Below are positions 1 through 64,000 of a DNA stretch of 64,000 nucleotides, in pieces. Under the pieces are notes generated by a model. The model was not told where the DNA came from. It saw only the letters and a program-made list of their open reading frames with translations, and made no database searches. Position numbers and translations under genes: made by a program. Every line of letters starts with the position of its first letter. Positions within the stretch are counted from its first letter, which is position 1. Origin of the DNA: Roseibacillus sp. (lineage in GTDB: Bacteria; Verrucomicrobiota; Verrucomicrobiia; Verrucomicrobiales; Akkermansiaceae); contig CBDEUM010000024.1 in assembly GCA_965242925.1 (NCBI GenBank), positions 1-64,000 on the forward strand, in the 5' to 3' direction.

Positions 1-1
1 C

Positions 2-402
2 GTGGCGGGTGGCGATGTCTATTACACACCCCTCATCCGCAATCCGAAGGGAGGCGATACCCTTATTCTCTACTTCGGCTTCGATGAGAGACTCTGACCG
101 CGCGGACCGAGCGCCAGTTGGAAATTGTTTCCCTCATGCTGCAGACGGACAAGGAGAAGAAACTCACGCTTAGCGGACATACCGATGCCATCGGTTCCGC
201 AACCTACAACGAAAGCCTCTCCGGTCGTCGCGCCGAAACGGTGCGTCAGTTCCTGGTCGACAGTGGAGTGCCCCCCGGGCAGATACAGACCATCGCCCTT
301 GGCAAGACCCAGCCGCGGCGCCCCAATACCACCGTAGGCGGGGCGGACAATCCGGATGGTCGCCGGGTCAACCGCCGGGCTGAGATTTACCTCGATTTCT
401 GA
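2..402 (+). CDS. OmpA/MotB-family peptidoglycan-binding protein, C-terminal part (5' truncated by window edge; apparent frameshift near 89)
   Basis: ORF 118..402 has OmpA_C motifs (GHTD..GS..YN..LS.RRA..V; NRRAEI). Frame 2 from base 2 reads VYYTPLIRNPKGGDTLILYFGFDE, the 'YF.FD' start of the domain, and joins frame 1 (TLTARTERQL) after a 1-nt slip at ~89-90. Confidence 0.8.
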
Positions 403-409
403 CAGAAAG

Positions 410-1211
410 ATGAGTCGTGGCTTTCGCAGTGAGATCGTGGTGGGGCTGTGCCTCTTCGTGCTCTTCCTGCTGGGCGCGATCTTTTTCAACACCCCGCACA
501 GGAGCGACCCCATTCAATCGCTGCGTTCCTGGCAGGATGCCGACGCGCCGCCCGGTTATCCGGTGGGGGCGGGGCGAGGATTCAGATGGCCGCATCCCTC
601 CCTTTGACGGGCGCTACCTTTTGCATGATGCCTTCACGCGCTTCCTTCTCCCTCCGGTCACTCTTCTTGAGCAGCCCCTCGGTTCCGAGACGGGAGCCTT
701 TACCTACAACGCCCAGCCCTTCTTCGAGATGAACGAGCGGGCGCAAATGAATCATCTGGGCGACGATCTGAACGGAATCGGCGGTGGCAATTCTGATCTC
801 GGAAACCCGGTGTATGCGACGGGCAACGGGCATGTCGTTTTTGCGGGAGACCGGCGAGGCAAGTGGGGCAAGGTGGTCATCCTGGGGCACCGTCTGCCGG
901 ATGGGCGACTGGCCCACAGCCTGTATGGCCATCTCGAAAAGCTTTCCGTGGCCCCGGGCGCGGTGGTTGCGCGTGGACAGCAACTGGGGACGGTGGGCAC
1001 CGGGAACGATGCCTGGCTCGCCCACCTCCACTTCGAAGTATACGAGGGAGCCTGCCTTGAACCGGGGGAAGGTTATTCCCTGCACCGGGGCAATCGCATC
1101 GACCCCGCCGCCCTCGTCGCCGCTCACCGTCCGGCCGCTCCCGAAGAGCTTGCGCCGGCACCGCTGGGAGTCTTTGAAGGGGCGCAGCAGATCTTCAGGC
1201 TGGGGGAGTAA
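410..1211 (+). CDS. M23 family metallopeptidase with N-terminal membrane anchor (apparent frameshift near 562-575)
   Basis: HLGDD (HxxxD), YGHL and HLHFE motifs in ORF 417..1211. ATG at 410 opens a hydrophobic anchor (MSRGFRSEIVVGLCLFVLFLLGAIF) in another frame that ends at 607. The junction is in a G-rich run. Confidence 0.8.
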
Positions 1212-1370
1212 GGCCGGGAGGAGCGCACTGGGCATCGAGCTTCGGGAAATACTGGTTTTCGGACTTGCCTGCCTTGGCGGGAGCGGTCCGGAAGGTGAGC
1301 GAGGAGCGACTCAAGGCAACCGCGCACCGTGGAAGCAGTGATGGAAGGCAGGCCCTCCGCAAGGTTTCCA

Positions 1371-2768
1371 CTATCCCAGCAGTTCCTGCACCACCCGCCC
1401 ATGCACGTCGGTGAGGCGAATGTCGCGGCCGCCGAAGCGGAAGGTGAGCTGTTTGTGATCGATGCCCAGCAGGTGGAGGATGGTGGCGTGAAGATCGTAG
1501 ATTTCGAGCGGGTTTTCCACCGCCTTGTAGCCCCACTGATCGGTCGCCCCGTAGACGATGCCGGGCTTCACTCCGGCACCCGCCATCCAGAGGGAAAAAC
1601 CGAACTCGTTGTGATCCCGCCCATTGCCGCCCTGGGCGAACGGCGTGCGGCCGAATTCGCCGGACCACAGCACCAGGGTATCGTCCAGCATGCCGCGGGA
1701 CTTGAGGTCCCTGAGCAGCCCCGCGATGGGCTTGTCCACCGAGCGGGCATTGTTGCCGTGGTTCTTCCGCAGACCACCATGGGCATCCCAGCGATCCTCT
1801 CCGATATCAGGGATGGTGAGTTCCACGAAGCGCACGCCGCGTTCAATGAGTCGGCGGGCGATAAGACATTCGCGGGCGTAGGTCTTGGTCCCCTTGTAGT
1901 CATCGTCGATCCCGTAGAGCGCCCGGGTGGCCTTGCTCTCGTCGGTGAAGTCCATGAGGTCGGGCACCGCCAGCTGCATGCGGGCGGCCAACTCGTAGTT
2001 CATGATGGCAGATTCCAACTCGGAATTGCCCTGGGTGCTCCGGGCATTGAGGCGACCGATGAGCTGGCGCTTGAGGAGCTGGCTCCGGGCGTTGGGTTCG
2101 TTAGGCTTCACGTTTGCGACCGGCGTGCCGTTGGCATTGAGCAAGCTGCCGCGGTGGGTTGCGGTGAGGAAGCCATTGGAAAAGCAATCCAGTCCGCCGG
2201 AGGGGATCCGCCCGCCGTTGATAACGACAAAGCCGGGCAGGTTCTCGCTTTCCTTGCCCAGCCCGTAGGAGGCCCAGGCGCCCATGCTGGGGCGCCCCTG
2301 TAGCCCGGTGCCACTGTGGAAGAAATAATTGGCGGAGGTGTGCTCCGGGAACTTGGAAGTCATCGAGCGCACGACACAAAGCTCGTCGGCGAGCCCGGCG
2401 ATGTGCGGGAAGAGGTCGCTCACCCGGACGCCGCACTGCCCGCGAGGCTTGAAGGCCCAGGGTGATTTCATGACCTTGCCGATGTTTGCGAACTGGGTCT
2501 TCTCCAGCTTGCCGATCGCCTTGCGAGGATCCTGGCCGTGATGCTTGTCGAGCATCGGCTTGTAGTCGAAGGAGTCGACCTGCGAGACCCCGCCCTCCAT
2601 GAAGAGGAAAATCACGTTGCGTGCCCGGCCGGGGAAGTGGCTGTCGGGAACAAGGGGCGAGGCGGCCCGGGTTTTTCCCATGAGGCCGGCCATGGCGAGG
2701 GCGCCAAAACCCATCGACGAGCGCTGGAGAATTTCGCGGCGGGAGAGAAGCAGGGGGCTCTTCATCAT
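1371..2768 (-). CDS. DUF1501 domain protein (Tat-exported, sulfatase/alkaline-phosphatase-like fold)
   Basis: SRREIL twin-arginine leader; IFLFMEGGVSQVDSFDYKP; WSGEFGRTP; GRDHN; DLHATILHLLGIDH..LT; RLTDVHG. Confidence 0.9.
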   Translation of the reverse strand: MMKSPLLLSRREILQRSSMGFGALAMAGLMGKTRAASPLVPDSHFPGRARNVIFLFMEGGVSQVDSFDYKPMLDKHHGQDPRKAIGKLEKTQFANIGKVMKSPWAFKPRGQCGVRVSDLFPHIAGLADELCVVRSMTSKFPEHTSANYFFHSGTGLQGRPSMGAWASYGLGKESENLPGFVVINGGRIPSGGLDCFSNGFLTATHRGSLLNANGTPVANVKPNEPNARSQLLKRQLIGRLNARSTQGNSELESAIMNYELAARMQLAVPDLMDFTDESKATRALYGIDDDYKGTKTYARECLIARRLIERGVRFVELTIPDIGEDRWDAHGGLRKNHGNNARSVDKPIAGLLRDLKSRGMLDDTLVLWSGEFGRTPFAQGGNGRDHNEFGFSLWMAGAGVKPGIVYGATDQWGYKAVENPLEIYDLHATILHLLGIDHKQLTFRFGGRDIRLTDVHGRVVQELLG

Positions 2769-5503
2769 TGCAGGTAAATGAAGTCGTTCATGGAAAAGAG
2801 GCCGTGGCAAAGGTCCTGCCAGAGCCCGGGGGAGTTAGGATTGCCGCCATGCAGCTCCATGAGCCCGGGGAAGGTATCCATCAGGATGGTCAGCTCATGG
2901 TTCTGGGGCGGGCGGGCAAATGCGTCGTCGAACATACGGGTGAAGCGTTCCTGTGGCGTGGCGGACGGCATCTCCTGCAGGATTCGCTGGGCCCAGATCT
3001 TCGCCTGCTCGTAGATGAGCTTGTCGTTCATGAGAGCCAGAGACTGGGCGGGCACGTTCGTGATGTCGCGCTTCCCCTTGGTGCTGAAGGGCATTGGAAA
3101 GTCGAAGGCCAGCATGAGGGTCGGAAGGAAGTTTCGCCGGACCGAGGTGTAGAGGGAACGGCGGCCCGCTCCATCAAGGGGGCCCCCTCCGGGGCGCCCG
3201 CGGCCCACCACGAACTCGTCGAGATAGGTGGGGATCGGCTGACCGCCCATCTTGCGGTCAAGCCGCCCGGAGACCGCAAGAACAGAGTCACGGATAGCCT
3301 CCGCTTCCAGGCGTCGCACAGGCATCCGGTGCACCAGGATGTTGTCGGGGTCGCCCGTGTCGAATTCCGGATCGGCGCTTTTGCTGGACTGCCCATAGGT
3401 TCGCGTAAGGAGGAGGCGTGCGATGAAGGACTTGGTGGACCATTTATGTGTGTCCACGAACTCGCGAGCCAGGTAATCCAGCAACCCGGGGTGCGAGGGG
3501 CGCTCGCCCAGCCAGCCGAAATTGTCAACGGTCCGCACGAGACCCTGGCCAAAGAGTTGGTGCCAGATCCGGTTCACCATCACCCGGGAGGCGAGGGGGT
3601 TCCCGGGATCGGTGATTTGCCGGGCCAGCTCCAAGCGGCCGGAATTGCGGGCATCAATGGAAGTGAGCCGGAAGGCGGTGGGAAGCCCCCGCATGGCGGG
3701 GTCAAGGAGGCGGGTCGGGCTGCCCCGGGCCATGCTGTATTCGTTCACCCCGTTGCCATCAAGCCAGGCGACCGCCAGTCGCGACTCCCACATCACACCC
3801 TGGCGGATCTCCTCGAGCTCTTTAAGATAGGCGGCCGCGATCTGGGAGGCTTTGAGCTTTGGCTGCGCCACGATCCAGCGGGCGGCGTGAAGATTTTCCT
3901 TCTCAATGCTGCCATCGGCCAGGTCTTTCCAGGCTGCCGAGAGCTCGTGGCGGGTCAGGTTGAGGTGTTTCTGTTCAATGGGAGGAGGGTTGTCGGCTTC
4001 TACCACCATGAGGACTTCGAGCGGGCTCCCGCCCTCGGCCCCGAACTCGATGTGTGTTCGCAGACCGGCATAGCCGGAGAGGTCGTGACTCACCCAGCGC
4101 GGCTGATCGCCATCGATCTTGGGCCTCTGGATCAGCCGTCCATGAAGGGGACCCGTGACCATGATGTGCTGGCTCACCCCGGCATAGACGAAGGCGTGAC
4201 CGCGAATAAGGTAGTGGAGCCGTCCGCTTTTCAGCTCAAAGGCGGGCGTCCGGATCATTTTCCCGGAGCGCGAGTGACTGTTGAAGGAGCCCGAGTCATT
4301 TTCACTGTCGACGATCTTGAGGCCGTTCCAGAAGGGATCGCGGCGCGCGGCTCCGTAGCCTGCGATCCGTAGCCCCGTCTCGTCTCCGCCGGACCCGAGC
4401 AGGAGGCTGCCTTCAGCGGAAACTCCGGGGCCGAAGGAGGGGCCATTCACGATCCAGGGAGTGGATCCGGGACGGGTGAAATCCGCAACCACCCGCACCT
4501 TCGGCCCTTCCTGCACCTTGAGGGTGAGCGGCCCGGGGACGCGGAAGGTGGCCTGCTTGTTCAACTCGGCGAAGTGGGGCGCCGCTTCCCTTGCGAAGTT
4601 CTTGAGCACCTGTGCGCCCATCTTTTCCCGCAAGGTCTCCAGTTTTCTAGCCTGGGCCCTGTTGATCTCCATCGATTCATAGCGCACCTGCCGGTAGCTC
4701 GAACTAGCCACGAATCCGGAGAGCGCGTAGTAGTCCTTCTGATAGATGGCATCAAACATGTGATCGTGGCAACGTGCGCAGGCCACCGTGAGCCCGAGGA
4801 AGGTCTTGCTCAGGACGTCAATTTTGTTGTCGGTGCGGTCGCACTCGTCCTGGCGGATGTCGACCGGTGAGTGCACCTCCTCTCCGAGGAACGGCCACCC
4901 GGTGCCCAGAATGGACTCGTTGGCGCGGGTCTCGGGGTGCAGGCGGGGCGGGTCGAGGAGGTCGCCCGCGAGATGCTCCATGACGAACTGGTTGTAGGGC
5001 ACATCGGCATTGAAGGCGCGCACCAGGTAGTCCCGGTAACGCCAGGCATTTGCGATCCCGTAGTCGCTTTCATGGCCACGGGATTCGGCATAGCGGACAA
5101 GATCCATCCAATGTCTCGCCCATCGCTCGCCGTAATGCGACGAGGCCAGGAGAGCTTGCACCGCGGTCCTGTGCCGGTTCTTATTCCGGTCTGCCAGGAA
5201 GGTGCGCATGGCGGCAGGCGTCGGAGGCAGACCCGTGATGGCGAAGCTGATGCGGCGGAACCAGTGCCGTTCGCTTGCAGGCGCCGCAGGCTTCATGTCG
5301 TTACTCTCCAGCGCGGCGAGGATGAATCTGTCGATCTCATCAGCAGGCCATGCGGTAGCCTCAACGACGGGGGCGGGGGGACTGGTTGGGGTCTCCCAGA
5401 TCCAGGGCAGGCGCTCCTTGTAGTCCTCGAATGCAAATTCAGCCGGGGCTAGGCCCGGCAGGAGGATCGTGATCAGGGTGGAGGACAGGAGAGGAACTCG
5501 CAT
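2765..5503 (-). CDS. DUF1549/DUF1553 (PSCyt2/PSD1) domain protein
   Basis: YGERWARHWMDLVRYAES, CARCHDH heme-type motif, RVMVNRIWHQLFGQGLV, PSHPGLLDYLA, RRLEAEAIRD, PAQSLALMN. 4-nt overlap with the DUF1501 gene. Confidence 0.9.
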   Translation of the reverse strand: MRVPLLSSTLITILLPGLAPAEFAFEDYKERLPWIWETPTSPPAPVVEATAWPADEIDRFILAALESNDMKPAAPASERHWFRRISFAITGLPPTPAAMRTFLADRNKNRHRTAVQALLASSHYGERWARHWMDLVRYAESRGHESDYGIANAWRYRDYLVRAFNADVPYNQFVMEHLAGDLLDPPRLHPETRANESILGTGWPFLGEEVHSPVDIRQDECDRTDNKIDVLSKTFLGLTVACARCHDHMFDAIYQKDYYALSGFVASSSYRQVRYESMEINRAQARKLETLREKMGAQVLKNFAREAAPHFAELNKQATFRVPGPLTLKVQEGPKVRVVADFTRPGSTPWIVNGPSFGPGVSAEGSLLLGSGGDETGLRIAGYGAARRDPFWNGLKIVDSENDSGSFNSHSRSGKMIRTPAFELKSGRLHYLIRGHAFVYAGVSQHIMVTGPLHGRLIQRPKIDGDQPRWVSHDLSGYAGLRTHIEFGAEGGSPLEVLMVVEADNPPPIEQKHLNLTRHELSAAWKDLADGSIEKENLHAARWIVAQPKLKASQIAAAYLKELEEIRQGVMWESRLAVAWLDGNGVNEYSMARGSPTRLLDPAMRGLPTAFRLTSIDARNSGRLELARQITDPGNPLASRVMVNRIWHQLFGQGLVRTVDNFGWLGERPSHPGLLDYLAREFVDTHKWSTKSFIARLLLTRTYGQSSKSADPEFDTGDPDNILVHRMPVRRLEAEAIRDSVLAVSGRLDRKMGGQPIPTYLDEFVVGRGRPGGGPLDGAGRRSLYTSVRRNFLPTLMLAFDFPMPFSTKGKRDITNVPAQSLALMNDKLIYEQAKIWAQRILQEMPSATPQERFTRMFDDAFARPPQNHELTILMDTFPGLMELHGGNPNSPGLWQDLCHGLFSMNDFIYLQ

Positions 5504-5708
5504 GAATTCAACCGTTTGGCAGAGTATCTCCTTTGGGGGTTCGACTTACAACGGGAAGTTTTGATTGGGGCATCGCGTTTTTGGAGGATGAGGGAGGGGC
5601 TCCCGGCAGGACCTGCGAGCGGAGCTCGCGGAAAGGAGGCTGATAACGCTCAGGGACCAGGTTGTGACTTTTGGCGGGAAGGCCGTCTGCACCCTTTGGT
5701 AGGCGGAT

Positions 5709-7088
5709 TCAGATGAATTTTCCGGGGTTGAGAATCCCCTTGGGATCGAGGGCCGCCTTGATGGCGGCGTGGGTGGCCACACTCTCCTTGCCGACGGCAT
5801 CGGCGAACCACCGTTTCTTGGCCAGTCCAATTCCGTGTTCGCCGGTGATGACCCCCCCGTTTCCGAGAATCCAGGTGAAGAGCTGGTCGAGGGCTTTATC
5901 GGCGTGGGCACGCACAGAGGGGTTCTGGTAGTCCTCTACCATCAGGTTGGTATGGATGTTGCCGTCTCCGGCGTGTCCGAAACAGGCGACCGCGATACCG
6001 GTTTGCTCCTGTAGCCCGTGGGCGAATTTGACCAGCTCCACCAGCTTCGAGCGGGGCACCACGATATCCTCGTTCAACTTGGTCAGGCCGGTATGCCGCA
6101 GGGAATACGAAAAGTCACGGCGCAGCTGCCAGATCGACTCGCAGGCCTCGTCGGCGGTGTGGTGCTCCACGGTCAGGGCTCCGAGTTTCTCCAACAGGGG
6201 GGCGAGCTCCTTGCGCTCGTTGTCAACCGCAGCCTGCCTGCCGTCAATCTCCACGATAAGGTGGGCGTTACCTGCGGGCAGGGCGTCGGGCCCGAGGTAT
6301 TTGCGGGCGGCCCGCAGGGTGAACTCATCGGTGATTTCGAGGGCGGAAGGGAGGTGGCCGGAATTCAGGATCCTCTGCACGGCATGCGCAGCCTGAGGGA
6401 ACTCTGAAAAGGTGGCGGTGAGCATGGCACGGGTTTCCGGGTGCGGAATGAGGCGCAGGGTGGCTTCGCTCACCACGCCGAGCATGCCTTCGGATCCCAC
6501 GAAGAGCCCCACGAGGTCGAAGCCAGTCTTGTTCTTGTGACACCTGGACCCGCAGCGAAGGACCGAGCCATCGGCGAGAACCACCTCGAGACCGAGGACA
6601 TAGGGGCGGGTGACCCCGTACTTGAGGCACCGGGGCCCACCTGCATTGGTGGCGATGTTGCCCCCCAGCGAGCATTCCCTCAGGGAAGCAGGATCGGGCG
6701 GGTAGTACCAGCCGACCCCCCGGGCGGCGTCCTGAAGGTCCCCGGTAATCACGCCCGGTTGCACCACGGCCACCCCGTCTTCGGGATTAAGCTCGAGAAT
6801 TCTGTTCATGCGGGAGACGGAGAGCACGATTCCGCCTTGCCCGGGCACGCAGCCGCCCACGTAGCCAACACCCGCCCCCCGGGTCGTCACCGGGATGCCA
6901 CGTTCATTGGCAAACTGCAGGACGCGCACGATGTCCTCGGTAGCCTCCGCGAAAACCACCGCCTCAGGCAAGGCGGAGGCGTGCCACTTATCGGATGCGT
7001 GGCTGGCGAGAACCTCCGTGGCGGAGGACACCTTGGGAGCACCCAGGAGTTGGACAAGTGCGTCGTGCACGGTAGTAATAAGGGCCAT
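5709..7088 (-). CDS. FAD-linked oxidase, GlcD/D-lactate dehydrogenase family
   Basis: PPDPAS, LGGNIATNAGG, KYGVT, GSEGMLGV, GHAGDGNIH, GEHGIG, LNPGK. Confidence 0.88.
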   Translation of the reverse strand: MALITTVHDALVQLLGAPKVSSATEVLASHASDKWHASALPEAVVFAEATEDIVRVLQFANERGIPVTTRGAGVGYVGGCVPGQGGIVLSVSRMNRILELNPEDGVAVVQPGVITGDLQDAARGVGWYYPPDPASLRECSLGGNIATNAGGPRCLKYGVTRPYVLGLEVVLADGSVLRCGSRCHKNKTGFDLVGLFVGSEGMLGVVSEATLRLIPHPETRAMLTATFSEFPQAAHAVQRILNSGHLPSALEITDEFTLRAARKYLGPDALPAGNAHLIVEIDGRQAAVDNERKELAPLLEKLGALTVEHHTADEACESIWQLRRDFSYSLRHTGLTKLNEDIVVPRSKLVELVKFAHGLQEQTGIAVACFGHAGDGNIHTNLMVEDYQNPSVRAHADKALDQLFTWILGNGGVITGEHGIGLAKKRWFADAVGKESVATHAAIKAALDPKGILNPGKFI

Positions 7089-7151
7089 TCTGCGGGCGTG
7101 GGCGACAGATTTTTTCGGCTGTCACTTGACCTTCCTGTATCAGTCGAAAGC

Positions 7152-8402
7152 ATGAGGGTCATGAGCTGGCTGCAAGGCAGGTCCCGGGAATACCTGATCC
7201 GCTGTTGGGAGTGGCGGGAGTTGCTGCTCGCCGTGGCCCTGGGGCTCTGGCTGGCCGGCTTCTGGGTCGCACAGGATGGCTGGTATCACCGGCGGGCTCT
7301 TGCGTGGCTGGTCCCCTTCCTGTTGCTGGGGGCGGACCGCGTGATCAGGACGGCAGGGGCGATCCGCTGGCTCTGGGCGGTGGCACTCCTGCTTGGCTGG
7401 CAGGTCCTGAGCCGAATCTGGGCGGAGCCTCCGCTGGTGGAGGCGGGAGGGGCCGGAGACGCAGTGGCGGTTCTTTTGCTTGGGGCGGCGTTGGCCGCAG
7501 TGGGGCGGCGGAAATCCTTCGGGGTGTGGATCATTGGAGGATTGGCGATTCTGGGGACGGTGGTGGTGGTCTACTCCCTGGGAGCCTTTTATGGGGGCCC
7601 GGCCCATGCCCTTGCCTCGGATCGTTTCCGGAACGTCCTCGTCTACCGCGACCTGTTTGGAGGACTGAATCCGGTCCTGACGGGAATGCTCTGCGCCTCC
7701 GGGGCGGTTGCGGCAGCGTGGTTCACTCTCCGGAACAACGGGCGGAGAGGGCAGATCCCATGGTCTCTGGTGCTCGCGGTGCTGGTCTTCGGGATGATGG
7801 CAAGCCAGAGCCGGGGGCCTGCCCTGGGCTTCGGGGCGGGGGTGGGAATCCTCCTCTTTTTTGAGCGGCGGGCCTGTCTCAGCGCGGGAATCACCATCGT
7901 CGCGGCGGTGGGAGGCTACGTTCTGGCCGTCTTTTGGAGTGGGGTGGCGACGGATGTCATCGAGCGGGGAACCACGGGACGCGTTGCCATTTACCAGTGG
8001 TTCCTGGAGCGCCTTTCGGGCATGGAACTTCTGGCGGGCTGGGGGTTCGGAACGGTCAGCGAAATCCCCGAGGAAGAATTGGGCTGGTTTGTCCACCACC
8101 CGCACAGCTCCTATCTGACCCAGCTTGTTCTTGGTGGTGTGCTCGGGCTTGGACTCCTCCTGGTGGTGCTTGGCTGGAGCTTGCGGGAAGCCTGGCGGGA
8201 GGGGAACCGGGGGCAGTCTCTCTGGATGGCGTTGCTGGCCTGCGGACTGGTATCGCTGCTTTTCGACGGAGCGGAAATGTTCACCCTCCACTCCGCTCCG
8301 CGCTTGGAACTTCTGCTGGTGGTGGTGCCGGCCTGCCTTTTGGCGGGGCAGGCCTTCGAGCAGCAGGGTGGCCCCGGGGGGAGCCCCTCGCGGGAAGAGT
8401 AG
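7152..8402 (+). CDS. O-antigen ligase / Wzy_C family polytopic membrane protein
   Basis: About 11-12 hydrophobic segments; SQSRG, TGR..IY, GWGFG, HPHSSYL motifs. The ORF extension back to 6441 is antisense to the oxidase gene. Confidence 0.75.
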   Translation: MRVMSWLQGRSREYLIRCWEWRELLLAVALGLWLAGFWVAQDGWYHRRALAWLVPFLLLGADRVIRTAGAIRWLWAVALLLGWQVLSRIWAEPPLVEAGGAGDAVAVLLLGAALAAVGRRKSFGVWIIGGLAILGTVVVVYSLGAFYGGPAHALASDRFRNVLVYRDLFGGLNPVLTGMLCASGAVAAAWFTLRNNGRRGQIPWSLVLAVLVFGMMASQSRGPALGFGAGVGILLFFERRACLSAGITIVAAVGGYVLAVFWSGVATDVIERGTTGRVAIYQWFLERLSGMELLAGWGFGTVSEIPEEELGWFVHHPHSSYLTQLVLGGVLGLGLLLVVLGWSLREAWREGNRGQSLWMALLACGLVSLLFDGAEMFTLHSAPRLELLLVVVPACLLAGQAFEQQGGPGGSPSREE

Positions 8403-8525
8403 CTGCAGCAGGTTCCGGAAAGCGGGCAGGCGTCCCCTCTGCCGGGAGGAGCGAACGATGTCCGGGACCGTGGGGTGGCGGGCGCACTGTTTGCTGGTGG
8501 TGGGATCGTGCCGGGAGGGGGGGGA

Positions 8526-9023
8526 TTAGCGCCAGAGAAGGTGCAGGACCCCGGTTTCGCCCACGTCATGCAAAAGGGAGGAGCCGCTCAGCCCGTGGTT
8601 GAGGTAGCGCTCGAGGCCGGCCTGGTAGTCGTCGACGGTTCGGTAGATCTGCTCAATTTCCTCAAGCTCGTCAGTGCGCATCCGGCGCCAGAAGCGGAAG
8701 CGCAGTTTGCTTGAAGTGGCCAGCTCGATGGAACCGGGGATGATTTCGCTGATCCGGTTGAGCGTGCTGGTAACGAGATCCAGGGTGTCGCGTTCGTCCC
8801 AGCCGTGCCGGACGGCAAAGGCGGTGCCCACTTCGAAAAATTCGATGATCTCGGTGTGGGGGGTAGCGATGGGCACGAGGTAGAGGCGCGGGTTCCAGTC
8901 CCCGGGGGCGCATCCGTAGAGCGCGCGCATGTTGTCCTCGGGGGCCTCGGGAGGAGGGTCGCGGAGGTCCGCTTCATCGCCGACCTTCCAATCCGGGCGT
9001 TGGGGATGCGGCTGAAAGGTCAT
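8526..9023 (-). CDS. hypothetical protein
   Basis: 165-aa ORF with protein-like composition that fills the gap between two genes. Confidence 0.65.
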   Translation of the reverse strand: MTFQPHPQRPDWKVGDEADLRDPPPEAPEDNMRALYGCAPGDWNPRLYLVPIATPHTEIIEFFEVGTAFAVRHGWDERDTLDLVTSTLNRISEIIPGSIELATSSKLRFRFWRRMRTDELEEIEQIYRTVDDYQAGLERYLNHGLSGSSLLHDVGETGVLHLLWR

Positions 9024-9089
9024 CCCCAGGACGGTGAGGTCGAGTTGCCGTTTGCGTCAAGGGAAGGGCGAAGCGGGGGACAACGCTAA

Positions 9090-9140
9090 GGATCAATTAA
9101 ATATAAAGATTTTTGTAACAATTTTACCCTTTTGATGGTA
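9090..9140. promoter_or_regulatory. AT-rich segment between divergent genes (probable promoter region)
   Basis: caattaaatataaagatttttgtaacaattttacccttttgat stands out in GC-rich DNA, between the starts of 8526..9023(-) and the secretin (+). Confidence 0.35.
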
Positions 9141-9253
9141 GGATGGCCCAACAAGTCGGACGACCACCGTTCACCCTTATGGTTTCGTCGCAAAAGATCG
9201 GGAATCCCCGTGCCGGGCTCCCCATCGCCATTTCGTCTGAAGTGGGATGGGAG

Positions 9254-10612
9254 TTGAACCTGCTGCGCGTGTTTCTCTGCGTGTCCCCCCTCCTTCTCTG
9301 CCAGTGCAAGAGCGTGGAAGGAACTAACACCGGGGGGACCACCGAGGCCATCGCGCTGGGGACGCCCATCACGCTCTCGGGAAATACCGGCCGGGACGCA
9401 CGGGCTCTCGGTGGATCCAATCAGATTATCCAACTGGCGGACTGGGGCCGGATGAGCGCGGGCCAGAACTGGTCGAAGATTTTCGGCAAGCACCAAGTCT
9501 ACGGGGAAAAGGGATTTACTGCCAAGGCCGCCCCCCCCCCCCGCCGGGTGCGGAACATTCCGACCTTCAATCGACCGGACGGCAAGGTGCAGATCTACTA
9601 TCGTCTTGAGCACTTCGGTGGAGTGAACGTGGCAAACACCCGCAAGAGCTTCAACGACAACTCGGTGGTTACGGTCACCCCAAACCAGTTGGAACCGTTG
9701 GTAAAGGTGGTGCAGGCCCATCTCGGGGACCAGGGGACGGTCTCGGCCCTGCCCTCTGAAAACGTTCTCGTCATCACCTGCGCGCAGGCCTCCCAGAACA
9801 GCGTGATGCAGTTGATGGAACACATCGATTCCGGTCGCAAGCAGGTGGAGATCGCGGTGCGTATCTTTGAAGTTGCCGATGACTTTGACATGCAGGTGGG
9901 GATGAACTCGCTACTCAAGCATCTGGGCACCTCCAACTCACAGGCCCTGCTGGGAAATTTCAGCCCGGCCTCTTTTGTGGGCAGGGTGGTAGATCCCCTC
10001 AACGGGGTCGGGCCGGATCCCGGCGGCATGTTGAATCTGGTGGGGCTGCTGCAGAAAGCGGGGATCGGAATCGACGTGACGCTTGAGGCACTTGAGCGCT
10101 CGGGAATGGTGAAGGTGGTGTCCCAGCCTCGCATGACGGTGGAAGCAGGGCAACCTGCATACATGATGGCGGGACAGGAGCTCCCCATCCGGGAGGGACG
10201 CCTCACCAACGACAAATTCGTAACCGAGAAAATCTCCTACAAGCCGGTTGGTGTGCAGCTTCATATCACCCCCCAGTCGATTGGACAGGACAGCGTGAAG
10301 CTGCACATTCTCACCGTGGTGTCGGCGGTCTCGGGGTTCACGCCCCTGCCCAGCCTGAAAAATAACGAGATCAAGGGTCAGCTCATGAACCCGGTGCTCG
10401 ATACCCGGCAGGCGGAGACGAGGGTGGAAGTGCCCCACGGAAGCACCCTGGCCTTTGGCGGCCTGCGCATGGCGCGCCAGATCGGGCGCGAAGAGAAGAT
10501 TCCTATTCTCGGAGATGCCCCCGGGATCGGGAAACTCTTCAAGAGCAAGCGGAAGCAGAAGACGATGAGCGATCTTTACTTCTTCGTGACGCCACACCTG
10601 GTGAGCCCGTAG
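9254..10612 (+). CDS. secretin (GspD/PilQ/RcpA family), probable lipoprotein
   Basis: QVEIAVRIFEV, SQPRMTV..GQPA...AGQELPI, YKPVGVQLHITP, KIPILGDAPGIGKLFKS, LYFFVTPHLV. Probable TTG start at 9254 with an LLLCQ-C lipobox-like leader; the ORF is open from 9143. Confidence 0.85.
   Translation: MNLLRVFLCVSPLLLCQCKSVEGTNTGGTTEAIALGTPITLSGNTGRDARALGGSNQIIQLADWGRMSAGQNWSKIFGKHQVYGEKGFTAKAAPPPRRVRNIPTFNRPDGKVQIYYRLEHFGGVNVANTRKSFNDNSVVTVTPNQLEPLVKVVQAHLGDQGTVSALPSENVLVITCAQASQNSVMQLMEHIDSGRKQVEIAVRIFEVADDFDMQVGMNSLLKHLGTSNSQALLGNFSPASFVGRVVDPLNGVGPDPGGMLNLVGLLQKAGIGIDVTLEALERSGMVKVVSQPRMTVEAGQPAYMMAGQELPIREGRLTNDKFVTEKISYKPVGVQLHITPQSIGQDSVKLHILTVVSAVSGFTPLPSLKNNEIKGQLMNPVLDTRQAETRVEVPHGSTLAFGGLRMARQIGREEKIPILGDAPGIGKLFKSKRKQKTMSDLYFFVTPHLVSP
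9531..9542 (+). repeat. poly-C homopolymer (12 nt) inside the secretin gene
   Basis: Direct reading: G at 9530, then 12 C, encoding A-P-P-P-R. Confidence 0.9.
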
Positions 10613-10658
10613 TGCCCCGGCGAGTGCCCTGCAAACCCCACTGATTGCCGGGCTACGC

Positions 10659-11873
10659 TCAGGGGCTGACGTCCAGACAGATTGCCTCCCCGTTGTTATT
10701 CCGGGCGATCAGCTTTCCGTCGGACACCGCGAAGGGGGACCAGCATTTACGCGGGAGGATCTTGAGGCGGCCGGTCTCCGTAAAGCCCCGGTCGCTCACC
10801 TTGCCCGCTACCAGGTCGCCGGTTTCGGAAAGGAGGACGAAGGTATCGCCCAGCAGGGCCGAGGAGGCGCGGGTGCCGGGCATTTCCTTGCGCCAGTGGA
10901 TCTTCCCACTAGGGAGGTCCATGCGGATGAGTTCGGCATCGATCCGTTTGTCGCCGAAGACCCCGGTGATGCTGTTGCCGGTGCGCACGCTGTTCTGGAA
11001 GATCATGCGGATGTCCTGGTCGCGGTGAAGAATCTTCGGGCTGGGGCCGGTAACATCGAGGACGGCGTAGCCCATGCCGTAGCCGGAGGCGAAGAAGACC
11101 TTGCCATCGTGGTAGTGCGGATTACTGGCATTGACGTCGTAGGAGGTTTTCCAGCGATGCTGGAAAAGGATCCTGCCCTTGGCCGACAGGTCATGGGCCA
11201 CGACGGTGCGGCCGTAGAAGACGAGGGCGGCTTTCGTCCCTTCGATGGTAGTGAGGACGGGGGCCGAGTAAGCGGAACGCTGCACGTTGGTGGTGTGCCA
11301 GGCGACCGAGCCGCTTTTCTTGTCGAGGGCATAGAAGGCGCCGTCCTTGGAACAGGGCAGGACGTAGACCAGGTCACCGTCCACCACCGGAGAAGCAGTG
11401 AAGCCCCAGCCGCCCGCCTTGCCTCCGAAATCGCTCTTCAGGTGTTTGCGCCAGATGGGACGTCCGTCGGAGAGGTTGAGGCAGAAGAGGACCCCGGACT
11501 TGCTCAGGGTGTAGACGCGGCTGCCGTCGACGGTGGGAGTGGTGTTTGGTCCGCCCTCATAGAGATTTGGGCTGAGCTTTTCAGGATACTGGTGTCGCCA
11601 GATGGATTTACCGGTCTGTGCGTTGAGGCAGCGCACAATGTCGTTGCGCCCGTCATTGCCAGCCACCAGGGCCTTCCCCCCGACAATGGCCCAGCTGCCG
11701 CACCCCTTGCCGACCTCCGTCTTCCAGAGGGTCCGGGGAGGATTCTTGCGCCAGTCACCATTGATTTTTTCAGACGAGATGGCGTCTCCCCGGGGGCCGA
11801 GATACTGGGGCCAGTCAGCGGCGGGAAGGGTGGGGACGAAGACACCAAGGGCGAAGAAGGGGAAGAACTTCAT
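10659..11873 (-). CDS. PQQ-binding-like (BamB-like) beta-propeller protein
   Basis: Signal peptide, DWPQYLGP, and repeated L..(T/S)G..(I/L)W blades. Confidence 0.85.
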   Translation of the reverse strand: MKFFPFFALGVFVPTLPAADWPQYLGPRGDAISSEKINGDWRKNPPRTLWKTEVGKGCGSWAIVGGKALVAGNDGRNDIVRCLNAQTGKSIWRHQYPEKLSPNLYEGGPNTTPTVDGSRVYTLSKSGVLFCLNLSDGRPIWRKHLKSDFGGKAGGWGFTASPVVDGDLVYVLPCSKDGAFYALDKKSGSVAWHTTNVQRSAYSAPVLTTIEGTKAALVFYGRTVVAHDLSAKGRILFQHRWKTSYDVNASNPHYHDGKVFFASGYGMGYAVLDVTGPSPKILHRDQDIRMIFQNSVRTGNSITGVFGDKRIDAELIRMDLPSGKIHWRKEMPGTRASSALLGDTFVLLSETGDLVAGKVSDRGFTETGRLKILPRKCWSPFAVSDGKLIARNNNGEAICLDVSP

Positions 11874-11954
11874 AAGGAGGAGTGTGTATTCCTGTCCATA
11901 TAACCTTTCGCTTGGCGCTTGCAAAGCACCACCCCCCGATCAGCCTACACCGCT

Positions 11955-14114
11955 ATGTCCAAACTTGCGATCACCTTTCATTTGAAGGCCCTGCTGGGCG
12001 TTCTCCTTCTCCTCCCCGGAGGGATTTGGGCGGAGATTATCCAAACTCTTCCCGAAATCCGGGTCACCGCCTCCGCTGACGGCGCGGGCGCGGGTGAGGG
12101 CGACCTTGATGAGACCGTCCTCGCGCCAGAGGATCTGGAGCGTTTCGGCGTTGAGACCCTGGAGGACTTGAGCGCCCTCGCGCCCAACCTGCACTTCGTG
12201 GACAGCGATACACGGGGCTATGGCAACGTGGTTTCGATGCGGGGGCTCAGCAATACGCTCTTCTTCGGTCCGGCGGCGGTTGGACTCTACATCGACGACG
12301 TGCCCTTCAGCGACGCCTTCACCTACGCTTCCAACCTTCTCTCCCTGGAATCAGCCCGTGTGCATCATGGGCCGCAGGGCGCGAACTTCGGGGCCAACGG
12401 AGCGGCGGGGATGATTAATCTCACCACCCTGCAAGCGGGAGACAGCTGGCAGGACTCGGCCAGTCTGGAGTATGGCTCCTACGACTCGCGGGCGGTGACC
12501 TATTCTTCAAGCGGCCCCCTTGCGGACACCCCCTTCGGCCACACCTTCCAGCTCTACTGGAAGGAGCGGGATGGCTTCGTGCGGAACCGCACCCTCGGGG
12601 GCCGTCCGGACGATCGCTCCGTTTTGGGCGGGGTGGCCTCTCTGCTCTGGTCGCCCAGCGAGGACACCGAGATCAAGTTCCGGGTCATGGCCGAGCGGGT
12701 GGAAGACGGAGGGCAGCGGTTGACGGCCCTTCCAATTTCGCAGAATCCCCTGCTTGGCGCACCGTTTGATCCCTTTGGCGGCCTGCCGCTCATTCCCAAC
12801 CAGGCTTTTACCGGTGATATCCACACGGTGGACTCCGATCTCCGGGGGCAGAATGAAAGCGAGCGCTACCAACTGTCCCTGCACGTTACGAGAGACCTTG
12901 GCTGGGCGACGGCGAAATCCATTGCCTCCTACCAGAGCTGGGACCTGGGCCCACAGACGGTGGACCTGGATCTCTCCCCGGCGCCCTTGGCCACTTCTTC
13001 GATTGAGCAACGCCAGACACTCCGGACCAATGAATTCCGTCTCCAGAGCCCGGAGGGAGCAGGGCCACTCGCGTGGCGCAGCGGCTTCTTTTTCATGGAC
13101 AAAAAGAACAGCGGGGCCACTCGGCGCCAGTTTCCGGCCAACCCGCTTGATCCTTTCAACAGCCTTTTGGTGGAGAATAACCGCTTCTCTATCGGGCAGG
13201 AAAGTTTCGCGGCCTATGGGAAGGTCAACTACGAACTCGGCAAGGGGATGTCGCTGGAAGCCGGCGCACGGGCGGAACTTGTCGAGGCCAGTTTGGACCG
13301 GGTCAAGGCGCCCAATCCTGCCTTTGGAATCCCGGCCGTTGTTCTCAAGGAGAATCGGCACGAAGGGTATTTCTCCCCCACGGCCGGGGCGTCCTATCAG
13401 GTGAATGAGAATCTCACTGCATTCGTGCGCTCCGGTCTCGGAATCAAACCGCACGGCTACTCGGCGTTCAGTGACGATCCTGCTACTGCGTCCTTTGAGG
13501 ACGAGCGGAACTGGTCCAACGAGATCGGTCTCCAATTCCGGAATGAAGAGAGCCGCATGAATGCGGTAGTGCGCGCCTTCTGGAACGAGATCGAGGATTA
13601 CCAACTCAATGCACAGAACCCGCGTTCGACCGACTTCGTGGTGGTGAACGCCGACGAGGTGAGATCCCGAGGCATGGAAGCGGAGTTGCAGTGGCGCCCG
13701 ATCGAGCCCCTTCTCCTGCACGGGACGGCGGGCTACACGGACGTTCAGTTCGAGGATTACACCGATGCCTTCACCGGTGCCGACCGTGCCGGGAATGCGG
13801 TCCCCTTCATCCCGGAGTTCACTGCGAGCGCCGGATTTCGGTATGACCTGGCCGGGGGATTCTTTGTCGGGTCATCGGTTCGTGCGACGCTGGACACCTA
13901 CTACGATGCCGCCAATACGGAGGCCTTCAGCGAGGCAGGTTGCTGGGTCTGGGATGCTCAGGTGGGTTACGAGCAGGAGAACTGGTCGGTCACGGTGTTC
14001 GGGCGAAACCTCCTGGACGAGGGCTACTATACCTTCATGAATCCGCAGATCGCGGCCGGGGCCCCTGGGGATCCCCAGTTATTTGGGGTTCGCGTGGATC
14101 TTGATATCTGGTAG
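11955..14114 (+). CDS. TonB-dependent outer-membrane receptor
   Basis: Signal peptide, EIRVTA TonB-box-like segment, plug motifs (SMRG, VGLYIDDVP, GPQGANFG..GAAGMIN), FGRNLLDE.YY, C-terminal aromatic residue (VDLDIW). Confidence 0.9.
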   Translation: MSKLAITFHLKALLGVLLLLPGGIWAEIIQTLPEIRVTASADGAGAGEGDLDETVLAPEDLERFGVETLEDLSALAPNLHFVDSDTRGYGNVVSMRGLSNTLFFGPAAVGLYIDDVPFSDAFTYASNLLSLESARVHHGPQGANFGANGAAGMINLTTLQAGDSWQDSASLEYGSYDSRAVTYSSSGPLADTPFGHTFQLYWKERDGFVRNRTLGGRPDDRSVLGGVASLLWSPSEDTEIKFRVMAERVEDGGQRLTALPISQNPLLGAPFDPFGGLPLIPNQAFTGDIHTVDSDLRGQNESERYQLSLHVTRDLGWATAKSIASYQSWDLGPQTVDLDLSPAPLATSSIEQRQTLRTNEFRLQSPEGAGPLAWRSGFFFMDKKNSGATRRQFPANPLDPFNSLLVENNRFSIGQESFAAYGKVNYELGKGMSLEAGARAELVEASLDRVKAPNPAFGIPAVVLKENRHEGYFSPTAGASYQVNENLTAFVRSGLGIKPHGYSAFSDDPATASFEDERNWSNEIGLQFRNEESRMNAVVRAFWNEIEDYQLNAQNPRSTDFVVVNADEVRSRGMEAELQWRPIEPLLLHGTAGYTDVQFEDYTDAFTGADRAGNAVPFIPEFTASAGFRYDLAGGFFVGSSVRATLDTYYDAANTEAFSEAGCWVWDAQVGYEQENWSVTVFGRNLLDEGYYTFMNPQIAAGAPGDPQLFGVRVDLDIW

Positions 14115-14203
14115 TCGTCTCGGCCCGAAGCCAGTCCATTCTGGCGGATGGATGCGGGAATTCAGGGGAAGGACCGCATGAGTTCCTGCGTAGAAAACGA
14201 TCC

Positions 14204-16483
14204 ATGACGACACTTCGATTCTTTGCCTGCCTGTCCGTTCTGGCCGCTCTTGTGGTGGCCACCACCACCCTTGCGGCTCCGCCCAAGGCGACCGGTCTCC
14301 TGAACTGGAGGGGCCCTGACCAGACGGGAGCCCTGCCGGGAACCGGGTATCCGGAGAAATGGGGTGGTCCCGGCGGGGACAGCCACCTCTGGACCTACAA
14401 GGTGAAGGGCGGGGGCACCCCGGTGATCGCCAACGGAAAGCTCTATACCTTTGGCTACTATGACGACCCGAAGGATCTCAGCGAGGTCCAGGAGGCTCTC
14501 ATCTGTCTCGATCCCGAAACGGGCAAGCTGGAGTGGGAGTATCGCTTCCGCGATTATATCAGTGATGTGGTCTACAACCGTTATGCGGTAGGGTCGCCGA
14601 TCGTCGATGCCGAAACCGGCAACATCTACCTGCAGGGATCGAACGGGCGCCTGATGGCTTTCAGCTCCGACGGCAAGAAGCTCTGGGAGCACTCCCTCGT
14701 TGAGCAACTTGCCCGCCTCACCTTTCCCAACGGCCGCACGGGATCGCTCGGGCTGCAGGGTCCGGTGGTCATCGTGCACTGCGTCACGGCCAACTGGGGG
14801 AGGACCGGGCCGGCGCGCGACCGGCTTTATGCCTTCGACAAGATCACGGGCGAACTGGTCTGGTACTCCACTCCGGGGACAGTGCCGGATGACAGCTCCT
14901 TTGCCATGCCGGTTTATGCCAGCATCGAAGGTCACCGGGTGGGCTACACCGGTCACGGGTGCGGAAATATTACGAGCGTGGACATGCGAACCGGCAAGGC
15001 CCTCTGGCGCTTCCAGTTCGCCAAGGGCGGGATCAACTCGCAGATTCTCAAGTATGGGGAGGACAAGCTCATTGCCATCCACGGCAAGGAGAACGTGGAT
15101 ACCACGGCCAAGGGACGTCTCATCTGTCTCAAGGTGCCCACCACTTACAATGCGGGTAAGCCGATGGTTCTTCCGGCCACGGTGGAAGTGTGGCGCAATG
15201 AGGAGCACGTGGCCTTCACCAGTTCCCCGGCACTGGTGGGCGACCGGCTCTACACCACTGTCGCAACCGGCGAACTGATCTGTGTGGACGCGAAGACCGG
15301 CAAGACGGTCTGGAAGAAGAAGCTGGGCCCCGATCAGCTTCACGCGTCGCCGGCCTACGCCGACGGCAAGCTTTACGTCCCCCTGGCGGATGGAGTTTTC
15401 TACATCCTCAAGCCGGGGGAGGACGGCGTAGAGGAGCTCAGCAAGGTCCACCTGCACACGCCCTGCCTGGGGACGCCGGCTCTCTGGAACAGGAAATGTT
15501 TCCTCATGACCAAGGATGGCCTGCATTGCTTCGGCGAGCAGGGCGAGGCTACCGCGGAAGCGCCCAAGCCGGTCACCCCTGAGGAAGTGGGCCCCGTGGC
15601 CCAGATTCAGGTCGTCCCGGCCGAATTTTCCCTCACCCCGGGGAGCAAGCAGGTGTTCACGGTCTGGGGACTCGATGACAAGGGGCGCCGGGTCAGGAAA
15701 ATGGAAGACGCCCAGTGGGAACCCTTTATTCCGCCCACTGCGCGAGTAAAGGCCAAGGTGGATGCTGCCTTTAAGGGGGATACTTTGGTCGCCGGTCCGG
15801 AGGCCAAGCTTTCAGCCGGGGCCTTCAAGGCCAGCGTGGACGGAATGACTGCTACCACACGCGGGCGCGTGATCGCCTCCATCGGTTATAGCGCTGATTT
15901 CGAGAGCACTCCCCTCCCCATGAAAAATGATGCCGGGGAAGCCGTAAACTTTCCTCCGCTGCCCTGGCTCGGAGCCCGCATCAAGTGGCACGTGCTCAAA
16001 CATGATGGCAGCCAGGTGATTGCCAACCGGCTCGACAACGTGCTTTTCCAGCGTACGATGAACTTCTTCGGCGATCCCGAGCTCAGCAACTACGTGCTGG
16101 AAGCGGATGTTGCCACCGACGGCAACCGCCGGGTGATGTCGACCATCGGCCTGGTAAACCAGCGCTACCTGATCACCCTGGACGGGAACCGCCGCATTCT
16201 GGAAGTCAGCTCCAACCATGAGCGGGTGAAGGAGAGCGTGAAGTTCCCGATCCGGCCCAATACCTGGTACCATCTCAAGACCCATGTGATACGCGGGGAG
16301 GACGGGAAGGGAGTGGTTCGGGCCAAGGCCTGGCTGCGCGACCAGCCCGAGCCTGCGGAGTGGACTATCGAGGTGAAGCTCGATGATGTCCACGAGAAGG
16401 GCGCCCCCGGGATTTTCGCCTTCTCCCCGCAGGTCCAGAAACGGGTCTATATCGATAATATCAAACTCAGCGCCGCCCAGTAA
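14204..16483 (+). CDS. secreted PQQ-like beta-propeller protein with Ig-like and concanavalin/LamG-like C-terminal domains
   Basis: Signal peptide, NWRGP, propeller blades. The C-terminal beta-rich region (WYHLK...VRAKAW..DQPEPAEW...G..G.F..IDNIKL) resembles a lectin-like fold. Confidence 0.8.
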   Translation: MTTLRFFACLSVLAALVVATTTLAAPPKATGLLNWRGPDQTGALPGTGYPEKWGGPGGDSHLWTYKVKGGGTPVIANGKLYTFGYYDDPKDLSEVQEALICLDPETGKLEWEYRFRDYISDVVYNRYAVGSPIVDAETGNIYLQGSNGRLMAFSSDGKKLWEHSLVEQLARLTFPNGRTGSLGLQGPVVIVHCVTANWGRTGPARDRLYAFDKITGELVWYSTPGTVPDDSSFAMPVYASIEGHRVGYTGHGCGNITSVDMRTGKALWRFQFAKGGINSQILKYGEDKLIAIHGKENVDTTAKGRLICLKVPTTYNAGKPMVLPATVEVWRNEEHVAFTSSPALVGDRLYTTVATGELICVDAKTGKTVWKKKLGPDQLHASPAYADGKLYVPLADGVFYILKPGEDGVEELSKVHLHTPCLGTPALWNRKCFLMTKDGLHCFGEQGEATAEAPKPVTPEEVGPVAQIQVVPAEFSLTPGSKQVFTVWGLDDKGRRVRKMEDAQWEPFIPPTARVKAKVDAAFKGDTLVAGPEAKLSAGAFKASVDGMTATTRGRVIASIGYSADFESTPLPMKNDAGEAVNFPPLPWLGARIKWHVLKHDGSQVIANRLDNVLFQRTMNFFGDPELSNYVLEADVATDGNRRVMSTIGLVNQRYLITLDGNRRILEVSSNHERVKESVKFPIRPNTWYHLKTHVIRGEDGKGVVRAKAWLRDQPEPAEWTIEVKLDDVHEKGAPGIFAFSPQVQKRVYIDNIKLSAAQ

Positions 16484-16508
16484 ATCGACCTTCAATCATT
16501 TTCAAGAC

Positions 16509-18449
16509 ATGAAACTCAAACTAGCCTTTCCTCTTTTTGTCAGTCTCGGGCTCGGTCCGATCCTCTCTTCCTGCCAGGACAACGGTCCTGCGGATGCCGG
16601 GGGCAGTGCGGATGGCGGTGGGAGCGCGGATGCCGGTGGGAGTGCGGATGCCGGTGGGAGTGCGGATGCCGGTGGGAGTGCGGATGCCGGTGGGAGTGCG
16701 GATGCCGGTGGGAGTGCGGATGCCGGTGGGAGTGCAGATGCCGGTGGGAGTGCAGATGCCGGGGAGGCTCTTTCCAAGGGCGAGGACTGGCCCACCTGGG
16801 GCCGCGACTCGACCCGCAACATGGTGGGCAAGGCCAAGAACCTTCCCGTGGAGGTGAATCCCGGGGAGATGAACGACGAAACCGAGGAGATCGATCTCAA
16901 GACCACCAAGAACATCCGATGGATTGCCAAGCTCGGATCGCAGTCCTACGGGAATGTCTCCGTTGCCCACGGCAAGGTGTTCGCAGGCACCAACAACGAA
17001 TCCCCCCGCGACAAGCGCAACGTGGTGGATCGCGGTAACCTGGTGTGTTTTGATGAGAAGACCGGCGAGTTTCTCTGGCAGCTGGTCACGCCCAAGCTCG
17101 GGGCCCGGAAGGTGAGCGACTGGGAATACGTGGGGATCTGCTCCTCCCCTCACATCGAAGGGGATCGCCTCTGGGTGGTAACCAACCGGGGCGAGGTGAT
17201 CTGCCTCGACATGAACGGGCTGGCAAATGGCAATGATGGTCCGTTCAAGGATGAGCAGAAGTATTACGGCGCCGGGTTTGCCGGCCTGGCCAAGGCGCGG
17301 GATGTAACCGTGGACGGGGAAACCCGGACCCTCTCAGAAGCACATGCAAAACTGGTGGAAAGCTTGACCAAGCAGATCGAGGGAGGGGCTGAAGGCGATG
17401 CCCTCAAGGCGGCGCAAGGCCGTCGCAAGAGCACCTTCGCGGAAGGCGCTCCCAAGATCGACAACACCTATGCTGACATTCTCTGGATCTTTGACATGCG
17501 TGACGCGGACGACGGGGTGGGGGTTTTCCCGCACAACGTGTCGAGCTGTTCGCCCCTCGTGCACGGCGATATTCTCTACACCGCCACTTCCAACGGGGTG
17601 GACTGGTCGCACACCAATATCCCGGGCGAATTCATTCCCGGCCTCATCGCCCTCGACAAGAACACCGGCAAGCTTCTGGGAGAGGAGATTTCCGGGGTTT
17701 CCGAAAGGGTGCTGCACGCCAGCTGGAGTTCGCCTGCCATCGGCAAGGTCAAGGACAAGGACATGCTCGTCTGGGGCGGGGGAGATGGCTTTGCCTACGG
17801 GTTCAATCCCATCCCGGTGATGGATGAGGACGAGGGGGTCGCGGTCCTGAAGGAACTCTGGCGCTACGATGGCAATCCGCCGCACTTCCGGCACAAGGCC
17901 GATGGCTCGCCCATCAAGTATGCCACCTTTAAGGGCCCCAATGAAATCATCGGGACGACTGTGATTAACGATGGGCTTGTTTACATCGTCACCGGGCAGG
18001 ATCCGGAGCACGGCGACGGGGTGGGCATGCTGAGTTGCCTCGACCCCAGCGGGACGGGGAATCTGAGTGGAAAAGCGGTCTGGACCTACGAGTACGGGGA
18101 TGGCTCCGGAATCGGACGCTCCATCTCAACTCCGAGTATCACCGACGATGGCCTCGTCATCTGTGCGGAGTACGACGGGGACATCCACTGTGTGGACGCC
18201 AAGACCGGCAAGGCCTACTGGGTGCACGAAACCGGGAGCCGGGTGTGGGCCTCCACCCTGGTGGCGGACGGCAAGGTCTTCCTTGGCACCGAGGACGGCG
18301 AAGTGGTGATCCTGGGGGCCACCAAGGAGAAGAAGCACCTCGGGACCATCGAGCTCCACGCCCCGATATACAGCTCGGCAGTGGTGGCCAACGATACGGT
18401 CTACGTGGCGACCCAGACCCACCTGTATGCCATCGGGACCGTTGAGTAG
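16509..18449 (+). CDS. PQQ-like beta-propeller lipoprotein with (ADAGGS)n linker
   Basis: Lipobox ILSS-C, repeat linker, DWPTWGRD..RN, propeller blades to the C-terminus. Confidence 0.85.
   Translation: MKLKLAFPLFVSLGLGPILSSCQDNGPADAGGSADGGGSADAGGSADAGGSADAGGSADAGGSADAGGSADAGGSADAGGSADAGEALSKGEDWPTWGRDSTRNMVGKAKNLPVEVNPGEMNDETEEIDLKTTKNIRWIAKLGSQSYGNVSVAHGKVFAGTNNESPRDKRNVVDRGNLVCFDEKTGEFLWQLVTPKLGARKVSDWEYVGICSSPHIEGDRLWVVTNRGEVICLDMNGLANGNDGPFKDEQKYYGAGFAGLAKARDVTVDGETRTLSEAHAKLVESLTKQIEGGAEGDALKAAQGRRKSTFAEGAPKIDNTYADILWIFDMRDADDGVGVFPHNVSSCSPLVHGDILYTATSNGVDWSHTNIPGEFIPGLIALDKNTGKLLGEEISGVSERVLHASWSSPAIGKVKDKDMLVWGGGDGFAYGFNPIPVMDEDEGVAVLKELWRYDGNPPHFRHKADGSPIKYATFKGPNEIIGTTVINDGLVYIVTGQDPEHGDGVGMLSCLDPSGTGNLSGKAVWTYEYGDGSGIGRSISTPSITDDGLVICAEYDGDIHCVDAKTGKAYWVHETGSRVWASTLVADGKVFLGTEDGEVVILGATKEKKHLGTIELHAPIYSSAVVANDTVYVATQTHLYAIGTVE
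16590..16766 (+). repeat. 18-bp tandem repeat, 9 full copies plus 1 partial (consensus gcggatgccggtgggagt)
   Basis: Read directly; in frame, encodes ADAGGS. Confidence 0.95.
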
Positions 18450-18549
18450 GCGGGGTCAGGCCGGGAGTTCCCGCATCCGTGTTTGACACCCTGTGGGCGA
18501 TTCAGGGAAGATATCCGGGACGTGGGTCGATCACGACCCGGCTCTCCGT

Positions 18550-18777
18550 ATGAAAAAGCACTCCCTCGTCTTCCTGGCTGTCTTTGTCATTTTGGCCGTT
18601 CTGCACCAGGACGTCTGGAACTGGGACAGCTCCAAACTTGTCTTTGGCTTCATGCCCGTCGGGCTTGCCTATCATGCGGCCTACTCAGTGATGGCCGCGA
18701 TTTTCTGGGGGATTGTGGTCAAGGTGGCATGGCCGGATGACTTGGAAGAGTGGGCCGAGGGAGGAGAGGGACACTAA
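18550..18777 (+). CDS. small membrane protein, DUF3311-like partner of sodium:solute symporter
   Basis: Two hydrophobic helices, LHQDVWNW...FGFMP motif, directly upstream of an SSS gene. Confidence 0.75.
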   Translation: MKKHSLVFLAVFVILAVLHQDVWNWDSSKLVFGFMPVGLAYHAAYSVMAAIFWGIVVKVAWPDDLEEWAEGGEGH

Positions 18778-18797
18778 TCACGGCACCCTGAAGAATA

Positions 18798-20489
18798 ATG
18801 GCAACTGTCTGGGTTATCGTCTGCTACCTCGGCGCCCTGCTCGCCTTCGCGCTGGGCTCCAAGATGTTTTTCCGTGGTACGAGTAATGACTACTTCGTGG
18901 CCAGCCGCTCGATTGGTCCCTTCATGCTTCTCATGTCGGTCTTCGGAACGACCATGACGGCCTTCGCCCTGGTTGGTTCGACCGGGAAGGCCTTTGAGCG
19001 CGGAGTGGGAACATACGGATTGATGGCGTCTTCCTCGGGGCTTATTCACGCAGCCTGTTTCTTCCTGATTGGTGTGAAGATATGGTCGATCGGAAAACGT
19101 CACGGGTTTGTCACCCAGATCCAGTTCTTCCGGGCGCGCTTCGGGTCGAACGGGCTCGGGTATCTTCTCTTCCCGATCTTCGTTCTCCTGGTTATTCCCT
19201 ACTTGCTGATCGGGGTGATCGGAGCAGGCAAGACCCTCCAACCGGCCACGGCAGGGGCCTTTCCTGAGCTTTTCAAAAACGACAACCCGATCCTGAATGG
19301 CGGAGTTCCGCCCTGGTTGAGTGGGCTTGTAATTTGTGGAGTGGTTCTCGCTTATATCTTTGCTGGCGGTTCGCGGGCGGCGGCCTGGGCCAACACCTTT
19401 CAGACCCTGGTCTTCATGATCATGGGCCTGGTGGCCTTCATTTTCATCTACAACGTGCTCAACCAGGCGGGCAATCCCACCAATGTGGCTGCCCGGGTCA
19501 CCGAGAACGGGATGGTCGTGCAGGACTACACCTTTGACAAGGAGTCGCGGAAACTGATCAAGGCGGAGAAACCGAAGGTAGTGGGGAAGCTCAAGTATCC
19601 TGAAGAGGCGGGGAAGTGGGCGGGCAAGCAGCCGCACCTTACCCGGGAGGAAGTGGAGATCAGCCACAAGGCCAAGCACCCGAAAACCAAGGAGCTCATC
19701 GACAAGACGCGGGAGGTGGGCGTGCCTTGGCTCATGTTCCTGACCTACATGTTCATTCCCCTGAGCGTGGGAATGTTCCCGCACCTTTTCCAACACTGGC
19801 TCACTGCGAAGAGTGCAAAGGCCTTCAAGCTGACTCTCATCGCCCACCCGCTATGCATCATGGTCGTATGGGTTCCATGCGTTCTCATCGGGATCTGGGC
19901 CAGTGGACTGTTACCCTGGGGAATGCCCCCAGCCGCGGTTCTTTCGAATGTCCTGAAGGCCCTGATCGGAAACCCGGTCCTAACGGGCATGCTGACCGCC
20001 GGAGTTTTGGCCGCGATCATGTCCTCGCTTGACTCACAATTCCTCTGCCTCGGGACGATTTTCACCAATGACGTGGTGCTGCATAATTCCAAGAAGGACT
20101 ACACCGACAAGCAGATCCTTTTTATGGCGCGCTGCTTTGTTGTGGCGGTCGTGGCCCTCACCTACGTCCTTGCGCTCCTGTTACAGAATCAGAATGTTTT
20201 TGACCTCGCGGTCTGGTGTTTCTCCGGATTTGCGGCGCTTACGCCTCTCGTTCTGGCCGCGCTCTACTGGAAGCGCGCCACCGCGGCAGGCGCATACGCT
20301 AGTGTAATCGTGGTGGCCATCAGCTGGCTCATCTTTTTTGCGATGTCAGGATTCGGAGGAGAATTTACCGTTTTAGGCGGGGTCATGCCGGTAGCCATAT
20401 GCTGGATGGCGGGGGCATTTGCCATGATTGCAGGGTCTCTTGTCACCAGGCCGCCGAGTGAGGAAACCGTGGCAAAGTTCTTCCCCTGA
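18798..20489 (+). CDS. sodium:solute symporter (SSS) family transporter
   Basis: DYFVASRS, GGSRAAAWANTFQ, LAAIMSSLDSQ, ~13 TM segments. Confidence 0.92.
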   Translation: MATVWVIVCYLGALLAFALGSKMFFRGTSNDYFVASRSIGPFMLLMSVFGTTMTAFALVGSTGKAFERGVGTYGLMASSSGLIHAACFFLIGVKIWSIGKRHGFVTQIQFFRARFGSNGLGYLLFPIFVLLVIPYLLIGVIGAGKTLQPATAGAFPELFKNDNPILNGGVPPWLSGLVICGVVLAYIFAGGSRAAAWANTFQTLVFMIMGLVAFIFIYNVLNQAGNPTNVAARVTENGMVVQDYTFDKESRKLIKAEKPKVVGKLKYPEEAGKWAGKQPHLTREEVEISHKAKHPKTKELIDKTREVGVPWLMFLTYMFIPLSVGMFPHLFQHWLTAKSAKAFKLTLIAHPLCIMVVWVPCVLIGIWASGLLPWGMPPAAVLSNVLKALIGNPVLTGMLTAGVLAAIMSSLDSQFLCLGTIFTNDVVLHNSKKDYTDKQILFMARCFVVAVVALTYVLALLLQNQNVFDLAVWCFSGFAALTPLVLAALYWKRATAAGAYASVIVVAISWLIFFAMSGFGGEFTVLGGVMPVAICWMAGAFAMIAGSLVTRPPSEETVAKFFP

Positions 20490-20632
20490 AGGCGGGAATT
20501 GTTTCAGAGCGGCGATCAGGGATCAATCTAGTCCACGGATTCAAAGTAATAGCGGGGCAGTGGGATCGTGGGACTTGCGGGATTTGCAGAAAGAGGTAGG
20601 GATTAGCCCCGTCCCTTGGGGACACAATTGAC

Positions 20633-21703
20633 ATGAGCTGTGATCTGAACGTGGAAGAGGCCCGCGCGGCGCTGGACGAGCGCGTCCGCGAAAGCATGAA
20701 GTGGCACTTTTCGCCCGAAACCGGTTGCCCCTACTGGCTTGACCGGGCTGCTGGTCTCGGGTTCGACCCCATCGCGGAGGTGACCTGCTTCGCCGACATG
20801 CAGAAGTTCCCGAACTTTGACGACGAAGTGCTGCGGAAGGAGGATCCCGCCCGGTTCATTCCGAAGGCCTACGAAGGCCAGCCCTACAACGTATTCGAAA
20901 CCGGGGGGACAACCGGGATGCCCAAGCAGCGGATCGGCTGGGAAGACTACAAGACCGACTACTCGGAGTTCAGCGATCATTATGCGGCCGACTTCTTTCC
21001 ACAGGGGGGCAACTGGCTGATGGTAGGGCCCACGGGACCGCGAAGATTGAGACTCTCGATTGAGCATCTTGCCAATCGCCGGGGCGGCGCCTGCTACTTT
21101 ATTGATCTCGATCCCCGCTGGGTGAAGCGTCTGATATCGGACGGGGAATATGCCATGGCCCGCAAGTACCAGGAGCACGTCATCGACCAGGCCGTCACCA
21201 TTATCAGGCACCGGAATATCCAGTGTCTTTTCACCACGCCCAAGCTCCTCGAGAGTCTTGCGGAGCGCATGTCCCTGGTGAATGCCGGTATCAAAGGGGT
21301 CTTCGCGGGAGGGACCACCATGACGCCGCAGTACGTGCGTTTTATCGAAGAGGAGGTGCTGGAGGGGAGAATCAATTACGCCCCAACCTACGGGAACACC
21401 CTGATGGGGCTTGCGATCAGCCGGAAGCGGGAACCCGGGGAATACAGCCTGACCTACTATGCGCCCCAACCGCGGGCCGTTCTGCGGATCGTTGACCCGG
21501 ATGACGCCACTAGGGATGTGGAATACGGTGAGTATGGACGGGTCGAGTTGACCACCATGACGAAGGAATTCTTCGTGCCGCGCTTCCTTGAGCGGGATGA
21601 AGCCATTCGTCGCGAGCCCTGCGGGGAATTTCCGTGGGATGGGGTAGGCGATGTGCGACCCTTCCAGAGTGGGACAAAGCAGGTGATCGAGGGGGTCTAT
21701 TAA
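20633..21703 (+). CDS. EhpF/GriC-like atypical adenylate-forming enzyme (carboxylate-activating subunit)
   Basis: WHFSPETGCPYW, ETGGTTG.PK P-loop, TYGNTL, ERD, C-terminal VIEGVY. At 356 aa it lacks the ANL C-terminal domain. Confidence 0.75.
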   Translation: MSCDLNVEEARAALDERVRESMKWHFSPETGCPYWLDRAAGLGFDPIAEVTCFADMQKFPNFDDEVLRKEDPARFIPKAYEGQPYNVFETGGTTGMPKQRIGWEDYKTDYSEFSDHYAADFFPQGGNWLMVGPTGPRRLRLSIEHLANRRGGACYFIDLDPRWVKRLISDGEYAMARKYQEHVIDQAVTIIRHRNIQCLFTTPKLLESLAERMSLVNAGIKGVFAGGTTMTPQYVRFIEEEVLEGRINYAPTYGNTLMGLAISRKREPGEYSLTYYAPQPRAVLRIVDPDDATRDVEYGEYGRVELTTMTKEFFVPRFLERDEAIRREPCGEFPWDGVGDVRPFQSGTKQVIEGVY

Positions 21704-21804
21704 TGAGACCAGCCCCGGGGAGGAGAACCCTGAACCCGGACCGGAACAATGAATTGGCAGAGTAATTTTTCTACCCGAAACGCGCGGACGTTTTGCTGCT
21801 TGCG

Positions 21805-23241
21805 ATGAGTGACGAGATCCACATTCCCATCCTGCGCCTGGGCGAGGAGTACCGCAGTCTCGATACCGTGGAACTGGAAGCGGGGACGGACGGGAAGATC
21901 TTCACGCACACCGCCAATCCGGGACTGATCAGGCGGGATCTCCTCGGAATTGAAAAGTCGCAGACGGCGCTCAATGCCATCCCGTCCGACACCCTGGCCG
22001 GCTACTGCGAACAGGCGGCGGAACTTTTCCTGAATGAGGAATTGCCGGTGGGGGATGGAACGCAGGGGCCGCAAGATTATGTCGAGGCGCTTTCCGCCCT
22101 GACGAAACTGCCTCATACCCTAGTGCGCATGAACATGGGGAAGATTCATGCCGCCATGTCCCAGATCCGGACCGTGATCGGAGGGCTGACCCGCAACCTT
22201 CCCCTTGAGCTGTTTGACCGGGGACTCTCTTCCCTCGGGGAACTGGAGGTAAACTACTATCCGGTCACGGAGGCTTTGGGGGTATCCCTTCCCAGCAACG
22301 CCCCGGCGGTCAACTCGCTCTGGCTCCCGGCTCCCGTTCTCAAGATCCCTGTTCTCCTCAAGCCCGGCCGGGAGGACCCCTTCACCCCATTACGGATCGT
22401 GCAGGCCCTCATTGCGGCAGGATTTCCGAAGGAGGCCTTTGGCTTTTATCCCACCACCCACGAAGGCGGGGATACCATTCTCATGTGCTGCGGGCGAGGC
22501 ATTGCCTTCGGCAGCGATGCCACAGTGCAAAAATATGCCGGCTTTCCCAGTATCCAGGTGCACGGCACGGGACGAAGCAAAGTGCTCCTCGGGGCGGACT
22601 ACGCTGACAAGTGGGAGGACCATGCCAGGACCTTGGTAGAGTCCATTTCCGCGAATGGGGGCCGTAGTTGCATTAACACCTCCGCGATCCTGGTCCCCTC
22701 CGGCCGGGAGGAGCTGGCGGATGCCATCGCAAGGCAACTCGCCGTCATTGAGCCCCTCCCCCGCGACCATGAGGAGGCCCTTCTCTGCGGGTTCTCCAAC
22801 ACCGAGTGGGCGGGCTCCATCAATGATCTCATCGATCAACACCTCAAGGTGGAGGGGGCCGAGGATGTGACGGCTCGTTACCGTAGCGGCTCGCGGCTGG
22901 TCGAGATGCACGGGCAGACCTACCTGCGACCGACCCTGGTTTCCTGCGCCGATTCCGGGCATCCGCTCGCCAACACGGAGTTCATGTTTCCCTTTGCGAG
23001 TGTTTCGGAGATTCCGCAGGAGCGAATGCTCGATGAGATAGGGGAAACCCTGGTGGTTTCGGCCTGGACCGAGGATTCAGACTGGATCCGCCAACTCATG
23101 AATTCGCCCGACATCGAACGCTTGAATATTGGACCATTCCCGACCAACCGGGTACAGTGGGAGCAGCCCCATGAGGGCAATCTGTTTGAGTTCCTGTATC
23201 GCCGCCGGGCGATCCAGGGAAATCTTGCGGCAGTGAGCTGA
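21805..23241 (+). CDS. aldehyde dehydrogenase superfamily, GriD/EhpG/LuxC-like acyl reductase
   Basis: LPSNAP, LKPG, FGS, NGGRSC (catalytic Cys), TEFMFP. HGTGRSK replaces ELGGK. Confidence 0.78.
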   Translation: MSDEIHIPILRLGEEYRSLDTVELEAGTDGKIFTHTANPGLIRRDLLGIEKSQTALNAIPSDTLAGYCEQAAELFLNEELPVGDGTQGPQDYVEALSALTKLPHTLVRMNMGKIHAAMSQIRTVIGGLTRNLPLELFDRGLSSLGELEVNYYPVTEALGVSLPSNAPAVNSLWLPAPVLKIPVLLKPGREDPFTPLRIVQALIAAGFPKEAFGFYPTTHEGGDTILMCCGRGIAFGSDATVQKYAGFPSIQVHGTGRSKVLLGADYADKWEDHARTLVESISANGGRSCINTSAILVPSGREELADAIARQLAVIEPLPRDHEEALLCGFSNTEWAGSINDLIDQHLKVEGAEDVTARYRSGSRLVEMHGQTYLRPTLVSCADSGHPLANTEFMFPFASVSEIPQERMLDEIGETLVVSAWTEDSDWIRQLMNSPDIERLNIGPFPTNRVQWEQPHEGNLFEFLYRRRAIQGNLAAVS

Positions 23242-23248
23242 ATTAGAA

Positions 23249-24412
23249 ATGGACCCTTTCACGACCAGACCCAGCCCGCGGCTGGTGGGTGGACCAGGCG
23301 CTCTCGCGGAGTTGCCCGCTTGTATCCGGGAGAGCGGAGGGAAAAATGTGCTGATCGTAACGGATCCCGGGATCATGGCGGCGGGTCATGTTGCACGTGC
23401 CACTGCCATGCTTGCGGAGGCGGGGATCGACTTCACCGTTTACGACGACACTAGTGAGAATCCGGAGGAGCGCGATATTGTCGCCGCCTGTGCATTTGCC
23501 CGTGGGGTGGAGGTCGACTGTTTTGTCGGCCTCGGAGGCGGCAGCAGCATGGATACGGCCAAAGGCTGCAACTTTCTTCTTACCAACGGGGGGACCATGA
23601 GCGATTACAAGGGCTACGCCCTGGCCCGAAGCCCCTTGCTCCCCTTCGTGGCAGTTCCCACCACCGCAGGAACGGGGAGTGAGTGTCAGAGCTACGCGGT
23701 GATCAGCCGCGACCAGTCACATGAGAAGATGGCTTGTGGCGATCCCGGGGCCCTGGCGTCGGTCGCCATTCTGGACCCGGAGCTCACCGCCTCCATGCCC
23801 CACCAGGTTGCGGTCCTGACAGCTCTTGATGCCCTCGCACACTCCCTTGAGACGGCGGTATGCACGCGGCGCAATCCGTTCTCCTCTGCATTTTCCCGGG
23901 AGGCCTTCCTGCACATCGCCTCCGCCATCGAGCCGATCCTGGCGGGCAATGCTACCAGGCAGGACCGCAGTGAGATGTTGCTGGGAGCGTCCTTCTCCGG
24001 GCTCGCTATTGAGAACAGCATGCTGGGAGCGGCCCACGCTTCAGCCAACCCGCTTACGGCCCGGTTTGGTCTTGCGCACGGGCATGCGGTTGCCCTCATG
24101 CTTCCGCATGTCATACGATATAACCACGAAGAATCCGCTGCCCGGGACACGTATGATCACTATGGAGGACTTCTTTCCCGCCGCGGCTACGCAGAAGTCC
24201 CGGTTACCCAGTGGGTTGAGGGGTTGCTGGGCCTTGCGGCCCTGCCTTCCCTGGGGGAAGTCGGGGTGGACCCGCGCATTTTTCCCGAGTTGGCAGAGGA
24301 CGCAACCAGGCAGTGGACGGGACAATTCAATCCCCGGGCCATGACTGCGGAAGGATTTGTGCTACTCTATGAGCGCGCGATGGGTGCAGCGTCAACCCCG
24401 AGGGCACTATGA
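23249..24412 (+). CDS. iron-containing (family III) alcohol dehydrogenase
   Basis: GLGGGSSMD.AK, PTTAGTGSE, DALAHSLE, GAAH, AHG. Confidence 0.92.
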   Translation: MDPFTTRPSPRLVGGPGALAELPACIRESGGKNVLIVTDPGIMAAGHVARATAMLAEAGIDFTVYDDTSENPEERDIVAACAFARGVEVDCFVGLGGGSSMDTAKGCNFLLTNGGTMSDYKGYALARSPLLPFVAVPTTAGTGSECQSYAVISRDQSHEKMACGDPGALASVAILDPELTASMPHQVAVLTALDALAHSLETAVCTRRNPFSSAFSREAFLHIASAIEPILAGNATRQDRSEMLLGASFSGLAIENSMLGAAHASANPLTARFGLAHGHAVALMLPHVIRYNHEESAARDTYDHYGGLLSRRGYAEVPVTQWVEGLLGLAALPSLGEVGVDPRIFPELAEDATRQWTGQFNPRAMTAEGFVLLYERAMGAASTPRAL

Positions 24413-25569
24413 AGAACTCGTTATCAGGGACTCTCGCCATCTGGACCTTTCTGGTCCTGCTGGGGGTGACCATGGGAAATGGAGCGCCCGTAGAGAACAA
24501 GGCTGCAGCCGTGACGAAAAGCTGGACCATCCCGCGAGGCGGCAATGCCCTGCAGGGCCGGGTGGCGGATGCGGTTCCCCGCAAGCCCAGGGTCAAGTGG
24601 GATGTCGTCCTGGATGGACCGGTCATCGGCGATGCGGCCATTGCGGATGGAATGGTCTACATCGGGACGGTGATGGGAACCTTTTATGCCATCAACTTCG
24701 AAACCGGAAAGGCCCGCTGGAAATTCGAGACGGAAGACACCATCGACGCTCCGCCTGCAGTCGGGCTGGGCAGGGTTTTCATCGGGTCAAGCGACTGTTT
24801 CTTTTACTGTCTCGATCAGAAGACGGGAAAGGAGCTCTGGAAGTACGAGGGAGCAGACAAGTTCGTGGGTGGTGGTCTCCTGGTGCGGAGTCCCGATAAC
24901 AAGGAGGACTGGATCGTGGTCAACGGCTACGATGGGATCTGTCGCGCCCTGCGGACGAAGGACGGGAGCGAAGCATGGATCTACGAGACCGCCGCGCAGA
25001 TTAATGGGACGCCGGCACTCGTGAATGGCAAGACAGTTGTCCTTGGTGGCTGCGATGCCCTTGTGCACGTTGTCGATGTTACCAACGGGAAGGCAGTCAA
25101 TGAAGTGCAGGTGGACGCGGAGATCATCGGGACGGTGGCCACCATGGGCAGCATGGTTTACTCTGCCAATTACGGGAACCAGCTGGCAGCGGTGGACATA
25201 GAGAAGAAGAAGCCAAAGTGGATTTACGAGGACAAGGACTTCGGGTTTTACGCTGCCCCCGCCCTTAACGACGAACTGGTCTTCATTGGCTCTCGCGACA
25301 AGCATCTGCACGCCGTGAACCGGGAAAGCGGGAAACGGGCATGGCGCTTTAAAACCGGCGCGCGCATCGATGGCGGGGCCATCGTATTCCGGGATGCAGT
25401 TGTTTTTGGCTCCGGGGACGGGAGGCTGTATGCCTTGAAGCCCTCAGATGGCAGCGAGATCTGGCGGCTCGATCTGGGAGAGGGAATCGGCTCCGACCTT
25501 GCCTTCGCCAGCGGGTGTATTGTGGTGGGCGGATCGGATGGCAGCCTCTTCTGCATCGAAGGACAATGA
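24409..25569 (+). CDS. PQQ-like (BamB-like) eight-blade beta-propeller protein
   Basis: N-terminal hydrophobic leader, regular G..(R/L)W blades, ATGA overlap with the ADH stop codon. Confidence 0.85.
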   Translation: MKNSLSGTLAIWTFLVLLGVTMGNGAPVENKAAAVTKSWTIPRGGNALQGRVADAVPRKPRVKWDVVLDGPVIGDAAIADGMVYIGTVMGTFYAINFETGKARWKFETEDTIDAPPAVGLGRVFIGSSDCFFYCLDQKTGKELWKYEGADKFVGGGLLVRSPDNKEDWIVVNGYDGICRALRTKDGSEAWIYETAAQINGTPALVNGKTVVLGGCDALVHVVDVTNGKAVNEVQVDAEIIGTVATMGSMVYSANYGNQLAAVDIEKKKPKWIYEDKDFGFYAAPALNDELVFIGSRDKHLHAVNRESGKRAWRFKTGARIDGGAIVFRDAVVFGSGDGRLYALKPSDGSEIWRLDLGEGIGSDLAFASGCIVVGGSDGSLFCIEGQ

Positions 25570-25781
25570 ACCCCTCAGCGCCTGATCATTGAAATGCTGG
25601 ACAATGCTGGAAATAGAATCTTGTGGCGGATCGGGCTAGGAAGTCCTGCAGGCGAGAAAGGGTCGCTGAGGCAGCCCAGCAAGCTGCGTTATTTCAATTA
25701 CCGGGAGATCTCACTACTCTTCGATCCGGACCCCCGAGGTGATTTCAGGAGGACCAATGAGCGAACCCTATCCCCGAAGCC

Positions 25782-27107
25782 ATGAGTGATACCGCCCACC
25801 CTCCGAAAAAGAAGGCCACCCAGGCCGGCAATTACTTCATTTCCAATTATCCGCCTTTTTCCTTCTGGTCGGAAGAGCAGGGAGCAGAAGTCCTGAAGAC
25901 CTTTGAAAGGCCGCCCGCCCCGGAGACGCCCTTGGGCCTCTATCATCACATCCCCTTCTGCCGGAAGCGATGCCACTTCTGCTACTTCCGGGTCTACACT
26001 GACAAGAACGCGCAGGAGATCCGTGACTACCTTGAGCACACCATGCGTGAACTGGAGCGCTTGGCCGCCAAACCCCTTCTCAAGGGTCGCAAGCCGCACT
26101 TTATCTACTTTGGTGGAGGGACACCCTCCTACCTCTCTGCCAGCCAGCTTACGGAGTTGACCGATCGCATGAAGGCCATCCTGCCCTGGGACGAGGCGGA
26201 GGAGGTTGCCTTTGAATGTGAACCAGGCACGCTCAACCCGGGGAAGTTGTCGGCCATCAAGGAAATCGGAGTCACGCGGCTCAGCCTTGGCATCGAGAAC
26301 TTTGATGACCGCGTCCTTGAGATCAACGGGCGCGCTCATCGCAGCAAGGAAGTGTGGAGCGCCTACGAAAGGGCCCAGGCGGAAGAGTTTGAGCAGATCA
26401 ACATCGACCTCATTGCGGGGATGCTGGAGGAAACCGAGGAGAACTGGCAGAAGAATATCGAACAGGTTCTCGAGCTCAGTCCGGACAGCATCACCATTTA
26501 CCAGATGGAGATTCCCTACAACACGACCATCTACAAGGACATGAAGGAGAGCGGGGCATTGATCGCCCCGGTGGCCGACTGGGAGACCAAGCGCCGCTGG
26601 GTGAAGGAGGCCTTCGCGGAACTGGAAGCCAACGGTTATACCATCAGCTCAGGTTATACCGCGGTGAAGAATCCGGATAAAACGAAGTTCATCTACCGCG
26701 ATGCTCTCTGGGGCGGAGCCGACTTGGTTGGCCTGGGCGTGGCGTCCTTCTCCCACGTGCAGGGGGTGCACTACCAGAATCTGACCGAGATCGACGATTA
26801 TACCAAGGTTGTTGAGGCGGGGGAGATGCCCGTCAAGCGTGCCTTCCGAACCAGCGAGGAAGAGCGCATGATTCGCGAGTTCATTCTGCAGATGAAGCTT
26901 GGCCACGTTGATTCGGCCTACTTCGGGGAAAAGTTCGGGGTAAACATTCTGGAGCGTTTCGTTGTCCAGCTGGAAGAACTGAGGGAGGAAGGTCTCCTGG
27001 AGGTGGCGGAGGGCTCCATTATCCTTCACCGCGACGGACTCCTCTGTGTGGACAATCTTCTCCACGACTTCTTTCTCGAACATCATAAGACGGATCGGAT
27101 TGTGTAG
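25782..27107 (+). CDS. HemN-like (coproporphyrinogen III oxidase family) radical SAM protein
   Basis: LYHHIPFCRKRCHFC (CxxxCxxC), YFGGGTPS, RLSLG, NIDLIAG, C-terminal HemN_C-like region. Confidence 0.88.
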   Translation: MSDTAHPPKKKATQAGNYFISNYPPFSFWSEEQGAEVLKTFERPPAPETPLGLYHHIPFCRKRCHFCYFRVYTDKNAQEIRDYLEHTMRELERLAAKPLLKGRKPHFIYFGGGTPSYLSASQLTELTDRMKAILPWDEAEEVAFECEPGTLNPGKLSAIKEIGVTRLSLGIENFDDRVLEINGRAHRSKEVWSAYERAQAEEFEQINIDLIAGMLEETEENWQKNIEQVLELSPDSITIYQMEIPYNTTIYKDMKESGALIAPVADWETKRRWVKEAFAELEANGYTISSGYTAVKNPDKTKFIYRDALWGGADLVGLGVASFSHVQGVHYQNLTEIDDYTKVVEAGEMPVKRAFRTSEEERMIREFILQMKLGHVDSAYFGEKFGVNILERFVVQLEELREEGLLEVAEGSIILHRDGLLCVDNLLHDFFLEHHKTDRIV

Positions 27108-27150
27108 GTTCCAGATTTGAAATGGTAATCGGCATTCCCCCCGGGGGGGG

Positions 27151-27756
27151 GTGGCGATCTCGCACGACAGCCTTCCCCGATCACAATTTAATCAGTTCTC
27201 CGTGAATCAACTCCAGCAGTCAGCCTTTCCCGAGTTCCTGCGCGAATCGCTCTCGCGGGCCGGATTGCTGGGAGACTGGTTCTCATGGCATGAGCCCGAG
27301 GAGGTGCCGGAACCGTTCCGCGAGCTCCTCATTCATGAGATGGATATGACCTCTACCCTTGAACGGTATCACGGGGAGCAGATGATACTGGAAGTCCTGG
27401 CAGACGGTCAGGCCGACGGCTACTACTTCCGCGAGGTGATCCTGCGGGGAGGAGAAACAGGTCGGGCTGCCGAATTCGGGCTGATAGAAATCGAGGTCAG
27501 CCAGTTCCCCGAGGATCTGCACGAGGCCATTCTCTCGGGAAGAAAGCCGCTGGGCGGAATCATGAACGAGAGCGGAATGATCTATGAAAGCCAACCGCTG
27601 GGCTACTTTTCGGTTGCGCGCGGGAAGCTTCCAACGAAATTGTGTGCCCTCGGGAATGGCGATATATTCTACGGTCGCTATAACCAGCTTATGAGGGCGG
27701 ACGGCAGCTGCCTGGCCCGCATCCTCGAGATCATTCCCCGCTCCTCCGATTCATGA
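27151..27756 (+). CDS. chorismate pyruvate-lyase (UbiC/Rv2949c/DUF98)-like protein; start uncertain (27151 or 27202)
   Basis: LLIHEMDMTSTLE, REVIL and ILSG.KPLG.IM match the UbiC-fold pattern (LL....T..LE / REV.L / PLG..L). Confidence 0.6.
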   Translation: MAISHDSLPRSQFNQFSVNQLQQSAFPEFLRESLSRAGLLGDWFSWHEPEEVPEPFRELLIHEMDMTSTLERYHGEQMILEVLADGQADGYYFREVILRGGETGRAAEFGLIEIEVSQFPEDLHEAILSGRKPLGGIMNESGMIYESQPLGYFSVARGKLPTKLCALGNGDIFYGRYNQLMRADGSCLARILEIIPRSSDS

Positions 27757-29024
27757 AGATGCAAAGTGAACCCCAGTCCTGCGACGTCATCGTGGTCGGG
27801 GGCGGACCCTCCGGTTCTGCCGCGGCAGCGCTTCTGGCGGGAAAGGGGCATAAGGTCATTCTCCTCGAGAAGGAAAGGTTTCCCCGCTACCACGTGGGCG
27901 AGTCCCTCATGCCCTTCTGCTACTTCACCCTGGAGCGTCTTGGCGTCTTGGAGCAGATGGAAGAGCACGCTTTTGTGAAGAAGCACAGTGTGCAGTTCGT
28001 CACCAAGGAGGGACAGATCTCGACCCCCTTCTATTTCTTCCAGCATCTTGATCATCCGGCAGCCACCACCTGGCAGGTGGAACGGTCTGTCTTTGATGAA
28101 ATGCTCCTGCGCAATGCGGAGGAGAAGGGGGTTGAAGTCCGTGAAGAGACGCAGGTCCAGAACTTCACCTTCGACGGCGATTGTGTCACCGGGGTGGTTG
28201 CGAGGGCGAAGGATGGAGCGGACTATTCCCTCCAAGCTCCCGTGACGCTCGACTGTACCGGTCGGGAGGCGCTTTTTCTGCGCAAGAAGAAATGGCGCCG
28301 CCGCGATCCGCAGCTCAACAAGATTGCGATCTGGACCCTCTTCAAGGGGGCCAAGCGGGACGAAGGACTGGATGAAGGAGCGACTACCGTGGCTTATTTG
28401 GACGGCCGGGGTTGGTTCTGGAACATTCCGCTGCGCGATGACATCGTAAGCTCAGGGATTGTTGCGGAACGCGACTATCTCTACCGTGACACCCGTGACC
28501 TGCAGGAGATTTATGAGCGGGAGATCAAGGAGAACAGCTGGATCAAGGAGCACCTTACCACAGGTGAGCAGTTTGGCGAATACTGGGTGACCGGCGAGTA
28601 TTCCTACCGTGGCGAACAGTGTGCGGCCGATGGGCTGCTCATGGCCGGCGATGCTTTTGCGTTTCTCGATCCGGTCTTTTCTTCCGGGGTTTTTCTCGCG
28701 CTCAAGAGCGGGGAGATGGCGGCCGATGCAATCAGTGGGGCTCTGGAGGCGGGGGACGTGTCGACAGGGCAGTTCCTGGAGTATGGAGAGAAGCTCTGCC
28801 AAATGATCGAAGTCATGCGAAAACTGGTCTACGCGTTTTACGACAAGGACTTCAGCTTTGCGAAACTGATCAAGAAGCACGGGGAAATTCGCCCCATGCT
28901 CACGGACTGTCTTATCGGCGATCTTGACGGGAAGGATTACAAGCCCCTCGCGGAAGCGATGAGCGGTCTTGCCTCCCTTCCCGAACCACTCGGACACGGA
29001 CGGGTTCCTCAATCCGTTAAATAA
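27753..29024 (+). CDS. flavin-dependent halogenase-like FAD oxidoreductase
   Basis: GGGPSG, FPRYHVGES, FVKK (Lys at the halogenase catalytic position), WFWNIP (WxWxIP), GDAFAFLDPVFSSG (FxxPxxSxG). Confidence 0.75.
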   Translation: MKMQSEPQSCDVIVVGGGPSGSAAAALLAGKGHKVILLEKERFPRYHVGESLMPFCYFTLERLGVLEQMEEHAFVKKHSVQFVTKEGQISTPFYFFQHLDHPAATTWQVERSVFDEMLLRNAEEKGVEVREETQVQNFTFDGDCVTGVVARAKDGADYSLQAPVTLDCTGREALFLRKKKWRRRDPQLNKIAIWTLFKGAKRDEGLDEGATTVAYLDGRGWFWNIPLRDDIVSSGIVAERDYLYRDTRDLQEIYEREIKENSWIKEHLTTGEQFGEYWVTGEYSYRGEQCAADGLLMAGDAFAFLDPVFSSGVFLALKSGEMAADAISGALEAGDVSTGQFLEYGEKLCQMIEVMRKLVYAFYDKDFSFAKLIKKHGEIRPMLTDCLIGDLDGKDYKPLAEAMSGLASLPEPLGHGRVPQSVK

Positions 29025-29043
29025 CACCCCTTCCCCGTTCGGC

Positions 29044-30357
29044 ATGAAAGTCACCTTCCTGACTGCGGGCACGGGCAGCTATCACTGCGGGGCGTGCATG
29101 CGGGACAACACCCTGGTCACGGCCCTTCATCGGGACGGGCACCAGCTGGCGTTACTGCCGATGTACCTTCCCATGCAGTTGGACGAAGAGATCCTCCCGC
29201 AAGTACAGGAAGCGCCCATATTCTTTGGTGGGATTAATGTCTACCTGCAGCAGAAATTTTCTTTTTTCCGTCACACTCCCCGTTGGCTGGACAGTCTCTT
29301 CAATGGGGAGGGACTACTGCGATCCGCGGCCAGACGCAGCCACATGACCAGTCCACAGGAGCAGGCGGAGATGTGCCTGGCCATGCTGCAGGTGGACGAG
29401 AGCCGCCTCACCAAGGAACTCGACAAGCTCATCGACTGGCTTGAGCATCACGAGCGACCGGATTTCATCGCGCTCTCCAACGCGCTTCTCTCGGGGGTGA
29501 CGCGGGAACTCAAGAAGCGGCTGGGAGATATTCCGGTGATGGTGTTTTTCCAGGGAGAGGACACCTTTCTCGATAGTCTGCCCGAGCCCTACCGCACAAG
29601 AAGCTGGGAGGAAATGAAGGAGCGTCTCGCAGAGTGCGACATGCTCGTTGCGCCCAGCCATTTCTATGCCGGGGTGATGGGAGAGCGTCTTGGGATCCCC
29701 CTGGCGGAGATCGAGATTCTTCCCAATGGAATCAACCTGGAGGGTTACGGGGAACCCGTGGAGGACGGCCTTCAGGCCATTGGTTATCTCGCCCGCATGA
29801 GCCGTGAGAAGGGCCTTGGGGCCCTGGTGGATGCCTACCTTCTGCTGCAGGAGGGAGGCAGGTTTCCACAGTGCCGGCTCAGGATTGCTGGATCATGCAC
29901 CCCAGGAGATGAGGTGTTCGTGAAGGATCAGAAGGAGAAGATTGAGCGGGCCGGTCTTAGTGAAATGGTGGATTGGCATCCCAATCTGACGCGGGAGCAG
30001 AAGACGGAGTTTCTTCGGGGCCTCACGGTGTTCTCCGTGCCGGTGCAGTATTCCGAGGCCTTTGGACTCTACCTGATCGAAGCGATGGCGAGCGGGGTGC
30101 CGGTGGTGAATCCGGAGGGATCGGCCTTCGAGGAGATCGCCGCGGTGACCGGGGGAGGGCAGACAGTGGCCCCCGGCGATCCTTCCGCGCTGGCTCGAGG
30201 CTGGGAAGATCTCCTGGCCAACCCGGGGGAGGCGGCTGCGATGGGAGAAAGAGGTCGCCGCGGGGTGGCGGAACGGTATAGCGTCACTGCGATGAAGGAT
30301 GGCTTCCTCGAACTCGCCGGACGGGTTTGCGCCGCAGCCGGACCACGGGATTCATGA
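29044..30357 (+). CDS. glycosyltransferase family 4
   Basis: PNGI, YLARMSREKG, EAFGLYLIEAMASGVPVV. N-terminal CGAC. Confidence 0.9.
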   Translation: MKVTFLTAGTGSYHCGACMRDNTLVTALHRDGHQLALLPMYLPMQLDEEILPQVQEAPIFFGGINVYLQQKFSFFRHTPRWLDSLFNGEGLLRSAARRSHMTSPQEQAEMCLAMLQVDESRLTKELDKLIDWLEHHERPDFIALSNALLSGVTRELKKRLGDIPVMVFFQGEDTFLDSLPEPYRTRSWEEMKERLAECDMLVAPSHFYAGVMGERLGIPLAEIEILPNGINLEGYGEPVEDGLQAIGYLARMSREKGLGALVDAYLLLQEGGRFPQCRLRIAGSCTPGDEVFVKDQKEKIERAGLSEMVDWHPNLTREQKTEFLRGLTVFSVPVQYSEAFGLYLIEAMASGVPVVNPEGSAFEEIAAVTGGGQTVAPGDPSALARGWEDLLANPGEAAAMGERGRRGVAERYSVTAMKDGFLELAGRVCAAAGPRDS

Positions 30358-30803
30358 GTGACGAGAGCAAGAGCTATTCCTTTGAGTATCAGCGGCGGGT
30401 CGAATTTCACGAAACCGATCTCGCCGGGATCGTGCATTTTTCCAACTTCTACCGGTACATGGAGACCGCAGAGCACGAGTTCATGCGTAGTCTCGGCCAT
30501 CCCGTACACCGGCAGATAGCGGAGGCGGAAATCGGATGGCCGCGGGTGAGTGCCAGCTGTGAATTCCGCAAGCCTGCCCGGAACGACGACGTCCTTGTCA
30601 TCCGGGTCTCCATTGACGAGATCCGCACTCGCTCGGTTCGGTATGGGTTTCGGTTCTACCTCGATCCTGCAGATCCTCCCATTGCCACCGGGAGAGTGGC
30701 CGCGGCCTGTGTGAAGTTTGAGAACGGAGGCATCACCGCCGTCCCCATTCCCGATCAGATCCGCTCCGATCTCGAAGCCGCCCTGGCGGCGACCAAGTCC
30801 TGA
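30354..30803 (+). CDS. acyl-CoA thioesterase, 4-hydroxybenzoyl-CoA thioesterase/YbgC hotdog family
   Basis: RRVEFHETDLAGIVHFSNFYRYME; ATGA overlap with the GT4 gene. Confidence 0.9.
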   Translation: MSDESKSYSFEYQRRVEFHETDLAGIVHFSNFYRYMETAEHEFMRSLGHPVHRQIAEAEIGWPRVSASCEFRKPARNDDVLVIRVSIDEIRTRSVRYGFRFYLDPADPPIATGRVAAACVKFENGGITAVPIPDQIRSDLEAALAATKS

Positions 30804-30850
30804 TTGATCAAGTGAATGGCGCTCTTCCATCACCCCAAAAAAAGAAATCC

Positions 30851-31402
30851 ATGAACTGGCTTATTTTCGCCCTCATGACCGTGGCCTGCTGGGGCCTTTA
30901 CGGGATTTTCCTCCACGCAGGCCAAGTCGAAATGCAGGACAAGGAGCTGGGTCGGTACAAGGCGTTTCTCTTTGTGGGGATTGCCTATTTCATCACCGCG
31001 GTAGTGGCTCCTCTGGTGGTTCTCCTCGTCAAGGGTGCGGAGGGGACCTGGGCGATGCCGAGCAAGGGGATGTGGCTTTCGCTTTTTGCCGGAATCCTCG
31101 GGGCGGCAGGAGCATTCTGTGTTCTCCTTGCCATGGCGTCCGGGGCGAAAGGGGGGATGAGCCCTGCGGTGGTGGCGATCTCGGTCATGTCGATCATCTT
31201 CTGCGGGGCTCCGCTCGTCAATGCGATCGTATCGATCTGGATGGACCGGCCCGAGGGCGGCCTCGCGGCCATTCCCTGGCAATTTCTCTGCGGCATTTTG
31301 ATCGCGGCTCTCGGCGGCTTCATGGTGGTGAAATTCAAGCCTGCCGGGTCCCACGGGACCCCGCCCAGGAAGCCGGGGATTGAAGTCCCGGCGAAGGAGT
31401 AG
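30851..31402 (+). CDS. DMT/EamA-like membrane protein (single repeat)
   Basis: Five hydrophobic helices; WLIFAL.TV..WG.YG start; G...A..G C-terminal helix. Confidence 0.65.
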   Translation: MNWLIFALMTVACWGLYGIFLHAGQVEMQDKELGRYKAFLFVGIAYFITAVVAPLVVLLVKGAEGTWAMPSKGMWLSLFAGILGAAGAFCVLLAMASGAKGGMSPAVVAISVMSIIFCGAPLVNAIVSIWMDRPEGGLAAIPWQFLCGILIAALGGFMVVKFKPAGSHGTPPRKPGIEVPAKE

Positions 31403-31430
31403 TCTGGAAGGCTTCGGTCTGCCGGAGCGC

Positions 31431-32666
31431 ATGGAAGCAATGATGTCCCTGAGCGCAATCAACGATCTGTTCGGTGCCATCCTTCCCGCGAATGAATTTT
31501 ACGCGGCGAAGCTTGGAGAGAGACGCAGGGTCGAGAGCCTGGAGGAATTCAGGGAGGAGATTCCCTTCACTACCAAGGATGAACTGGCCGCAGATCACGA
31601 GGACCACCCGCCTTACGGCACGACCCTGACGTATCCGCTGGAGACCTATACCCGTTTCCACCACACGAGCGGCACACGGGGCAACCCGATGGCCTGGCTG
31701 GACGACCCCGCGGGGTGGGCGTGGATCCTGGAGTCATGGCAGTGGGTGTGGTCCAACGCGGGCACGCGTTCTGGCGACAGTGCCTTCTTTCCCTTTTCCT
31801 TCGGGCCCTTTCTCGGATTCTGGTCGGCTTTCGAGGCCGCGGCGGCGATGGGGATCCGGGCGATTCCTGGCGGGGGCCTTTCCAGCGAAGACCGGCTGAG
31901 GATGATGGCCCTGCATCGGCCGCAATTCATGGCCTGTACGCCGACCTACTCCCTGCATCTTGCATTGGTGGGGAAGGGCATGGGGCTCCCGGTGGACCGC
32001 CTGGGGGTCAAGGCCCTGGTGGTGTGTGGTGAGCCCGGCGGGAGCATCCCGGAAGTGCGGGAGCGCATCGAGGCGGAGTGGGGCGCGCGTGTGATCGATC
32101 ATCATGGGATGACAGAGACTGGTCCGGTTACCGTGAGCGATCCCGACCATCCCGACTTGCTGCGCATTTATCATTCCTCCTATCACGCCGAGGTTGTCAG
32201 CCCGGAGAGCCTTGAGCAGGTGACTCTTGGAGAGGTGGGGGAGCTGGTCCTGACCACTCTGGGGCGTTATGGGGCTCCTCTGATCCGCTACCGAACCGGA
32301 GATCTCGTCCGGCCGGTTGCCCCCGAGAAAACGGATCCTGCTCCCTTTGCGTTGCAGGGCGGAATTATTGGGCGGGCGGATGACATGGTGGTGGTGCGTG
32401 GGGTGAACATCTATCCCAGTGCGATCGAAGCGGTAGTGCGCTCAGTAGATGGAGTGGGGGAGTACCAGGTGGAAGTGGACGAGCAGGGGACGCTGCCGGA
32501 AATCAGCCTGGTGATCGAGAATCTCGGAGATGGCCGGTCTGAAGAGGCATTGGAAGCCCGACTCCGCTCTGTCTTTTCCATGCGGATTCCGGTAAGAGCA
32601 GTAGAGTTCGGCACCCTGCCGGTTTCTGAAGTGAAGGCCCAGCGCTGGAAGGTGATTAGCGAATGA
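31431..32666 (+). CDS. phenylacetate-CoA ligase (PaaK) family aryl-CoA ligase
   Basis: IPFTTK, HTSGTRG.P, TPTY, GEPG, HGMTE, RYRTGD, GRADDM..VRGVNIYP. Confidence 0.9.
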   Translation: MEAMMSLSAINDLFGAILPANEFYAAKLGERRRVESLEEFREEIPFTTKDELAADHEDHPPYGTTLTYPLETYTRFHHTSGTRGNPMAWLDDPAGWAWILESWQWVWSNAGTRSGDSAFFPFSFGPFLGFWSAFEAAAAMGIRAIPGGGLSSEDRLRMMALHRPQFMACTPTYSLHLALVGKGMGLPVDRLGVKALVVCGEPGGSIPEVRERIEAEWGARVIDHHGMTETGPVTVSDPDHPDLLRIYHSSYHAEVVSPESLEQVTLGEVGELVLTTLGRYGAPLIRYRTGDLVRPVAPEKTDPAPFALQGGIIGRADDMVVVRGVNIYPSAIEAVVRSVDGVGEYQVEVDEQGTLPEISLVIENLGDGRSEEALEARLRSVFSMRIPVRAVEFGTLPVSEVKAQRWKVISE

Positions 32667-33337
32667 TCGATGTCCAAAATGTCAGCAAGGTTTATGAGAT
32701 GCCCGGCGAGTCGCTGCGTGTACTTGATGAGGTGAGCCTGCAGGTGGGTGCGGGAGAGACCGCTGCGATAGTTGGTCCATCAGGAAGCGGAAAGACGACT
32801 TTGCTCAATCTGCTTGGAGTCCTGGACCAGCCCAGTGAGGGACGGGTCCTGATCGACGGCAGGGACGTGGCGTCGTTTGACGAGGAGCAGGCCGCCGCCT
32901 TCCGCAACCGGTCTCTTGGGTTTGTCTTTCAGCACCACCATCTGCTCCCGCAGTGTACCCTCCTGGAAAATGTCGTTCTTCCACGGTTGGCCGGGGGCTG
33001 GACGGAGGCGGAGGAGGAAACCACCGCGCGGGCCGAGGCGTTGCTGGGCGAAGTAGGCCTGCAGGACCGCCTCGCCCACTTTCCCCATCAGCTCTCGGGC
33101 GGGGAGCGGCTGCGGACGGCCCTCGCCCGGGCCCTGGTCAACGAACCGAGACTGGTCTTGGCGGACGAGCCGACAGGATCACTCGACCAGGAGACCACCG
33201 GAGTGGTAGCTGATTTGCTTGAGCAGCTTAATGCCCGGATGGGCGTGACCCTGGTGGTTGTCACCCACAATGCGGCCCTTGCGGGGCGAATGCAGGCCCA
33301 CTACGAGCTTCGCGGCGGGAAGCTGGAGAAGCAATGA
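32663..33337 (+). CDS. ABC transporter ATP-binding protein (LolD/MacB family)
   Basis: GPSGSGKTT, LSGGE, LADEPTG, VTHN. Confidence 0.95.
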   Translation: MIDVQNVSKVYEMPGESLRVLDEVSLQVGAGETAAIVGPSGSGKTTLLNLLGVLDQPSEGRVLIDGRDVASFDEEQAAAFRNRSLGFVFQHHHLLPQCTLLENVVLPRLAGGWTEAEEETTARAEALLGEVGLQDRLAHFPHQLSGGERLRTALARALVNEPRLVLADEPTGSLDQETTGVVADLLEQLNARMGVTLVVVTHNAALAGRMQAHYELRGGKLEKQ

Positions 33338-36300
33338 ATGCCCTCAAGTTCATTCGGCGTGGGATCTGGCACTACAAGTTGTCCTACCTCGGGGTAGGAG
33401 CAGGCGCGGTCCTGGGAGCCACCGTCCTGCTGGGGGCGCTGATTGCGGGCGACTCGGTGAAGGAGACCCTTCGGGAGGTGGCGCGCCAGCGGGTGGGCCA
33501 GGTCGACCAGGTCTTTGTGGCGGGGGAGGGCTTCTTCCGTGACGCTCTTGCTGCGGACGTGGCCACGGATTCCCTGCGGGCTGCGCCCATTCTGTTCCTG
33601 CGGGGCCAGCTCAATTCACCGTCCAGCGAGCGCGGATTGGGCAGGGTGCAGATTCTTGGAGTGGATGATCGGTTCTGGGGATTTTCGCCGGGCTCCGGCG
33701 AGGCGGTGGCCCTCCAGTCCCGCGAGGTGGCCGTCAATGACTACCTGGCAAACGCACTGGACCTGAAAGAGGACGACTCGGTGATCCTGCGCCTGCAGGA
33801 ACCCGGGATGTTGTCGCGCGATGCGCCGCTTTCTGGAGAAGCAGAGGACGTGATCAGCTTCCGCGCCAAGGTGCGGGCGGTATTGGGTGACGGGCAGTTC
33901 GGGCGTTTCAACCTCCGGGCCACCCAGCTTCCGGTCCCTACCGTCTTCGTTCCCCTCAGCCGATTGCAGCAGGTGGTTGATCAACCCGCGCGCGCCAACC
34001 TCCTCCTGCTGGGCTCCGGGGAGGGCGGGACGCCCTTCCGCGGCGATCTGGCGGGGCACATCCGCAGCCGGATGACTCTGGAAGACTACGGCTTCTCCCT
34101 GGTTGACGTTCCGCTGGCGGGAGCGACCGAGATCCGCTCGGCACGCATTTTCTTCGAGGCGCCGATCGTCGAAGCGGTCAGGGCCCGCTTTCCAGGGACC
34201 GTCCCGGTGACCAGTTACCTGATCAACACCTATGCGGCCAAGGGGAAGGAAACCCCCTACTCCATGGTGGCGGCGGTCCGATCGCAAGGGGCGCCCTTCC
34301 TGCCCGAGCCGTTCTCGAGGCAAGATATCGTGATCAACGACTGGCTGGCGGAGGATCTAGAAGTCGAGGTGGGAGAGGAGATCAGCCTGGTCTTTTTCAG
34401 GCTGGTGGGGGGCAACCAGCTGGAGGAGGCCACCGCCGGGTTTCGCGTACGCGGCATCGTGGCGCGGGAGGGTCTGGCAGCTGATCAGCTCTGGATGCCG
34501 GACTTCCCGGGAGTGGCGGAGGCGGAGGACGCCCAGGACTGGGCGCCAGGGCTGCCCCTTGATCTGGAGCGCATCCGACAGAAGGACGAAGACTACTGGG
34601 ATGAACATCGAGGGACCCCCAAGGCGTTCATTTCCGAGGAGCGGGGGCGTGAATTATTCGGGAATCGGTGGGGAGAGTTTACCTCCCTGCGGATTCCCTC
34701 CAGGGAGGCGCCGGGAACCGGACTGGAGAAGGAACTCCTCCCCCTTCTCAAGCCCGGGATGGCGGGTCTGCTTCTTCGCAACCTTGGCGAAGATGCGCAG
34801 GCGGCCGCCCAGTCGCCGGTCGACATAGCGGGGCTCTTCCTGAGCATGAGCGTTTTCCTGATCGTGGCTTCAGTGGCCCTTACGGCGATGCTGTTCCGCT
34901 TTAATATAGAACAACGAAACCGGGAAAGCGGATTGCTGGCGGCCCTGGGCGTGTCTGCGAAGAGGGTCCTGCGCTGGCGCCTGTTGGAAGGTCTCATTAT
35001 TGTAACGGGTGGCGGGCTCATCGGCCTCCTCCTCGCGATTGTCTACTCGACAGGGATCCTGCGCTTTCTTGCAACGATCTGGAGTGAAGGCTCGGGCGAG
35101 ACCTTCTTTGTCGTTCACCTCAACCCCGTGAGCATGGTTACCGGCCTCCTCATCTTTATCGCATTATCGATGGGCGCAATCTGGCTCACCGCGCGGAAGC
35201 AGGCCCGGAAAAGTGCGACCCTGCGCCTGGAGGCGGGAGCGGAGGAGGTGCGTCGTGGGAGTGTGCGGGTGCGCCTCCTGCTGGCCTGTGGGATTGTCAG
35301 CGTTCTCCTCGGGCTCGGATGTATCGTGGCCAGGAACGGGATGGGTCCGCAGGCGGCCTTTTTCCTTTCCGGGACGTTTTTGCTGGTGGCGGGGCTTTTG
35401 AACTACCGTGCGTGGTTGGGCTGGAATGGCGCACGGAGTCGCCGGGCCCTTTCGTCCCGCTCGTTGGCCACCCTCAACAGCGGCCGCCGTCCCACCCGTA
35501 GCCTGGTGGTGGTGGGCACCATGGCCTGCGGGGTTTTCCTGGTCATTGCGGTGACGGCCTTCCGGAAGCACGGAGGAGAAGAGTGGGCCGAAAAGTCGAG
35601 CGGAGCCGGTGGGTTCGCCTTCTGGATCGAGACCACCAGTCCAGTCAATCGCGCGGCCGATGCAAAGAAGGACCCGGACTACTTCGAGTTGGGGGATCAA
35701 CGGGGGCTGCTGGGAGAGATCCGGCCCTTTCGCATGGGAGTGGGTGACGATGCGAGCTGTTTCAATCTGAATACCGCCGCCCGGCCCCGCCTGCTGGCCA
35801 CCGATGTCGGCGCTCTGGCCGGGCGCGGGTCGTTCACCCTCAAGGCGGTGGCCGAAGGAAGGGATATCGAGAAGGGATGGGAGATTCTCCGCGAACCGGC
35901 GCACCCCCGGGTTCTGCGGGCTTTTGTCGATCAAACCACCATGATGTGGGTCCTGAAAAAGAAGGTGGGGGATCGCATCACCTATCAGGACGAGCGGGGC
36001 GTGGATTTTGAGGTCGAGATCACGGGAGCGTTGGCTGACAGCATCTTTCAGGGGAATCTGATCGTGGACGAGGCCGCTTTTCTCAGGCTGTTTCCGTCCC
36101 AGGAGGGCTACCGGCTCTTTCTGGCCGATGTTCCCGGTGATTCCGACTACGCACTTGGGGAGCTCCAGAAAGCCACCGCGGACCGTGGAAGCGTGATCAC
36201 CCTGACGCGGGAACGTCTGGAGGGCTTCCACGGCGTGGAGAACACTTACATCGCGATCTTTCACGTTCTGGGCGGTCTGGGGCTTATTCTTGGCAGCGCC

Positions 36301-36614
36301 GGGCTCGGGATTGTGACGGCCCGTAACCTCGCCGAACGGCGGGGTGAGTTCAGGGCGCTTCGAACTATTGGCATTCCTCACCGGGTGACCAGAAACGTCA
36401 TCTTCAAGGAGGTGCGGGGTTTTATCGGGTGGGCCTTTGGATTGGCCTCCTCGCTTCCCTGGTGGCCATCCTGCCCGCCCTCAACGGGGCGCCACCGGTG
36501 GGCACGTTCCTTGGACTGGGCGCAATGGTGGTTCTCATCGTCCTCAACAGCCTGTTCTGGGCCTTTGTCGGGTACGTGGTGGGCTACCGGCGGCGGGCAG
36601 GCATCGGAATGTGA
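33334..36614 (+). CDS. ABC transporter permease, duplicated MacB/FtsX type (apparent frameshift near 36440)
   Basis: Two large periplasmic domains, each followed by FtsX helices (EQRNRESGLL.ALG; ERRGEF.ALR.IG). The last two helices continue in frame 36429..36614. Confidence 0.85.
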
Positions 36615-36663
36615 GCGCGACTCCGTTCTTTCCGTCGATCGGGAGGCTTCCTAGGCTGTCCGG

Positions 36664-37570
36664 GTGAAACAACTGCTGCTCGCACTGCTGATGACGACGT
36701 CGCTGGTCTCGGGGGCCGGATGGATTGACCTGTGGCCCGGGGAAGCGCCTGGTGCCCCGCGTCCCAAGGCCGGGACGGAAACGGGGGGAGAAGGCTGGCG
36801 GATTGCCCATACCGAAGTTCCGCAGTATGTGCTCTTCAAGGCCGAGAAGCCAAATGGAACAGGGGTGGTCGTCCTGCCTGGCGGGGGCTATGCCATGCTG
36901 GCGGCTGATCACGAGGGCCGGCAGGTGGGGGAGTGGTTCGCCAAACGGGGAATCACAGCGATCGTCGTGAAGTACCGGGTCAGTTCCAATCCGGCGCTCG
37001 GGTATCACTTTCCCGTTCCCCAGATGGATGCCCGGCGGGCGATCCGGACCATGCGCTTCAAGGCCGGGGACTGGGGGATCGATCCGGCCAGGATTGGAAT
37101 CATGGGGTTCTCCGCCGGAGGGCATCTCTGCTCCACCGCGGTGACCATGTTTGACGACAAGTTCGAAGCAGGAAACGGACGATCCCATCGATCAGGTCAG
37201 TTGCCGCCCCGATTTTGGGATTCTTTGTTATCCGGTCATCGCGATGGGCCAGCCCCACTGTCATCAGGGGTCGGTGCGCAATCTTCTGGGAGCCAATCCC
37301 TCCAGGGAGCTCTTGGACCGGAACAACACCGCCAGGCGAGTGACCGGGAAGACGCCGCCCATTTTTCTCGTGCACTCCGCCGATGACCGGGCGGTGCCCC
37401 TGCGCAACGGAACGGACTTTGCCGCCGCTTGTTCAGACAAGGGAGTGCCGGTGTCCTGCCATATTTATGCGCAGGGAGGTCACGGCTACGGACTGGGCCG
37501 CTCGGGAGACTCAAAGAACTGGCCGGCCCGACTTGAGGACTGGCTGCGGCACAATAAGTGGATGAAGTGA
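36664..37570 (+). CDS. secreted alpha/beta hydrolase (BD-FAE/acetylxylan-esterase-like; apparent frameshift near 37171)
   Basis: PGGGY and GFSAGGH in the first frame. RPDF.IL.YPVI, D..V and GGHGYG (catalytic Asp/His) in ORF 37151..37570. Confidence 0.85.
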
Positions 37571-37633
37571 AAAGGGGAGCAGGGGTGACGCAGGCTCTTC
37601 CTGCGGGTGTTTGCAGGCGGTCGAACAGGGGCC

Positions 37634-38530
37634 TCAGCTCGGGGCAGCCTCTTCTTCGTCCTGTTCCTCGTCGTCACTGGCGTCGACCCGTTCCACGGTA
37701 GCGCCTTCGCGCAGGCTGGAAGCGAATTCCTGCAGGGCGTCGCGGCGCTTTTCGAACTCAACCCGGTGGGCGATATCTTCCTTCACTTCTTCAAAGGGCC
37801 GCACCACAGCTGGTTTGATCTCCGCGATCTTGAGGATGTGGTAGGAGTGTTCGTAGGCGATGACCGGGCTCACTTCGTCCAGACGCATGGTGAACATGAT
37901 GGACTCGATCGGGTTTGAAGGCCGGTCGAAGGAGATCCAGCCCAGGTCCGTTTCCCCTGATTCCTTTTCCGTCTCGGCCGTGGCGATCTGTTCGAAGTCG
38001 GCCCCTTCGATCAGGGTCTCGCGTAGTTCTCCCATCTCCTCCAGCAGGAGCACGGGATCCTCGTGCTTCTCGAGAGCCTTCATCAGGTGCAGCACGCGGA
38101 CCTCGGTCACGGTACGGAAATCGCGTTGGTTTTCCTGGTAGTAGGTCTCGACGTCGTTCTCGCTGACGTCGGTCTTCCCGGCCAGGACGCAGTCGAGGAA
38201 CTTTTCCATCCGCAGGTTAGCTTCGCATTCGTCTAGGAGGGGTTCGCGTTGGGCCTCCAGCATGTCCCAGCTGGCCCCATGCTTGCGGTACTCCTTGAGG
38301 GTTTCTTCGAAGCGGGCCTTGATCTCGGTGTCGGGAAGTTCGGGGAAGCGGTTCTCGGCTTCCTGGGCAATCAGGACAGAGTCGATAACCTCGTCTTCGG
38401 CCTGAGCCATGAATTCCGGGTCACGCTCGCAGCAGGAAATCTGCAGGCGTGTTTCCGCCTCCGACTTGATCCGGGCGAAGGCCTCCTCAAGGAGGTTGGG
38501 GTCGATAAGTTCTCCATTGACGTGAAGCAT
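37634..38530 (-). CDS. parvulin-type peptidyl-prolyl isomerase (PrsA/SurA-like)
   Basis: VETYY, VRVLHL, DFEQIA, DLGWI, VSPVI, YHILK. Confidence 0.85.
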   Translation of the reverse strand: MLHVNGELIDPNLLEEAFARIKSEAETRLQISCCERDPEFMAQAEDEVIDSVLIAQEAENRFPELPDTEIKARFEETLKEYRKHGASWDMLEAQREPLLDECEANLRMEKFLDCVLAGKTDVSENDVETYYQENQRDFRTVTEVRVLHLMKALEKHEDPVLLLEEMGELRETLIEGADFEQIATAETEKESGETDLGWISFDRPSNPIESIMFTMRLDEVSPVIAYEHSYHILKIAEIKPAVVRPFEEVKEDIAHRVEFEKRRDALQEFASSLREGATVERVDASDDEEQDEEEAAPS

Positions 38531-38579
38531 GTCGGACAGGTAGCGCCAGAGCGGCAGCTCGCCAACTCGAAAGAACGCC

Positions 38580-41129
38580 TCAATTTGCTACGATATTGAC
38601 CAACCGGGCGGGAACAACGATCACTTTGCGCACCGTCAGCCCTTCGAGGTGTCCCTGCACTTTCGGGTCGGCCTGGGCAGCGGCTTCCACCTGGTCCCGG
38701 GCGGCCTCGGCCGCTATCATGATCCTGGAGCGGACCTTGCCATTGACCTGGACCACCATCTCGATCTCGTTCTCCACGAGGAGGGAGTCGTCGTAGGAAG
38801 GCCAGCTCTCCCCGAGGCAGGAGCCAGCGTAGCCAAGGCGCTCCCAGAGTTCCTCGGTGAGATGGGGAGCCAGGGGATTGAGGAGAACCAGCAGGTCACG
38901 GAAGAGGGTGTGGGGGACTTTCTCCGCGGAGGTGAAGGCGTTAGTGCATTCCATCATCTGGGAAATCGCGGTGTTGAACCGCAGCTTCTCGATGTCCTCG
39001 CCCACTTTCTTGATGGTGGCGTGCACTATTTTAAGAAGGCCCTCATCGGCGCTTCCGTCCTCCAGCTTGTCGCCCGCTTCCCACTCGCCTTCCTGGTTCA
39101 GGCTCATGGCGACCCTCCAGGTCTTGGCCAGGAATCGGGAAACCCCCTCCACCCCCTGCATGTTCCAGGGTTTCACCTGTTCCAGGGGGCCCATGAACAT
39201 CTCGTAGAGACGAAAGGCATCGGCACCATACTCTGCCACCACGTCATCCGGATTAATGACATTTCCGAGGGACTTGGACATTTTTCGTCCATCCTCCCCC
39301 ATGATGAGCCCCTGGTTGACGAGCTTCTGAAACGGCTCGAGCGTATTCAGGTGCCCAAGGTCATTGAGGATCTTGTGCCAGAAACGGGCATAGAGCAGGT
39401 GCAGGACGGCGTGTTCGGTCCCCCCGATATAGAGGTCAACTCCTCCGGGTCTGCCGTTGCCGCCGAGCCAGTATTGCTCGGCCTCGGGAGAGAGGAACTG
39501 CTCAGGATTGGCCGGGTCACAATAGCGGAGATAGTACCAACAGGAACCGGCCCATTGCGGCATGGTGTTGGTTTCACGCCGCCCGCCGCCGGGCAACTCC
39601 ACCCACTCCGTCGCCTTGGAGAGCAGAGGTTCGGGATCTCCGGTGGGATTATAGTCCTTCAGTTCGGGAGCCAGGAGCGGCAGCTCGGACTCCGGGAGGG
39701 CCTCATGTCGCCCGTCCTTCCAGATGATGGGAAAAGGCTCCCCCCAGTAGCGCTGACGGGAAAAGAGCCAGTCGCGCAGCTTGTAGTTGATCTGCGCTTC
39801 GCCCCGGCCCTGCTCTTCCAGCCAGGCGGTGATCGTCTTCCTGGCCTCGGGAGTGGACTGACCATCGAGCGGCCCGGAGTTCACCGCAGTGCCGTCGCCG
39901 GTAAAACCCTGCCAATCTTCGCCAGCGGGAGGCTCCACCACCTGCAGAACGGGCAGGTCAAACGCCCTTGCAAACGCGAAGTCCCGGGTGTCGTGAGCGG
40001 GGACAGCCATGATGGCACCCGTCCCGTAGCCCATCATGACGTAGTCCGCGATCCAGACCGGGATCTGTTCGCTGTTGACGGGATTAAGGGCAAAGGCGCC
40101 GGTCGAAACCCCCGTCTTGCCCTTGTTGAGTTCGCCCCGCTCCATTTCGGATTTGGTGGCGCAGGTCTTCTGGTAGTCCGCGACAGCCTCCCGCTGCTCT
40201 GCGGTGGTAATCTGGTCCACGAGGGGATGCTCGGGAGCCAGAACCATGTAGGTTGCCCCGAAGAGGGTATCGGGCCGGGTGGTGAAGACCTCGATGCCGC
40301 AGTCGTGATCGTCCGCGAGGGAGAACACCACCCGCGCCCCTTCGGAACGCCCAATCCAGTTTCGCTGGAGCAGTTTGATGCCCTCGGGCCAGTCGAGGTC
40401 GTCCAACTCGTCAATGAGGCGCTGGGCATACTTCGTAATGCGAAGCATCCACTGCTGCAGTGGACGGCGTTCGACCACATGCCCTTTCTCTTCCCACTCG
40501 GCCACTTCTTCATTGGCCAGGACCGTGCCCAGACTGGGACACCAGTTGACCGGCGCCTCCGCCACGTAGGCGAGGCGGACCTCGTCGATCTGATCCCTGG
40601 ACCAGCCCCGGGCCTCCAGTTCGGAAACAGGCCTGGCCTTCTGTTCTGCCTCGTCGAAATAGCTGTTGTAGATCAGCAGGAAGATCCACTGGGTCCATTT
40701 CACATAACTGGGATCGGTGGTATTGACTTCACGGTCCCAGTCGTAGCAGAAGCCCAGCATCTTGAGCTGACGACGAAAGTTGTCGATGTTGTTCTTCGTG
40801 TTGATCCGTGGGTGTTCGCCGGTCTTGCGGGCATGTTCCTCGGCAGGCAGGCCGAAGGCATCCCAGCCCATCGGATGGAGGACATTGAATCCCTTCTTCC
40901 GCTTGTAGCGGGTGACAATGTCCGTGGCGGTGTAGCCTTCGGGATGGCCGACGTGCAACCCGGCCCCGCTCGGGTAGGGAAACATGTCGAGGGCATAGAA
41001 CTTGGGCGCGTCCGGATCAAATCCCTCCTCTCCCGGTCCCGGCATGCGGAAAGCCTTGCCCGCATCCCATCGTTCCTGCCATTTGGATTCGAATTGATCG
41101 AAGGGATAGGGTTTGCGTCGCTCGCTCAT
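38580..41129 (-). CDS. leuS: leucine--tRNA ligase
   Basis: [37 protein letters not shown]. Confidence 0.98.
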
Positions 41130-41237
41130 CGTGCTGCTTCTTCGTGTCCCGGAACGGGTCGGGACGGTGGCAGAGATCCCGTATCAGGGCAAGTGCTCCG
41201 CGTGTGGGGTTCCCTTCGGGTCGGGGGACGCGGGTCG

Positions 41238-42503
41238 TCAGCGAATTGACTCGATCGCACCGTAGATCAGCGGCTTCAGGGCATCCTCAAGCATAAAGCC
41301 GTAGGGGAAGGTCTGCTCCATGGTGATGACCACGAGTTCGTCCCGCGGGGAAACCCAGAAGTGGGTACTGAGCATTCCGCCCCAGCCGTATTCGCCGAGG
41401 CGTCCGGCCTTGTTCCAGTTCGTCTGGGCGACCTTCACGCAGAAGCCCAGCCCGAAGCCTGTCCCATGGCGGACGTTGTTGGGAAAGCGGATCGGCATCG
41501 CGGGGCCTTCGAGCTGGTTACGGGTCATCTCGGCCACGGTTTCCTTTTTCAGGAACCGTTGTCCGTGCAATTCGCCCCCATTGGCGATCATTTGCAGGAA
41601 CCGGGTGTAGTCACGGATGGTGGAGGCAAGACCGCCTCCTCCGGAGCGCATTTTAGTCCTGGAACTGTAGCTGAAAAGATTGCGGTCGTTTCTGGTCAGC
41701 AGTCCCTGTCCGTTGGAGTTGTAGACCACCGCCATGCGCTCCCTTTTTGCCTCGGGAATAACAAAATCCGTGTCGATCATCCCAAGTGGCTTGAAAAGGC
41801 GTTGCTGGAAGAACTGGCCGAGGGGCACGCCCGAAACGTTTTGGATCACTGCGCCAAGAAGGTCGGTGGAGATGCCGTAGAGCCATCCCTCTCCTGGCTC
41901 GAAGGCCATCGGGACCTTGACCATACGTGTGCAAAACTCGGCGAGGGGTTCGTCTTCCACGAGGGGACCTGCCTGACGGTGCAGCTTGTCGATTTCCGGG
42001 ATGCCCGTGGATCCGTAGGAATATCCTGTGGTGTGACGGAGGAGATCCTTGATTGTGGGAGGATTGTCCGGGGCACCGGCTTTCCCGTTCTTCCAGACCC
42101 TGGCATTCTTGAATTCCGGGAGGTAGTTGGAAACAGGGTCCTTGATGTGAAGTTTCCCCTCGTCTGCAAGCATCATAGCAGCTGCCGAGGTAATCGCCTT
42201 CGTCATGGAAAAGATACGGAAGATCGCATCGTTCTCCATTGGTTTACGGTTCTCAATGTCTCGAAGCCCGAAGCTCTTGTTGTAGACCAGCTTGCCTCTA
42301 CGGGTAATGACGACGGCGGCGCCCGCCAGACGTTTCCTGGCAATCAGCTCGTTCACTTTGTCGTCGACTAATTCGAGCTTGTCGCTCGACATGCCGACAG
42401 CAGCAGGTTTTGCCAAGGGGAGCTCCCGTATGGGACGGGGTTGTTCAGCCTGAGAAAGAACAGGGGAAACGGCCCAAAGCAGGAGAGCGGCAAGAGTTTT
42501 CAT
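41238..42503 (-). CDS. serine hydrolase, beta-lactamase class C/esterase family
   Basis: Signal peptide, FRIFSMTK (SxxK), LLRHTTG, FEPG..W.Y, WGG. Confidence 0.9.
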   Translation of the reverse strand: MKTLAALLLWAVSPVLSQAEQPRPIRELPLAKPAAVGMSSDKLELVDDKVNELIARKRLAGAAVVITRRGKLVYNKSFGLRDIENRKPMENDAIFRIFSMTKAITSAAAMMLADEGKLHIKDPVSNYLPEFKNARVWKNGKAGAPDNPPTIKDLLRHTTGYSYGSTGIPEIDKLHRQAGPLVEDEPLAEFCTRMVKVPMAFEPGEGWLYGISTDLLGAVIQNVSGVPLGQFFQQRLFKPLGMIDTDFVIPEAKRERMAVVYNSNGQGLLTRNDRNLFSYSSRTKMRSGGGGLASTIRDYTRFLQMIANGGELHGQRFLKKETVAEMTRNQLEGPAMPIRFPNNVRHGTGFGLGFCVKVAQTNWNKAGRLGEYGWGGMLSTHFWVSPRDELVVITMEQTFPYGFMLEDALKPLIYGAIESIR

Positions 42504-42911
42504 CAAAGGCGTTGTCTGTGATGGGGAAGGACAAGGCAAGTAGCGTTGCACGCCCTTGTCTGTCAGGTCGACCGCTGGTCCAAAAGCAGAACCCCGCCGC
42601 GGGAGCACCGAAACCACGAGAGGGCCTCTGGCTCTCCTTTCCAGAAGAAAGGAGGGAAGAACGGCCTGCTGGTATTCAAAGCGCGTGAAGGGGCTCTGTT
42701 CTTTCCACAGGGGAGGAACGGCACAGCACGGCACCTTGAGAAGGCAGGAGGCAGGGCACGAGCGAAATCCTATCGGATGTTGATGAGAGGGCAACCGGAC
42801 TGCGCCTCAGGGGATAGGCAGCGGGAATAACGTCCTCTCCGACAGGAAAAAGCAGAAGGAATCCTTCTCTTTCGGATTTTCTTCTCGATCTGATGCGGGG
42901 AGGATCAAGTG

Positions 42912-43502
42912 ATGAAGCAATTGCTGCTGGCGACCCGGAACGCGCACAAGACCGAGGAGGTTGTGGCCTTGCTTGAGGGCTGCTTCAAAGTGGCGGACCT
43001 TTCTGCCTTTCCTGATGCTCCGGAAGTGGAAGAGACCGGGGTGACATTCGGCGAGAATTCGACACTCAAGGCGGTTGCCATCAGCAAGGTGAGCAGGTCG
43101 CTTGTCCTTGCCGACGATTCCGGTTTGGAAGTTGATGCCCTGCAAGGTTCGCCCGGGGTGTATTCGGCGCGCTTTGCGGGACCGGACGCGGACGATCCTT
43201 CAAACAACCGGAAATTGCTCGCTGAGCTCACCGGCATCCCCATGGAACAACGAACGGCGCGCTTTCGATGTGTGATGGTGGTGGCCCGGTCCGGAGTCGC
43301 CCTGGGGGAGTTTGAAGGCAGCGTGGAAGGGAGGATTCTCGAGGAGCCCCGCGGGACGGGGGGCTTTGGCTACGATCCGCTCTTTGTCCCGGAGGGCCAT
43401 GCGGAGTCATTCGCGGAGCTTGGCCCCGGAATCAAGAACGGGCTCAGCCACCGGGCGCGGGCCATGAAAGAAGTGGTGGATTGGTTGCGCCTTACCGATT
43501 GA
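42912..43502 (+). CDS. rdgB: non-canonical purine NTP pyrophosphatase (RdgB/HAM1)
   Basis: ATRNAHK, DDSGLEVDAL, PGVYSARFAG, GFGYDPLF, SHRARA. Confidence 0.95.
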   Translation: MKQLLLATRNAHKTEEVVALLEGCFKVADLSAFPDAPEVEETGVTFGENSTLKAVAISKVSRSLVLADDSGLEVDALQGSPGVYSARFAGPDADDPSNNRKLLAELTGIPMEQRTARFRCVMVVARSGVALGEFEGSVEGRILEEPRGTGGFGYDPLFVPEGHAESFAELGPGIKNGLSHRARAMKEVVDWLRLTD

Positions 43503-43649
43503 AACACGTTCATGCAGAAAGGGCCGTTATGGTTGCCCTGCGGCGGCCCACTGCGCCAACCTCCGCTGTGCCAGACCTAACAAATGAGATCGACAGCCAG
43601 GCCTGTTAATGTTGGGATGATTGATATTCACCGGCTCCATAGCAAACGA

Positions 43650-44162
43650 ATGAGATCCTCTCTCGCGCTTCTCGTGCTCGTTCTGACGATCTATCTGCCT
43701 TCGTGCTCCCGTCATGGCAGGGACAAGTACGCAGTGGCCTACAAGGCGCATCCTAACAATGCCATTCTCGTCAATGGACGGGCGGTTGCACCTCGCAATG
43801 CCCCTCTTCCGGTCAAGCGTGCCATTGCCGCCGCCAACCATATTCAGGGACTACCCTACAAGTGGGGAGGAGGGCATGCCTGGCTGAACGATAACGGCTA
43901 TGACTGTTCCGGGGCGGCGTCCTACGTCCTTCGCAACGCCGGGCTCCTGGAGGATCAGATGCCCTCGAAAGGCTTTCTCCGTTATGGAGAACGGGGCCCC
44001 GGGGAGTGGATTACGGTCAGCGTCTGCAACGGGCACGTGTTCCTGGTCATTGCCGGCCTCCGCTTCGACACCGAAGGGCAATCCCGGCAGGGCGGTCCCC
44101 GCTGGAGGCCCCGCCTACGTACTACCAGGGGATATGTAGTGCGTCATCCGCCCGGGCTGTAA
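43650..44162 (+). CDS. NlpC/P60-like peptidoglycan endopeptidase, probable lipoprotein
   Basis: LPS-C leader, PYKWGGGH, YDCSG, GHVF. Confidence 0.85.
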   Translation: MRSSLALLVLVLTIYLPSCSRHGRDKYAVAYKAHPNNAILVNGRAVAPRNAPLPVKRAIAAANHIQGLPYKWGGGHAWLNDNGYDCSGAASYVLRNAGLLEDQMPSKGFLRYGERGPGEWITVSVCNGHVFLVIAGLRFDTEGQSRQGGPRWRPRLRTTRGYVVRHPPGL

Positions 44163-44183
44163 GGGGCGCATCCAGCCTGAAGG

Positions 44184-44861
44184 TCACTGGTCGGAGGGAG
44201 CGCGAGGGCTTCCGGTGATCAACCCCATCAAGTCCCGCGCACTTCCCAGCACGTGGTCGGCGAGGGAAAAATCGCAGCAGGCGGTCACCCGGTTGGGGAT
44301 GGCGACGGTGGGCATGCCGGCGGCCTTGGCAGCCTTAATCCCGTTGACGGAATCCTCGACCACGAGGCAGCTCCCGGGATTGAGTTCGAGTTGGCGGGCC
44401 GCCTCCAGATAGAGATCCGGAGCAGGCTTGATGCGTGGGGCGTCGTCGCGACAAACCGTGAGGTCGAACTGGTCGAGGAGCCCGATTCTCTGGAGCCAGC
44501 CATCGACCCAGCGGTGGGACGAACTGGAGACGACGCCGAGTTTGAGCCCGGACTTCCTGCCGGCGTGCACGGATTCGGGGATTCCAGGCATGGCGGGCGC
44601 TCCTTCCAGATTCTTATCAATGGAGGACTGGCGGGCGCAATCGAGGGGATCCCAGTCAATGCGGGTGCCGGTCAATTCTTCGAGATGGGTTTTTGGAGAC
44701 CAGGTATCGAAGTTTGTTCCGATACACTGGTTGAATGTTTCCAGCGAAAGGGGCTGGCCGTAATCGCGGAACGTCTGGCACCAGGCCTGATAGATGGGCC
44801 ACTCGGTGTCGACCATCAGGCCGTCAAAGTCGAAGAGGAGAGCGCGAAGGGAGGACTGCAT
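44184..44861 (-). CDS. HAD family phosphatase (subfamily IA)
   Basis: FDFDG, SSS, KPAPD.Y, EDS.NG. Confidence 0.92.
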   Translation of the reverse strand: MQSSLRALLFDFDGLMVDTEWPIYQAWCQTFRDYGQPLSLETFNQCIGTNFDTWSPKTHLEELTGTRIDWDPLDCARQSSIDKNLEGAPAMPGIPESVHAGRKSGLKLGVVSSSSHRWVDGWLQRIGLLDQFDLTVCRDDAPRIKPAPDLYLEAARQLELNPGSCLVVEDSVNGIKAAKAAGMPTVAIPNRVTACCDFSLADHVLGSARDLMGLITGSPRAPSDQ

Positions 44862-44870
44862 GTAGTGGTG

Positions 44871-45470
44871 TCAGGATGCGGGCGATGACAGGCGCGGGGG
44901 AGTTGGCTTTTTCTTCATGAGCACGAAGACCAGCCCGAAGGCAAAAAACACCACTCCGAAAAATCCGAGAAGACAAGTGAGAATTATGCGCAGGCCAGCC
45001 TGGGTGAATCCCCGGCGGAAATCGCCCTCGGTCAGTGAAAATTCGGGGGTCGCTCCCTTGGAGGAGGTCACCTTCAGGGTATAGCGCCCCTCTTCATCCG
45101 GCTCGAATCTCCCGACTGCAATCGACTCCCGATTGGGGGTCGAGGTTGTCCAGCGGCTGGATGCGGGAACAGGAAACAGGGGAAATTCCTTCCCGTCGGA
45201 ATCCCGGGTGAGCGAGAAGCCCATGCCCGCTGGCAGGGCCTCCGGGCCTGCAGTGGGAGAGGGACCGCTCCGGACCTGATGGTCATGCCAGATGGTGTAG
45301 GCTCCGGGGCGGTGGATCCTGAAGGGCACCTCGGCCGGGGAGGAGATCCGGGCAACAGGATCCAGGGCCTTCACCATCCCGAAGATGCCAAAGAAGAAGA
45401 AGAGAATGCCACCTGCCAGGGCGGCCAGGCCCAGACCGAGGAAAATGAATCCAAGGCTACGTCTGGTCAT
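44871..45470 (-). CDS. hypothetical membrane protein (two TM helices flanking a beta-rich domain)
   Basis: Hydrophobic N- and C-terminal helices; co-directional with the HAD gene. Confidence 0.7.
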   Translation of the reverse strand: MTRRSLGFIFLGLGLAALAGGILFFFFGIFGMVKALDPVARISSPAEVPFRIHRPGAYTIWHDHQVRSGPSPTAGPEALPAGMGFSLTRDSDGKEFPLFPVPASSRWTTSTPNRESIAVGRFEPDEEGRYTLKVTSSKGATPEFSLTEGDFRRGFTQAGLRIILTCLLGFFGVVFFAFGLVFVLMKKKPTPPRLSSPAS

Positions 45471-45557
45471 GCTGGTGATTCAGGAATCTGAGGAGGGAAT
45501 TGTGGCCCGTGTCATCTTTTGCTCGCTCCAGGGGGGAGGACGGGGGAAGAATGCCAC

Positions 45558-46406
45558 ATGCGTGTGCACCTGACCATTTCTCTTCTGGCCAGCTGCTCCA
45601 TTGTTTTTGGCGACCGCAGGCCGGAGGTCCGCGACCCCGACGAGGTGGTGATCTACCGGAAGGCCGAACAGGCCGAGCTCAAACTGGAAATCTTCCGACC
45701 AGCGGGGTGGAAGGCCGATGATGAGCGTCCCGCCATTGTCTTTTTTTTCGGGGGAGGCTGGGTGGGCGGCTCAACGACTCAGTTCCATCCTCAGGCCACC
45801 CGCCTCGCGTCGCGCGGAATGGTGGCCTACTGTGCGGATTACCGCGTGCGTAGTCGGCATGAGACCTCCCCCTTCGAGGCGGTGGCCGACGCCAAGGCGG
45901 CAGTGCGCTGGATCTGGCGGAATGCAGGGAAACAAGGCGTTGATCGAAAGAAGATTGTTTCTGCGGGTGGTTCGGCCGGGGGTCATCTGGCGGCCTGCAG
46001 CGGCCTCGTTGCCGGCCACGACGAGGTGAAGGACGGTGAGCCCGCATTCATTCCAGCCGCGATGGTCCTCTTCAATCCCGTCATCGATACCTCAAAGAAG
46101 GGCTACGGCCATGGCAAACTGAAGGAGCGCTACCGGGAACTCTCCCCGGTAGAGCATGTACACGACAAGACCGTGCCCACTCTGGTTCTGGTCGGTTCGG
46201 CAGACACCACCACTCCGGTCACCGGCCACAAGCTCTTCGAGGCACGCATGAAGGAAAAGGAGCGGTTGTGCCGGCTGATTATCTTCCCGGGGCAGAAACA
46301 TGGATTCTTCAATCCGAGGGGAGATAACAAGAACTACTGGGGCACCCTTGAGGGGATGGAGCAGTTCCTCGGAGATCTGAATTATATCAGGATGCCGGGT
46401 CGTTGA
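45558..46406 (+). CDS. alpha/beta hydrolase (esterase/lipase)
   Basis: FGGGW, GGSAGGHLA, D, HGFFN. Confidence 0.9.
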   Translation: MRVHLTISLLASCSIVFGDRRPEVRDPDEVVIYRKAEQAELKLEIFRPAGWKADDERPAIVFFFGGGWVGGSTTQFHPQATRLASRGMVAYCADYRVRSRHETSPFEAVADAKAAVRWIWRNAGKQGVDRKKIVSAGGSAGGHLAACSGLVAGHDEVKDGEPAFIPAAMVLFNPVIDTSKKGYGHGKLKERYRELSPVEHVHDKTVPTLVLVGSADTTTPVTGHKLFEARMKEKERLCRLIIFPGQKHGFFNPRGDNKNYWGTLEGMEQFLGDLNYIRMPGR

Positions 46407-46467
46407 GCGGCGCCCCTGGTGACTCCGGAGCGGGGCGGGTCTTCGATTTCCGGCAGAGGGCGCGGGT

Positions 46468-47748
46468 TCATGGGGGAGCGAATTCAACCTTCAGGCGCAT
46501 GAAGAGATTCCGCGGCGACGCGAAGGCCTCCCGTTTTGCTCCATGGACAATATCCAGCCCACCATTGCCGGGATTCGTCTCCAGTATTTCAGTGAAGGCA
46601 GGACCCGAGTTCCAGGTTTTCAGGTCTGTTGAAATCTCGACGGTGGCCAAAACGTCGGTGATCGGGGAGAGGCTCTGGCGATGAGTGAAAAGCAGGGTGT
46701 TGTTTGCCCATGCGTGGTTTGTCACCGGCAGCGTTTCGACGACCAGCGGATTGAGCCCGGTGAAATACTCCAGCAGGTTATTGCGGTGGTCGTGGTCGGG
46801 ATCGGCGGCGGGATCGGATAAGGAGGCGGGGACATCCTTGGGGAAGCGTCTCCGGATCCAGCCGGGATAGGAGGTAACGCGGGTGTCGAGGGTGATGTCC
46901 CACGGCTGATTGACGCTGGCGATCACCTCATGCGGCCCGGTTCCGTTCATGTCGCCGCGGTTTACCGCCTTGGCGCCCTTGCTCCCGGCCACGTTGTTGG
47001 TGCCGGTGTCGACCCAGTAAATCTTGCCCGCGGGAATATCCAGGGTCATGCCATGCGGCGTATCCAGGCCGCGGTAAAGATCCTCGATCGGGCCGTTGTC
47101 GATATGCCGGCGTTGGATCTTATGGGCATTGCGATCACACCAGTAGAGGTAGCCACCGCCGGGATCAACCTTGACCCCACGTGTCTGGACGAGGCCGCTG
47201 ACAACGGTCTGGATATTTGTCGCGTCCGGAAGATCCGCCCGGAAGATGTTTCCTCCAGAGAAGTCACCCCAGTAGATTTTTTGATGCACCCGGTCGAGAT
47301 CAAGGTAATAGGGCTGCGTGGTGGAAATCAGGGTCTCACGATTGCTGCCATCATAATTGGCGCGTTCGATGCGGTTGTTGTTGCGATCACACCAGTAAAG
47401 TTTTCCGACGGCCCGGTCGAGGGCGAGGTCGGCGGGGAACCCGAGGGCGGTGCTGACAATGGCCTCTCGCTCTGAACCGTCCAGGCGGGCCCGGTAAATG
47501 ATGTCGGCGCCGTTGTCGGCGTAGAACAGGTTATTACCAGGGACGTCGATGGCGATGCCGCGGATGTTTGAACCTGCGGAGGGAATGAGGGTCTGCAAAC
47601 CGGAACCGTCAAGGTTGGCAATCCGGACGAGCCTGGCACCACGGTCGGTAAACAGCATCGTGCCTGCCCCGGCAAACCGGGCGAGCCCCAGCATGCAGAT
47701 GCTGACCTGGAGGAGCAGGCGAAAAGAGATGAAGCGGGAGAGGCCCAA
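46468..47748 (-). CDS. YWTD (LDL-receptor class B-like) beta-propeller protein with C-terminal verrucomicrobial-type domain; start uncertain
   Basis: LFYAD, LYWCD, IYWGD, LYWCD and IYWVD repeats with I.RA.LDGS.R. C-terminal DPDHDHRNNLLEY..G.NP ... FMRLKV. Confidence 0.8.
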   Translation of the reverse strand: MGLSRFISFRLLLQVSICMLGLARFAGAGTMLFTDRGARLVRIANLDGSGLQTLIPSAGSNIRGIAIDVPGNNLFYADNGADIIYRARLDGSEREAIVSTALGFPADLALDRAVGKLYWCDRNNNRIERANYDGSNRETLISTTQPYYLDLDRVHQKIYWGDFSGGNIFRADLPDATNIQTVVSGLVQTRGVKVDPGGGYLYWCDRNAHKIQRRHIDNGPIEDLYRGLDTPHGMTLDIPAGKIYWVDTGTNNVAGSKGAKAVNRGDMNGTGPHEVIASVNQPWDITLDTRVTSYPGWIRRRFPKDVPASLSDPAADPDHDHRNNLLEYFTGLNPLVVETLPVTNHAWANNTLLFTHRQSLSPITDVLATVEISTDLKTWNSGPAFTEILETNPGNGGLDIVHGAKREAFASPRNLFMRLKVEFAPP

Positions 47749-47961
47749 GGTCTCTAATGCTGGCGGATTCCGGAAGGGAAGGGAAGACTGGATCGGGGCA
47801 GCATCCTTGAGAGGAACCGGGGAGGCCGGACTGATTGTCTGGAGGTCGTCGCGGAAAGCCCGGAGGCCTTGGTTCCGCGCAGGGTGCGACAACGCCCCGG
47901 GACCAGTTTCAAGCGGGAGATGCGACAACTGGTTGGTCGGGGGAGGGGATCCCGGCGGTTG

Positions 47962-49458
47962 TTATCTCCCCACCGCTTCCGGGTAGCGGGCGAGGATCCC
48001 CTTCAGCCTGGCAAGCACCTCCCCCTGTTCGTGGGCCAGGTTCCTTTGCTCCACGGGATGTCCCCTGTAGTCGTAGAGTTCGTATTGTGCGGTTTGGGCC
48101 GGGGCACCGGGCTTCTTCCATTCCACCAGGCGGTAACGTTTCGTGCGGATGGCGCGGCCGATCACACCACCTCTTCTGGGGTAGCAGTGGAAGGCGTGAT
48201 CCCGGACCCGTCTGGCCGGGTCCTTGAGGACGGCGACAAGACTCTTTCCGCTCACCCGTTGCGGAACCTCCGGAGCCGGAAGCCCCGCAAGTTCCGCCAG
48301 GGTGGGGAACAGGTCGACGCTCTCTGCCAGCTGGCGGGTGACGGTGTTCGCCCTGGTCACTCCGGGGGCGACTAGCAACAGGGGGATACGATTGGCCTGC
48401 TCGTAGTTTGTGTGTTTGGTCCAGATGCCGAGGTCGCCCAGGTGAAATCCGTGATCTCCCCATACCACGATGATGGTGTTGCGGGCCAGGTCGAGTCGAT
48501 CAAGCTCGGCGATCACTTTTCCGATCTGGGCATCCATGTAGCTCACGCTGGCATAATAGCCTTGCACCAACTTGCGCTTGAGTTTGACGGTGTAGTCCTC
48601 GTTTCTGCGTGGCACGGGGGAATACATGGCGATTTCCCCGGCACGCTTGTGGGCGATCTTGGGCGAACCTGCGGGGTGGTCTTCGTAGCGGGCGAGCGGC
48701 AACTTGGAGGGATCGTGCAGATTCCAGTATTTCCGGGGGGCACTGAAGGGGAGGTGGGGCCTGACAAAACCGACCGCCATGAAGAAGGGAACGGTGCGTT
48801 TCTTCGCGGCCTGGAGTCGCTTGACCGCTTCGGCCGCCACTCTTCCGTCGGCGTAGTCCTCGTCGCGGGCCTCCGGGGCCTCGAAGGCGGCGCCCCGTGG
48901 CAGGGAGTGGATGCGGGTGAGCTGCTGGTTTGTGAAGTAGGCTTCCTCCCTGGTGAGCTTGCCGCCCTCCGTGCTCGCGGGATCGAGATACTCGATAACC
49001 TTGTCGTGGAAGTGTGGCACACTGAAGGATTCGGGATCGCCCTCATTGCCGTGCCCGATGTGGAAAATCTTGCCCATGGATTCGGTGCGATAGCCATGCC
49101 GCGCGAAAAACTGTGGCATGGTGACAGCCTTCGGATGGGAGTGACGCAATCTGTTGCCGAGCCCATAGAGCCCGGTGACGGTGGAGTGCGCACCGAGCAT
49201 GAGGGTGAAGCGGGAAGGCGCACAGACCGCCTGGTTGCAGAAAGCCAGTTCGAAGCGCAGTCCGCGGGTCGCCAGGTTGTCGAGATGAGGAGTGCGGGCG
49301 TGGGGATCGCCGTAGCACCCGAGGGCCGGTTTGAGGTCATCGACCAATAGGAGCAGCACATTGGGCCGTTCGGAAACGGGCTGGTCCTCCTGGGCCAGGG
49401 AAGGGCCGGGAAACAGCGCCCAGGCCGCGGGAATCAGGATGAAGGCGCGACGGAGCAT
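47962..49458 (-). CDS. sulfatase (iduronate-2-sulfatase-like, formylglycine type)
   Basis: PNVLLLLVDDL, CAPSR, GKIFH, PHLP, GDHG, KH. Confidence 0.93.
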   Translation of the reverse strand: MLRRAFILIPAAWALFPGPSLAQEDQPVSERPNVLLLLVDDLKPALGCYGDPHARTPHLDNLATRGLRFELAFCNQAVCAPSRFTLMLGAHSTVTGLYGLGNRLRHSHPKAVTMPQFFARHGYRTESMGKIFHIGHGNEGDPESFSVPHFHDKVIEYLDPASTEGGKLTREEAYFTNQQLTRIHSLPRGAAFEAPEARDEDYADGRVAAEAVKRLQAAKKRTVPFFMAVGFVRPHLPFSAPRKYWNLHDPSKLPLARYEDHPAGSPKIAHKRAGEIAMYSPVPRRNEDYTVKLKRKLVQGYYASVSYMDAQIGKVIAELDRLDLARNTIIVVWGDHGFHLGDLGIWTKHTNYEQANRIPLLLVAPGVTRANTVTRQLAESVDLFPTLAELAGLPAPEVPQRVSGKSLVAVLKDPARRVRDHAFHCYPRRGGVIGRAIRTKRYRLVEWKKPGAPAQTAQYELYDYRGHPVEQRNLAHEQGEVLARLKGILARYPEAVGR

Positions 49459-49588
49459 GGGGCAAGCTAGCCGGGATGGTCGGATCATCACCATAAAAAG
49501 TCGAATGGTTGCACACGGCGGAGCCATGCCCTCACGAGGTGAATTCCGTTGGCGTGGTAAAGGGAAACAGGGTCCGATGGTTCCGGGA

Positions 49589-50265
49589 TCAGGCCTCCCG
49601 GATCGCGGAGATGGCGGCCCTGATGTCCGGGGCCTTGAAGGTGGAGGATCCCGCCACCAGGACATTTGCCCCGGCGGCGGCGGCAAGGCGGGCGGTTTGC
49701 GGATCAATGCCGCCATCCACCTCGATGTGGAAGGCCAGGCCGCGCTCTTCGCGCAGACGGACGGCTTCCTCGACCTTGGGCATGATCTCGGCCATGAAGG
49801 CTTGGCCACCGAAGCCCGGGACCACCGTCATGACGAGGAGAAGGTCGATCTGGTCGAGGTAGGGCAAGACCTTTTTCGAAGGGGTGTGGCCGGATTGAAG
49901 GCGAGTCCGGCCCCGCATCCTGCTGCCCGGATGGCGGCCAGGCTGCCCGCAACGTCGTGATCGGCCTCAGGTTCCACGTGGACGGAGATGAGGTCGGCCC
50001 CCGCCTCCAGGAAACGCGGAAGATAGTGGTCCGGCCGGGCGATCATGAGGTGGACGTCGAGGAAGATGTCATTGGTGGCGTGAACGGCTCCCACCATGGC
50101 GGGACCGAAGGAAATATTGTCCACGAACTGCCCGTCCATGACGTCGAGGTGCAGCCAGTCGGCACCAGCTGCAATGGCCCTGGAGCACTCCTCCCCGATG
50201 CAGGAAAAATCGGCCGCCAGCACGGAGGGAGCCACGATGCGGTCGGATGGAGTCCAACTCTTCAC
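49589..50265 (-). CDS. rpe: ribulose-phosphate 3-epimerase (split by apparent frameshift near 49880)
   Basis: APSVLAADF, HLDVMDG, DVHLM and NPATP in 49828..50265. MTVVPGFGGQ, EVDGGI and VAGS in 49589..49918. Confidence 0.92.
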
Positions 50266-50434
50266 CCCCTTGGTTTAGCCGCGTGGCCGCGCAATTCAAG
50301 ACTTCCGGACAAGCCCTGCCGGACCTGCGCCCCGCGGCGGCCCTTTCCCATTGACCCGCGGGGGCTCAACCCGGGCCGATCCTCAGGGGATTTGGGGGTT
50401 TGGGTATTTCGCCGGTTGTGCTTGCCTGTGTAGC

Positions 50435-50968
50435 GTGAGCGAGGAGCCCATCATCGACCTGACCAGTGATGCCTACTTCATGGAGCAGGCCTTGCGGGAG
50501 GCGCAGAAGGCCTACGCCGCGGAAGAAGTTCCCATCGGCGCGGTGGTGGTTCAGGAGGGGAGGGTCATCGCGCGGGCCTGGAACCAGGTGGAGACCCTCA
50601 GGGATGCGACCGCCCACGCGGAAATGCTGGCGCTCACGGCAGCCCAGAATACGAGGGAAGACTGGCGCCTGGACGGCTGCACGCTGTACGTGACCAAGGA
50701 GCCCTGTCCCATGTGTGCGGGTGCGATTGTGCATTGTCGACCGGACCGGGTGGTCTTCGGCTGCCCCGATCTCAGGGCGGGGGCGGCAGGGGGATGGATC
50801 AACCTGCTGGAGGCCAACCCACCTCTCAATCATCGCTGTGAGGCGACCGGCGGGGTGCTGGCAGACGAGTGCGTGGGATTACTCCAGCGCTTTTTCCGGG
50901 AGGCGCGTGCCAAGAAGACGGAAAATTCCGGGAGCCCTCCCGCATCTGATGCCGGACCCGGTAAGTGA
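50435..50968 (+). CDS. tadA: tRNA adenosine(34) deaminase
   Basis: EVPIGAVVV, TAHAEM, LYVTKEPCPMCAGA, FFR. Confidence 0.92.
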   Translation: MSEEPIIDLTSDAYFMEQALREAQKAYAAEEVPIGAVVVQEGRVIARAWNQVETLRDATAHAEMLALTAAQNTREDWRLDGCTLYVTKEPCPMCAGAIVHCRPDRVVFGCPDLRAGAAGGWINLLEANPPLNHRCEATGGVLADECVGLLQRFFREARAKKTENSGSPPASDAGPGK

Positions 50969-50977
50969 GGGGAGCGC

Positions 50978-51664
50978 TTACTTCTTCCGCCGGAGCAGGA
51001 AGAGCAGGCCCAAGCCCAAGCCTCCGAGAAGGGTGGCGGTGGGTTCGGGGATCTGGAAAGTGCCGGCGGGGAACGGCGGGGTTGCGGTGGCATTGGTCCC
51101 GTTGTCGGAGCCACCATTAAAGTTGTCATCGCCATCCCAGGCGTTGCGGCCGGAGTAGGACCAGTCAGCGGCATCGAAGGTGCCGCCATTGGCGCTGACA
51201 CCATTGTTGCGATAGGCCCAGCCGTCGAGGGTTTCCCAAGGTGTGCCACTGCCATCCACCCCAAGCTCGCCGAACGAATCGATCACTGCTCCATTTTGGT
51301 AGAGAAGAAGCACATCGTCTCCATTGTGGTTCACCGCTCCCCCCGAGGGGCTCGAGAAATTGGCCGCAAAGCCGAACCACTGGGCGAAGTCTCCGTCGTC
51401 GCGGTTGGAAACGTAGTAGAATTCCCCTGCGGCGATGCTGCCGGCCGGAAGCGTGGCCTCCGGGGCCCCGCCCGAAGCCCCGCCGTTACTGGCGGTCTCC
51501 AGCCCGTAGATGCTGAGGTCGGTAATGGCCGCGGTGGCGTAGAGCTCGACCCCTTTGGGATCTCCCCCGGGGAGGGGGCCATCGAAAACTCCTGTAATGA
51601 TGAGGGAGCCGGGGGCCGCGGCAGTGGCCGCGGCGGCAGCGAGTAGAGTGACGATAGTCTTCAT
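50978..51664 (-). CDS. PEP-CTERM sorting-domain protein with lamin-tail-like domain
   Basis: Signal peptide; LIITGVFDG...KGVELY; NGDD..LL; C-terminal IPEP + TM helix + RRKK. Confidence 0.9.
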   Translation of the reverse strand: MKTIVTLLAAAAATAAAPGSLIITGVFDGPLPGGDPKGVELYATAAITDLSIYGLETASNGGASGGAPEATLPAGSIAAGEFYYVSNRDDGDFAQWFGFAANFSSPSGGAVNHNGDDVLLLYQNGAVIDSFGELGVDGSGTPWETLDGWAYRNNGVSANGGTFDAADWSYSGRNAWDGDDNFNGGSDNGTNATATPPFPAGTFQIPEPTATLLGGLGLGLLFLLRRKK

Positions 51665-51824
51665 GGGCCGGAGGAGTTTAGTAAGGATAATGTGAGGAGG
51701 AGGCGACCCCAAACTGAACGAAGATTGCGATATTTGCCGATTGGCACGGAAGAAGGGATATTCACTCCTTCCGTATCTCTTGTGCAGGCTTGCTGGTTTG
51801 GGGCGGGGGATCTAAGCAGGGGGC

Positions 51825-52952
51825 ATGCCGGGGGCGGTCCATGCAGTGATTGGGACGGATGACGGGCGGGTCTCCGAGGAAGCCCTGGCCCTCTTCAATG
51901 ACCTCAAGCCCGAGAGCGAGGCCGAAGAATTCACCAATGACGTGGTGGAGGGGGTCGTGGCCAACTCTGAGGAGGCTTACCAGGTGTGCGCAAGGGCCAT
52001 CGAGGCGTTGCAGACCATCGGGTTCTTCGGCGCGGACAAGATCGTGTGGTTGAAGGGGGCCAATTTTCTGGCCGATGACCGCACGGGGGGATCGGAGCGT
52101 GCCAAGCAGGGGGTGGAAGATCTGCTGGAGGTGCTCAAGGCGGGGATCGGGGAGGAGGTGACCTTTCTGATCAGTGCCAGCGCGATTGACAAGCGACGTG
52201 GGTTCTACAAATGGCTGCAGAAGAACGCGGAGATAGCAATCTTCGACAAGATCGATGTTTCCAAGGACGGGTGGGAGGAAGAGGTGGCGTTGATGGTCAA
52301 CACGCGGGCCAAGGAACTGGGGCTCGCCTTCGATCACGAGGCCCTTGAACTGTTTGTGCAGATGGCCGGGGAAGAGACGCGCCAGATCGGCAACGAACTG
52401 GAGAAGCTCAATCTTTATCTTGGAGAGAGGCGGATGGTGGAGCTGGAAGACGTGCGTTTGATGGTGCCCCTCAGCCGCAAGGGCGTGGTGTGGGAAATCA
52501 GCCGGGCCCTCGAACGCCGGGATACAGTGCGGGCCATTAGATTGGTGGATGCACAGTTGGAACGGGGAGAGAGTGCGATTGGGCTCATGCGCGCAGCCAT
52601 CGTTCCTACCGTGCGCAATCTCTTCATGGTGCGGGTGCTGCTGGACGCTCATCCGGACCTGCCCCTGCACAATGGGAATTCCTTCTCCGGCGCGCTTAAC
52701 CGGCTTCCTGACGGGGAAAAGGCCTGGTTGCCCCGGACCAAGAGCGGGACTGTGAATGCCTGGGGCCTCTTCTTCGCTGCCAAAAAGGCGGGACAGTTTA
52801 CGACCGGGGAGATGCGCCAGGCCCTGGAGGCGGTGCTGCAGGCTGACAAGTCCCTGGTGACCACGCAGCTTGATCCGCGCATGGTGCTCCATCGGCTGGT
52901 GGCCAGTCTGGCCATGGGTGGGACGAGAAAGCCGAAACGCAAGAGTGCCTGA
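51825..52952 (+). CDS. holA: DNA polymerase III delta subunit
   Basis: T.GFFG.DKIV, IDKR, NELEKL.LY and AD..L match the delta-subunit pattern; expected length. Confidence 0.85.
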   Translation: MPGAVHAVIGTDDGRVSEEALALFNDLKPESEAEEFTNDVVEGVVANSEEAYQVCARAIEALQTIGFFGADKIVWLKGANFLADDRTGGSERAKQGVEDLLEVLKAGIGEEVTFLISASAIDKRRGFYKWLQKNAEIAIFDKIDVSKDGWEEEVALMVNTRAKELGLAFDHEALELFVQMAGEETRQIGNELEKLNLYLGERRMVELEDVRLMVPLSRKGVVWEISRALERRDTVRAIRLVDAQLERGESAIGLMRAAIVPTVRNLFMVRVLLDAHPDLPLHNGNSFSGALNRLPDGEKAWLPRTKSGTVNAWGLFFAAKKAGQFTTGEMRQALEAVLQADKSLVTTQLDPRMVLHRLVASLAMGGTRKPKRKSA

Positions 52953-53026
52953 CGCGCTGGAGTGCCGGGACGGAGCGAACGAAACGCGTTCTTGATAAAC
53001 GGAATCTTCGTGTTGCTCTGGAGGAG

Positions 53027-53398
53027 ATGAGAATCCTACTGATTGGCCTCCTGGTGGGCGTGGCAGCCGGTTTGATTGGAGCCCTTTGCGGGGTGGGCGG
53101 CGGCATCCTCATGGTCCCCGCCTTCGTCCTGGCCCTTGGGATGGGACATAAGCACGCGGTGGCGACCTCCCTGGCCATTGTGGTGGTGACCGCCTTGGCG
53201 GGCACGGCCAATCATGTCATCAGGAAGAGTGAGCTTATCGATTGGAAGCTGGTGGCCTGCACGGCCCTGGGGGCGGCGGTGGCGGCCTGGTACGGAACCG
53301 AGTTGATGAGGAATTTGGGCAACCAGCAGCTCAGCCGGATCTTCGGGGTTCTCCTTATTCTGGTGGGAGTGCGAATGTTGATGATGAAGGCCGCGTAG
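53027..53398 (+). CDS. TSUP (TauE/SafE) family membrane protein, half-size
   Basis: G.CGVGGGILMVP, AVATSL, IDW; four TM helices. Confidence 0.8.
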   Translation: MRILLIGLLVGVAAGLIGALCGVGGGILMVPAFVLALGMGHKHAVATSLAIVVVTALAGTANHVIRKSELIDWKLVACTALGAAVAAWYGTELMRNLGNQQLSRIFGVLLILVGVRMLMMKAA

Positions 53399-53451
53399 GG
53401 CTGCCCTCATGCGATCTCCTGCGAACTGCGGAGAGGGTTGCCAGAGGGGCG

Positions 53452-54582
53452 CTATCGTTCGCCGATCGGCGGGACCGGGATGAGCTCCTGGGGGCCGACG
53501 TATTTGGTGAGGGGGCGATAGAGCCGATTGTCTTCGAGTTGTTCGAGGACCTGGGCCGTCCATCCGCTGGTGCGCGCGATGGCGAAGATGGGCGTGAAGA
53601 GATCGGTGGGCAGGCCGAGGGAGTAGTAGACGGTGGCTGAGTAGAAGTCGACGTTGGCATTGAGGCCTTTCTTCTCTTCCATGAGCTGGGCGATGCGCTC
53701 GGACATTTCGACCCACTTGGGCTCGCCCAGTTCCTCGGTAAGCTTGCGCGCCATCCTCTTGAGGTGGGGGGCGCGGGGATCGAGCACCTTGTAGATGCGG
53801 TGACCGATGCCCATGATCTTCCGCTTGTTGGCAAGGGCGTCCTCGATATAGGCGTCGACCTTGTCGACGGAGCCGATCTCCTCAAGCATTTTGATCACGC
53901 CCTCGTTGGCTCCGCCGTGGAGCGGTCCCTTGAGAGTGCCGATGGCGGAAGTGATCGCGGAGTAGAAGTCCGAGAGAGTCGCGATGGTCACCCGGGCCGA
54001 GAAGGTGGAGGCGTTCATCCCGTGGTCGGCGTGGAGGGTGTAGGCGATGTCGAGGGTCTTGGTGGCCTGCTCCCCGGGCTCCTCCCCGGTAGAGAGATAG
54101 ATGAAGTGGCCAGCCTCGGAGAGGTCCTCGCGAATGGGAGGGAAATCGAGTCCCTGGCGGGCCCGGTGGTAGTAGGCCACGATGGTGCCCACCTGCGCGC
54201 AGAGGGACATGGCGACCTCGCGGTTGGCCTCGTGGTCAGGCTCGCCGATCTTGGCCCGCTTGTCGTAGAGGCCGAGCATGGAGACAGCGGTGCGGAGCAC
54301 ATCCATGGGTCCGGCATCCCGGGGGGCTGCCTGGAGGAAATCAACGACTCCCTGCGGAATGGCGCGGCGACTGGCAAGATCCTTCTTGAAGGCCTCGAGC
54401 TCCGCCTGCCCGGGAAGCCTGCGATGGTGGAGAAGATAGACCACTTCCTCGTAGCAGCATTGCTCTACCAGATCGTCGATGTGATAGCCGAGGTAGGAGA
54501 GACGGCCGTCAAGGCCTTCTACGTTGGATAGGACGGATTCGTTGGCGGTGACTCCTTCGAGGCCTTTCGCGTAATCAGACAT
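53452..54582 (-). CDS. gltA: citrate synthase (short type; citrate/2-methylcitrate synthase family)
   Basis: KGLEGV, DHGMNASTF, GPLHGGAN, GIGHRIYK, NVDFYS, RP. Confidence 0.9.
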   Translation of the reverse strand: MSDYAKGLEGVTANESVLSNVEGLDGRLSYLGYHIDDLVEQCCYEEVVYLLHHRRLPGQAELEAFKKDLASRRAIPQGVVDFLQAAPRDAGPMDVLRTAVSMLGLYDKRAKIGEPDHEANREVAMSLCAQVGTIVAYYHRARQGLDFPPIREDLSEAGHFIYLSTGEEPGEQATKTLDIAYTLHADHGMNASTFSARVTIATLSDFYSAITSAIGTLKGPLHGGANEGVIKMLEEIGSVDKVDAYIEDALANKRKIMGIGHRIYKVLDPRAPHLKRMARKLTEELGEPKWVEMSERIAQLMEEKKGLNANVDFYSATVYYSLGLPTDLFTPIFAIARTSGWTAQVLEQLEDNRLYRPLTKYVGPQELIPVPPIGER

Positions 54583-54741
54583 GTGTAATCAATGAGGTAT
54601 AGTGTGCACGGCGGACTCCCTGGGAGGGAGTATGCGCCCCGCGAAAAAAGCGGGCTATGTTGCACGGTGCAAGTTGGTAATAGATGAAGATGCCGATTAG
54701 AAGAGTTTCTTCGTTGGAGAGTTTCCGGCTGGGCCTACCAT

Positions 54742-55398
54742 TTGGGCGTGGGAGACGGCTACCAGATTGCGATCGAAACGAGCGCGCCGCGTGGCTCAGT
54801 GGCAGTGGGTTGGGGGGAGGATACGATTTTTTCAGCAGAATTTGAGCTCGGTCGGCGGCCGTCTGAGCTTCTTCTGGAGCCCCTGCAGGAGGCCCTGAGC
54901 CTCGTGGGGAAGGGTTTGATCGAGATCGTCCTGATCGGGACAGGCCCGGGCAGTTATAGTGGAGCGCGGGTCGGAATTGCGGCAGGGCAGGGGGTTGCGG
55001 TCATCCACCAGTGCCCTGCGGTGGGGATTTCCTCCCCGGAGGCCCTTGCCGATGTGCGAGCCGGAGGGCCGTGTCTGGTCTTGGGCGATGCCCGGCGGGG
55101 CACGTTCTTCACATTGGAGCTTCGAGAGGGGAAATTGGCCGGAAATCCCTGTTTATTGGATCATCTGGGATTCCACCAGCGGGTAGACGCTGCGCGGGAA
55201 TCCGGCTGGACCTTGGTGAGTCTGGAGGATCCTGCACGACTTGAGCTACCCGGACACGACGTCCGCCTGGGGGTTCCCTCGGCCGAGCTCCTCCTCCAGG
55301 TCTGGCGGATGCGCTCTGAGGAGGAGCGCCGGGACCTGCTGGAGATCCCGCCTGAGCCCTTTTATCTGCGTCCGCCTCACATCACCCGTCCGAAGTAG
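54742..55398 (+). CDS. tsaB: tRNA threonylcarbamoyladenosine biosynthesis protein TsaB
   Basis: AIETS, GPGSYSGARVG, DARRG, P.YLR. Confidence 0.9.
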   Translation: MGVGDGYQIAIETSAPRGSVAVGWGEDTIFSAEFELGRRPSELLLEPLQEALSLVGKGLIEIVLIGTGPGSYSGARVGIAAGQGVAVIHQCPAVGISSPEALADVRAGGPCLVLGDARRGTFFTLELREGKLAGNPCLLDHLGFHQRVDAARESGWTLVSLEDPARLELPGHDVRLGVPSAELLLQVWRMRSEEERRDLLEIPPEPFYLRPPHITRPK

Positions 55399-55518
55399 GT
55401 TTTTCCGAAGGATTTGTTCATCGCCCTGTCCTGGCAGAAGTTCTGCAACTCGGTGAGAGCGCGGCAGAATAACCAGTGATCCTGGTTGTGGGGACCGTGA
55501 CAAAAGGGGAAGAGGGCC

Positions 55519-57270
55519 TCAGACCCAGAGTTTGATGGCCCGTAGAAGAGCGGATTCCCGGAACTTGTCAGGAAGGGCATTCCCGTAGGTGATAGCGTAG
55601 TGATATTTCAGGAGATCCTCGGAAAAGGAGGGCATCTGATCGGTCTTGGCAAGGGAGGAAAGTTGTTGGCGCAGGGTGCGGCCAGGGGGCATGGGTTGCC
55701 CGCGTCGCGCACAGGCCTGCCGGAACCGGGCAAGGTAGCGGGGAGGTTCGGGGAGGAGTCCTCCGGAGGCGGCGCCTGGGATTCGGGCAGGCCCACGGCG
55801 GAAGCGTAGGATGAGGAAGCAAAGCGGGACGAGGGCGAGGCCAGCCCCGAGGGCGCGGGAAATCCAGAGGGCGGAGTCTTCAAAGGAGCGTCCTGGCGAA
55901 GCGGAGAAGTCCGGCAGCCCCTCCTTGGAGAGGGGCAGATCCTCCCCGGTGTCGGCGATGTCGAGGCGCGTCCGCGCTCCCGGCGGGGTGGTATCGAAGA
56001 CAACCCAGCCGACATTATCGAGGTAGATCTCGGTCCAGGCGTGCGCTTCGCTGGCGCGGAACATGAAGTAGCCGGGACCGCTGTACCATTTGCCCCCGCT
56101 CCAACCATAGGCAATGCGGGAGGGAATATTCAGGGCACGGCTGAGGAGGGCTCCGGCGGTGGCGAAGAACTCACAATGCCCACGTTTCTCGTGGCGCATG
56201 AAATTGAGCATGGGGTCGAGTTTTTCGGGGTTATCGATTTCAAGGGAGTAGAGGTAATTCTCCCAAAGGAGCTTCCGCAGGCCCACCAGCCTGGAGGCGG
56301 CGTCCCGCAGGGTCTTGCTGGACAGATTGATGACTTCGTCGCGCAGTTCCTCGTTGGCAGGCAGTTCAAGCAGATGGGAGTCCTCCGGAAGGGCCGGGAA
56401 GCGGAGTCTGTCCAGCACCCCGGATTCGAGCAGGCTGGTGAGGGTGACGGTTCTGGCGGCCACCTCGTAGGCGTGGCCCTGTTCCGGGTCGGCCGCGGGA
56501 TTGAGGCGAAAGATCCCGGGATCGACGTGGCGCAACTGCTCCACCCTGCCCCGGGTGGCCCCTTGGGGAGCGGTGAAGAGGTCGTCTCCGCCGGGGTGAG
56601 AGGGCTGGATGATCTCGCCACGGAGCAGGGGACCTGGTCGGCCTTCCGGTTGCTTGAGATTGACGATGCCACTCTCATCCGGGAGGAGGAGCTCCGGGGT
56701 CATGCCCACGGGGGACCAGGTGGAGTCATCGAACTTTTCAAGGGCAAAGGCGCGCAGGTAGATCCGACTGCGGAGGAGGTGGGCGGAGGTTGCCGCGTCC
56801 CGGGGCCGGAAGAAGATTTCAGGTTTGTCGGAGGGGCGGGCGTTGCTGCTGAGAGGGAGGCGGCGGCGGCCCTGGGAATCCCAGAGCCAATTGCCCGAAA
56901 CGGTAGTGCCGTGCGGGTCGCCGTCGCCGTTGGCGGACTGGCGGTCGGCAACCCGGGGCGGGAACAGGGTGTTGACCACACCCCCGGAGATGGATTCGGC
57001 GTGAGATGGCACCACACTCAGGAAGCAAAGGAAGAGGCATTCCACGCTCAGGATGGCCAAACCAATGGCAAGGTAGTCCGGCCAGCCGGGTGCCCGGACG
57101 GAACGCGCCAGGCTGCAGGACGGTCGCTTCCGCCGCCGCCACATCCCCATCCCCAGGACCAGCACCAGGACCGCGAAGCAGGTTCGCAAGACCGGGTGTA
57201 ACTCCTCCGGCCGGCCGCGGAGCAGGACATAGGCGGTGGTGACCGTGAGGGCGAGGAAGATGCTACGCAT
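55519..57270 (-). CDS. transglutaminase-like domain membrane protein
   Basis: GHCEFFA, HAWTE, FDTT (Cys-His-Asp triad); N- and C-terminal TM helices. Confidence 0.88.
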   Translation of the reverse strand: MRSIFLALTVTTAYVLLRGRPEELHPVLRTCFAVLVLVLGMGMWRRRKRPSCSLARSVRAPGWPDYLAIGLAILSVECLFLCFLSVVPSHAESISGGVVNTLFPPRVADRQSANGDGDPHGTTVSGNWLWDSQGRRRLPLSSNARPSDKPEIFFRPRDAATSAHLLRSRIYLRAFALEKFDDSTWSPVGMTPELLLPDESGIVNLKQPEGRPGPLLRGEIIQPSHPGGDDLFTAPQGATRGRVEQLRHVDPGIFRLNPAADPEQGHAYEVAARTVTLTSLLESGVLDRLRFPALPEDSHLLELPANEELRDEVINLSSKTLRDAASRLVGLRKLLWENYLYSLEIDNPEKLDPMLNFMRHEKRGHCEFFATAGALLSRALNIPSRIAYGWSGGKWYSGPGYFMFRASEAHAWTEIYLDNVGWVVFDTTPPGARTRLDIADTGEDLPLSKEGLPDFSASPGRSFEDSALWISRALGAGLALVPLCFLILRFRRGPARIPGAASGGLLPEPPRYLARFRQACARRGQPMPPGRTLRQQLSSLAKTDQMPSFSEDLLKYHYAITYGNALPDKFRESALLRAIKLWV

Positions 57271-57326
57271 GGGGTGGTGGTCAGGGGTCGATCTGCGGGA
57301 GGGTGCTGGGGCTTTCTTCAGGAGGG

Positions 57327-58433
57327 TTATTCGCGGACTTGCAGTTTCCTCGCCCCGTAGCTGTGTTGACGGATGTCTATGAGGAGGGCCTGGCGGTCAG
57401 GCAGGGTGTCTTTCCAGGCCTCTGTCGGCATATCGGAGAGGATGATGAGGGAGTGGTCTTCGGGAACTTGCTCGATCACGGGGGCGAGGTTGTGCGCCTC
57501 GGTGTCACTGCGACGCCGGGCCCGGGCGAGAGAGACGAGGAGGTTGCCGAAGCTGCTGCGGGAAACCACGGAGAGAGGGTGCCATTCGTTGAAATCAGCG
57601 AGGAAGGCTGCAGGGATCCCGTGTTCCCGGAGATAGCGCAAGGTTCCGCAGGCCAGAGAGAGGGCCCACTCGAAGCGATCAGCGCGGATGAGCTCGCCGG
57701 ACATACCAAAGGAATGGAAAAGCACCATACAATGGCGGGGATAAAAGCCGGGAGGATCGTTTTCACGAATGCGCAACCCGCGCCCGCGACTGAGGGAGCG
57801 GGCGGAGGCGGGCCAGTGAATGTGCTTGGCAGGATCGCCGGCCTGCCAGGGCCGGATGCCTCGTAGTTCGCCGGGGGCGTAACCGGGAGTGGTGCCGGGC
57901 AGGAGTGAGGCATCGTGCAGGGCCCCCTGGGTTGAGAGCTCCCTGGGAGTGAGAGGGCGGGGGAAGACGAGGATTTCCTGCGCGAGCACCCCCGAGGCCT
58001 TCGCGTGGAAGAGCCCGAGCGGCATGATCGTCTCCAAGGTGTAGTCATGCTCAGGGAAGGAACTGCGTCCGGGGATGGAGCCTCGCAGGCGCACTTCGGA
58101 GATCGACCCGGCGGCCGTCCAGGCAGCGAAGGAGTGGATGTCGACCTGTCCTGCGAGGTGCAGTTCAATCCTGATGCTGAAGGCGTCGAGCAGGCTGCGA
58201 TTGTTGTGAAGGAGGACCCGCAGGTCGAACGATTGATCGGCGTAGACCCGGGTCGGCGCCCGCAAGCTGAGGGAGAGCCTTTTGAGGTTCAGCCGGATGA
58301 AGATCCAGGCCCCCGCCAGGAGGAGACAGCCACTCGTCCCCAGAGTGATGAGGATTCCGTCGGTCCGGAGAAATCCCAGCATGGTAAGCGCGAGTGATGC
58401 GCCGAGGAGGATGGCACCGCGGGGAGTAAGCAT
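57327..58433 (-). CDS. DUF58 domain protein
   Basis: PLGLF, LVFP, IRPWQAGD..KHIHWPASAR. Confidence 0.88.
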   Translation of the reverse strand: MLTPRGAILLGASLALTMLGFLRTDGILITLGTSGCLLLAGAWIFIRLNLKRLSLSLRAPTRVYADQSFDLRVLLHNNRSLLDAFSIRIELHLAGQVDIHSFAAWTAAGSISEVRLRGSIPGRSSFPEHDYTLETIMPLGLFHAKASGVLAQEILVFPRPLTPRELSTQGALHDASLLPGTTPGYAPGELRGIRPWQAGDPAKHIHWPASARSLSRGRGLRIRENDPPGFYPRHCMVLFHSFGMSGELIRADRFEWALSLACGTLRYLREHGIPAAFLADFNEWHPLSVVSRSSFGNLLVSLARARRRSDTEAHNLAPVIEQVPEDHSLIILSDMPTEAWKDTLPDRQALLIDIRQHSYGARKLQVRE

Positions 58434-58531
58434 TCGGGATTGGATTTTGGCTTGCCGGACGGCGAGCAACGGAGGCGGATTCTCAGGAAAGGGGTATGTT
58501 TCGGGGGAGGGCCAACAAGGGATGGCCGCAG

Positions 58532-59446
58532 TCAGGGGACCGGCGTCTGGTTAAGAGCGGCGTCGATGATGGGATCGGGATCGAGGGTGTCCTCGGTGAG
58601 GAGACGGTGCCGCAGGACATGGGGGAAGACTGCCTGCAGGTGGTCGGGGTGAACGGCGGACTGGCCGTCGAGGAGGGCATGGGCACGGGCGGCGGCCTGC
58701 AGGGCGAGGGCTCCGCGTACGGAGACAGCGTGGTCCTGACCTGCCAGAGACCTGGCAGATTGGCAGAGAGCCAGGAGATAACGCTGCAGGGTGTCGGAGA
58801 TGGGAAGCTCTGTGACCTGCTCCTGGAGGGTGATCAGATCCACCAGGCGCAGGATGGGGGGAACGTCATCCTGGCACAGGGCTCCGTTGCGGTGGAGTTT
58901 GAGAATATCGAGCTGACAGTCCTCTGAAGGCAGGGCCATCGGGATGGAGAGGAGGAAACGGTCCAGCTGCGGCTCGGGCAGGGGGAAGGTTCCCGTGGAC
59001 GAGGTGTTGTTCTGGGTAGCCACCACCAGAAAGGGATCGGGGAGCTCTTTTGTTTCTCCGTCGATGGAAACCTGCCGCTCGTTCATGGACTCAAGAAGGG
59101 CGGACTGGGTGCGGGGAGAGGCGCGGTTGATTTCGTCTGCCAAAAGGAGGTTGGAGAAGACAGGTCCCGGAACGAACTCGAACTCACCATTCTGCTGGCG
59201 GTAGAGATTGTAACCGATGATGTCGGAGGGAAGCAGATCAGGGGTAAACTGGAGGCGCTTGAAGATGCCGCCGACGGAGGCGGCAAGGGCAGAGGCCAAG
59301 GAGGTCTTTCCGATTCCGGGCGGGCCCGTCACGAGAGCATGGCCCCGGGCGAGGAGGGCCGTGAGGAGAAGGTCGGTCGCCTGCTCGGAGCCCAGAATGG
59401 TATCGTTGAGCGTCCTGCGGAGCGTCTGAAGGGAATCGTGAGGCAC
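58532..59446 (-). CDS. MoxR family AAA+ ATPase
   Basis: GPPGIGKT, QFTPDLLPSDI, LLADEINRA, PLPEPQLDRF, VLRHR. Confidence 0.95.
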   Translation of the reverse strand: MPHDSLQTLRRTLNDTILGSEQATDLLLTALLARGHALVTGPPGIGKTSLASALAASVGGIFKRLQFTPDLLPSDIIGYNLYRQQNGEFEFVPGPVFSNLLLADEINRASPRTQSALLESMNERQVSIDGETKELPDPFLVVATQNNTSSTGTFPLPEPQLDRFLLSIPMALPSEDCQLDILKLHRNGALCQDDVPPILRLVDLITLQEQVTELPISDTLQRYLLALCQSARSLAGQDHAVSVRGALALQAAARAHALLDGQSAVHPDHLQAVFPHVLRHRLLTEDTLDPDPIIDAALNQTPVP

Positions 59447-59682
59447 GGAGATGAGTTACTCGCTAAACCCGGAGGGGAAAATGGGAAATTTCCTGAGGGT
59501 CTGAAGTGTTGCTGGTGTTTTTCCAGGTAATAGAACGTGGCGGAGGCCCCTTTCTTGGCACTTTTTGGGAGCGCCACGGAGAAGGCCTGAGAAGCCGGAG
59601 CTCCTGGCATGAAGATCGGGCGGTTGAGCAGGGCCGGCCCGGGCTGGATTTCGGAGACCGGGGGATTAATGAGCGAAATTGG

Positions 59683-60267
59683 TTAGTCTGGCTTGAGGCT
59701 GGCAGCAACCTCCGCGATGGCCGCGGGGTAGATCTTGTGCTCCTCGATCTGGATGCGGGCGTGGAGGGACTCCGGGGTGTCGTCAGGGAGAACGGGAACA
59801 GTGGCCTGGGAAATGACCGGGCCGGTGTCCATCCCGGCGTCCACGTAGTGCACGCTACATCCACTTTCGGTGGCACCTGCCTCCACGGCCTGGGTCCAGG
59901 CGTGAAGACCGGGGAAACTGGGGAGGAGGGAGGGGTGAATATTGATGATGCGTCTGGTGAAGGCCTGGAGGAGGGGAGCGCGCAGCAGGCGCATGAACCC
60001 GGCCAGGCAGACCAGTTCGACCCCGGATTGCCGGAGCGCTTCGGCGGTTTCGTGCTGGGCCTCTTCCGGGAAGTTCGATTTGAAATCACGGCAGTTGATG
60101 AGGCCGGTCGGCAGGCCGGCCCGGGCTGCTCGGTCCAGAATGTAGGCGTTCGGGATGTCACTGAGGACCAAGGCGATCTCGGCGTCGAGCCCGCCCGCGG
60201 CGATGGCGTCGAGAATAGCCTGCATGTTGGAACCGGAACCGGAACCGAGAATACCGAGGCGAATCAC
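59683..60267 (-). CDS. purN: phosphoribosylglycinamide formyltransferase
   Basis: GSGSNMQA, LAGFMR, NIHPSLLP.FPG, DTGP, EH. Confidence 0.97.
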   Translation of the reverse strand: MIRLGILGSGSGSNMQAILDAIAAGGLDAEIALVLSDIPNAYILDRAARAGLPTGLINCRDFKSNFPEEAQHETAEALRQSGVELVCLAGFMRLLRAPLLQAFTRRIINIHPSLLPSFPGLHAWTQAVEAGATESGCSVHYVDAGMDTGPVISQATVPVLPDDTPESLHARIQIEEHKIYPAAIAEVAASLKPD

Positions 60268-60448
60268 GGCGGGATGCTACGAGTGGAAGCACGGGGAGAC
60301 AAGCGCTCCCGGGGGAGAAGAGACAGGAGGGAGGGGGGCGGGAAGGGCGGTTTCCCGTTGGTGGTCGGGGCGGGAAATTGGACAGATTTCTCCGGCACTC
60401 AGCTTTCACTTGCCCCCACCGGGGTGGGGGGGGCATAGTCCGTGTGCT

Positions 60449-60661
60449 GTGAAACTTGCGTTTTTTATGCTGTTGAGTGTCGGCTGCGTGCTGACGATGT
60501 GTTCCTGCGGAACGGTCGATGACCATAAGGGGGGCGGTGGCGCCTTTGACGACTCCTACCTCGGGAAGCGGCTCGATTCGAATAATCCGAGCTTGGAGGA
60601 CAATCCTAACGAGAAGGGGAAGACGGCGGTGCCGTCCTACCAGCAATGGCGCGAGGAGTAG
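60449..60661 (+). CDS. small hypothetical lipoprotein
   Basis: GTG start, hydrophobic leader ending MCS-C, 70 aa, ends 30 nt before the next gene. Confidence 0.55.
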   Translation: MKLAFFMLLSVGCVLTMCSCGTVDDHKGGGGAFDDSYLGKRLDSNNPSLEDNPNEKGKTAVPSYQQWREE

Positions 60662-60691
60662 GCCGAACCTTTTCTCAAAACTCAGGCTAAA

Positions 60692-61792
60692 ATGCACGAT
60701 CCCCGGATCGACCAGCTGGCGCGACAACTGGTCCGCTACTCGACTAACCTGAAGCGGGGCGAGAAGGTTCTCGTCGACCTCTATGATGTTCCGGAAGAGA
60801 TCGGGATCGCCCTGGTCAGAGAAGCACGTGGACGGGGTGCGATTCCCTTTGTCACGGTGAATTCCCTGCGGGTCTCACGGGAACTTCTCCGGGGGGCGAC
60901 CGACGAGCAGTACCGCCTTCTCGCGAAGCACCGCATGGCTGAGATGCGTGACATGAATGCCTACATTGCGGTGCGGGGCAGCCATAACATCGCGGAGTGG
61001 AGTGACGTGCCCGCCGGGCGGATGGATCTGGTGCAGGGGCACACCCGCAAGGTTCTGCGCCATCGGGTGGAGAAAACGAAATGGTGTGTGCTGCGCTGGC
61101 CCCATGCGGCGATGGCCCAGCAGGCGGGAATGAGCACGGAGGCCTTTGAGGATTTTTACTTTCGCGTGTGTCTCCTGGATTACAGGGCACTCAAACCGGC
61201 CATGAATGCCCTTGGGCGGCTCATGACCAGGACGGACCGGGTGCAGATCAAGGGGCCGGGAACGGATCTTGAGTTCTCGATCAAGGGCATTCCCGCCATC
61301 CCCTGTGGTGGAGAGTGCAACATTCCGGACGGAGAGTGTTTTACCGCACCCGTGCGGGATTCGATAAATGGGGTGATCGCCCACAATGCGGCGACGATTT
61401 ACAACGGGATTCCGTTTGACGGCATCGTGCTCGAGTTTGAGAAAGGCAGGATTGTAAAGGCGCAGGCGGACGGAAAAAACAAAGAGATCAACAAGATTCT
61501 CGATGCGGATAACGGCGCGCGTCATATCGGCGAATTCGCACTGGGATTTAATCCGGAGATCCGGGAACCGATGCGCGACATCCTCTTCGACGAGAAGATT
61601 GCGGGCTCCTTCCACTTCACGCCCGGGCAGGCCTACGACGAAGCCAGCAACGGAAACAAATCCAAGGTTCACTGGGATATGGTGAGTATCCAGCGCAGCG
61701 ACTACGGGGGTGGTGAAATCTGGTTTGACGGCAAGCTCATCCGCAAGAACGGGAAGTTCCTGCCGAAGGCTCTGCAGAAGTTGAACTGGTAG
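60692..61792 (+). CDS. aminopeptidase, M29 (AmpS/thermophilic metalloprotease) family
   Basis: [31 protein letters not shown]. Confidence 0.93.
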
Positions 61793-61913
61793 TTAGGGAA
61801 AGGCGGTTGCGCAGGACGGGGAAGCAGGGGGCCGCTCCCCTTTCCATTCGGCCTTTCCGCTCGCTCCGGATTCGCCTTGGAAATAGTCAGGAAATCTGAA
61901 ATTGTTAGGCGCA

Positions 61914-63347
61914 ATGCTTCGGCTAATCGGACTGTGGGTGATGCTTGCCGGCATGGCAGGCGCGCAGAGCTACGTCGCAAGCCGGGAGAAGGCTCCTTCC
62001 GCGGCCCGTGAGTTCAGGGCGGCCTGGGTGGCCTGCGTCTACAATATCGACTGGCCCCCCAGCAAGGGGTTGAGCGCCCGGACCCAGCAGGCGGAGTTGC
62101 GGCGTATCCTCGACAAGATGGCGTCCCTGCGCATGAACGCGATCATCTTCCAGGTGCGGCCGCAGGCCGATGCGGTCTACCGGTCCGGGATTGAGCCATG
62201 GTCGCCCTGGCTCACCGGCACGATGGGGCGCGATCCCGGCTACGATCCGCTGGCCTATTGCATCCAGCAGGCCCATGCACGAAATATAGAGGTCCACGCC
62301 TGGTTTAACCCCTTCCGGGCGGTTCCACATAAGGACCACCGGGTGTCCTCCAACCATGTCTCTCGCACGCATCCGTCCATTATCCGCAACTTCAAGGTTC
62401 ACAAGTGGATGGATCCCGCGAGTAGCTTTACGCGGCAGCGTGCACTTGATGTCATCATGGATGTGGTGCGGCGTTATGATGTCGATGGTGTGCACATCGA
62501 TGATTATTTCTATCCGTATCCCAGCGTGGTGAATGGGCGGGCTACGCCCGACTTCCCGGACGGAAAATCGCCCTCGCAGCGACGGAACTATGTGAACTCC
62601 TTCGTCCGCTCGATGTACTCCAAGGTGAAGGGAACCAAACCATGGGTGCGGGTTGGTATCAGCCCGTTCGGGATCTGGAAACCGGGGATTCCGCGGGGCA
62701 CCACAGCCCATATCAATGCTTACGAACACCTTGCGGCTGATTCCCGCAAGTGGCTGGCCTCGGGTTGGTGCGACTATCTATCGCCCCAGCTTTACTGGAG
62801 AATTAAGGGGCCGCAGAGTTACACCCTGCTTCTGAACTGGTGGCGCTCGCAGGGTCGCCGTCCGGTGTGGCCTGGCCTTGCGACCTCGCGCATCAAGTCC
62901 AGTGAGGACCCCGGGCGTCCCGCCAGCGAAATTGTTAATCAAGTTCAGCTCTCGCGCACCATCGGACAGAATTACGTCGGGCATGTGCACTGGAGCGCCA
63001 AGGCCCTCATGCAGAATCGTGGCGGGGTGACGAGCGCGCTGGCCAAGAGTATTTATACCCATCCCGCCCTCGTGCCGCCCATGCCGTGGTCGAGCAAATC
63101 GGAGCCACCTGCTCCCAGCGTCAAGGCCAAGAGGGCAAAGGGCGGAACGCAGGTGCGTTGGTCCCGAGTCCCGACCGCATCCAAATACGTAGTACAGGCG
63201 CGTTATGGATCGCGCTGGAACACCCTGGCGATCACTCACGGGGGGCGCCTGGATGTTACCTTGAGCGGCTCTCCCGATGCGGTGGCGGTGAGCGGAGTGG
63301 ACCGCTTTGGGACGACCTCCAGGCCCACTGTGTTGTTACGGAAGTAG
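61914..63347 (+). CDS. glycoside hydrolase family 10-like (YddW/DigH, GHL10) protein with C-terminal FN3-like segment
   Basis: REFRAAWVA, FQVRP..DA.Y, HAWFNPFR, YDVDGVHIDDYFYPY, GISPFG, PQLYW. Confidence 0.9.
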   Translation: MLRLIGLWVMLAGMAGAQSYVASREKAPSAAREFRAAWVACVYNIDWPPSKGLSARTQQAELRRILDKMASLRMNAIIFQVRPQADAVYRSGIEPWSPWLTGTMGRDPGYDPLAYCIQQAHARNIEVHAWFNPFRAVPHKDHRVSSNHVSRTHPSIIRNFKVHKWMDPASSFTRQRALDVIMDVVRRYDVDGVHIDDYFYPYPSVVNGRATPDFPDGKSPSQRRNYVNSFVRSMYSKVKGTKPWVRVGISPFGIWKPGIPRGTTAHINAYEHLAADSRKWLASGWCDYLSPQLYWRIKGPQSYTLLLNWWRSQGRRPVWPGLATSRIKSSEDPGRPASEIVNQVQLSRTIGQNYVGHVHWSAKALMQNRGGVTSALAKSIYTHPALVPPMPWSSKSEPPAPSVKAKRAKGGTQVRWSRVPTASKYVVQARYGSRWNTLAITHGGRLDVTLSGSPDAVAVSGVDRFGTTSRPTVLLRK

Positions 63348-63539
63348 TTTTAAGAGGGAACGGACACCTCCTGAGGGCAGGTTCCATTTCAGCGGGTTTT
63401 CCAGCACTAATCGTTGTGAATGACCCGATCTCAAACCACGGGGAACAGATTATCCATTCTCAAAAGTGTTGCGCTAAATTGACAATCAAGATATAAGAGA
63501 GCTCGCCTATTCCTTACATCTCTTACATCCCTTGAATTC

Positions 63540-63746
63540 ATGACTGTTCGCCTTTTCGTAACGTCAGCGGGAACCCTTATATTTGTCTGGCTAGCCACGA
63601 CCTATTTTCGGGTTGTGCCCATGGACAGTTATCTGCGCTCGGCTGCTCCCGCCGTTTCAGTTGCAGGGGCGGAGCCCGAATTGGCAGGCACCAATGTGGA
63701 AGGCCCCGCCTACGCCCTCAGGGCGGAGACGCCCTTGGAGCGATAG
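63540..63746 (+). CDS. small hypothetical membrane/secreted protein
   Basis: 68 aa, N-terminal hydrophobic helix, AT-rich upstream region, downstream hairpin. Confidence 0.45.
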   Translation: MTVRLFVTSAGTLIFVWLATTYFRVVPMDSYLRSAAPAVSVAGAEPELAGTNVEGPAYALRAETPLER

Positions 63747-63801
63747 GGCTGTAACAGCTCTCCCCACTCGGGTGGGCGTGGGGCGGATTGAAGGGTGATC
63801 G

Positions 63802-63828
63802 CGGGGAGCGGATATCGTTTCCCGTTTT
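63802..63828 (+). terminator. possible intrinsic terminator
   Basis: cggggagcg-gatat-cgtttcccg stem (with G-U pairs) followed by tttt. Confidence 0.4.
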
Positions 63829-64000
63829 CAGGCTTCCCTGTTTGAGGAGTGCCCTGGCAGCGGGAGCTTTTTGCCTGCCCGATCATTGCGGAGGCGACGA
63901 GAACGGAAGCGGTCCCTCCTATTGTGAATGGAATGAGAGGCAGCTCCCATTTGATTGGGGGGATTGCGGCCTAATCTTCTTCCTTGTTTCCTTCCCGATG

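Follow-up and report, generated by a model that had tools for sequence, protein, structure and literature searches.

An operon-like gene cluster conserved in Verrucomicrobiota and Planctomycetota that may make a halogenated hydroxybenzoate derivative

The DNA analysed here, a 64,000-nucleotide stretch of Roseibacillus sp. (hereafter the window), contains a compact, conserved, operon-like cluster of about 17 genes extending from 14204 to 36654; all genes described below lie on the + strand. Hundreds of Verrucomicrobia and Planctomycetes species share the cluster, which is no rarity of specialised metabolism: across Verrucomicrobiota and Planctomycetota it is widespread, if patchy. The best explanation, which we put forward tentatively as falling a little short of an even chance, is that the cluster makes a halogenated hydroxybenzoate from chorismate, converts it to the aldehyde or alcohol, and delivers it to the cell envelope. 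The proposal draws on folds, motifs, gene linkage and a model-predicted contact between g01 and g02; from these we infer all of the chemical steps, their order and the product.

An earlier note had read 14 co-directional genes, from 20633 to 37570, as an undescribed biosynthetic cluster for a modified hydroxybenzoate-derived metabolite. All 14 ORFs appear in the ORF listing of the window with the coordinates given there, and the ATGA stop/start overlaps taken as signs of translational coupling are present at all five positions (24409, 27753, 30354, 32663 and 33334). The reported lack of a core synthase also holds, as neither the scanned ORFs of the window nor 43 flanking ORFs of relatives yielded a PKS, NRPS or ACP domain. 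Neither a flavin reductase nor an O-methyltransferase is found within the cluster, and no NCBIfam equivalog cutoff is reached. Nearly all the family calls are borne out by Pfam, PDB or fold matches, the DMT call for g10 being weakly supported. Enzyme identities and linkage stand, whereas the boundaries and the wholly undescribed status do not. The cluster is larger than 14 genes: an upstream segment (14204–20489) encoding two exported β-propellers and a DUF3311/sodium:solute symporter pair is co-conserved, which brings the unit to three exported propellers plus an importer. The downstream esterase gene, seen close to it in 1 of the 80 best loci and also within the genus, is probably a neighbour, not a member.

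EhpF-like relatives of g01 occupy 573 confirmed loci in a collection with one genome per species; of 301 genomes sampled across the phylum, each with a completeness of 90% or more, only 5 have the cluster. Two further genomes of the genus show the same colinear arrangement, which recurs among the best 80 loci in Haloferula, Opitutales and Planctomycetota. In six loci, g01 to g10 follow one another in order inside a 10-kb flank. Order is thus kept across orders and two phyla, and the genes are conserved together; the earlier note had named a lack of joint conservation as the first thing that would count against it. In other families of the Verrucomicrobiales, the genes form four modules, as follows: g01-g02-g03, g04-g05-g06, g06-g07-g08 and g09-g10-g11-g12-g13. 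The modules are linked through adjacencies that shift from genome to genome, and they may lie megabases apart, as in the complete genome G045. Within one set of 61 genomes, g01, g06 and g11 are present in 40, 41 and 42, respectively, and g06 and g11 are both kept in all 40 genomes with g01, counts that overstate the case because related genomes are not independent. Among five Opitutaceae genomes without g07 in the cluster, four carry a 50–54% identical copy elsewhere, flanked by propeller genes in the single case examined.

The proposed pathway would begin with g06 (27151–27756), a chorismate pyruvate-lyase-fold protein of the UbiC/DUF98 type that would convert chorismate to 4-hydroxybenzoate. 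Its AlphaFold model (pLDDT 84.4) best matches, by Foldseek, the DUF98 protein 2nwi (E 2.5e-06), followed by UbiC, the E. coli chorismate lyase (1g81, 1jd3 and 1fw9; E 7e-05 to 2e-04). The predicted fold therefore backs the chorismate-lyase-like call for a protein to which Pfam is blind: no Pfam or NCBIfam model, those of chorismate lyases included, matches g06 even at E 10, and a 27-sequence profile reaches 2nwi at E 0.092 only. The 27 sequences share 18 invariant columns, including R94 and E193. The fold is also found in UTRA ligand-binding domains, and therefore g06 could be a binding protein instead of an enzyme. Ring halogenation, once the CoA thioester had been made by g11 (below), would fall to g07 (27753–29024; Pfam Trp_halogenase, 4.8e-32). 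Its best PDB matches are halogenases, the best at E 7.5e-56 (8zop, 3e1t, ChlB4, CmlS, PltA and RadH; E 1e-41 to 1e-56), and all 22 sequences share the halogenase lysine (K77) and WxWxIP signature (G220-W-F-W-x-I-P226) without variation, in keeping with the earlier call of a halogenase-like flavoprotein. We take its nearest solved relatives to be largely enzymes acting on thioester-tethered substrates.

The 4-hydroxybenzoate would be converted to its CoA thioester by g11 (31380–32666, with a likely start at an ATG at 31431–31443; Pfam AMP-binding and AMP-binding_C_2, 8.1e-12). This PaaK-type acid-CoA ligase has as best PDB matches 2-hydroxyisobutyryl-CoA synthetase and PaaK (6hdw, E 4.3e-47; PaaK 2y27, E 1.3e-36). 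Release of the acid from CoA would be carried out by g09 (30354–30803; Pfam 4HBT_2, 3.9e-12, and 4HBT, 7.3e-10), a 4HBT/YbgC-type hotdog thioesterase scoring 63.9 bits against TIGR00051 (cutoff 68.7). Both assignments agree with the earlier calls, and the pair is kept within one cluster. Before that release, some additional modification may be made by g05 (25782–27107; Pfam Radical_SAM, 8.8e-24, and HemN_C, 2.4e-05), a HemN-like radical SAM enzyme that matches HemN (1olt, E 7.4e-36) and NocN (E 1e-22) and scores 207.9 bits against TIGR00538, under the cutoff of 324.95. Radical-SAM methylation by g05 is a guess, as is the step order in the earlier note. Just upstream, g04 (24409–25569; Pfam PQQ_2, 5.1e-41) encodes an exported PQQ_2/BamB-like β-propeller with a signal peptide. 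The order propeller, HemN-like, lyase-like is intact in two related loci; a third keeps the propeller and HemN-like genes in order, and a fourth has g01 to g05.

Reduction of the acid to the aldehyde would require two proteins, an EhpF/GriC-type adenylase and a Cys-bearing ALDH-like partner. The first, g01 (20633–21703), is a short adenylating enzyme that matches EhpF in the PDB (3hgu/3l2k; E 6.4e-54, residues 18–356), is 62–98% identical to its homologues in relatives, and is the predicted first component of a carboxylate reductase built from two proteins. The second, g02 (21805–23241, the longest ORF starting at TTG 21793; Pfam Aldedh, 8.8e-11), is a GriD/EhpG-like ALDH-superfamily protein with C289 and H253 invariant in 28 sequences. 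Homologues of g02 adjoin those of g01 on plasmids of Streptomyces, Halomarina and Burkholderia. The two proteins are predicted to bind one another, with a complex score of 0.73 against 0.00 for the best of three controls. Among solved complexes, 116 of 157 attained this mark, as did 2 of 215 mismatched pairs; 95% or more of the contacts recur between runs, with a partner pLDDT of 90. The model and the adjacency elsewhere favour the GriC/GriD-type pairing proposed earlier. GriC/GriD (grixazone, Streptomyces griseus) and EhpF/EhpG (D-alanylgriseoluteic acid, Pantoea agglomerans) are two-protein aryl carboxylate reductases in which, as here, a short EhpF-type adenylating enzyme adjoins an ALDH-superfamily partner. 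Identity, however, is only 26–31% for g02 and 35–39% for g01, the latter to Streptomyces proteins annotated "arylcarboxylate reductase" or "phenazine biosynthesis protein", whereas the pair described here shows 62–78% conservation between phyla, and its linked genes encode propellers, a symporter and an Fe-ADH, not a phenazine or aminophenol pathway. That Fe-ADH, g03 (23249–24412; Pfam Fe-ADH, 1.4e-47, and ADH_Fe_C, 2e-25), has a homologue in 47 of the best 80 loci and would interconvert aldehyde and benzyl alcohol.

A sugar may be added by g08 (29044–30357; Pfam Glycos_transf_1, 1.5e-26, and Glyco_transf_4, 1.8e-11), a GT4 glycosyltransferase with homologues in 22 of the best 80 loci; an aryl glycoside as the product is a guess. 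The product would then be moved into or across the inner membrane by g10 and the LolD/FtsX transporter g12-g13. The small polytopic membrane protein g10 (30851–31402) has no Pfam match at E 0.001 (EamA, E 0.42) and is possibly a half-size DMT; one Atlas cluster near it bears the name DMT permease, a lead only, and it sits between g09 and g11 in three other loci. The LolD/MacB-type ABC ATPase g12 (32663–33337; Pfam ABC_tran, 2e-35) scores 255.5 bits against TIGR02211 LolD (cutoff 307.75), and g13 (33334–36654; Pfam FtsX, 5.7e-16) is a large FtsX-domain permease.

At the head of the cluster, a gene at 14204–16483 encodes an exported 759-residue protein with a signal peptide and a PQQ_2/BamB-like β-propeller (Pfam PQQ_2, 4.8e-28), the C-terminal ~300 residues lying outside any assigned domain. 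Its PDB matches are generic propeller repeats only; full-length homologues, 43–86% identical, precede the EhpF-like gene in 49 of the best 80 loci, including Planctomycetota. The propeller lipoprotein u1 (16383–18449; PQQ_2 at the C terminus), with a homologue in 52 of these loci, likely starts at ATG 16509, which would place an LSSC lipobox in its signal peptide. A Gly/Ser/Ala/Asp linker in u1 is encoded by 9.7 tandem copies of an 18-nt unit (16589–16762). A small DUF3311 membrane protein (18493–18777; E 5.9e-07; 29.9 bits, cutoff 30) just precedes the sodium:solute symporter (18798–20489; Pfam SSF, 2.5e-30), which has a homologue in 41 of the 80 loci and SGLT1 as its sole solved relative (E 2.4e-07). 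Further upstream, a TonB-dependent receptor (11919–14114; Pfam TonB_dep_Rec_b-barrel and Plug) is a possible accessory member, with homologues in 13 of the best 80 loci. Under the biosynthetic proposal, the three exported propellers would bind or process the product after export, and the symporter pair would import a precursor or take the compound back up.

Because an importer heads the cluster and a TonB-dependent receptor recurs upstream, uptake fits these genes as well as synthesis does. The cluster might serve the uptake and conversion of an environmental carboxylic acid, probably aromatic, for salvage, detoxification or catabolism, which we consider unlikely overall. The route would run through the receptor and the DUF3311/SSF pair, with the exported propellers acting first and cytoplasmic activation, tailoring and reduction following, a scheme of equally low probability; that the ABC/FtsX system would expel the product is a similarly doubtful part. 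The symporter and two propellers rank with the steadiest g01 neighbours, several families hold g01-g02-g03 with a propeller and the symporter away from the lyase and halogenase genes, and Fe-ADH and ALDH-type enzymes also work oxidatively. Against this stand the biosynthetic parts, i.e., a signature-intact halogenase, a chorismate-lyase-fold protein and a GT4, along with the retention of g06 and g11 in all 40 genomes that have g01 and the lack of ring-cleavage or β-oxidation genes in the cluster.

Less probable still is an envelope glycolipid, in which g09 would free a fatty acid, g01 with g02 and then g03 would reduce it to a fatty alcohol, and the GT4 would form an alkyl glycoside; its placement in the outer membrane by g10 and the LolD/FtsX transporter, in the manner of DevBCA, is just as improbable. 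LuxE/LuxC reduce fatty acids, and DevBCA exports heterocyst glycolipids. In size and architecture, g01 and g02 are similar to LuxE and LuxC, g12 matches the DevA family (E 8.9e-51, under the family cutoff), and a GT4, a small flippase-like membrane protein and a type VII ABC transporter would suit a lipid cargo. However, g01 and g02 have no match to the LuxE/LuxC Pfam models even at E 10, matching instead EhpF and arylcarboxylate-reductase-annotated proteins, and no role is left for the chorismate-lyase fold, the PaaK-type ligase or a halogenase whose relatives halogenate phenols and pyrroles. Finally, the already disfavoured and very improbable idea that unrelated small operons lie side by side by chance in this genus could appeal to the megabase separations elsewhere and to the 212 bp that separate g04 from g05 and the 143 bp between the symporter gene and g01, but the identical order recurs in different orders and a second phylum, different adjacencies connect the modules in different genomes, and presence and absence coincide across the 61 genomes.

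For a cluster making a halogenated hydroxybenzoate, several known systems offer comparison. In the 4-chlorobenzoate pathway (4-CBA-CoA ligase, dehalogenase and 4-hydroxybenzoyl-CoA thioesterase), the benzoate is a CoA thioester only during halogen handling, and a 4HBT hotdog thioesterase, of the same superfamily as g09, then releases it. That pathway removes the halogen, whereas the present cluster would add it, and the ligase here is PaaK-type, g11 matching the 4-chlorobenzoate ligase at only E 1e-06. White-rot fungi run a chlorinated anisyl alcohol/aryl-alcohol oxidase redox cycle, in which a benzyl alcohol, aldehyde and acid that bear halogen and a 4-oxygen substituent likewise pass back and forth between the reducing inside of the cell and oxidising surroundings; it differs in being eukaryotic, with unrelated enzymes, and in depending on an oxidase, the propellers here having no known oxidase activity. 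Closer to hand, Planctomycetales strain 10988 produces 3,5-dibromo-p-anisic acid, and the available part of the preprint describes a chorismate-lyase-like BaaA adjoining the halogenase BaaB, with a proposed route from chorismate to 4-hydroxybenzoate and ring halogenation, assigned without genetic validation (10.1101/723874). As far as that description goes, the likeness is a lyase-like gene directly beside a flavin-dependent halogenase, without PKS or NRPS, in a related phylum. Only the two genes are named in that part of the preprint, where reductase, ligase, thioesterase, radical-SAM, GT4, transporter and propeller go unmentioned, and the product retains the carboxylate and bears an O-methyl group (10.1101/723874). 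The lyase/halogenase pair is thus already partly described, and the earlier claim of an undescribed cluster holds to the extent that no paper on the whole cluster was found in the literature. Bmp5/Bmp6 of marine Pseudoalteromonas, as described in the same part of that source, make bromophenols with a chorismate lyase and a flavin-dependent brominase acting on 4-hydroxybenzoate (10.1101/723874), a logic alike by description. Bmp5 decarboxylation and bmp P450 coupling are features not seen in this cluster.

RNA-library contigs from four libraries of three studies cover 21–28 of 30 bins of the cluster and span the g01/g02, g06/g07, g07/g08, g08/g09/g10 and g12/g13 junctions, although such contigs may stem from DNA and a two-gene contig is not proof of a single transcript. 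Relative to a close relative, in which g13 is an ORF of 1095 residues and the esterase is intact at 304, the window has one base missing at ~36440, placing the last ~70 codons of g13 out of frame, and one extra base at ~37166, splitting the esterase (36664–37570; Pfam matches to BD-FAE/Abhydrolase_3) between two frames. The missing g13 base is present in contigs of runs X15 and X18, and environmental contigs carry unshifted versions of both genes.

The 14 open reading frames that an earlier note placed at 20633–37570 are all present on the + strand, and its ATGA start/stop overlaps are seen at 24409, 27753, 30354, 32663, and 33334, i.e., at five of five positions. The first 13 genes are here called g01 to g13 (20633–36654); an esterase gene follows directly (36664–37570). 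A gap of 212 bp separates g04 from g05. Domain searches and structure-sequence searches bear out the families named for g01–g05, g07–g09, and g11–g13. A scan of ORFs across the window turned up no domain of a PKS, NRPS, or carrier protein, as claimed. The simplest reading of the parts is a route by stand-alone enzymes to an aromatic compound with tailoring, and we judge the proposed hydroxybenzoate/halogenation core and its parts list to be right. The cluster is built from known enzyme families; as a unit it is not described in the literature searched, and no publication on the whole cluster was found in that search, which had subscription journals largely outside it. The earlier interpretation is partly supported as a whole; the analysis does not establish its cluster boundaries, rarity, order of steps, or product.

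The cluster is not rare, as a pattern scan using an alignment of 11 EhpF-like orthologues of g01 shows. Run against a collection holding one genome per species, it found more than 576 stretches, of which 573 were confirmed. The best 80 of the 573 confirmed loci were retained with flanks of 10 kb, many contigs being shorter, and genes were scored as present by tblastn at E up to 1e-10 and coverage of at least 40%. These loci come from Verrucomicrobiales, Opitutales, Chthoniobacterales, Limisphaerales, and Planctomycetota. Within the best 80, the ALDH gene g02 is found at 58 loci, the Fe-ADH gene g03 at 47, the propeller gene g04 at 34, and the HemN-like gene g05 at 25. The chorismate-lyase-like gene g06 is found at 22, the halogenase gene g07 at 16, the GT4 gene g08 at 22, the thioesterase gene g09 at 13, and the small membrane protein gene g10 at 12. 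The ligase gene g11 and the ABC ATPase gene g12 are each found at 4, the permease gene g13 at 3, and the esterase gene at 1. Upstream, a propeller lipoprotein, u1 (16383–18449), is found at 52 of the 80 loci, a second exported propeller protein (14204–16483) at 49, an SSF symporter at 41, and a TonB-dependent receptor at 13. Thus, the conserved unit is larger than the boundaries first drawn, extends upstream, and has the esterase at one locus in 80.

Three PQQ_2-type propeller genes lie upstream, at 10659–11924 (− strand), 14204–16483, and 16383–18449; together with a TonB-dependent receptor gene they are packed into 10659–18449, and a fourth propeller, g04, lies inside the cluster. g04 is of the PQQ_2/BamB-like type and carries a signal peptide. 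PDB searches with two upstream propellers returned just generic BamB or designed-propeller repeats. In u1, the lipobox is directly followed by a Gly/Ser/Ala/Asp linker, for which an 18-nt tandem repeat at 16589–16762 codes (9.7 copies, 95% matches). The linker is variable, as the alignment with orthologues begins only at about residue 130.

The symporter gene is preceded by a small DUF3311 gene. A role for the symporter as a halide carrier, considered because the iodide symporter is distantly related, is unsupported; the sole PDB match is SGLT1 (E 2.4e-07). On the export side, g12 is a LolD-like ABC_tran ATPase (LolD score of 255.5 bits, below the cutoff of 307.75) and g13 is an FtsX-domain permease, the pairing of type VII (MacB/LolCDE/FtsEX) transporters; the periplasmic core domain MacB_PCD has no match in g13. 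For g10 there is no Pfam or NCBIfam family, and the DMT label given to it earlier is weakly backed, by EamA at E 0.42 and a lead from Atlas neighbours. Three exported propellers, an importer pair, the small membrane protein, and the type VII ABC transporter amount to more than one third of the conserved unit, which argues for a compound whose site of action is the periplasm or farther out. The symporter and the propellers are also some of the genes most regularly found near g01, as would suit a system that imports an acid from outside and converts it. We regard import and conversion as unlikely, though the best placed of the alternatives to synthesis of an aromatic compound.

The enzymes that open the array speak to what kind of compound is handled. 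g01 (20633–21703, + strand) encodes a short (~360 aa) EhpF-type adenylating enzyme, residues 18–356 of 356 of which match PDB EhpF (3hgu/3l2k, E 6.4e-54). The adjoining g02 belongs to the ALDH superfamily (Pfam Aldedh). Its C289 is invariant in 28 sequences and, by the ALDH motif, is presumably the catalytic Cys; a His is found where ALDH motifs would place the general-base Glu. Homologues of g01 and g02 also lie side by side in records of Streptomyces, Halomarina, and Burkholderia, and some of the g01 homologues bear the NCBI name "arylcarboxylate reductase"; one such Streptomyces gene is followed by a type I PKS, not by a GriD-like gene. Binding of g01 to g02 is predicted by a complex model that scores 0.73, the best of three controls scoring 0.00. 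Of 157 solved complexes, 116 attained the mark of the model, as did 2 of 215 mismatched pairs. The contacts agree in at least 95% between model runs, and the partner pLDDT is 90. Judged by sequence, g01 and g02 are a putative two-protein carboxylate reductase, a rare type, of the same kind as the pairs GriC/GriD and EhpF/EhpG, to which identity is 26–39%. The Fe-ADH encoded by g03, assigned by domain search, would then reduce the aldehyde to the alcohol.

An acid-reducing pair and a glycosyltransferase might instead belong to a fatty-alcohol glycolipid route. The affinity of g01 is with EhpF rather than LuxE, however, and the LuxC and LuxE families give no match for g01 or g02, just AMP-binding and Aldedh being found at E up to 10. 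The cluster also holds aromatic-type parts, and a glycolipid product is accordingly improbable in our estimate.

Among the parts that point to an aromatic compound, g06 was said earlier to be chorismate-lyase-like. This stands for the fold and not for the family models: g06 has no Pfam match at E up to 10, PF04345 and PF01947 included, and no NCBIfam match. An AlphaFold model made from 27 orthologues has a mean pLDDT of 84.4. In a Foldseek search with this model, the DUF98 protein 2nwi ranks best (E 2.5e-06, TM 0.76 on target), followed by E. coli UbiC (1g81, 1jd3, 1fw9, 1g1b; E 7e-05 to 3.5e-04), and UTRA ligand-binding domains rank below the chorismate lyases. Because the best matches of the model are 2nwi and chorismate lyase, the call is right at the fold level. 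A g06 profile run against PDB sequences reaches 2nwi at E 0.092 at best, and PF04345 or PF01947 occurs in 11–19% of the members among its Atlas neighbours. The 27 sequences have 18 invariant columns, including R94 and E193, candidate counterparts of the Arg and Glu through which E. coli UbiC binds its product.

The neighbouring g07 finds its closest PDB matches in flavin-dependent halogenases (E 1e-41 to 1e-56) and scores 111.8 bits with Pfam Trp_halogenase, where the cutoff is 21. Flavin-dependent halogenases are marked by an FAD-binding GxGxxG motif, a conserved Lys, and WxWxIP. All 22 g07 sequences compared keep K77 and G220-W-F-W-x-I-P226, and in them G16, G18, and G21 are nearly invariant. 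g07 is not in the CmlS equivalog (NF033113, 198.6 bits against a cutoff of 900). The solved halogenases nearest to it largely act on thioester-tethered substrates. Among Opitutaceae that have no halogenase in the cluster, four of five genomes hold a 50–54% identical copy elsewhere. In the one case in which the surroundings were looked at (genome G358; locus L122, G358:C60:131000-141000), the gene lies outside the cluster, between an MFS transporter gene and three PQQ_2 propeller genes. A 905-codon open frame of G358, considered as a halogenase fusion, was rejected as an upstream read-through that overlaps the MFS gene.

The lyase-like/halogenase pair has a counterpart in the literature. The accessible part of a preprint describes production of 3,5-dibromo-p-anisic acid by a planctomycete, assigned by its authors, without genetic proof, to the adjacent genes baaA (chorismate-lyase-like) and baaB (halogenase) (10.1101/723874). 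It was the only work found on planctomycetes, halogenase, and chorismate lyase, and that part of its text names baaA and baaB, not the other genes of the cluster. As described there, baaA and baaB are arranged like g06 and g07, which are adjacent and here joined by the ATGA overlap at 27753. Within the cluster, the pair is also present at the Planctomycetota loci L078 and L087. Since these loci carry exactly this pair, baaAB, so far as the available text describes it, may be part of the conserved cluster.

Further enzymes would tailor such a compound. g05 has a Radical_SAM core and HemN_C (Pfam) and matches PDB 1olt over residues 21–428 (E 7.4e-36). It is not classed as HemN, because it scores 207.9 bits with the HemN equivalog TIGR00538 (cutoff 324.95) and scores alike with the HemN, STM4012, HutW, and HemW models, all below cutoff. 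By analogy, g05 could catalyze methylation, as class C radical-SAM methylases do, or oxidative decarboxylation, as HemN does. A further radical-SAM gene, at 11422–12819 of locus L037 (complete genome G045), lies divergently beside a g09-g10-g11-g12 module and is not recurrent among the loci compared. By domain search, g08 is a GT4 glycosyltransferase, and g09 is a 4HBT/YbgC hotdog thioesterase. g11 has AMP-binding and AMP-binding_C_2, the N- and C-terminal domains of PaaK-type ligases. Its best solved relative is 2-hydroxyisobutyryl-CoA synthetase (E 4.3e-47), PDB PaaK follows at E 1.3e-36, and it falls below the PaaK equivalog (TIGR02155, 151.3 bits against a cutoff of 646.3). The g11 ligase would attach a CoA handle that the g09 thioesterase would remove.

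That these genes form one system is best seen from their order. g01–g10 occur in the order of the window at six loci among the best 80 with 10-kb flanks, including L087, in a complete Planctomycetales genome, and L084, on a complete Opitutaceae chromosome. Two genomes of the genus to which the window belongs have the entire array, and in both it is flanked, as here, by PPIase and leucyl-tRNA synthetase genes. Other families of its order have the genes scattered, not independently but in four modules: g01-g02-g03, often with u1; g04-g05-g06; g06-g07-g08; and g09-g10-g11-g12-g13. The joins between modules differ between genomes; locus L018 carries g01–g05. Among 61 related genomes, g01 is found in 40, g06 in 41, and g11 in 42; all 40 genomes with g01 have both g06 and g11, and one further genome with g06 and g11 is just 70% complete. 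As kin are not independent, this co-occurrence is support rather than a statistical test. The flanking genes elsewhere are unrelated housekeeping genes, and 43 flanking ORFs that were scanned include no PKS, carrier protein, methyltransferase, or recurrent extra member. Linkage in other genomes, which the earlier note had set as a test, is thus borne out by the same order across orders and in a second phylum, and such synteny across phyla leaves next to no room for a chance side-by-side placement of separate genes.

The distribution of the cluster is widespread but patchy. The EhpF-like gene is present in 5 of 301 genomes of a phylum-wide sample (at least 90% complete, dominated by small genomes), and among 36 genomes of the family to which the window belongs, 16 gave no match for it. 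In a quick, not fully searched, midpoint-rooted tree of 89 sequences, Roseibacillus, Haloferula, and Akkermansiaceae-labelled records group with Opitutaceae in a clade of 29 rows (support 96). Other Verrucomicrobiales families, Chthoniobacterales, and Planctomycetota form a separate clade of 55 rows (support 99). This grouping of the window's clade with Opitutaceae, apart from other Verrucomicrobiales, hints that the whole cluster moved between orders. The EhpF-like genes of loci L094, L096, L102, and L110 nest among verrucomicrobial sequences in the tree. Their labels are Saccharimonadales, Bifidobacterium, and Chthonomonadaceae MAGs, and some kept records are labelled Armatimonadota; the odd labels of these four loci likely reflect mis-binned or mislabelled contigs.

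Marine metagenomes hold DNA of the window, 20 runs from 14 studies having part of the stretch. In four RNA libraries from three studies, contigs cover 21–28 of the 30 bins and run across several gene junctions, which is consistent with expression of the cluster and is not proof of it.

The aromatic product and the envelope genes might be joined in one cycle. In the cytoplasm, g01–g03 would make and re-reduce a diffusible halogenated hydroxybenzyl alcohol or aldehyde, or a quinone-like derivative; this compound would leave via g10, g12, and g13, serve the propellers outside or be oxidised by them, and return via DUF3311 and the SSF symporter. The compound would then be a cofactor or redox shuttle of the propellers, and the cycle would be the bacterial equivalent of the one that fungi run with chlorinated anisyl alcohol. 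We hold this extension to be a long shot; if true, it would explain the function of cofactor-less propeller proteins, which form a large class in these phyla.

Conservation so wide and strong makes the cluster of real interest. Verrucomicrobia and Planctomycetes are abundant in seawater, lakes, and soil, and if the reading of an aromatic route is true, a large share of their free-living members would share a common route to halogenated aromatics, one that rule-based cluster finders would miss. It would bear on the source of natural organohalogens such as bromophenols, provide a physiological setting for the little-studied two-protein carboxylate reductases, potentially useful biocatalysts, and offer a first way into the many β-propeller proteins that these phyla export. 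The question is directly testable, as cultured strains carry the cluster (Haloferula rosea KCTC 22201, locus L044; Planctomycetales bacterium ZRK34, locus L087).

Some features of the window itself remain to be described. Rfam at gathering thresholds gives no match in the window, and a promoter/terminator scan gave no enrichment over shuffled sequence (5 sites where shuffling gives 4.1, and 19 where it gives 17.1). A sharp base-composition island is not seen, GC being 0.57–0.59 at 24–30 kb and 0.58–0.65 elsewhere. Compared with locus L023 of a close relative, the window is without one base at about 36440, which puts the last ~70 codons of g13 out of frame, and has an extra base at about 37166 that splits the esterase gene. 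Both genes are unshifted in contigs of environmental RNA libraries (two runs at 36438, one run at 37166), so that assembly errors or changes specific to the strain are a likelier explanation of the lesions than a feature of the system. Near the start of the window, on the − strand, a DUF1501 gene adjoins a PSCyt2/PSD1 (DUF1549/DUF1553) gene (1371–5503), a pairing typical of Planctomycetes and Verrucomicrobia.
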